From an uncultured virus (IMG/VR IMGVR_UViG_3300033150_001690) (lineage: Duplodnaviria; Heunggongvirae; Uroviricota; Caudoviricetes), in the IMG/VR virus record IMGVR_UViG_3300033150_001690: a DNA stretch of 20,000 nt. One strand, given 5' to 3'. Below are positions 1-20,000 of the stretch, piece by piece. The notes under the pieces were generated by a model. It did no database searches. It was not told where the DNA came from and saw only the letters and a program-made list of their open reading frames with translations. Within the stretch, counting starts at the first letter, position 1, and every line of letters starts with the position of its first letter. The translations under genes were made by a program, and so were the position numbers.

Positions 1-1
1 A

Positions 2-151
2 AGATTAGAAGAAAGACAGGGTTGTATTAGACAGGGTATTGTTCTAGTTGAGATAGAAGAAACAGAAGAAGAAAGAATATTCATATTTGATGTTGAAGAA
101 GAAGCATGGAAGGAGGTGGAGTATAATGACAAAGTGGAGATATCTAAATGA
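2..151 (+). CDS. 3' end of a truncated acidic hypothetical protein (...VLVEIEETEEERIFIFDVEEEAWKEVEYNDKVEISK)
   Basis: Frame 2 open from the window edge to TGA 149-151; translated by hand, not in the ORF track. Confidence 0.65.
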   Translation, partial: RLEERQGCIRQGIVLVEIEETEEERIFIFDVEEEAWKEVEYNDKVEISK

Positions 152-431
152 TGAAGAGAAGGTATCACTTCTTAAGAAGTATATTCAGGGAAGAGTTCTT
201 AGAAGAGTATCATTAGAACAAACTTCAGGATATTCTCTTCTTGTGTTAGATTTTGGTAATGGGATCAAGTTGAAGATAACAGATGGAGAATATGGAGATC
301 TAAGATGTGTAGATATTATTCAAAATAATAAGAAGATAGTTATGCTCTTAGATGATGAAGAACATCCCTGTCAGCTTACTACGTTTGAAGAAGTTCATAA
401 TAATCCTAAGATCCTTTATGTTCCTTATTAG
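126..431 (+). CDS. hypothetical protein
   Basis: ORF track 87..431; start moved to ATG 126, which follows AAGGAGGTGG. Confidence 0.75.
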   Translation: MTKWRYLNDEEKVSLLKKYIQGRVLRRVSLEQTSGYSLLVLDFGNGIKLKITDGEYGDLRCVDIIQNNKKIVMLLDDEEHPCQLTTFEEVHNNPKILYVPY

Positions 432-467
432 AAGACATGAATTTGAAGAAGAAAGGAGAATTAGAAA

Positions 468-650
468 TTGGCAAGGAATATTTTGAAGACAGATGATATA
501 ATTATAACTGAATTCTTCGGAGGTAAAGGAAGAGGATCCTGTTTTCAAATAAATGTGAAGGATTGTCAAACAGGAGAATGGAGAATGATCAGAATAACTC
601 GATCACAACTAATCAGGATAATTGATTTTATGGTGGATGGAGTAAAATGA
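468..650 (+). CDS. small hypothetical protein
   Basis: TTG start after AAGGAG; stop overlaps next ATG (ATGA). Confidence 0.7.
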   Translation: MARNILKTDDIIITEFFGGKGRGSCFQINVKDCQTGEWRMIRITRSQLIRIIDFMVDGVK

Positions 651-1000
651 CCAGAGTAAGATGTAAGAATTGTGGTTGGGAAGGAGATCCTTCAGAACTA
701 ATAATTCTTCTAGATAAGAGATTAGTTCCTCCTACTTGTCCGAAGTGTCTAAGTCAAGACCTGTCCCTAATAGAAGAACAGAAATATAAAATGAAGACTT
801 TTATCATAGAAATAAGAGAAGATATTTGGGAGAAGATACTATCCTATGTTAAAGAGAAGACAAGAGTGGGAACACTTTTAACTAATGATACATGGGGAAT
901 ATGGAGATATATTCTATCTAAACAATTAACTATACAGGATACATTTCCTGTTTCTTCTTTAAGAGTATTTGAAATAAAATGGTCTCCTTCGGATCTTTAA
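647..1000 (+). CDS. Zn-ribbon protein
   Basis: CKNCGW...CPKC; translationally coupled to the previous gene. Confidence 0.8.
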   Translation: MTRVRCKNCGWEGDPSELIILLDKRLVPPTCPKCLSQDLSLIEEQKYKMKTFIIEIREDIWEKILSYVKEKTRVGTLLTNDTWGIWRYILSKQLTIQDTFPVSSLRVFEIKWSPSDL

Positions 1001-1016
1001 CATGGAGATTTGAAAG

Positions 1017-1331
1017 ATGAATAACGATAAGATATTAGAAGAAATTAAAGCATGGTTAGGAAACAGACTAATACCTAAAGAAGATGCAGATCTTCTTCTT
1101 GACCTGGTCATTCAGTATGGGAATGAGAAGGAACACGAAGGAGAACTTATTGGAGAAGAACGTGGGTATGAAGAAGGATATGAAGAAGGATATGGAGTAG
1201 GTTATAGTAAAGGAAGAGAAGAAGGTATTACTGAAGGAAGAGATCAAGTAATATCAGAAATAGAATATGATCCTCTTATTTCTTTCGAAGATAAACGAAG
1301 TGTCTTACGAAGATTTGGAATATTAGTTTAA
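1017..1331 (+). CDS. hypothetical protein with GxxxG (GYEEG-type) repeat helix
   Basis: GELIGEERGYEEGYEEGYGVGYSKGREEGITEG; GGAG upstream. Confidence 0.8.
   Translation: MNNDKILEEIKAWLGNRLIPKEDADLLLDLVIQYGNEKEHEGELIGEERGYEEGYEEGYGVGYSKGREEGITEGRDQVISEIEYDPLISFEDKRSVLRRFGILV
1100..1110. repeat. dispersed palindrome TGACCWGGTCA, copy 1
   Basis: TGACCTGGTCA, read as D-L-V in ORF 1017..1331. Confidence 0.9.
1167..1214 (+). repeat. 12-bp coding tandem repeat
   Basis: TATGAAGAAGGA x2, then degenerate TATGGAGTAGGT and TATAGTAAAGGA. Confidence 0.75.
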
Positions 1332-1346
1332 GGAGGAAGAAATAAA

Positions 1347-1535
1347 ATGCGAATATATGAAGAACTACCCTGTGGATGTCTGGTCTCTAGAGAAGATCAA
1401 GCTATGATACCTTGTTGTTATCCAGAAGTGGGTCAACGACCGTCTAAACTTCATTTAAGATGTATGGAGTTATTCTTCAAAGAAGGAAAGTCAGTAGAAG
1501 AGATTAAACAAATTGTGAAAGAAAGGAAGGTTTAA
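1347..1535 (+). CDS. small Cys-rich hypothetical protein
   Basis: LPCGC...PCC...HLRC; AAGGAGG RBS. Confidence 0.75.
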   Translation: MRIYEELPCGCLVSREDQAMIPCCYPEVGQRPSKLHLRCMELFFKEGKSVEEIKQIVKERKV

Positions 1536-1538
1536 CGA

Positions 1539-1733
1539 ATGAAGATCCTTTCTGAAGAAGAGAAGAATTGTATTGAGATCGCAATAGATAAATTTAGATT
1601 TTATAAATCTCTTCTTAAGGCCCATCTAGATACTCTTACTTGTTATTGTAAGACCTGTAAAGAGAAGTCATTTGAGGCCTGTAGTGATTGTGATGTTTAT
1701 AAATATCTTAACAAAATTCTTAAGGAGTTCTAA
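1539..1733 (+). CDS. small CxxC-CxxC protein, paralog A
   Basis: AID...LTCYCKTCK...CSDC...KY; aligns by eye with the next ORF. Confidence 0.8.
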   Translation: MKILSEEEKNCIEIAIDKFRFYKSLLKAHLDTLTCYCKTCKEKSFEACSDCDVYKYLNKILKEF

Positions 1734-1735
1734 GA

Positions 1736-1942
1736 ATGAAGAGACCCAAACTAACTAAAGATACGGAGACAGGAATTAAGAACGCTATAGATGAGTATCT
1801 TCTTTCTAGAAGAGTATTAGAGATCTGGTTAGCTATTCTTACTTCTATTTGTGGGAGATGTAAACTGTCTTCTAAATCCTGTATAGATTGTAAAATTGGG
1901 AAATATAAAGATAAACTTGTGGAGATCCTTGACAATGAGTAA
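1736..1942 (+). CDS. small CxxC-CxxC protein, paralog B
   Basis: AID...LTSICGRCK...CIDC...KY; AAGGAG RBS. Confidence 0.8.
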   Translation: MKRPKLTKDTETGIKNAIDEYLLSRRVLEIWLAILTSICGRCKLSSKSCIDCKIGKYKDKLVEILDNE

Positions 1943-2141
1943 GAAGAAAATGATCAAAGGATCTATTCCTGTAGAAGAAGTTAAGAAGAGTATTAGTATA
2001 CTTCAAGAGAAGATCAAAGAACTCAAAGAAGATCTTGAAAAGGCTAAGGAATTAGAAGAAAAAATACAGATTCTACATCTTTTACAAATTTATGAGAGAG
2101 ACCTTACCTTATTTCAGGGTCTTTTAAAGGAGATTAACTAA
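1935..2141 (+). CDS. small coiled-coil protein
   Basis: ORF track 1896..2141; ATG 1935 after GGAG is the more likely start; heptad L/I-E/K pattern. Confidence 0.7.
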   Translation: MSKKKMIKGSIPVEEVKKSISILQEKIKELKEDLEKAKELEEKIQILHLLQIYERDLTLFQGLLKEIN

Positions 2142-2142
2142 G

Positions 2143-2244
2143 ATCTTCGGGCAGAAAGGATATGGAAGAAGTTACATGATACCGAACTTCAACCATACAA
2201 AGAACTTTTGGACCCAACTTCTTCCATATCCCTGTAAAGAAGAT
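2143..2244 (+). ncRNA. intergenic structured RNA: perfect 16-bp stem closed by a bulge-helix-loop-like motif
   Basis: GGATATGGAAGAAGTT (2158-2173) pairs with AACTTCTTCCATATCC (2216-2231); flanked by GCAG-AAA / CTGT-AAA and ATCTTC / GAAGAT. Confidence 0.6.
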
Positions 2245-2624
2245 TGGGAGGAGTAAAAATACCTCTTAATTGTATCTTATGTGGAAGAAAATATCTGAAG
2301 AAGGACTGGAGAGATCATTTAAGGAGAGATCATAGAATACCTGAAAAATTTATTGATAAGTATAAGTTCTTCGTTATAAGAAGAAGTGATACTAACATTC
2401 CTGTTATAGAAGACAGTAAATGTCCTTCCTGTGGGTCAACTATTTCTCCTAAGATATTATATTGGAGACAAGATGGACCCGAAGAAGAGGTAAGTAAAGC
2501 AAGAAGGTTATATCATCTTCCTCTTCTTCTCACTGGATACTGTCCTAATTGTGGTCAGTTAGTCTTCATACGTAAAGTTTATTTGATTAAAGAAGGTGAC
2601 CAGGTCACAGGTGAAAAGCAATGA
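2244..2624 (+). CDS. C2H2-like zinc finger plus Zn-ribbon protein
   Basis: CILC-x11-H-x4-H, then CPSC...CPNC; true start may be ATA 2259 after GGAGGAG. Confidence 0.8.
   Translation: MGGVKIPLNCILCGRKYLKKDWRDHLRRDHRIPEKFIDKYKFFVIRRSDTNIPVIEDSKCPSCGSTISPKILYWRQDGPEEEVSKARRLYHLPLLLTGYCPNCGQLVFIRKVYLIKEGDQVTGEKQ
2597..2607. repeat. dispersed palindrome TGACCWGGTCA, copy 2
   Basis: GTGACCAGGTCAC (13-bp symmetry), read as D-Q-V. Confidence 0.9.
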
Positions 2625-2764
2625 GAACAGAAGAAGAGATAAGAAAGAAGTTAGATACTCTTCGTAGAATGAGAAGATATGAGTTTAGTAGATGGAAGGG
2701 AGTACTATTTGACCAGAAGATTAGAGCATTAGAATGGGTCCTAGAGGAGTTGGAGGACCTATGA
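2621..2764 (+). CDS. 47-aa protein MRTEEEIRKKLDTLRR...IRALEWVLEELEDL
   Basis: Translated by hand; ATGA overlaps at both ends, GGTGA RBS; below the ORF-track cutoff. Confidence 0.75.
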   Translation: MRTEEEIRKKLDTLRRMRRYEFSRWKGVLFDQKIRALEWVLEELEDL

Positions 2765-2985
2765 TCCCTAGATGTCCTGTATGTAAACACCCATTAGAAG
2801 AAGTTAGGGAAGAATATAGATCTGTTTCTACATACAAATATTCTTCTAATGATCAAGGATATGACGTAATTAAAGATGAAGAAAACTTTGTTTTAGTATG
2901 TCCTTATTGTGGTTCTGTTCTTCCTAATAAAGTAGCTGAGAAGATTATTCCTAAACTTCCACTTCCTTCTTCTATTAATCTCTAA
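2761..2985 (+). CDS. Zn-ribbon protein
   Basis: CPVC...CPYC; ATG 2761 after GGAGG (track starts at 2734). Confidence 0.8.
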   Translation: MIPRCPVCKHPLEEVREEYRSVSTYKYSSNDQGYDVIKDEENFVLVCPYCGSVLPNKVAEKIIPKLPLPSSINL

Positions 2986-2996
2986 ATGAGGAGAAT

Positions 2997-3188
2997 TTGA
3001 TGTGTAATGTTAGATGTGCAAACTGTGGTCGTATAATAGATTCTGAAGATTCTGGAGAAACAGCCTTTTGTGAACAATGTTATAAAGAAGTAATCAAAGA
3101 GGTAGAGAGAAAAGCATATTTAGAAGGATTTAATCACGCAATAGAACTATTAGAAGTAACTTATAAAGAACTAACTAAAGAAAAATAA
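2997..3188 (+). CDS. small Zn-finger protein
   Basis: CANC...CEQC, AYLEGF helix; GAGGAG RBS. Confidence 0.75.
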   Translation: MMCNVRCANCGRIIDSEDSGETAFCEQCYKEVIKEVERKAYLEGFNHAIELLEVTYKELTKEK

Positions 3189-3385
3189 TGATAGACCCTC
3201 CACTAAAGAAGTTCTTCTTCTTTAAGGGAGAAAGGTCGGTATACATGAGAGATCCAAACATTTTTAGAGAGTTTAATTTAGAAGAAGAGGCACACATAGA
3301 TGAAGTGGTTCATGTATTGGAAGAATTAGAACACTGGTCTACTTCACCATTGAAGGAGAAGATAGAGTGTAGACTAAGAGAGTAA
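3188..3385 (+). CDS. small hypothetical protein
   Basis: TAATG coupling to the previous gene. Confidence 0.6.
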   Translation: MIDPPLKKFFFFKGERSVYMRDPNIFREFNLEEEAHIDEVVHVLEELEHWSTSPLKEKIECRLRE

Positions 3386-3400
3386 AGGAGGTGAGAATGA

Positions 3401-3541
3401 ATGAACAAAATAGTGATTCCCTTAGAAGAGCTCCTAAGAGTAGTTTGGAAGAAACATAATGGTGAGATGACAGATGAAGATGTGGAAGAATGGTTCGAGA
3501 GAAAGACATCTGCTTCTTCAAATAAGGAGGAAGAAGATTGA
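3401..3541 (+). CDS. 46-aa protein MNKIVIPLEELLRVVWKKH...NKEEED
   Basis: Translated by hand; AAGGAGGTGA RBS; stop overlaps the next TTG. Confidence 0.7.
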   Translation: MNKIVIPLEELLRVVWKKHNGEMTDEDVEEWFERKTSASSNKEEED

Positions 3542-3696
3542 TAGAAAATCTCGTTGTAATTGGAATGATCGGAGAAATAGTGAAGTTATTAGGATATCTT
3601 ATATTAGAAGAACATGGAAATGAAAGAATAACTTCATGGGGATGTTCTCTGTTTTCTTCTGGTGTTAGCAGGTCTATTTCTCTAAAGGAGGTATGA
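3538..3696 (+). CDS. 52-aa protein with hydrophobic N-terminus (MIENLVVIGMIGEIVKLLGYLIL...)
   Basis: Translated by hand; TTG after AAGGAGG; fills the gap exactly. Confidence 0.6.
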   Translation: MIENLVVIGMIGEIVKLLGYLILEEHGNERITSWGCSLFSSGVSRSISLKEV

Positions 3697-4097
3697 ACTT
3701 GCTTATTCTTCAGAAGTTTAGTTGTCCTAACTGTAGATACTTCTATAGAGTATTGTCTGAGGTCTATACTGATAAACAAAAGGAGGTCTTAGAGACACAG
3801 GAGGTATCCTGTCCTAGATGTAATACTAGAATGAATCTTATTACTGAAGAAGTATCAGACATCTTCTCTTCAGTTAAAGATGGAGAAAACATTAGAATAT
3901 ATCTCTTTGGAGATGAAATAGTGAATATCTCTCCTGAAGAGATTAGAGTTAATTTAGGTAATTTGATCTTCAATGGATTTAATGGTCTTGTTTCTATTGA
4001 ATATTCTCTAAATAATATTGTTTCTTTAGAGGTCTTTCCTGACTCTCAAAGTTATGCATTTTTCAAGAAGAAGAACAAAAAGAAATTAGGAGAATAG
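3693..4097 (+). CDS. Zn-ribbon protein
   Basis: CPNC...CPRC; RBS spacing favours TTG 3699 as start. Confidence 0.75.
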   Translation: MNLLILQKFSCPNCRYFYRVLSEVYTDKQKEVLETQEVSCPRCNTRMNLITEEVSDIFSSVKDGENIRIYLFGDEIVNISPEEIRVNLGNLIFNGFNGLVSIEYSLNNIVSLEVFPDSQSYAFFKKKNKKKLGE

Positions 4098-4100
4098 AAC

Positions 4101-4445
4101 ATGTCTAAGAATTGGAAGAGAAGATTTAAGAGACTTCATAAACGATTTATAAAAGAAATGACCAGTATTCTAGAGTCTTCTAAGCTTCTAAGTGAAGAGA
4201 AACTTCTACAAGTAATTGGGACCTGGAATTTAGATCTATCTGAGGTCTACAATTTTCTAGTAAGTGAAGAGAAGAAGAAAAAGAGATTAACAGAAGGAGT
4301 TAAAGAGGCTAAGAATAATAAACAAGAGTCTTCTAATAACGAAGAACTGAAGAGGGCAACTTCTACTTCATCTTATTATGGATACTCCTATGTTGTATAT
4401 CCTTCCACTAAGAAAATAAGTGAAGTGGAGAAGGATTTAGATTGA
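4101..4445 (+). CDS. hypothetical protein, basic N-terminus, S/T/Y-rich C-terminal part
   Basis: ORF track; AGGAG RBS. Confidence 0.75.
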   Translation: MSKNWKRRFKRLHKRFIKEMTSILESSKLLSEEKLLQVIGTWNLDLSEVYNFLVSEEKKKKRLTEGVKEAKNNKQESSNNEELKRATSTSSYYGYSYVVYPSTKKISEVEKDLD

Positions 4446-4627
4446 GTAAGATAGAAGAATTAAAAAAATATGTTCTTCAGTTGAGAAATAAAACAATAAC
4501 TGATAAAGAGATCGCCCAAGTAATGAAATTAATTAATGAAGCATTAGACGAAACATATACTTCAGGTTATAGTCAAGGATCTTATGAAGGATACGAAGAA
4601 GGATACCATGCTAGATATGAGAGTTAG
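4442..4627 (+). CDS. small protein with C-terminal GxxxG repeats
   Basis: YTSGYSQGSYEGYEEGY; coupled TTGA start. Confidence 0.7.
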   Translation: MSKIEELKKYVLQLRNKTITDKEIAQVMKLINEALDETYTSGYSQGSYEGYEEGYHARYES

Positions 4628-4719
4628 GAGGTAATATTTAAAAGAAAAACAGGATTACCTTATTCTTATGATCTTATTCTTCAGAATTATATCAGAAGAT
4701 AGTTAAAGAGAGGAGAATA

Positions 4720-5616
4720 ATGACGATTTATATTCTAACTAATGTGACCTCTTCATTATATAATAAACCTACAGGTCTAAAACTAGCAGAACTAGGAGGG
4801 TTTACTCCAATTAGACCTAGTGACCTGGTCAACCTTCATCCTGAGAGAGGAGATGTATTAATACGATATGGTATTTCTTCTTATCCCAATAAAGACCTAG
4901 AGTTTACCATAGGTTGGGTCTTTAATAAAGCAGATGATATCAGGAAGGCTTCTAATAAACTAATAGCTTCTAGAATCATGTATACTCATTCTATTGATAC
5001 TCCTAAGATATGGACCAACAAAGATCTAATAACAGAAGATGATCTTCCTGTTTTAGGAAGAGATCAGTATCATTCCAGAGGATCTGATATTGTCTTCATA
5101 GATACCATGGAGAAGTTAAGAAGAAGTCATAAAGACTATTACTCCAAATTTATACCTTCAATAGCAGAGTATAGACTTCATGTGTTTAAAGGAGAGCCAA
5201 TTAGATTAAGTAAGAAGATCCCTACTGAAGAAGAGAGTATTATTCATAACTTTGAGAATGGCTATAGATTTATGGATAGATGGGGGAGAGAAGAGGGAGA
5301 TCTAGAACTAGAAACTAATGTAGTAATACCTGCTGGTCTAAGGGCTATAGAGGTCTTTAACTTAGATTTTGGAGCAGTTGATATTCTAATATCTGAAGGG
5401 AAAACTCCATATATATTGGAGGTTAATACTGCTCCTAGATTAAATAAATATGGAAGACAATTATATGTTTACTACTTCAGGTCTAAGTGTATGAGTGAAG
5501 ATGATGACCCAGGGAAGTATGCTTATACTAATTATTCTAGATTAAGATTAAATGAAGGACCACTAAGTAATGGTCTACCTATAACGTTTAGAGATATTGT
5601 AAAAAGAAGGAGGTGA
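4720..5616 (+). CDS. ATP-grasp amide/peptide ligase (RimK/LysX-like fold)
   Basis: N...ASNK, LPVLGR, EYRLHVF, LDFGAVDIL and YILEVNTAP motifs, including the metal-binding D and ExN. Confidence 0.9.
   Translation: MTIYILTNVTSSLYNKPTGLKLAELGGFTPIRPSDLVNLHPERGDVLIRYGISSYPNKDLEFTIGWVFNKADDIRKASNKLIASRIMYTHSIDTPKIWTNKDLITEDDLPVLGRDQYHSRGSDIVFIDTMEKLRRSHKDYYSKFIPSIAEYRLHVFKGEPIRLSKKIPTEEESIIHNFENGYRFMDRWGREEGDLELETNVVIPAGLRAIEVFNLDFGAVDILISEGKTPYILEVNTAPRLNKYGRQLYVYYFRSKCMSEDDDPGKYAYTNYSRLRLNEGPLSNGLPITFRDIVKRRR
4821..4831. repeat. dispersed palindrome TGACCWGGTCA, copy 3
   Basis: TGACCTGGTCA, read as D-L-V in the ATP-grasp gene. Confidence 0.9.
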
Positions 5617-5620
5617 AGAA

Positions 5621-5809
5621 TTGGAAGAAGAAGACATGAAGTTCTTCTTTACATTCTTTCTATTGATTCTTTTATGAATCTTCAACTTATTAGGAGAAGT
5701 ATCTAAACTAACAGAAAATACAGTTCATCAAGTAATTGCTATAATAGGATCAACTATTTGTATTATTGGTCTTGTTCTAGCATACATAGGAGACAGAATA
5801 TTCTCTTAG
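5621..5809 (+). pseudogene. two-helix membrane protein ORF interrupted by in-frame TGA at 5675-5677
   Basis: TTG after GGAGGTGA; MEEEDMKFFFTFFLLILL*IFNLLGEVSKLTENTVHQVIAIIGSTICIIGLVLAYIGDRIFS*. Confidence 0.6.
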
Positions 5810-5816
5810 TCTTCCT

Positions 5817-5858
5817 TCCTTGGAATCCTGAATGAGGAGTACCTCTTCAGGACAAGGA
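5817..5858 (+). promoter_or_regulatory. intergenic hairpin overlapping the RBS of the next gene
   Basis: TCCTTG-gaa-TCCTGAA-t-GAGG-agta-CCTC-TTCAGGA-CAAGGA (17 bp, two bulges). Confidence 0.65.
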
Positions 5859-5873
5859 GAGTGAAGAAGAAAT

Positions 5874-6080
5874 ATGAAAATATATTGTAAAATAGAAGAT
5901 GTTTCTATGGATCCAGAAGGGAATATAGTGTTGTTCTTTAGTAAAGAAAAAGAGACAACTAGAGAAGTTACAATATCTTTATTGAAGAATTGGATAGGTC
6001 AAGAAGTTATTATCACAATATCTCCTTTGGTAAGAAGACATGACCAGGTCACGGAGGATATAGGAATTGAAGGTGTATAA
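5874..6080 (+). CDS. small beta-rich hypothetical protein
   Basis: ORF track; overlaps the start of the ligase gene. Confidence 0.7.
   Translation: MKIYCKIEDVSMDPEGNIVLFFSKEKETTREVTISLLKNWIGQEVIITISPLVRRHDQVTEDIGIEGV
6041..6051. repeat. dispersed palindrome TGACCWGGTCA, copy 4
   Basis: TGACCAGGTCA, read as D-Q-V; just upstream of the ligase RBS. Confidence 0.9.
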
Positions 6081-7428
6081 ACAAGGAGTAGAACTAGAAG
6101 GATTTGTAGTAGAAGAAGATGCTACACCACTAGTGAAGGATCATAATCTCCATGCTGAAATGACCGATCTCTTCAAACATCGAATCTTTAATAGATATTA
6201 CTACGATGATAGTAAGCCAGAGTTTCCTTCTAATCCATATAAATCTGTAGGAGGTCTAGCTAATCATCTTTCTTCAGTGATATCTGGAGCAACAGATCTA
6301 GCTAAGAGTAAGAATGTAAACTATATATTAACAGGATGCTTCCCATTCTGGCAGGACTTCGCTTCAGGTCATATCCACACATCTCTAGTAGATATGAAGG
6401 AAGATGCCTGGAAGGAGATGAAGAGGAAGTTATATAACGCACAACCTATGATAGCTCTTCTATCTGCTAATTCTCCACTAATGAAGGGAGTGTTTAAAGC
6501 TAGTGATGTTAGACTCTCCTTCTCTTCTTGGAGTAGATTTACTGATTATGATAGAGATACTTCTGATCACTATATGGCATTAGCCAAAGGAGAAGGAGGA
6601 GCTACTCTGGAGTGTAGAATACCTTCTTCATCTTCTCTATATCAGATACTTGGTATAGCAATATTCATTAGAATATTGTTAGAAGACGAAGATACTACTC
6701 TTCCTATATTCTATACTAGAGAGATCTTTGATAGGGTAACTAAATATGGATCAGAAACACTAGTTCCTGTTGGTCTTCCTAAAGGAGTGACCTATCACGG
6801 AGTAAAACTGAAGAAGGCACATGTTAGAATAACTGATCTATGGAGGTTGTACTATAAAGAAAACTATGATCTCTTCAAGGAGAAGTTATCAAACTGTAAG
6901 CCTAGAATTCAGGAAGGAGTATTTAAGTTCTACGATCTTATAGCAAATGGTCTAACAGTATCTGATCTTGTATTGGATTATTGGAACTCTCTTCGTAATA
7001 AAGGAGATATTGTTAAAACATTACAACGTTTAACAGAAGATACCTATAACTATAAATCTACTATACAGGACATTCTTCCTATTCCTAAGAGGAAGTATAT
7101 TCCTCCTCTTCCAAAGAGAATGACTATTGAAGAGTTTAAGGAGTTAGTTAATAGTCTTCAAGTGAAAGAACTAACACCCGTTGAAGTAGATGATATATTG
7201 AAGTTGATCTTTAGCACTCGTATAAGGACTTTTGAAATGTTTAAAGTTATATCAGACATATCTTCTCAGGGGTATTCTATTGCAAGATTACATAGAGATC
7301 TTCTTAGAGAACTAAAATCCTTCGATATTATTAAAGAGAAGAGAAATCCTGATAGAGTAATTATTCCAGGGAAGAACTTCCCAATATTTGTTCAACTATT
7401 AGAGGAGAGTGAGTTATTTAACCAATGA
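6067..7428 (+). CDS. COOH-NH2 ligase, glutamate-cysteine ligase family 2 (GCS2/YbdK-like, glutamine-synthetase fold), with C-terminal extension
   Basis: GVELEG, EFPSNP, GHIHTS, ALLSANSP and LECRIP motifs in the canonical order. Confidence 0.85.
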   Translation: MKVYKQGVELEGFVVEEDATPLVKDHNLHAEMTDLFKHRIFNRYYYDDSKPEFPSNPYKSVGGLANHLSSVISGATDLAKSKNVNYILTGCFPFWQDFASGHIHTSLVDMKEDAWKEMKRKLYNAQPMIALLSANSPLMKGVFKASDVRLSFSSWSRFTDYDRDTSDHYMALAKGEGGATLECRIPSSSSLYQILGIAIFIRILLEDEDTTLPIFYTREIFDRVTKYGSETLVPVGLPKGVTYHGVKLKKAHVRITDLWRLYYKENYDLFKEKLSNCKPRIQEGVFKFYDLIANGLTVSDLVLDYWNSLRNKGDIVKTLQRLTEDTYNYKSTIQDILPIPKRKYIPPLPKRMTIEEFKELVNSLQVKELTPVEVDDILKLIFSTRIRTFEMFKVISDISSQGYSIARLHRDLLRELKSFDIIKEKRNPDRVIIPGKNFPIFVQLLEESELFNQ

Positions 7429-8417
7429 TCTCTCTTAAAGATCTTACGGAAGCTATTAGAGAAGTAAACAAATCACCATTTCCTACTGAAGTAATCTATC
7501 CAGGATCTAAGAAAGCTCCTATTCTTCTAACAGATTCATTACTAAGCACTAAGGTCTTGGGATATCTTCTAGGGAAAAATACTGAGAGACCTGTATTAAA
7601 AAGTATTGAAGTTCCTAATGTTTCTAATCGCTTGTTTATAGGAACTCATACTACCAGAAGATATGGAGTATCAGTATATTCTAATGATCTTAGAATAACT
7701 GTTCTTCTAAGTAAAGCGTTTAAGAAGAATGGAGTGAAACTCATTCCAGATACAGGTCATCATGAATATGGTCCAAAATTCTTTACTTATCTTTTCATAG
7801 GAGAAAGTTTCTTCTATTCACTAGATAAGCTAAACAGGGTGTTTGAAATACTAGTGAAGTTCTTCAAAGATCTATTGTTTGAAGACAGTCTTCCTGGGAA
7901 GTGTAGGTTTTGTGGAAATAATTCGTTGGTCTACCCTAATGATTTGTGTCAGTATCATCTGAAGCATGTTCCATTTCAGGAGTTAAAGAACTTCTATAAC
8001 ACATTGAAGATGGATACTTCTCTTGTAGGTATGTTAAAATCAGATGAAGAAGTAAATAGAATACTAATGGGTCTAAAGAAGTTTACATGGAAGACTAAGA
8101 AAGAAGTAGAGAAGTGTATAGATTGTGGGAAGTCTCTAGAATGGAATATGGGAATGCATGATGTTTGTTTATGTTATTCCTGTGATAAGAAGTATGACTG
8201 GTCTTTCTTCAGGACAGATTATTATAATGGTCTGGTCTTATGGAAAGACTTCAATTCTGATCCTAAGATAAGAAAGAGATATTTGAGAAGAAATATAGGA
8301 AGACAATCTTCTAATTCACATCTTCTGACTTATTCATCCTTCTCTCAACCTGTTTATTATATTAGAGAAGGGACTTCTCTTACTTCTACTATTTGGTCTT
8401 CTTCAACTTCAACGTAA
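7425..8417 (+). CDS. uncharacterised protein of the ligase cluster with two Cys-rich Zn-binding motifs and an S/T-rich tail
   Basis: CRFC...CQYH and CIDC...CLCYSC; ATGA-coupled to the ligase. Confidence 0.8.
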   Translation: MISLKDLTEAIREVNKSPFPTEVIYPGSKKAPILLTDSLLSTKVLGYLLGKNTERPVLKSIEVPNVSNRLFIGTHTTRRYGVSVYSNDLRITVLLSKAFKKNGVKLIPDTGHHEYGPKFFTYLFIGESFFYSLDKLNRVFEILVKFFKDLLFEDSLPGKCRFCGNNSLVYPNDLCQYHLKHVPFQELKNFYNTLKMDTSLVGMLKSDEEVNRILMGLKKFTWKTKKEVEKCIDCGKSLEWNMGMHDVCLCYSCDKKYDWSFFRTDYYNGLVLWKDFNSDPKIRKRYLRRNIGRQSSNSHLLTYSSFSQPVYYIREGTSLTSTIWSSSTST

Positions 8418-8429
8418 GGAGGATAAAGA

Positions 8430-9605
8430 ATGTGTGGTATAACCTCGTGTTATAATGTAGAAAATGCTTCAGAGACCATTCTAAACATGATACTAGCACA
8501 AGACCATAGAGGTAAAGATGCTACAGGAATAGCCTTCATAGAGAATGGAGAAATAAAGATCCATAAGAAAGCACTATCTCCAGAAGTATATGTTAAACGG
8601 TTTGGAGATAATATTAAGAAAACAGTGAAGTCTTCAATTATAATAGGTCATAACAGAGCAGCTTCTAGCAACTATAAGGAGAAGGATCAAGATAAAGAAG
8701 CACATCCATTTATAGCAGAAGATGGATCATTTGCTTTAGTCCACAATGGAACTCTAGGGTATAGATATGAGATCTTAGATACTTTTCTAGATCTGATAGG
8801 TCATAAACGATCTTCTGGAGTAGACACTGAGATATTTGTTCATATATTAGAAGAACTTCTTCAGAAATATCCTAGAGAAGAAGCTATGAAGAGATTCTAT
8901 ACTATCTCTGATGGCAATATATTAATACTCTTCAAAGATGGAGTATTATATGGAATACCTAATGGATCCTTCTATCTTCTAAAAGGAGACAATTGTGTAT
9001 ATATTGCTTCTGAACCAGGGACCTTTAAAGTTCTTCTAAATAAGAATATCAAGGAAGACCTTAAGATTCTTAAACCTAAGAAAGAAGGAACAATGGTCAA
9101 ACTATGGAAGGAAGGTGACCAGGTCAAGGTCCATATTTGGGGAGAGTGGGAAGAGATACCGTTTAAGATAGGAGACTGGGTCTACAATAGAACAACTTCC
9201 TGTGACTTCTGTGATAGAACAGGAGTTCCATGTGAATCGTTTATTCCTAAAGGGTCTAAGAAGGCATATGATAGATGTTTAGAGTGCTATAAGAAGGGAG
9301 TGACCAAGCCAAGGTATACTACTACTTCTTCTACTACACTATATCCTTCATATAGAAGAAGGGAGACATTATGGGGATATCAGTATCAATCTCCTTCTTC
9401 TCCAATAAAAGAAATAGCAGAGACTAAAAAGAAGGAGAAGAAGGATAATACTGGAGTAGCTATGTGTGCTGTTTGTAAGAAGCCTATACCACTAAATAAA
9501 GTGATCTACTGCACTAGATGTGGAAGATTCTTCTGTGAAGAACACTTCAAAGACCATAAATGTGCAGAGGTGAAGGACACCTTCTACTGGTCTTATGTTT
9601 ATTAG
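8430..9605 (+). CDS. class II (Ntn) glutamine amidotransferase with C-terminal Zn-finger domains
   Basis: N-terminal MCGI, HRGKDATG, GHNRAAS, AHPF, HNGTL, VDTE; CDFC...CLEC and AN1-like CAVC-x11-CTRC-x4-CEEH-x3-HKC. Confidence 0.92.
   Translation: MCGITSCYNVENASETILNMILAQDHRGKDATGIAFIENGEIKIHKKALSPEVYVKRFGDNIKKTVKSSIIIGHNRAASSNYKEKDQDKEAHPFIAEDGSFALVHNGTLGYRYEILDTFLDLIGHKRSSGVDTEIFVHILEELLQKYPREEAMKRFYTISDGNILILFKDGVLYGIPNGSFYLLKGDNCVYIASEPGTFKVLLNKNIKEDLKILKPKKEGTMVKLWKEGDQVKVHIWGEWEEIPFKIGDWVYNRTTSCDFCDRTGVPCESFIPKGSKKAYDRCLECYKKGVTKPRYTTTSSTTLYPSYRRRETLWGYQYQSPSSPIKEIAETKKKEKKDNTGVAMCAVCKKPIPLNKVIYCTRCGRFFCEEHFKDHKCAEVKDTFYWSYVY
9116..9126. repeat. dispersed palindrome TGACCWGGTCA, copy 5
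   Basis: TGACCAGGTCA, read as D-Q-V in the amidotransferase. Confidence 0.9.
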
Positions 9606-9611
9606 GAGAAG

Positions 9612-10553
9612 ATGAGTATGAAATATTTGGTTAATCTTCGTTCTACATTCTCTTCAGGATATTATGGAGACTTCAGGGATTATTTAATAGAACAATGGAG
9701 TAAGAACTACCCTTCAGCTTATATCAGAGGAGATAAGATCCAGTTCATGGAAGACAACTTTATAGTGGAGAATAAAGCAGTATATCCTGAGAATTGTGTT
9801 ATCTTCAACAACTATGCTCATAGTGCGGATTACTTAGAAGTAATAAAAGATCTAGGATATGTAGTAGATGTCTATCCTTCTTCTGTAGATCTAGCAGATA
9901 ACAAGTATGCTCTAATGAAGCATTTGGGATATTACTTCATAGTCCCTAGACTTCTGATCAACTCTTCTTCAAAAGGAGACTATGTTTTAGGATATCATTC
10001 TTCAGGTCTGTCAATTAAGAGTAAAGAAGATATTTGGAGTTCTGGAGAAAATTTAATAGGAGATCTAAATTGGAATGAAGACATTCTTCCTTTGGTAGAT
10101 GTCTATACCTTCTTAGGATATTCGGTAAATTACTGTTATTTGTTCCTTCAGAAGAATGGGAGTCTAATAGTTTCTTCTACTCAAAACAACATTAAACGCT
10201 TAGAACGCTTCAGTAGATATCGTGGTAATCAGTATGATCTTGAAGGTCCAAATAAGAAAGAGAAGGAATTAGTGAAGTTATTCTTCCAAGAAATAGACAT
10301 TGATACAGATGAAGTAGAAGATATGGCAGAAGAAGTATCTTCATTATTAATGTTGGGATCAGGTGAAGTATTAATAGCTCCATTTGAAGAGAATATAGTA
10401 GTAGATGTGATCTATACACACTTTCCACTCTTCCGCTTCTTTCTCCGAGAGAAGGCATATAGACAATTCATGTACTTCTTTACTAGAAGAATCTTAGAAG
10501 AGAACTCCTCTCCATGGTCTGCTAGAAAGAGAATATTTCAAATAGAGGAGTAA
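9612..10553 (+). CDS. divergent, probably inactive ATP-grasp-fold protein
   Basis: PSSVDLADNKYALMKHL...VPRLLI and MAEEVSSLLMLGSGEVLI...IVVDVIYTHFP follow the RimK layout, but the conserved D and ExN are missing. Confidence 0.55.
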   Translation: MSMKYLVNLRSTFSSGYYGDFRDYLIEQWSKNYPSAYIRGDKIQFMEDNFIVENKAVYPENCVIFNNYAHSADYLEVIKDLGYVVDVYPSSVDLADNKYALMKHLGYYFIVPRLLINSSSKGDYVLGYHSSGLSIKSKEDIWSSGENLIGDLNWNEDILPLVDVYTFLGYSVNYCYLFLQKNGSLIVSSTQNNIKRLERFSRYRGNQYDLEGPNKKEKELVKLFFQEIDIDTDEVEDMAEEVSSLLMLGSGEVLIAPFEENIVVDVIYTHFPLFRFFLREKAYRQFMYFFTRRILEENSSPWSARKRIFQIEE

Positions 10554-10559
10554 TCAAAA

Positions 10560-10934
10560 ATGGTTAAATGCAGGACCTGTAGATGGAGAGTAAAAGTTAA
10601 TCAGGATACATACTATTGTAATGCTAGAGGACTTCTTCTTAGAGAGGAAGAAATGGATGAACTTAGATATTGTGCTTCTTATGATCCTTCTCCTTTCAGT
10701 GACATAGAACAGCAACTATATAACTATCTTCTGGAGATAGGAACAGGAGTAGCTATTGCTTCTCTTCCTCCTAGATGGAGAGGAGCGATAACTAAGTTGA
10801 AGAGACTAGGAATAGTAGACACTTATTTTGAATGGGTCAGAGTATCCTCTAGACCAAATATAGAAGAAGGAGAATCTTTTAGTTATAAAAGAGTAAAAAT
10901 GATCAAATTAAATGAGGATGGTTATTACTTATGA
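10560..10934 (+). CDS. Cys-cluster plus putative winged-helix protein
   Basis: CRTC...C...C N-terminus; LYNYLL...GAITKLKRLGIV resembles wHTH. Confidence 0.6.
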   Translation: MVKCRTCRWRVKVNQDTYYCNARGLLLREEEMDELRYCASYDPSPFSDIEQQLYNYLLEIGTGVAIASLPPRWRGAITKLKRLGIVDTYFEWVRVSSRPNIEEGESFSYKRVKMIKLNEDGYYL

Positions 10935-11668
10935 AGTATAGATGTGAGAAGCATAAGACCAATGAAGGATTTTATGATTCTGAAGGTAAGTGGCATTGTT
11001 GGAAGTGTTATAAAGAGAATGAATTCTTCAATCCTCCCGGAGATATTATAGACACTTATACTAAAGGAGATTATCAGATCAGAGTATTGGCTACCGATCC
11101 ACATACTACATGTGTTGAAGTATGGGATGTAGAGAAGAAGAAGTTGATCAAGAGAAACTTCTATAGTTATTTGTCAACAGCTATGAGGGCATTTAGAAGA
11201 GAAAGAAACCATTTAGGAGAACATTCTTCTAGAGAACGTTTAAGATCATCATTAGGACAGGGAGAAATTCGTATTCCTAGAATTAGATCTCTTGAAGACG
11301 ACATGAGGGGATTTGAAGAAGATTTTGATAATGGAGGGTGTTATTTAGGAAGACTAGATGAACTTGGATTTGTTGGTGAAGGACCAATAAGTAGGTATGT
11401 GATCTATAAAGAAGATATTAATGATGTTAATCTAGCTAGAAGATTTACTGATTGTTTCTTTGTTCTCTGTAGATTTAGTAGAGACGTCTTAAGAGTATTA
11501 AGAGAGAGTTCTAATCGCTTCTATATGTGTATTGTTTGGAGTGGAGGAGATGATATAGCGTTTGTAGATAGTTCTAACTTGGGAAGAATAGAGAGATCAA
11601 TTCAACATTGTATAGGTGCTTCTCTTACTGTAAGAAGAGGAGTTTATATTTATCCTGACAGGAGGTGA
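10931..11668 (+). CDS. hypothetical protein with N-terminal Zn-binding motif
   Basis: CEKH...CWKC; ATGA-coupled. Confidence 0.75.
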   Translation: MKYRCEKHKTNEGFYDSEGKWHCWKCYKENEFFNPPGDIIDTYTKGDYQIRVLATDPHTTCVEVWDVEKKKLIKRNFYSYLSTAMRAFRRERNHLGEHSSRERLRSSLGQGEIRIPRIRSLEDDMRGFEEDFDNGGCYLGRLDELGFVGEGPISRYVIYKEDINDVNLARRFTDCFFVLCRFSRDVLRVLRESSNRFYMCIVWSGGDDIAFVDSSNLGRIERSIQHCIGASLTVRRGVYIYPDRR

Positions 11669-11696
11669 TATCATAGAGAGAATATCTCCTGATCCC

Positions 11697-12023
11697 ATGT
11701 CGGGAGATGATGATATATTAGAAGAAAATAAGGAGATAAATAAGAAAATAGAAGATATACTGAAGGAGATAGACAAAAGAGACCTATCCTCTAAAGAGAT
11801 CATGTACCTGGTGGTCATGATCTTAGAGAAGGAGTTCAATACACCTAGACCTAATATAGATGTAGATAGAAGGTGGAAGTCATTCTTCTTAGTAGTGGAT
11901 AAGATACTGTCTAGACACTTCACTGGTCTAGGAGCATTGTCATTTATTGCTAGTCTAGGAGAGAATCTTCTAAGGAGACATCCTGAATTAGCTACTAGAG
12001 AAAGAGATAATGGAGTTGTATGA
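11697..12023 (+). CDS. helical hypothetical protein
   Basis: ORF track; in-frame ATA 11673 after GGAGGTGA may be the true start. Confidence 0.75.
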   Translation: MSGDDDILEENKEINKKIEDILKEIDKRDLSSKEIMYLVVMILEKEFNTPRPNIDVDRRWKSFFLVVDKILSRHFTGLGALSFIASLGENLLRRHPELATRERDNGVV

Positions 12024-12063
12024 TATTGGACACATCTTCAGAAGGACTACATTGTTTATCACA

Positions 12064-12077
12064 GAAACCTTTTATTT
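12064..12077 (+). promoter_or_regulatory. possible archaeal BRE/TATA promoter
   Basis: GAAACC-TTTTATTT in the gap upstream of the AbrB-like/ATPase genes. Confidence 0.3.
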
Positions 12078-12132
12078 CTCATTATTTTCTAAATATAGCC
12101 ATTAAACTAAAGACAGGAAATAGAGCATCAAT

Positions 12133-12143
12133 TGACCAGGTCA
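12133..12143. repeat. dispersed palindrome TGACCWGGTCA, copy 6
   Basis: TGACCAGGTCA in the 12024-12190 gap, followed by clustered GACC/GGTC half-sites. Confidence 0.9.
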
Positions 12144-12190
12144 TCTTTCTTCAGACTTGGTAAGACCAAAATAATTGGTCAAAATTGGCC

Positions 12191-12379
12191 ATGACCAAAG
12201 AAGATTTAAATACTATTAAAGCAATTATCTCTAAAGAAGGTATTCTAATGAAGCTATTAAGACTTAAGAAGGGAGAAGCAGCATATCTCTCTATACCTGA
12301 AGAATGCACTATAAGCACTCAAGCCTGTTCTGTAAAGAATAGTAAGGGAGAGAAACTTATTCTAATAAGGGTCTTATAA
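12191..12379 (+). CDS. small protein, possibly an AbrB/MazE-like swapped-hairpin DNA-binding protein
   Basis: KLLRLKKGEAAYLSIPEE resembles the AbrB 'k-G-s-x-x-tIP-e' motif; ATG 12191 or TTG 12185. Confidence 0.45.
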   Translation: MTKEDLNTIKAIISKEGILMKLLRLKKGEAAYLSIPEECTISTQACSVKNSKGEKLILIRVL

Positions 12380-12380
12380 A

Positions 12381-13100
12381 ATGGAGACAGGTCCCTTAGT
12401 AAATAAAGAGTTCTATAACTACATTCTCCCTTCTAAGAGAGTAATCAAGTATTCTCCTAGAGTAAAGTATCCAACTAACAATGTTATCTTCAGAAATATT
12501 GTTCTATATGGCTATCAAGGATCAGGTAAGACCTCTTCAGTTAGAAGAATAGTCTATGAAGCAGTGAAGAAATATGGTCAAAGTAATGTTAATGCTAGAA
12601 TGAGTGAAGATGGTGATCTAGGGGCATTACTTAGATGGGGTCTAAGACCTGTTTTAGTAAATATTCTATTTAGTGATAACACCACATTAAGAAAGATCCC
12701 TAGAGAAGAACTAATGAGATACTTTAGGATAAGACACATTTATAGAGAGAGATTTGGTCTAGACAATGGATATATATTGAGTTTAATAGCTCTTCATAGA
12801 TTTCATAGTATTCCTCCAGAACTTAGAACTACCATAGATGGTCTATTGATCAAAGACTCTTCTATGAATCCATATGATAGATCAGTGTTGAAGAGATTCA
12901 TAGGAGAAGACAATTTACGTCTTTTAGAGACCCTAAGTATAGAGAGGGAGAGATATCCAGACCTGAAGAGTATAGGGATTTTTGTAGGCAGGACATTCTC
13001 CGGTCTGGTCTCTCTCCCTCTCCCTAGGAAAGATTTTTTAAGACCCGTATATTCAACCGAAGAGATAGTGATGGATCTGAAAAGGATCCTGAACATATAA
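12381..13100 (+). CDS. P-loop ATPase, FtsK/HerA superfamily-like (A32/Zot-type layout)
   Basis: Walker A GYQGSGKT, Walker B-like ILFSDN, LIALHRFHSIPPELRTTID resembling the hhhQ...IP..R motif. Confidence 0.7.
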   Translation: METGPLVNKEFYNYILPSKRVIKYSPRVKYPTNNVIFRNIVLYGYQGSGKTSSVRRIVYEAVKKYGQSNVNARMSEDGDLGALLRWGLRPVLVNILFSDNTTLRKIPREELMRYFRIRHIYRERFGLDNGYILSLIALHRFHSIPPELRTTIDGLLIKDSSMNPYDRSVLKRFIGEDNLRLLETLSIERERYPDLKSIGIFVGRTFSGLVSLPLPRKDFLRPVYSTEEIVMDLKRILNI

Positions 13101-13124
13101 GAAAAGTAAGAAGAGGTGAAAAAC

Positions 13125-13265
13125 ATGTTTGAACCGATCTATGACTTCCTGTACAATGTAGGTCTGGGTCTAGTATGGTTTGGAACAGGTCTAGGTCTGG
13201 CAGGATTAATGGCTGGAGCAGTTAAGGCTCTGAATTGGATCTCAGAGAAAGTCTTTAGCAAATAG
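13125..13265 (+). CDS. 46-aa Gly-rich single-pass membrane protein MFEPIYDFLYNVGLGLVWFGTGLGLAGLMAGAVKALNWISEKVFSK
   Basis: Translated by hand; GAGGTGA RBS; acidic N-terminus, hydrophobic core, basic amphipathic C-terminus. Confidence 0.8.
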   Translation: MFEPIYDFLYNVGLGLVWFGTGLGLAGLMAGAVKALNWISEKVFSK

Positions 13266-13288
13266 ACCTACATTTTAGAAGAAGGAAG

Positions 13289-13328
13289 CCACCCTCCACC
13301 ACCTCTCTTTTTCTATTAAATTTATTTT
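13289..13328 (+). terminator. putative archaeal-type pyrimidine/oligo-T terminator
   Basis: CCACCCTCCACCACCTCTCTTTTTCT...TTTATTTT, a sharp break in the purine-rich coding skew just after the small membrane gene. Confidence 0.45.
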
Positions 13329-13334
13329 AGGAAG

Positions 13335-13586
13335 ATGTTAGAAATGAAAGAAGAAGGAAAGACCTATAGACAGATAATAATAGAGGAGATACAGCGAATA
13401 GAGGATAGGTGTAAAAAACTACCTAAAGAAGAACAGAAGTATTGGAAGAAGGTAATTAATACTTTAATATACGATCTTCATGAATATGAGAAACAGAAGA
13501 GAATATCTCCTGTTAGTGTAGAATATGAAGACTTCTTTGATAGAGTATGGAGATTAATAGAGGAAGCATTCTTTGGAGGTGAATAA
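13335..13586 (+). CDS. hypothetical helical protein
   Basis: ORF track. Confidence 0.7.
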   Translation: MLEMKEEGKTYRQIIIEEIQRIEDRCKKLPKEEQKYWKKVINTLIYDLHEYEKQKRISPVSVEYEDFFDRVWRLIEEAFFGGE

Positions 13587-13587
13587 G

Positions 13588-13848
13588 ATGAGATTTTCTT
13601 TAAGAAATAGACCTAAGTGGGCAGGACATGCTACACATTATGAATTAAGGCATTATAAAGATAGGTGTATTAAATACTTTATTAATCTAGAAGAAGAACT
13701 CAAAGAAATGTTAAGAAAGACAGAAGAGGCTTTAGAAGAATTTGAAGGACTACTCGACGAAGATACTGAAGGATACTATAAAGGAGTTCGGGATACATTA
13801 AAGATAATATTGGGAGAAGATAAAGATGAGTCAAATGAAGATAAATAA
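13588..13848 (+). CDS. hypothetical coiled-coil protein
   Basis: ATG 13588 after GGAGGTGA (track starts at 13573). Confidence 0.75.
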   Translation: MRFSLRNRPKWAGHATHYELRHYKDRCIKYFINLEEELKEMLRKTEEALEEFEGLLDEDTEGYYKGVRDTLKIILGEDKDESNEDK

Positions 13849-14116
13849 AGAAGAAGATCGAAGAATGAGTGATTCTAGACAGAAGTTATTATCTGCTATG
13901 ATTCTTAGTTTAGGAAGTTATATAGAACAAGAAGCAAAGAAGAAGGATACTTGGAGAGATATACCATTTGGTCAAGCATATGCTCATCTAAGACATGAAA
14001 TAGAAGAAATAAGAAGAAGTAAGACTAAGACCCAACAACTTCACAATTGTATGGATGCCTGTTCTTTATCAGCTATTCTAGTTGCTAAACTTATGTTTGA
14101 AGATAAGGAGGAATGA
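13826..14116 (+). CDS. small all-alpha protein, possibly MazG-like NTP pyrophosphohydrolase fold
   Basis: TWRD...HLRHEIEEI...NCMDAC resembles the ExxE...D pattern; weak. Confidence 0.45.
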   Translation: MSQMKINKEEDRRMSDSRQKLLSAMILSLGSYIEQEAKKKDTWRDIPFGQAYAHLRHEIEEIRRSKTKTQQLHNCMDACSLSAILVAKLMFEDKEE

Positions 14117-14553
14117 TGTTGAAACAGAAGATGGATAGAAGAAAGATGGATGATCTTTTAGAAGAATTTCCTGATTTATTTCCTAAATATTCTCCTTTGT
14201 ACATTCGTGTTAAGTTTCCGTTTACTATTGACTGTGAAGATGGTTGGTATGATCTTCTAAGAGATCTATGTCTTTCTATTAGAGAAGAACTTAAGAAAGA
14301 TCCTGATCTTAAGAAGTATTTTACAGTTGACCAGGTCAAGCAAAAATTTGGTGGTCTAAGGTTTTACGTTTCTTGTACTAACAAGAGAGTATTAGATCTA
14401 ATTAATGAGGCAGAAGAGAAGAGCTATACTATATGTGAGAAATGTGGATCTCCTGGTAAATTTAGAACGGATCTACCTTGGATCCAGACACTCTGCGATA
14501 AATGTTATAAGAAGAAGTTAAAAGAAATAAGAAGAATGGAGGAGATAAAGTAA
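14113..14553 (+). CDS. conserved phage-type hypothetical protein with C-terminal Zn ribbon
   Basis: DGWYDLL...QVKQKFGGLRFY...SYTICEKCG...WIQTLCDKC, a signature I recognise from uncharacterised phage proteins. Confidence 0.8.
   Translation: MMLKQKMDRRKMDDLLEEFPDLFPKYSPLYIRVKFPFTIDCEDGWYDLLRDLCLSIREELKKDPDLKKYFTVDQVKQKFGGLRFYVSCTNKRVLDLINEAEEKSYTICEKCGSPGKFRTDLPWIQTLCDKCYKKKLKEIRRMEEIK
14328..14338. repeat. dispersed palindrome TGACCWGGTCA, copy 7
   Basis: TTGACCAGGTCAA, read as D-Q-V. Confidence 0.9.
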
Positions 14554-14693
14554 TGAAATGGACACCTGTTAAGAAGACAACAGTTGCACTATCTACAATA
14601 GTAGAAGTCATAGGAGCTACACTAAATAATATTCCTCTTCTATTAGCAGGATGGTTAATGTTAATAATAGGTATTTTATTTGAGAAGGTCTAA
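14553..14693 (+). CDS. 46-aa membrane protein (MKWTPVKKTTVALSTIVEVIGATLNNIPLLLAGWLMLIIGILFEKV)
   Basis: Translated by hand; TAATG coupling, GGAGGAG RBS. Confidence 0.7.
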   Translation: MKWTPVKKTTVALSTIVEVIGATLNNIPLLLAGWLMLIIGILFEKV

Positions 14694-14695
14694 GA

Positions 14696-15376
14696 GTGAA
14701 GAAGTTGAGTGACCAGGTCATCTCTTCATTTATACTCATTGACGTCCATGAGCCTGAAATTATCAAGATAAAGATCAAAGAACTAGGAGTACCATTTCAG
14801 GTCAGACCATTAGAAGTAGGAGACTATATTGTAGATAGAGTAATAATAGAAAGAAAGGAGATACATGATCTCTTCTCTAGTTTAACTTCAGGGAGATTAT
14901 GGAATCAACTTTATAAAATAAAGGAGACAGGTCTTAAAGGATATCTTGTTGTAATAGGAGAGATCCCTACATGGGATTATAGAAGAAAGAGACCTGTCTC
15001 TAAAAAGAAGTATCAATATTACTTCTCTACTCTAAGAAACATTAGAAGAATAGCATATCTCTCCTATGGAGTAGGATTTGAACATCTAAAGACCACAGAA
15101 GACTTCTTTCAATTTATAGTAGATGTGTGGAACAAAACAGGAAGGAAGGTCTCTTATGCTCCTGTGTTGAAGAAGGGAAGTGACCTGGTCACTATAAAAT
15201 CTAATATATTATCTTGTATACCTGGAATAGGAAGAAAGATAGCAGATGAACTAGCTAAAAAGTATAAGATTAGTGATCTGGTCACTCTTCCAATTAATGA
15301 ATTATCTAACGTAAAAATTAGAGGAAAGAAGTTAAGGTCTAGGGCTAATAAGATTAAGTGGGCATTAACAAGTTAG
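14696..15376 (+). CDS. ERCC4-domain (XPF/Mus81/Hef-type) structure-specific endonuclease with HhH
   Basis: IDVHE, LEVGDY, IERKxxxD, GRLWNQL; HhH LSCIPGIGRKIA. Confidence 0.92.
   Translation: MKKLSDQVISSFILIDVHEPEIIKIKIKELGVPFQVRPLEVGDYIVDRVIIERKEIHDLFSSLTSGRLWNQLYKIKETGLKGYLVVIGEIPTWDYRRKRPVSKKKYQYYFSTLRNIRRIAYLSYGVGFEHLKTTEDFFQFIVDVWNKTGRKVSYAPVLKKGSDLVTIKSNILSCIPGIGRKIADELAKKYKISDLVTLPINELSNVKIRGKKLRSRANKIKWALTS
14710..14720. repeat. dispersed palindrome TGACCWGGTCA, copy 8
   Basis: TGACCAGGTCA, read as D-Q-V. Confidence 0.9.
15181..15191. repeat. dispersed palindrome TGACCWGGTCA, copy 9
   Basis: AGTGACCTGGTCACT (15-bp symmetry), D-L-V; one-mismatch copy TGATCTGGTCA at 15274-15284. Confidence 0.9.
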
Positions 15377-15387
15377 GAGGCGATATA

Positions 15388-15693
15388 ATGAGAGAAGTAT
15401 ATCTAGGTCTTAAAAATGGAAAACTATATTGTATATTTGAGGATAAAGAACAAGCTATAAATGATCCTACAGGAGAAACTGATTACGTTCTAGTGTTAGA
15501 TTCTTCAGATATTGAAACTCTCAAGCAATGGTTGGAAGAGAAGAAAAGAAGACTATACAAAATACTTATTAAAATTCCTGTAGAAGTTTTAGAGTCTAAT
15601 GCTAGAAAGATAGATAATATTCTTAACTATTTGAATGAAGAACTAGGAAAGGTTGATGAATCTATCGTGGTTGAAGAGTTAGGAGAAGTTTAA
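15388..15693 (+). CDS. hypothetical protein
   Basis: ATG 15388 after AGGAGG (track starts at 15358). Confidence 0.75.
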   Translation: MREVYLGLKNGKLYCIFEDKEQAINDPTGETDYVLVLDSSDIETLKQWLEEKKRRLYKILIKIPVEVLESNARKIDNILNYLNEELGKVDESIVVEELGEV

Positions 15694-15705
15694 GGAGGTG
15701 AAGAA

Positions 15706-15858
15706 ATGATAAGCTTCTTAATTTGGTTAGGTTTGGGGTGGTCCTTAGGGGGTTTAATAGGAAGTCTTATTCGAGGAAGGAAAGAAGAATTAGATGATAT
15801 AACGTTTAATAATCAAATGTTTGCTCTTCTTTGTGTGTTAGTAGGACTCTTTATATAA
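15706..15858 (+). CDS. 50-aa two-helix membrane protein (MISFLIWLGLGWSLGGLIGSLI...FALLCVLVGLFI)
   Basis: Translated by hand; AAGGAGGTGA RBS. Confidence 0.75.
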   Translation: MISFLIWLGLGWSLGGLIGSLIRGRKEELDDITFNNQMFALLCVLVGLFI

Positions 15859-15870
15859 GGAGGTGGATAA

Positions 15871-16107
15871 ATGAAGGGTTTTTGGAGATGGTTAATAGAC
15901 GGTCTTCTAGATCATTTAAATGAAATAAAGGAGTTCTTCTTTATTTGTCTAGGTCTATTTCTTCTAATAGATGCGTTCTGGTTGAGTGTTGTTATAAATC
16001 CAATTTGCTTATTACTTTTAATTCCTGGATCTCTAGTTCTTTTATATGGCTGTTATTTGATAGAAAAAGAGAGGGATAAAGAACTTGAAATATTCAGTAT
16101 TCAGTAG
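15871..16107 (+). CDS. small two-helix membrane protein
   Basis: Two hydrophobic stretches; AAGGAGGT RBS. Confidence 0.8.
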   Translation: MKGFWRWLIDGLLDHLNEIKEFFFICLGLFLLIDAFWLSVVINPICLLLLIPGSLVLLYGCYLIEKERDKELEIFSIQ

Positions 16108-16118
16108 AAGGTGAAGGA

Positions 16119-16319
16119 ATGAACTTAGAAGAAGTAAGAAGACTAGCTGAAGATCATTGGAAGTATACTTCAGAATTAATTGTTCATGTTTTAAGAATAT
16201 ATAATATTAAGATGGATGAAGAACTTCTAGAAACATTACACTTTCTTTATGTGGAAGCTATGATCCATGGTTATAAGCATGGTGTTGAAGATATGAAAAA
16301 TAAAATTAGAAGGAGGTGA
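16119..16319 (+). CDS. small hypothetical protein
   Basis: LAEDHWKY...AMIHGYKHG; AGGTGA RBS. Confidence 0.8.
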   Translation: MNLEEVRRLAEDHWKYTSELIVHVLRIYNIKMDEELLETLHFLYVEAMIHGYKHGVEDMKNKIRRR

Positions 16320-16618
16320 TAAAAATATCAGATGAAGAGATAGTTAGTCGAGTAGAAACAGTTCCACTTCCTAAGAAGAAAGGGAGGAATATTGCTGGAA
16401 AATGTTTAGAACTATTCAGGGAGTTCTTAGATAATCCAACAGATAAAATACTAAAGATAAGGGTTAAGGATATGGGTACAGGGATTACTAGTAACTTGGG
16501 AAGTATTTTAAAGGTCTGCTGGATGGAAATGAAGAATCATAATCCTGTTGTGGTTGATCTTCTTGACGTAGGGATGCGAGGAGAAGATTTGTATTTAGTC
16601 TTTCAGAAGAGAGAATAG
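16316..16618 (+). CDS. small basic protein, possibly DNA-binding
   Basis: LPKKKGRN...RGEDLYLVF; the track's GTG lies inside the RBS, so ATA 16325 is the likelier start. Confidence 0.7.
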   Translation: MIKISDEEIVSRVETVPLPKKKGRNIAGKCLELFREFLDNPTDKILKIRVKDMGTGITSNLGSILKVCWMEMKNHNPVVVDLLDVGMRGEDLYLVFQKRE

Positions 16619-16782
16619 AAAGACTATAGATCTCTTTGAAGGTATTAGGACATGTATGGTTTATAGTACCTGATTCTTCCCTTTTAACTATATATTTTTT
16701 GATCGTTATAAGTTCGATTCTTCATTCTTCCGAAGACATTTTATAGAAGTACTGAATAGTCTTCTCTTCCTGTTGATGATAC

Positions 16783-16977
16783 ATGAGAGAAACAGGCCTA
16801 GATTTATTAAATAAACGGGACTTAGAAATAATTCATATCTTATTAAAAGTAGTCTTCTTCTCTGAAGAACATCTTCCTGGTGACCTGGTCACTCTTTATT
16901 GGAAGGCTAAAGTAGACGAGTTAACTAATGAGATCTTATCTCTTGAAGAAATATATTCTAAGATTGGCCATAACTAA
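16783..16977 (+). CDS. small hypothetical protein
   Basis: ORF track; weak RBS. Confidence 0.55.
   Translation: MRETGLDLLNKRDLEIIHILLKVVFFSEEHLPGDLVTLYWKAKVDELTNEILSLEEIYSKIGHN
16881..16891. repeat. dispersed palindrome TGACCWGGTCA, copy 10
   Basis: GTGACCTGGTCAC, read as D-L-V. Confidence 0.9.
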
Positions 16978-16991
16978 GAAATATTTTTATA
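16978..16991 (+). promoter_or_regulatory. possible archaeal BRE/TATA promoter
   Basis: GAAATA-TTTTTATA about 50 nt upstream of ATG 17043. Confidence 0.4.
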
Positions 16992-17042
16992 CTTCTTCTG
17001 TGCGTTATATTGTAGTTAAAGAATAAGAAGGAGAATATAAAA

Positions 17043-17345
17043 ATGAAGTGTCCTAATTGTGGAAGAGAAGTTAAACATCCTACTAAAGTATGGAGAAAGT
17101 ATTATTATAAAGAAATAAAAGGGAAGAAGAAGACCATAGAAAAGATGGGTATATACAAAGAATTGTGTCCTTACTGTGGATGGACCCTTAAACAGAAGAA
17201 AATACCTGTTAAGACTTTTGAAGAGAAGGAGATTAAAACAGAGGATATCCTAGAACCTTATAGAAAGGCATTCAAGAGCATAGTGAAGGATCTTAGAGAG
17301 TACATTGACTATCTAGAAGAAGAATTTAGTTCTTTATGGGAGTAG
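17043..17345 (+). CDS. Zn-ribbon protein, Lys-rich
   Basis: MKCPNCG...CPYCG; AAGGAG RBS. Confidence 0.8.
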   Translation: MKCPNCGREVKHPTKVWRKYYYKEIKGKKKTIEKMGIYKELCPYCGWTLKQKKIPVKTFEEKEIKTEDILEPYRKAFKSIVKDLREYIDYLEEEFSSLWE

Positions 17346-17351
17346 AAGTAT

Positions 17352-18335
17352 TTGGATTTTGTTAGTATAGCAAATCATTTTCATAGACCGACTGATCTAT
17401 ATTCTAAACTAAAGAAACTAGAACCTTTTAGTCTCTCTTTTCACACAGACGCTGATGGGATTTATAGTGCTTCTCTACTGATGTCAGTGTTTCAGGTTAA
17501 AGAAGTAAAATGTCCTCCATTTAATGAGTATGAGACCCAAGTAGCAGTTGATCTTGGATATCCTAAGAAGAAGGACTGGTCAGGGGTAATAATAGACCAT
17601 CATTGGCTAGACTATCCTGAAGGAGTACTAAAGAATCCCAAGATAACCTGTGTATTAGATATTTGTCCTACAGGTCTGATTATATGGAAACATTTGAAGA
17701 ATTATATTCCTAAGAAGGACTGGTGGAAAGTAGTAGGATCTCTTACTGGAGATGGTCAACCTGAACTAGTACCAGATGAAATATGGGATGAATTTCCTAT
17801 ATTATTAGAAGAGAGAGGAGTATTAGGGAGAGGTCAATATAAAATATGGACCTCAGCATTTCCATTATTCTATTATCTATCTTCAGGAGTTAATGCTATA
17901 GCTAGACTAGGATTTCCTCTTCAGGCCTTAGATATTGTTAATCAAGCAGAAGGACCTTTAGATATTCTAGATCATCCCGAAGTAATAGACGCTGTTCAAA
18001 GAGTGAAGTCTGAAGAAGATAACATCTATAAGAGTAGACCTGTAGTGGAGACCATTAGAAATAGATATGTTATTATTAGAATAAAGACCAGTTCTCCAGC
18101 TATTAGTATGGCAGGTCTAATAGCTTCTAAGGTCTCTAACAATAACCCTGGTAAGACTATTATAGTTATGAATGAAAGTAATGGAGAGGTCAGTATTAGA
18201 GGAGTACAGGCCAGGTATGTTGCTAATAAATTAAATGCTTCAGGTTTTAAAGCAGGAGGTCATGCAGGTTTCTGTGGTAGTCATTTTGAAGAAGACGAGA
18301 TAGAAGACTTCATGCAGACTTTAAGGAAGTTGTAA
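17352..18335 (+). CDS. DHH/DHHA1 family phosphoesterase (RecJ/NrnA-like nuclease)
   Basis: HTDADG, VDLG, IIDHH, SIRG and GGH motifs. Confidence 0.9.
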   Translation: MDFVSIANHFHRPTDLYSKLKKLEPFSLSFHTDADGIYSASLLMSVFQVKEVKCPPFNEYETQVAVDLGYPKKKDWSGVIIDHHWLDYPEGVLKNPKITCVLDICPTGLIIWKHLKNYIPKKDWWKVVGSLTGDGQPELVPDEIWDEFPILLEERGVLGRGQYKIWTSAFPLFYYLSSGVNAIARLGFPLQALDIVNQAEGPLDILDHPEVIDAVQRVKSEEDNIYKSRPVVETIRNRYVIIRIKTSSPAISMAGLIASKVSNNNPGKTIIVMNESNGEVSIRGVQARYVANKLNASGFKAGGHAGFCGSHFEEDEIEDFMQTLRKL

Positions 18336-18337
18336 GT

Positions 18338-18562
18338 ATGAAGTTATCTCTTAGACAGAAACTAATAACATCCTCCTTTCTTCAAGGTCTAGGTCTGGGA
18401 GTATTAATTCATGACTATCTTCATGATATGTATGTCATTGGAGGGTATAAGGAAATATTATCTCTTCAGGGAGGATACTTTGGTATAGTGATCTTCCTTA
18501 TAGGTTGGATCATTATGTTTCCTATACTAATAAACAAACTTCCTAGGAGATGTGAAGAATGA
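18338..18562 (+). CDS. small membrane protein
   Basis: Two hydrophobic segments. Confidence 0.75.
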   Translation: MKLSLRQKLITSSFLQGLGLGVLIHDYLHDMYVIGGYKEILSLQGGYFGIVIFLIGWIIMFPILINKLPRRCEE

Positions 18563-18735
18563 CCTGGTCACTTAAGGTAGAATCGTTTGTATGGTGTCTA
18601 TATATAATGAAGGATCAATATATTGGGATCTTTAAGACCCCTGAAGATGCTCTGAGTTTTGCTAGAAGACACTATAGCAATATTCAGTATCATATAGAAC
18701 CTAAACCTGTGTTAACCTACAAAGGAGGAAGATAA
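18559..18735 (+). CDS. 58-aa hypothetical protein (MTWSLKVESF...YKGGR)
   Basis: Translated by hand; ATGA overlap, AGGAG RBS. Confidence 0.7.
   Translation: MTWSLKVESFVWCLYIMKDQYIGIFKTPEDALSFARRHYSNIQYHIEPKPVLTYKGGR
18560..18570. repeat. dispersed palindrome TGACCWGGTCA, copy 11
   Basis: TGACCTGGTCA at an ATGA gene junction: TGA stop of one gene, M-T-W-S start of the next. Confidence 0.9.
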
Positions 18736-18736
18736 A

Positions 18737-19033
18737 TTGAAGAAGCTTAAAAGACAACTGATGAGGTTAGTAGATGTTCTTAAGAAGAAGTTTCATAGGC
18801 ACTATTGGATTTATGTAAGAAGCGATCCAGATATGAAGATAATACAAGTTTATTATCAAGATCCTAAAACAGGAGAGATCTCTTCATTTCCAGAAGAAGG
18901 CTATATTGTTCAACACGAAGTAACAAAGGTTGGAGGGATATATCGTTGCAAGATCTGTGGAGAAGAAGTACGATACTGTGGTCTGTCTCCCTATCCAAGT
19001 GGAAACTCTCCTAGGGAGTGGGCATGGAAATGA
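18737..19033 (+). CDS. hypothetical protein with HxH...CxxC motif
   Basis: FHRHYW...CKICG; TTG after AGGAGG. Confidence 0.75.
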   Translation: MKKLKRQLMRLVDVLKKKFHRHYWIYVRSDPDMKIIQVYYQDPKTGEISSFPEEGYIVQHEVTKVGGIYRCKICGEEVRYCGLSPYPSGNSPREWAWK

Positions 19034-19128
19034 GGATCTGGACTACTGAAGTTTATGACTGGAAGGCTAAAAAGGATACAGACATTATCTTAAACTAGTT
19101 ATACATGTTCCTTTAGAAGGTGAAGAAA

Positions 19129-19350
19129 ATGAAAGAGGAAGATATATCAGAAGCATTTGAGAATATTAGAGAATATATAAACAGATGGGCTAAGTTAATG
19201 GATAAGTTGATCAGACATTATGAAGTATTTTTAAAGATCAGAGAAGAAATAAGTAAAGAGAGAAGTGAGCCTGAGTGGAGACCAGATCATTCACAAATAA
19301 TAACAATAGAAGAAAGTCTTTCTAAAGAGAAGAAGGAGAAGAGAAAATGA
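19129..19350 (+). CDS. small helical protein
   Basis: ATG 19129 after AGGTGA (track starts at 19120). Confidence 0.7.
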   Translation: MKEEDISEAFENIREYINRWAKLMDKLIRHYEVFLKIREEISKERSEPEWRPDHSQIITIEESLSKEKKEKRK

Positions 19351-19595
19351 ACTCGGTATATCAGAAGAAAGCCTTAGAGTTAGCACAATTACTTATGGAG
19401 GCACTTCGAGTAGCTTCTGACATTAATGAAGCTGACTCTCTATGGAAGGTAATTCATGAGAAGATAGAGAGTCTTGATCTTCCAGATCAGAAGTGTTTAG
19501 GATGTGGTGTTAGAATGAAGTATTGGGATTGGGCTATTAATCAAGGATATTGTAGAGATTGTATAGGTAAACTAGAGGAGATGGAAGAGCAATGA
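19347..19595 (+). CDS. small Zn-finger protein
   Basis: CLGC...CRDC; ATGA coupling. Confidence 0.8.
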   Translation: MNSVYQKKALELAQLLMEALRVASDINEADSLWKVIHEKIESLDLPDQKCLGCGVRMKYWDWAINQGYCRDCIGKLEEMEEQ

Positions 19596-19978
19596 TTACT
19601 TATGAAGAGTTTGTTAAGAGATTTAAAGACTATGAGCCATTAAACTGTTATACTGAGTTAGTTACTATTGAGAAGTGTCTTCATTGTAAGGAAGGTCTTA
19701 ACTCAGAGTTTCCATGTCCATTTAAAGTTCTTCTAGATGAACTAAAGGAGAGGTCTGAAAAGGAGCAGGTATATCCAGTGTTAAATAAAGAAGATCTTAA
19801 AAATCCACTTTATTTAGGACCTTTTAAAGAAATTCACTTCTCCTGTGGTCATTTCATATATAGTGAATTTTCTCAGTGGGAGAAAGGACAAGATACCTGG
19901 TGTCCATACTGTCGTAAAATGGTCAAAGTTGTAAAGATAATTGATAGAGTAACTGGAGAGGAGAAAGAGAGATTATGA
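19592..19978 (+). CDS. Cys-rich Zn-binding protein
   Basis: C...CLHC...CP and CGH...CPYC. Confidence 0.8.
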   Translation: MITYEEFVKRFKDYEPLNCYTELVTIEKCLHCKEGLNSEFPCPFKVLLDELKERSEKEQVYPVLNKEDLKNPLYLGPFKEIHFSCGHFIYSEFSQWEKGQDTWCPYCRKMVKVVKIIDRVTGEEKERL

Positions 19979-20000
19979 AATATTTAGTTAAACAAATAGG
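19975..20000 (+). CDS. 5' end of a truncated gene (MKYLVKQI...)
   Basis: ATGA overlap with the previous stop; runs off the window edge. Confidence 0.5.

Follow-up and report, generated by a model that had tools for sequence, protein, structure and literature searches.

Why would a virus write the same 11-letter palindrome again and again through unrelated genes? The word, TGACCWGGTCA, recurs in a 20-kb window (the whole stretch of DNA analyzed here) read from a 77,175-bp contig, IMGVR_UViG_3300033150_001690, of a large, uncultured, and probably archaeal virus from a hydrothermal vent; all genes lie on one strand. A recount yielded 11 exact copies and one copy with a single mismatch (∼1 per 1.8 kb), each at the position reported by an earlier, sequence-only reading of this DNA. 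Nine of the exact copies are in ORFs, one is at a gene junction, and one is in a spacer, and the last two are placed as that reading had described them:

1100..1110: exact copy TGACCTGGTCA, inside ORF 1017-1331, read L-D-L-V-I
2597..2607: exact copy TGACCAGGTCA, read G-D-Q-V-T, at residue 118 of the 126 encoded by ORF 2244-2624, close to its 3′ end; the dyad spans 13 bp, GTGACCAGGTCAC, and the ATG of the small ORF 2621-2764 follows 14 bp downstream of the copy
4821..4831: exact copy TGACCTGGTCA, in the ATP-grasp gene 4720-5616, read S-D-L-V-N
6041..6051: exact copy TGACCAGGTCA, within the hypervariable tail of ORF 5874-6080; a 453-aa gene starts at a TTG 15 nt downstream (6067)
9116..9126: exact copy TGACCAGGTCA, in the glutamine amidotransferase gene 8430-9605, read G-D-Q-V-K
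12133..12143: exact copy TGACCAGGTCA, in a non-coding gap (12024-12184); ORF 12185-12379 starts at a TTG 41 nt downstream (12185), and behind this ORF lies a P-loop ATPase gene
14328..14338: exact copy TGACCAGGTCA, in ORF 14113-14553, read V-D-Q-V-K
14710..14720: exact copy TGACCAGGTCA, in codons 5-8 of the ERCC4/XPF-type nuclease gene 14696-15376, read S-D-Q-V
15181..15191: exact copy TGACCTGGTCA in a 15-bp dyad, AGTGACCTGGTCACT, in the ERCC4 gene, read S-D-L-V-T
15274..15284: one-mismatch copy TGATCTGGTCA, in the ERCC4 gene, with GAT for GAC, read S-D-L-V-T
16881..16891: exact copy TGACCTGGTCA in a 13-bp dyad, in ORF 16783-16977, read G-D-L-V-T
18560..18570: exact copy TGACCTGGTCA, at a gene junction, its TGA being the stop of ORF 18338-18562 and, with the preceding A, forming the ATG of ORF 18559-18735, read M-T-W-S

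Five of the 12 copies (2597, 6041, 12133, 14710, and 18560) fall within about −55 to +14 of a start codon, where we estimate that ∼16% would be expected, and seven lie well inside ORFs.

The count far exceeds every expectation that we could construct. Dinucleotide shuffles (n = 200) contained a mean of 0.14 matches and at most 2, none reaching 12, and analytic Markov models predict 0.003 (order 0), 0.033 (order 3), and 0.47 (order 5) exact copies, the last value being inflated because the observed copies feed that model. Against the nine copies observed in ORFs, shuffling synonymous codons within genes gave a mean of 0.16 (largest value 2 in 2000), shuffling them across genes 0.04, and shuffling codon order 0.004. 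Thus, neither of the two kinds of null proposed as a check by the sequence-only reading, Markov and codon-preserving, reproduces what is seen. Relative to base composition the excess is roughly 3000-fold, and it is confined to near-perfect copies: the mismatch spectrum comprises 11 exact, one one-mismatch, and three two-mismatch copies, the latter at background level (mean 3.05 for ≤ 2 mismatches).

The exact copies have A (six) or T (five) as their central base, in agreement with the earlier claim of an A/T-only center. All 11 cores are preceded by T and followed by A, bases that fall in neighboring codons. Symmetry had been said to extend to 13–15 bp in four copies; it reaches at least 13 bp in three exact copies, and the near copy has to be included to arrive at four. 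Apart from two weakly preferred positions, with an outer G in 11 of 22 half-sites, the flanks have nothing in common. Chance, a compositional artefact, or descent of the copies from one duplicated segment has nothing in its favor beyond the small size of the window, and we regard such an origin as refuted, with a negligible residual probability, by the failure of every null tried, the dissimilar flanks, and the unrelatedness of the genes that carry the copies.

All nine exact copies in ORFs are read in the frame D-(L/Q)-V, as the sequence-only reading had it, and the near copy reads likewise; the copies at 12133 and 18560 stand outside this frame altogether. The codons involved account for 24% of Asp (GAC), 5% of Leu (CTG), 44% of Gln (CAG), and 13.5% of Val (GTC), and yet the exact word encodes 9 of the 12 D-[L/Q]-V tripeptides. 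The tripeptide is itself in 5-fold excess (12 occurrences versus 2.4 expected), a number reached in none of 2000 amino-acid shuffles, and the full context peptide occurs 11 times versus 0.76 expected. The strictness of the frame needs no special cause, since the third frame is closed by TGA and natural opportunities for the alternative, [L/M/V]-T-[R/W]-S, are ∼3.5 times fewer (0.22 versus 0.76); this alternative is used once, at 18559. Rare codons and tripeptide excess, together with the variable protein sites, the Q/L swap, the word left intact within diverged flanks, and the frame change described below, strongly support the earlier inference that selection acts on the DNA word rather than on the peptide. 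The virus bends both its codon choice and its protein sequence to keep one exact 11-letter palindrome.

A signal at the level of RNA or translation, whether a ribosome-slowing cluster of rare codons or an 11-nt self-complementary RNA element, would share some of these features: the nine coding copies do use rare codons, and, with genes all on one strand, every copy would be transcribed. We nevertheless consider it very improbable, because the fixed flanking T and A sit in adjacent codons, one copy lies in a spacer and another at a stop/start junction in a different frame, and relatives appear to retain the word after a change of frame. Furthermore, a 4-bp stem with a 3-nt loop would be expected to be unstable, above all in a thermophile.

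Comparison with relatives separates the word from the protein that carries it. Among close variants, the peptide is retained in 4/4 at copy 4821 (S-D-L-V, at ≥ 90% identity), 3/3 at 9116 (the tripeptide), 5/5 at both 15181 and the near copy 15274, and 4/4 at 18560 (MTWS). At copy 6041, six variants have DQV (three), DLV, DLT, or DVE (one each), so that D-[L/Q]-V occurs in 4/6, and the swap from Q to L corresponds to the W position of the word. Copy 14710 reads DQV in 3/5 variants and DQI in 2/5, and copy 14328 reads DQV in 2/4 and LTRS in 2/4. The two LTRS relatives end in ...LTRSSKNLVV, which is the DNA of copy 14328 read one frame over; hence the word was apparently kept across a frameshift. 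Copies also turn over, being missing from 2/5 close variants at 14710 and from 2/6 at 6041. Distant homologues carry the tripeptide in 0/7 cases for the ATP-grasp protein and 0/7 for the amidotransferase, and the segment around copy 4821 varies, with gaps, among the seven distant ATP-grasp homologues.

At the DNA level, the sequence-only reading had asked whether synonymous positions stay fixed in relatives, and for two copies they do. In a 92% identical contig (L001), both testable copies (6041 and 9116) are exact, whereas third codon positions differ at 252 of 1550; around copy 6041 the flanks differ at 12 of 30 positions, compared with 0 of 11 inside the word. A distant syntenic relative (L003) contains the 9-bp core GACCTGGTC three times, against 0.03 expected and 0 of 200 shuffles, with the outer bases changed on both sides (AGACCWGGTCT), which fits a reader whose specificity drifts symmetrically. 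The word was not found in relatives more distant than this one. Clustered copies were seen in no reference prokaryote, where a paired-copy scan of 185,579 species genomes returned 35 loci, never more than one per record, which is roughly chance level or reflects local tandem repeats. A full-text search met the 11-mer only inside primers and similar strings, consistent with the earlier statement that the motif matches no described system.

Spacing between copies had been called irregular, and gaps do vary from 382 to 3075 bp, but the copies are more evenly spread than random (CV 0.53, P = 0.021 for evenness, based on 11 points; P = 0.015 that no gap exceeds 3075 bp). The reading that we prefer, with a probability of roughly one half, is that the copies are docking sites for a symmetric DNA-binding protein acting genome-wide, the genome-wide part being an extrapolation from 20 kb of the 77-kb contig. 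The excess, the selection on the DNA, the bending of proteins, conservation with turnover, and even spacing are shown by the data; that the reader is a protein dimer, which genome encodes it, and what follows from binding we infer. Each copy would be an independent double-stranded recognition site for one symmetric, most likely homodimeric, sequence-specific factor, encoded by the virus or, less likely, by its host. The site would span one helical turn, with two 5-bp arms (TGACC) around a free A/T center and, outside the arms, a weak preference for G and a non-T base.

Under such a model, selection would maintain roughly one site per ≤ 3 kb along the DNA rather than positions relative to genes, so new sites would arise wherever a compact genome can afford them: at gene junctions (TGA and ATGA occur within the word), in the one spacer, and in tolerant protein segments convertible to D-L/Q-V. 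Sites could then turn over between close relatives. Because many evenly spread cis sites would be needed, a genome-level function is most likely, for instance the nucleation of a protein that would mark, bridge, compact, or partition viral DNA, like Noc, MatP, KorB, or ParB; a global, roadblock-type shut-off of the co-directional gene block would be less likely.

Searches against Pfam, PHROGs, and NCBIfam revealed no MatP, ParB, ribbon-helix-helix protein, methyltransferase, or restriction enzyme among the ORFs of the window (20 kb of the 77-kb contig), nor did the fetched parts of relatives give any ParB-family match. MatP is a protein of enterobacteria and related groups. One gene product is a candidate reader only:

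10560..10934, + strand: zinc-ribbon and winged-helix protein

It has the sole clear DNA-binding fold in the window, modeled with pLDDT 83–87 over residues 50–90, and its best fold matches are all winged-helix regulators (E 0.06 or weaker); syntenic homologues are also present in relatives without the motif. The P-loop protein beside the spacer copy at 12133 has a classical Walker A motif and looks AAA/nSTAND3/Zot/A32-like, not ParA-like.

The geometry of the word also suits an enzyme. Half-sites 6 bp apart center to center, combined with near-absolute exactness, are at least as typical of restriction/modification enzymes as of helix-turn-helix regulators, and short compact palindromes of this sort are targets of type II enzymes. 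The word could therefore be the target of a methyltransferase or another modification/restriction-type enzyme, its HIP1-like abundance providing marks for a methyl-reader, timing, or self-recognition, perhaps aided by Vsr-like biased mismatch repair. It contains a CCWGG core, as well as ACCWGGT and GACNNNGTC, and its perfect palindromy, W center, compact arms, and near lack of degenerate copies all agree with this. The single decayed copy (15274) differs by C to T at the outer C of CCWGG, and HIP1, the best-known hyper-abundant palindrome, embeds the methylated CGATCG (PMC6604393) and is described as under selection and non-randomly spaced (PMC5861425). Against such an enzyme, neither the window nor the fetched parts of relatives yielded a methyltransferase, Vsr, or restriction gene, and CCWGG sites outside the motif show neither avoidance nor enrichment (15 observed versus ∼10 from composition). 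Biased repair of one base position cannot produce an 11-mer in ∼3000-fold excess, and type II systems are not known to have recognition sites of 11–13 bp. We consider an enzyme target unlikely.

A further alternative is a processing or drive site, with the word recognized by a viral nuclease, nickase, recombinase, primase, or packaging enzyme. DNA bearing the word would then have an advantage in replication, recombination, protection, or packaging, and the word would spread through biased transmission in the manner of uptake sequences and Chi, without each copy helping the virus. Known sites of this sort (Chi, uptake sequences, T5-type nick sites) lack symmetry, and cutting a palindrome on both strands would sever the genome; both points weigh against the idea. 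The proteome signature resembles that of uptake sequences, whose encoded tripeptides are described as roughly doubled and as falling on residues with little conservation (PMC2817400); the viral tripeptide is in 5-fold excess, also at variable positions. Even coverage would suit a process needing a site every few kb, and the window encodes a RecJ-like DHH protein as well as the ERCC4/XPF-type nuclease, in whose own gene two exact copies and the near copy lie. However, the insertion/deletion boundaries relative to related contigs (15 joints listed) coincide with no copy, and we judge such a drive improbable.

Docking sites for a genome-level reader can be set beside several known systems, of which HIP1, the Cluster O phage repeats, and KorB sites are of the same kind. 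The OB operators of KorB on the IncP-1 plasmid RK2, like ParB/parS and Noc sites, consist of a near-invariant short palindrome in about a dozen copies over a mobile replicon, partly away from promoters, with one dimeric genome-level reader. The viral word differs in being several times denser and mostly inside genes, with no ParB-family gene in the visible 20 kb.

Cluster O mycobacteriophages are described as carrying a 17-bp dyad repeat, TGTTCGGNNNCCGAACA, in 34 exact and three near copies in Corndog, with 14 of the 34 intergenic and another 10 at 5′ gene ends (PMC4351075); the Corndog relative Ryadel has 72.7 kb. As in those phages, the 20 kb analyzed here shows invariant arms around a free center at ∼1 per 2 kb, with few degenerate copies (11 + 1) and no orientation bias. 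The arms and center are 7 and 3 bp there but 5 and 1 bp here, and the sequences are unrelated. Whereas the Cluster O repeat is mainly intergenic or at 5′ ends, 9 of 11 exact copies here lie in coding sequence, accommodated by rare codons and altered residues.

HIP1, GCGATCGC, is an 8-bp palindrome of cyanobacterial chromosomes, reported at 15- to 300-fold excess and with single-mismatch variants that are conserved too (PMC5861425). Both words exceed Markov and codon-aware expectations by a wide margin, within genes and outside them, are hyper-abundant in genes for reasons that neither codon preference nor peptide selection explains, and are non-randomly spaced. HIP1 sites are conserved between related genomes beyond control words; for the viral word, two of two testable copies are exact in L001. 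HIP1 is cellular and short, whereas the word described here is viral, 11–13 bp long, and in ∼3000-fold excess, with near copies almost absent.

Uptake sequences of Pasteurellaceae and Neisseria likewise are DNA words in coding regions that inflate tripeptides at poorly conserved residues, but they are asymmetric, cellular, and explained by a bias of the uptake machinery (PMC2817400). Where they and Chi are oriented words of cellular chromosomes, here a perfect palindrome with centers divided between A and T lies in a virus-like contig.

The sequence-only reading had also pointed to matS, the MatP site, given as GTGACRNYGTCAC with a purine-N-pyrimidine (R-N-Y) center (PMC6907758). The extended form GTGAC-CWG-GTCAC does share the outer 5 + 5 bases and the 3-bp center length, but all 11 centers are C-W-G, contrary to R-N-Y, and just 11 of 22 half-sites carry the outer G/C; we regard the resemblance as coincidental, or as convergence toward a site well suited to a dimer. 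Both words are dispersed, largely in genes, and serve (matS) or may serve (the viral word) DNA organization rather than gene control.

We tentatively raise a broader possibility, a viral chromosome-marking system in which a dedicated symmetric reader recognizes an 11–13-bp word written about every 2 kb at a measurable cost to proteins. The marks might distinguish viral from host DNA or organize the genome for compaction, partition, or packaging, and word and reader would co-evolve (TGACCWGGTCA here, AGACCWGGTCT in L003). If this is true, MatP/matS or Noc-type systems would have a counterpart among viruses, the first observed to reshape the proteome of its virus.

The palindrome TGACCWGGTCA (the word, with W a free A/T centre) occurs in exact form at 1100, 2597, 4821, 6041, 9116, 12133, 14328, 14710, 15181, 16881, and 18560, and once with a single mismatch (TGATCTGGTCA, at 15274, in a gene for an ERCC4/XPF-type nuclease), as the sequence-only reading had listed. 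The window has 34% G+C, every long ORF lies on the + strand, and there is a strong skew of G over C. Among every 8- to 12-mer that the window contains, the word was the sole extreme outlier. Analytic Markov models predict 0.003 (order 0), 0.033 (order 3), and 0.47 (order 5, a value already inflated by the motif copies themselves) vs the 11 exact copies, and dinucleotide shuffles gave a mean of 0.14 matches with at most one mismatch, with 12 reached in 0 of 200. Codon-aware nulls likewise failed to yield the count: against nine in-ORF copies, the mean was 0.16 when synonymous codons were permuted within ORFs (largest value 2 in 2000), 0.04 when they were permuted across ORFs, and 0.004 when codon order was shuffled, all in 42 + strand ORFs that we chose from a mechanical ORF list and some of which may not be genes. 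The excess proposed from sequence alone thus withstood both kinds of null, and that the copies arose by chance or as an artefact is a practically negligible alternative.

The word is sharply defined. Its mismatch spectrum in the window comprises 11 exact copies, one with one mismatch, and three with two mismatches, the last being at background level (mean 3.05 for up to two mismatches). Folding the 22 half-sites together left just two weakly informative positions outside the arms, −6 (G in 11 of 22) and −7 (any base except T), and none further out, so that the full form can be written (R)G-TGACC-W-GGTCA-C(Y), with the 11-bp core obligatory.

Several lines of evidence place selection on the DNA rather than on a peptide, as the sequence-only reading had argued. 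Nine exact copies and the near copy at 15274 read D-(L/Q)-V, a tripeptide that the 42 ORFs encode 12 times, the remaining two being spelled otherwise. The codons used include rare ones, with shares of their own families of 24% for GAC, 5% for CTG, 44% for CAG, and 13.5% for GTC. The tripeptide is itself in excess (12 seen vs 2.4 expected, 12 being reached in 0 of 2000 residue shuffles; 11 vs 0.76 with the flanking requirement), so residues have been bent and not codons alone. The T preceding and the A following the core are present in 11/11 copies, and both bases are part of adjacent codons. Two copies stand outside the D-(L/Q)-V frame: that at 12133 lies in the spacer 12024–12184, and in that at 18560, which reads M-T-W-S, TGA is the stop codon of ORF 18338–18562, and the preceding A and the TG form the ATG of ORF 18559–18735. 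The uniformity of the frame elsewhere needs no extra explanation, because one of the other frames contains TGA and the third, [L/M/V]-T-[R/W]-S, is rarer by chance (∼3.5 times fewer natural opportunities, 0.22 vs 0.76) and is used once. Taken as a whole, this is unusually clear-cut evidence that selection works at the level of the DNA.

The window is part of a metagenomic contig of 77,175 bp, of which our analysis covers 20 kb. A metagenome scan returned 18 loci, and the 11-mer was found only in L001, a 4.8-kb locus 91.7% identical to window 5879–10692. Both copies within this shared stretch are exact in L001, third codon positions differing at 252 of 1550. Compared with L001, copy 6041 shows 0 changes in its 11 positions, as against 12 in 30 flanking positions, and the L001 counterpart is a perfect 13-mer. 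This site lies in a hypervariable protein tail, where the Q/L swap equals the A/T choice at the free centre. Readings among close variants are as follows.

Readings at copies of the word, by window start coordinate, in close variants (cluster members at about 75% protein identity or more)
4821, exact copy: S-D-L-V in 4/4
6041, exact copy: DQV in three, DLV in one, DLT in one, DVE in one
9116, exact copy: G-D-Q-V in 3/3
14328, exact copy: DQV in 2/4, LTRS in 2/4
14710, exact copy: DQV in 3/5, DQI in 2/5
15181, exact copy: D-L-V in 5/5
15274, one-mismatch copy: D-L-V in 5/5
18560, exact copy: M-T-W-S in 4/4

For copy 14328, the proteins of two relatives, each from a different assembly, end in ...LELTRSSKNLVV, and the last ten residues of both, LTRSSKNLVV followed by a stop, match exactly the window DNA translated through the word in the neighbouring frame. 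The gene at 14113–14553 encodes a 146-aa zinc-ribbon protein, which a frameshift immediately before the copy shortens to 75 aa in these two close relatives; the gene is either dispensable or split at the frameshift. Judged from the peptides, the simplest reading is that the word outlived the upstream frameshift. Overall, the sites appear conserved in these comparisons, yet they turn over.

Further from the window, the tripeptide positions are not kept: D-[LQ]-V stands at the homologous position in 0/7 ATP-grasp homologues, where the site falls in a gapped segment, and in 0/7 distant amidotransferase homologues. The sites therefore arose in the window lineage at tolerant places. In L003, a distant 14.1-kb locus syntenic with the window (protein identity 21–64%), the 9-bp core GACCTGGTC occurs three times, at 213, 9909, and 12588 (0.03 expected; three reached in 0 of 200 shuffles), at positions non-homologous to the window copies. 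The outer bases there are A, A, and G before the core and T in all three cases after it, giving AGACCTGGTCT twice, and two copies read D-L-V and one T-W-S. This locus thus uses AGACCTGGTCT-like words in place of TGACCWGGTCA; its copy at 9909, after which come more AGACC/TGACC half-sites, precedes by 26 nt the start (9944) of its zinc-ribbon/winged-helix gene. The word CTTCTGGAG/CTCCAGAAG, which had seemed enriched in L003 and L001, was dropped as mostly a coding-strand codon string for Pro-Glu-x. No copy of the word was found in L007, L008, L014, and L015 (∼69 kb together), nor did a search with 4- to 6-bp arms and gaps of 0 to 4 bp find a palindrome of their own present at least three times at >15-fold excess, bar a few AT-rich L014 words with 4- or 5-bp arms.

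Within the window, gaps between copies measure 382–3075 bp. Their CV is 0.53, a value this low occurring in 2.1% of random placements, and no gap exceeds 3075 bp, ends included (1.5% of random placements). We consider it about an even bet (probability near 0.5) that the copies are docking sites for a putative symmetric DNA-binding factor that would need many sites, evenly distributed in cis, to do its work. Like Noc, MatP, KorB, or ParB, such a factor would mark, bridge, compact, or partition the viral DNA; a global roadblock on the co-directional gene block would be a less likely role. Five of the 12 copies (2597, 6041, 12133, 14710, and 18560) fall in the interval from roughly −55 to +14 around a start codon, where we estimate that ∼16% would be expected. 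A promoter element was rejected, as no constant offset separates copies from the next start codon, and gene junctions are cheap sites for the word because it contains TGA and ATGA. A signal acting on RNA or translation is very improbable. Neither a tRNA nor an Rfam family was found in the window.

That the word serves a nuclease, recombinase, primase, or packaging enzyme as a processing or drive site is an unlikely alternative. The window does encode a DHHA1/RecJ-like protein and a short nuclease of the ERCC4/XPF type carrying a helix-hairpin-helix tail; none of the 15 joints listed as indel boundaries between the window and related contigs coincides with a copy. At 12381–13100 the window also encodes a P-loop protein with AAA/nSTAND3/Zot/poxvirus-A32-type ATPase likeness, whose clusters are mostly viral and most often from Uroviricota. 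The P-loop protein, which follows the sole spacer copy, has counterparts at 41–64% identity in L003, L007, L014, and L015, and no PDB relative was found by sequence. Only marginally more probable is a methylation or restriction-type recognition site of the HIP1 kind. Family scans of the window found no methyltransferase or restriction enzyme, nor a ParB, MatP, or ribbon-helix-helix protein. The remaining probability goes to explanations outside those considered here. Over the whole window, GATC is 1.57-fold above Markov-2 expectation (140 vs 89.5), GTAC and TGCA are at about half expectation, and CGCG and GCGC are absent, being barely expected (0.6 and 1.2).

Among candidates for the docking factor, ORF 10560–10934 combines a zinc ribbon and a winged helix (model pLDDT 83–87 over residues 50–90), and the top-ranking folds are without exception winged helices of the PadR/MarR/TFE type, although no match is stronger than E 0.06. 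The family is rare (22 representatives among 1.84 billion proteins). A tblastn impression that the gene was motif-specific was rejected, since all relatives examined, motif-less ones included, have a fast-evolving homologue in syntenic position, and nothing therefore links the protein to the word. ORF 13335–13586, singled out by phyletic profiling as shared with L003 only, has no DNA-binding signature, and the by-eye impression of a ribbon-helix-helix protein in ORF 3401–3541 found no Pfam support.

The window further encodes an ATP-grasp protein (phrog_2599, E 1e-28), a COOH-NH2 ligase-like protein (weak match), a class II glutamine amidotransferase, and many zinc-ribbon proteins. The block 4720–10553 (ATP-grasp, a small ORF, a 453-aa ligase-like protein, a 330-aa unknown, the amidotransferase with a zinc-ribbon tail, and a 313-aa unknown) is common to all relatives, being kept in L003, L007, L014, and L015, and recalls the phiEco32-type amidoligase cluster. 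Flanking genes in L014, L015, and L007 include an RNA-repair-like set (TROVE/Ro, several RNA ligases, and RlaP), NAMPT, MazG, metallophosphatases, a radical SAM enzyme, and an eRF1 domain-1 protein. Homologues of the 453-aa protein were found in metagenomes only (17 matches, best 91% identity), one of which, at 42% identity, carries the source label of an Ignisphaera MAG. We take the element to be a large dsDNA virus with a tail, which probably infects a thermophilic archaeon, the assignment to archaea being insecure as it draws on the short XPF type, weak archaeal zinc-ribbon matches below cut-offs, and that one MAG label. ORFs 1017–1331 and 4442–4627, with weak FliH/Yae1-like matches, have in common a 12-nt-period repeat (1152–1204 and 4565–4617) encoding (E)GYEEGY units. 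Three copies of a 24-nt word, AGGTCTAGGTCTGG..., are present at 75–100% identity (13187–13210, 15335–15358, and 18385–18408); two of them are in small hydrophobic ORFs and read G-L-G-L-G there, and the word is taken to be a peptide-level repeat.

Two copies 445–475 bp apart were sought across 185,579 species genomes, which gave 35 loci, never more than one per record and several of them local tandem repeats, and across IMG/VR, which gave four unrelated loci (42–71% G+C). No reference genome therefore has a window-like density of the word, within a scan blind to a host with at most one site per 10 kb or outside the collection. No record near the window was found in the phage collection, and no relatives in IMG/VR by protein, alignment, or the window's own 50-mer. 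Five hydrothermal-vent metagenomes have 5–11% of sampled words in common with the window, and contigs from four of them, 80–99% alike, reach all 30 window bins; 0 of the 40 variant rows listed (of 2519) fall inside a copy, a sample that carries no evidence on motif diversity.

Viruses usually purge short palindromes to evade restriction, as a halovirus study shows (PMC7911831), and the window virus does the reverse. That it pays in rare codons and altered residues for one exact word argues that something important reads its DNA directly. In literature full text, the 11-mer, 9-mer core, and 13-mer matched only primers and similar strings, none microbial, among the matches listed, and we found no comparable report on iterated palindromes in viruses, including archaeal viruses. 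Among the closest published cases, matS and the extended word have GTGAC-N3-GTCAC in common, the word departing from the matS centre rule (PMC6907758), and the proteome signature of uptake sequences agrees with that of the window (PMC2817400). These cases also include the Cluster O mycobacteriophage repeat, with invariant 7-bp arms, a free 3-bp centre, 34 exact and three near copies, a mainly intergenic or gene 5′-end location, and no known function (PMC4351075), and cyanobacterial HIP1, which is selected, periodic, and without a known reader (PMC5861425). The word is a genuine iterated palindrome, carried by a virus and kept under strong selection, and its kind is known but has lacked an explanation. 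For HIP1 and the Cluster O repeats, large genomes or mostly intergenic positions are in large part why no explanation has emerged over the years. In the window, by contrast, the target is small and has sharp limits, the signature of selection is unusually clean (at the free centre Q and L alternate, the word apparently outlived a frameshift, and identity forms an island within hypervariable flanks), and a sister lineage has a shifted word. Together these features make the question of the reader directly testable, and they offer a way to approach how large archaeal viruses may organise or mark the DNA they carry.

Follow-up and report, generated by a model that had tools for sequence, protein, structure and literature searches.

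We find that the ligase/amidotransferase gene cluster reported in a preliminary description of this DNA, at positions 4720-10553 of the window (the whole 20,000-nucleotide stretch that was analysed), is real. In our reading, to which we give a probability of about 0.62, an uncultured virus-like element carries here a rearranged form of the phage 'amidoligase' cassette of phiEco32/LUZ24/PA11 type, specific to its lineage and working by the ligation/amidation mechanism proposed below. According to papers citing their work (PMC10580990, PMC11706807), Iyer, Abhiman, Burroughs and Aravind predicted this cassette by genome analysis in 2009. The enzyme set has long been recognised in phage genomes and is still without a known product; here it is found in a strongly diverged version, and what is new in the window is a separate ligase family, a degenerate ATP-grasp protein and zinc-finger partners. 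The interpretation given in the preliminary description is partly supported.

Table 1. Features of the cluster and its conserved neighbours (window positions)
Feature	Position	Strand	Description
o134	3693..4097	+	134-aa zinc-ribbon protein; blastp matches, weak zinc-ribbon Pfam matches
grasp1	4720..5616	+	298 aa; RimK-like ATP-grasp ligase, catalytic motifs intact
s68	5874..6080	+	68-aa protein; overlaps lig start by 14 nt; invariant Lys24
lig	6067..7428	+	453 aa; GS-fold (GCS2/YbdK-like) carboxylate-amine ligase, ~200-aa helical C-terminal extension
cys	7425..8417	+	330 aa, 8 Cys; N-terminal alpha/beta domain (~residues 1-155), then two Cys4-type zinc ribbons
gat	8430..9605	+	391 aa; stand-alone class II (Ntn) glutaminase domain (~residues 1-205)
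orf6	9612..10553	+	313 aa; ATP-grasp fold, ATP/Mg motifs not conserved
o124, o245, o108, 64-aa ORF, o239	10560..13100	+	syntenic genes downstream of cluster

All five genes originally noted lie on the + strand where they had been placed, and they are as tightly packed and co-oriented as claimed, neighbours overlapping or nearly abutting: lig overlaps s68 and cys (by 14 and 4 nt, respectively), the next gaps downstream of cys are 12, 6 and 6 nt, and 257 nt separate grasp1 from s68, a conserved gene (5874-6080) that had been overlooked. The median length of the 46 + strand ORFs of at least 50 aa in the window is 98 aa and six of them reach at least 290 aa; five of these form the cluster, the other being a RecJ-like gene at 17352. 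Large genes thus form no run outside the cluster, as claimed, yet one does occur outside it.

The gene at 4720 encodes an ATP-grasp ligase, as proposed: it matches phrog_2599 (E 1.1e-28), and K80, E150, D221, E234, N236 and R240 are invariant in an alignment of seven orthologues. A tblastn search matches 237 phage records, every one at less than 60% identity, and the family HMM recovers the cassette ATP-grasp proteins of ECBP2 (ECBP2_0079, 1.4e-34) and O4 (gp52, 4.9e-34), which bears out the suggested link to phiEco32-type neighbourhoods; in both, the homologous gene adjoins genes for a COOH.NH2 ligase, an amidoligase and a GATase. RimK, together with MptN, CofF and LysX, provides the closest solved structure and curated families (RimK 5zct in the PDB, E 9.5e-4; NCBIfam NF040720 MptN, 2.3e-6, and TIGR00768, 3.9e-6), and in all four the reaction joins a glutamate-type amino acid to a carboxylate. 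These matches to RimK-type families cover the C-terminal Mg/ATP motif region only, at 26-27 bits against cut-offs of 143-350 (26 against 143 for NCBIfam RimK); grasp1 has no Pfam match at E 0.01 or better, and the window, unlike RimK/LysX-type systems, offers no S6, LysW or cofactor context.

The assignment of the gene at 6067 as a GCS2-like ligase is upheld at the level of its family, six of whose 18 members match PF04107 (GCS2; best E 2.3e-6); lig itself has no PF04107 match and falls under the PF14395 cut-off (16.6 bits vs 25). The 18 sequences share H102, H104, E182 and R184 without exception, and their consensus keeps an N-terminal GVELE stretch. A search among 5.8 billion proteins yields 17 relatives, and this separate small family, with its 200-aa C-terminal extension, differs from the ligases of canonical cassettes; an hhalign comparison with PF14395-type ligases gives a probability of 50.8% (E 1.6e-4), nothing in the phage collection is matched, and a PDB search with the lig profile, carried to E 1, recovers no GS/GCS structure.

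A class II GATase at 8430 is likewise borne out, with a PF13522 score of 35.8 bits (cut-off 27) and a protein that begins MCGI. The glutaminase domain matches the GlmS N-domain (E 1.4e-18) and, for residues 1-154 searched against the PDB, GlmS (5.5e-13) and PurF (6.9e-13), placing gat nearer this type (PF13522) than the YafJ/EgtC type (PF13230); Cys2 is present in seven of eight aligned sequences, with H74, N75, R76, N106, G107 and D132 invariant. No synthase domain is recognisable in gat, neither the GlmS isomerase nor the PurF PRTase. The glutaminase domain is followed by a zinc ribbon (CDFC...C..C) and, beyond a variable linker, by a zinc finger of the cross-brace type (AN1/RING/FYVE-like), this last on the strength of matches that are all under cut-off (FYVE, 0.0036; Prok-RING_2, 0.01; zf-AN1, 0.014).

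The second ATP-grasp-like protein, at 9612, also holds up, in that the profile of its 45-sequence family aligns with that of the grasp1 family over 165 columns (hhalign 96.5%, E 8.3e-10). Although orf6 itself has no Pfam match, 46 representatives were found, PF08443 is matched by five of the 45 family members, PurK is recovered from the PDB (E 7.9e-5), and, by protein-language-model score (0.95-0.96), viral RimK-like clusters lie closest. The family has its E-x-N motif replaced and no catalytic column conserved in at least 55% of members, and the AF2 model is poor (pLDDT 47.8); orf6 is probably a scaffold or specificity subunit. The gene at 7425 encodes the Cys-rich protein expected there, seven of its eight Cys (C160, C163, C175, C231, C234, C250 and C253) being invariant in 10 sequences and arranged in two zinc-ribbon-like clusters. 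Its AF2 model (pLDDT 69.4, pTM 0.72) finds no Foldseek match in the PDB or BFVD and a best VIA-align Z of 6.2, under the noise bar; cys is probably a non-catalytic adaptor.

The four related metagenome loci that cover the region (L005, L009, L016 and L017) all have the gene order grasp1-(second ligase)-s68-lig-cys-gat-orf6-...-o239, at 22-65% identity, with the cys and orf6 equivalents of L016 assigned by position and alignment only. The downstream block from o124 to o239 has the same order in these four loci (blastp, alignments) and is conserved with the cluster within the lineage; o124 is zinc-binding, o245 has a conserved zinc-binding N-terminal 110 aa, and o239 is a P-loop NTPase (GSGKTS) with no relative in the PDB, PHROG or the phage collection. 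Upstream, equivalents of o134 lie directly 5' of the ATP-grasp gene in six loci (L005, L006, L019, L017, L009 and L010; blastp), and o134 is a candidate member of the module. The synteny of the 18 metagenome loci may reflect collinearity of related viral genomes rather than functional coupling. Among relatives of the window's element, a genuine phiEco32-type ligase is present (L010:1642-2757; PF14395, 52.2 bits; phrog_3815, E 4.9e-40), and in a survey of 20 MAG loci with distant ATP-grasp homologues (same strand, -6.5/+4.5 kb) a ligase is present in 15 and a GATase in 13, a PF14395 or PF12224 ligase occurring together with a class II GATase in 12. Similarly, the UFV-P2 ORF table includes PF14395, PF12224, GATase, ATP-grasp and AIG2/GGCT entries (PMC3890496). 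Homologues are thus co-located elsewhere rather than scattered, and the flanks are neither cellular nor housekeeping in character, which speaks against both of the refutations foreseen in the preliminary description.

Comparison with the phiEco32/LUZ24/PA11 cassette, exemplified here by ECBP2, O4 and UFV-P2, reveals a common core of a clearly homologous RimK-like ATP-grasp (HMM E ~1e-34), a class II Ntn amidotransferase beginning MCG, at least one GS-fold carboxylate-amine ligase and conserved non-enzymatic partners, tightly packed in one orientation in an early, nucleic-acid-metabolism region of the genome. In contrast to the canonical cassette, the window has no PF12224 Amidoligase_2, no scoring PF14395 ligase, no GGCT/AIG2 and no Peptidase_C26, has a second, degenerate ATP-grasp, and differs in gene order. 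The neighbours differ as well: a P-loop NTPase, an XPF/ERCC4 nuclease (PF02732, 3.7e-16) and a RecJ-like DHH protein in the window vs primase/helicase and Pol A in canonical phages, where the cassette lies directly upstream of the primase/helicase and DNA polymerase genes.

The chemistry is likely ATP-driven ligation of a glutamate-type amide together with glutamine-dependent amidation or trimming, a scheme whose steps we infer from the chemistry of the families and whose order is an analogy. It accords with the intact catalytic motifs of grasp1, lig and gat. The GCS2-like ligase would convert a carboxylate, most likely glutamate's gamma-carboxyl, to an acyl-phosphate with ATP and then couple it to an amine acceptor, and the RimK-like ATP-grasp would extend the adduct by another L-glutamate-type residue, attached to a free carboxylate. 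The Ntn glutaminase would either release ammonia from glutamine, with which one of the ligases amidates a carboxylate in a glutamine synthetase-like manner, or trim a gamma-glutamyl amide, EgtC-like, while three further proteins (the degenerate ATP-grasp, cys and s68 with its Lys24) may serve without catalytic activity as scaffold, specificity or acceptor subunits. As acceptor we tentatively give equal and highest weight to a protein, either s68 of the virus or one of the host, and to a small amine or peptide metabolite; some other molecule is less probable, and a nucleotide or DNA the least.

A rival reading, which we regard as possible but unlikely, is that the cluster tags proteins, joining glutamate or a short glutamyl chain to a protein lysine through an isopeptide bond. 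The translationally coupled s68, with its Lys24, would accept or carry the tag, and targeting would fall to the zinc-finger and pseudo-ATP-grasp proteins. Some relatives of these folds act on proteins (RimK, LysX/LysW and PafA/Pup). A candidate partner or acceptor, s68 has no PDB or Pfam relative; in 14 of the 18 related loci (blastp) it lies immediately 5' of the ligase, overlapping its start in the window, with K24 as the sole invariant residue in 10 sequences. The conserved non-enzymatic partners cys and orf6 are consistent with such a role, as is the sub-cut-off cross-brace finger of the GATase, a type of module that usually mediates protein contacts; zinc ribbons are frequent across the whole window, however, and therefore argue only weakly for a macromolecular target. 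The C-terminus of s68 is not conserved in the 10-sequence alignment, so s68 does not qualify as a carboxylate donor of the LysW or Pup kind; moreover, s68 is replaced in L016 by an unrelated small Cys-rich ORF and, like cys, bears no similarity to the conserved ~190-aa partner of the canonical cassette.

No more probable is a small-molecule pathway, in which the product of the GCS2-like ligase and the ATP-grasp would be a gamma-glutamyl di- or tripeptide or a gamma-glutamyl-amine. The amidotransferase would cap this product with an amide, or else its gamma-glutamyl group would protect it transiently. The pairing recalls glutathione synthesis, where GshA/GCS is followed by the ATP-grasp GshB, and ergothioneine synthesis, where the GCS2-type ligase EgtA occurs with EgtC, a class II GATase-like amidohydrolase; an amide cap is known from AsnO with Ngg, in N-acetylglutaminylglutamine amide. 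The window would resemble these glutathione and EgtA/EgtC systems in its fold pairs (GCS-type ligase with ATP-grasp or with Ntn amidohydrolase) and in a putative gamma-glutamyl-centred chemistry; orthology is unsupported, all curated cut-offs being missed widely, and the viral setting and extra partner proteins set it apart. In favour of a metabolite product, gat weakly matches the peptide-amide class II amidotransferase family TIGR03104 (5.4e-4), and gamma-glutamyl-cleaving enzymes are frequent in canonical cassettes (Peptidase_C26 in 9 of the 20 surveyed MAG loci; GGACT in L029 and L033), but the window encodes no GGCT, C26 enzyme or transporter, the GATase has no synthase domain, and three conserved non-enzymatic proteins are left unexplained.

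Attachment of an amino-acid-derived amide to a nucleotide or to a viral DNA base, shielding the genome from host nucleases, would suit the nucleic-acid-metabolism surroundings of the cluster and the position of the canonical cassette upstream of replication genes. We consider it quite improbable, given that no base-modifying enzyme (hydroxymethylase, DpdA-like transglycosylase or DNA kinase family) is found in the window or the scanned loci and that we know of no DNA hypermodification pathway employing this enzyme set. Least credible by far is a set of cellular housekeeping genes on a chromosome (a GlmS/PurF-type amidotransferase with glutathione or cofactor ligases), which the best names of the GATase domain and the distant ATP-grasp homologue L040, a cellular RimK in a cellular neighbourhood, might suggest and which is contradicted by the missing isomerase and PRTase domains, by scores all far under equivalog cut-offs, by flanks without a housekeeping gene, by relatives found only on 17-18 metagenome contigs with phage-type genes, and by the absence of tRNA and rRNA genes.

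The element carrying this variant of the phage cassette has one coding strand and is 92% coding in the window, with SD-like motifs preceding 30 of 46 ORFs vs a 20% background; the window's own protein is recorded on a ~77 kb contig. Strong PHROG matches in relatives include an RNA ligase (8e-81), NAMPT (1.7e-150) and a Ro/TROVE-type RNA-binding protein (6.9e-49). As no capsid or terminase gene, nor any host marker, was seen in the DNA read, 'virus' is what we infer, and an archaeal virus, as first suggested, is not established by the organism labels, which are one 'Ignisphaera sp.' MAG (a ligase relative) and one 'Chloroflexi bacterium' MAG (an XPF-nuclease relative). PADLOC families give no meaningful match, and the targets (a protein, F420/pterin tails or a surface polymer) and roles (takeover, exclusion or anti-defence) put forward in the preliminary description are guesses. 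The window also contains 11 copies of an 11-bp palindrome, TGACCWGGTCA, vs 0 expected.

The run of large, co-oriented genes noted in the preliminary description is confirmed, and we find that this cluster is a divergent variant of the amidoligase cassette of phiEco32/LUZ24/PA11-type phages (ATP-grasp, PF14395/PF12224 ligases, a class II glutamine amidotransferase [GATase], and GGCT or C26), a known, uncharacterised kind of gene set and not a new kind. A genome-based prediction of this canonical cassette dates from 2009, according to passages in later citing papers (PMC10580990, PMC11706807), and a full-text literature search found no report and no experimental identification of the product of the phage cassette. 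The window is 33% G+C and ~92% coding, with all plausible genes on the + strand, a median ORF of 98 aa (46 + strand ORFs of at least 50 aa) and a GGAG, GAGG or AGGA motif 4-18 nt 5' of 30 of the 46 starts, vs 20% at random positions. Five of the six ORFs of at least 290 aa make up the cluster run, the sixth encoding a RecJ-like protein, and from s68, a 68-aa gene absent from the preliminary description, to orf6 all overlaps and gaps are at most 14 nt.

Coordinates of the cluster genes, of other features of the window, and of genes in related loci (L-numbers denote fetched loci)
Feature	Coordinates	Strand	Remark
Cluster	4720-10553	+	
grasp1, first ATP-grasp	4720-5616	+	
Gap	5617-5873		257 nt
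s68, 68-aa protein	5874-6080	+	overlaps start of lig by 14 nt
lig, GCS2-like ligase	6067-7428	+	
cys, two-zinc-ribbon protein	7425-8417	+	
gat, class II glutaminase	8430-9605	+	
orf6, second ATP-grasp-fold protein	9612-10553	+	
Short XPF/ERCC4-type nuclease (ERCC4+HhH)	14696-15376	+	PF02732 3.7e-16; Hef 2.2e-17
RecJ-like DHH/DHHA1 protein	17352-18335	+	downstream of cluster
Short hydrophobic frames	5678-5809; 13125-13265		VIAIIGSTICIIGLVLAYIG; MFEPIYDFLYNVGLGLVWFGTGLGLAGLMAG
12-nt tandem repeat (GAAGAAGGATAT-like)	1152-1204; 4565-4617		in ORFs 1017-1331 and 4442-4627
TGACCWGGTCA sites, 11 nt each	1100, 2597, 4821, 6041, 9116, 12133, 14328, 14710, 15181, 16881, 18560		
phiEco32-type PF14395 ligase of relative	L010:1642-2757		52.2 bits on PF14395; phrog_3815 4.9e-40
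PF14395-type ligase of relative	L005:4705-5346		29.5 bits
lig paralogue, ~24% identical	L009:4225-5373, L016:7544-8773, L017:4592-5761		
lig orthologue of L005	L005:5535-6878		
RNA-repair-like and accessory genes of relatives	L009:15084-16109, L016:32-1561, L016:18553-19344, L017:18569-19993, L009:12988-13677, L009:14491-15012		

The ATP-grasp protein of the window is clearly homologous to that of the canonical set, the GATase weakly so, and the ligase at the level of the superfamily. The ATP-grasp protein, grasp1, matches phrog_2599, annotated 'ribosomal protein S6 glutaminyl transferase' (E 1.1e-28), and an HMM of its family matches ECBP2_0079 (1.4e-34) and O4 gp52 (4.9e-34) of the phages ECBP2 and O4. 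The ATP-grasp hallmarks, among them D221, E234, N236 and R240 in LDFGAVD...ILEVNTAPRLN, are invariant in seven orthologues. No Pfam family, PF08443 included, is matched at E ≤ 0.01, and the NCBIfam matches to MptN and RimK are weak, restricted to the C-terminus and, at 26-27 bits, far under their cut-offs (26.4 bits on TIGR00768, RimK, vs 143.4). Judged by its PHROG match and motifs, grasp1 is a RimK-like ATP-grasp and not a curated RimK, and we read it as a predicted active ligase of that type.

On PF14395, lig scores 16.6 bits vs a cut-off of 25, and on TIGR02050 (YbdK) 18 bits (E 0.0011) vs a cut-off of 176. Lig itself gives no match to PF04107 (GCS2) at E ≤ 0.01, and 6 of the 18 family members (17 relatives and lig) do so, with a best E of 2.3e-6. 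H102, H104, E182 and R184 are invariant in 18/18 of these sequences, an N-terminal GVELE stretch is kept in the consensus, and hhalign pairs the HxH block with its counterpart in PF14395-type ligases (probability 50.8%, E 1.6e-4, 68 columns); for a PF12224-type alignment the probability is only 5.2%. We read lig, which bears a C-terminal extension of ~200 aa, as belonging to a small family of its own within the GS/GCS carboxylate-amine ligase superfamily. This family is rare, with 17 relatives among 5.8 billion clustered proteins and none recovered by profile in IMG/VR viral contigs or GTDB genome contigs, or by tblastn in the phage collection; a profile search of the PDB found nothing.

A true phiEco32-type PF14395 ligase does occur among the relatives of the window, in L010, and L005 encodes a further ligase of PF14395 type. 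More generally, relatives carry additional GS-fold ligases, up to two each, the copies being either a diverged lig paralogue or a PF14395 ligase. The window shows a gap at the position of the extra copy of L005, and tblastn with the relatives' extra and PF14395-type ligases detects no second ligase copy or remnant in the window, this gap included. The frame of the lig orthologue of L005 is open from FKVHKQGIELE without an ATG, GTG or TTG start there, and its start codon may be unusual.

The glutaminase, gat, scores 35.8 bits on PF13522 (cut-off 27) and matches the GlmS N-domain at E 1.4e-18, with residues 1-154 matching GlmS and PurF in the PDB at ~6e-13. Its N-terminus reads MCGI, and H74-N75-R76, N106-G107 and D132 do not vary among the aligned sequences, as fits a class II Ntn amidotransferase domain. 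Among 15 canonical-cassette GATases inspected, a plausible start coincides with or lies near a Met-Cys in 13, the exceptions being the annotated ECBP2 and O4 genes. Gat has no synthase domain after the glutaminase domain; a CDFC...C..C zinc ribbon comes next, then a variable linker and finally a cross-brace zinc finger, which has FYVE, Prok-RING_2 and zf-AN1 as its best Pfam matches, all under cut-off.

The remaining three genes encode putative non-enzymatic partners. Orf6 has no family match of its own, and an exhaustive profile search yields 46 representatives, 44 of which were aligned with the window protein (the near-duplicate P0019 and the 642-aa multi-stretch match P0062 were left out). 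The ATP-grasp-like fold that the preliminary description gave this protein is borne out, as the resulting profile aligns with the grasp1 family (hhalign 96.5%, E 8.3e-10, 165 columns) and matches PurK in the PDB (7.9e-5), and 5/45 family members match PF08443 (RimK); by language model, orf6 lies nearest to viral RimK-like clusters. The Mg-binding E-x-N motif has given way to other residues and none of the catalytic columns is retained, and this loss, taken with the profile homology, points to an ATP-grasp fold that is probably not an active ligase. The AF2 model of orf6 is poor (pLDDT 47.8) and was kept out of the fold search.

Cys retains seven invariant Cys columns (10 sequences), arranged as two zinc-ribbon-like clusters, and almost nothing else. 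Its AF2 model (pLDDT 69.4, pTM 0.72) gives no Foldseek match at E ≤ 0.001 in the PDB (best 0.068) or BFVD, and an atlas search gave no usable match. VIA-align matches residues 1-155 with top Z-scores of 5.0-6.2 (32 chains at Z of at least 5, none at 8 or above), and nearly all of these top matches are zinc-peptidase/amidase folds; we do not accept this assignment, because the scores lie under the noise level of the tool and the domain has no conserved column of His, Asp or Glu.

A homologue of s68 stands at the same place in 14/18 related loci; three of the four loci without one end at that point, and the fourth, L016, has an unrelated Cys-rich ORF instead. Lys24 is the sole invariant residue of s68, and no relative is found in the PDB. 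A role as a LysW/Pup-like carrier was rejected, because the C-terminus is variable. Neither s68 (hhalign 0.3%) nor cys (0.1%) resembles the ~190-aa partner of canonical cassettes.

A metagenome scan gave 18 loci, and the four that span the cluster (L005, L009, L016 and L017) all follow the order o134-grasp1-(second ligase paralogue)-s68-lig-cys-gat-orf6-o124-o245-o108-o239, at identities of 22 to 65%; o134 is a zinc-ribbon gene, and the last four genes include o239, a P-loop NTPase with no tblastn match in the phage collection. Since these four loci are evidently related collinear genomes, their shared gene order is by itself weak evidence that the genes are functionally coupled, and linkage in unrelated phages is the stronger evidence. 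In ECBP2 (phiEco32-like) and O4 (PA11-like), the grasp1 homologue has COOH.NH2 ligase, amidoligase and GATase genes as neighbours, in a cassette directly upstream of primase/helicase and DNA polymerase, and the UFV-P2 ORF table in PMC3890496 gives the same gene set for LUZ24-like phages. Cassettes of the phiEco32 type are common across phages: the ATP-grasp alone has homologues in 237 phage records (tblastn, phage collection).

We also surveyed 20 MAG loci with distant grasp1 homologues (21 were found; L041, a Klebsiella chromosome at E 1e-3, was left out), scanning 141 of 182 candidate + strand ORFs of at least 170 aa from -6.5 to +4.5 kb, with nested ORFs removed. A PF14395/PF12224 ligase lies beside the ATP-grasp in 15/20 loci, a class II GATase in 13/20, both in 12/20 and neither in 4/20; of these last four, three are contigs that are short or truncated and one is a cellular RimK locus.

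The window thus shares with the canonical cassette a cassette-type ATP-grasp, a class II GATase with an N-terminal Cys, and conserved co-oriented clustering. Unlike that cassette, it has no PF14395 ligase over the Pfam cut-off; it also has no PF12224 (Amidoligase_2) protein among the 43 ORFs scanned, PF12224 being present in 13/20 surveyed MAG loci, and no GGCT/AIG2 or Peptidase_C26. C26 is found in 9/20 and GGACT in 2/20 of the MAG loci, so a gamma-glutamyl-cleaving enzyme is frequent, not universal. Relative to the canonical set, the window adds the pseudo-ATP-grasp and zinc-finger partners. We regard this variant as a natural 'minimal and rewired' version, with one intact ATP-grasp, one GS-fold ligase, one glutaminase and no gamma-glutamyl hydrolase, in which s68, with its single invariant lysine, is a concrete candidate partner. 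The preliminary interpretation as an archaeal-virus peptide-ligase cluster is partly supported; what stands is the identity as an ATP-grasp/ligase/amidotransferase cassette and the fold of the second ATP-grasp.

In the chemistry that we propose, the GS-fold ligase would convert a carboxylate, most probably the gamma-carboxyl of glutamate, into an acyl-phosphate and couple it to an amine. The RimK-like ligase would then add a glutamate-type residue, and the Ntn glutaminase would either provide ammonia for amidation or trim a gamma-glutamyl amide, with orf6, cys and s68 providing a scaffold, conferring specificity or serving as the acceptor. A macromolecular acceptor is slightly favoured by the conserved non-enzymatic partners and the zinc fingers, and since zinc ribbons are common throughout the window, this lean is weak. 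A reading of the cassette of this lineage as a virus-encoded protein-tagging machine, in which the GCS2-like ligase and the RimK-like ATP-grasp would place a glutamyl or amidated-glutamyl mark on Lys24 of the co-translated s68 or have s68 target a host protein, is one to which, taken jointly with its consequences for an archaeal host, we give about one chance in ten. A cell-wall hypothesis for the cassette is quoted in a passage of PMC10580990. Should the host be a hyperthermophilic archaeon without murein, the idea of peptidoglycan modification would be inapplicable to the window variant, and the acceptor of the whole cassette family would more likely be one shared by bacteria and archaea. 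With any archaeal host lacking peptidoglycan, the cell-wall hypothesis would likewise not hold for this variant, and the search for the target could narrow to those that the two domains share.

The pointers to an archaeal host are weak, and consist of the label of one ligase relative, a MAG named 'Ignisphaera sp.', and of the XPF gene, the sole match of which in the phage collection is to Methanobacterium virus PhiF1 (E 1e-5). A 53%-identical XPF relative carries the label 'Chloroflexi bacterium', in conflict with the 'Ignisphaera' label. Canonical cassettes (PF14395/PF12224 ligases, GATase_6, ATP-grasp) are also seen in L023 and L036, contigs binned into Woesearchaeota- and Bathyarchaeia-labelled MAGs, and L036 further encodes a DnaB-like helicase and Pol A, as bacterial podophages typically do, so that labels of this kind are a poor guide to the host. 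The IVYWREL fraction was rejected as a measure of thermophily, as it gives ~95 C for all window ORFs but ~52 C for the 95%-identical L003 (enzymes only).

No capsid or terminase gene is present in the DNA read (window and fetched loci); the full contig measures ~77 kb, and those of relatives 44-103 kb. Within the window, we find no tRNA gene and no Rfam family, no enrichment of sigma-70-type promoters (62 vs 71 +/- 8.9 expected) or of intrinsic terminators (11 vs 8.1 +/- 3.2 expected), and only two weak PADLOC matches (E 0.003 and 0.006); the RecJ-like gene has no tblastn match in the phage collection. The relatives encode large-phage-type accessory genes, among them RNA ligases (phrog_968, 8e-81), NAMPT (1.7e-150) and a Ro/TROVE-type RNA-binding protein (6.9e-49), together with an RlaP-like nucleotidyltransferase, a phosphoesterase and a radical-SAM enzyme. 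Near their cassettes these genes make up an RNA-repair-like set plus other accessory genes, namely an RNA ligase with an OB domain, the Ro/TROVE protein, the RlaP-like nucleotidyltransferase, the phosphoesterase, NAMPT and the radical-SAM enzyme, which is QueE-like; none of these genes is found in the window.

The commonest 11-mer of the window is the palindrome TGACCWGGTCA, with 11 copies vs 0.00 expected (200 shuffles), three of them inside the cluster. The nine copies wholly contained in a single gene all read GAC-CWG-GTC in frame, giving D-[L/Q]-V; of the other two, one is intergenic and one crosses a gene junction. Among 41 fetched loci only L003 shares the palindrome, at the two corresponding positions. 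The sites may be operators bound by a dimeric protein specific to the virus, or places where the DNA is modified or nicked. Small zinc-ribbon and HTH proteins are encoded in the window. Short hydrophobic frames that resemble small membrane peptides occupy the two longest 'intergenic' gaps; they fall under the 50-aa ORF cut-off, and the first lacks a canonical start codon. The 12-nt tandem repeat occurs in two unrelated small ORFs, where it encodes G-Y-E-E-type repeats near the C-termini.
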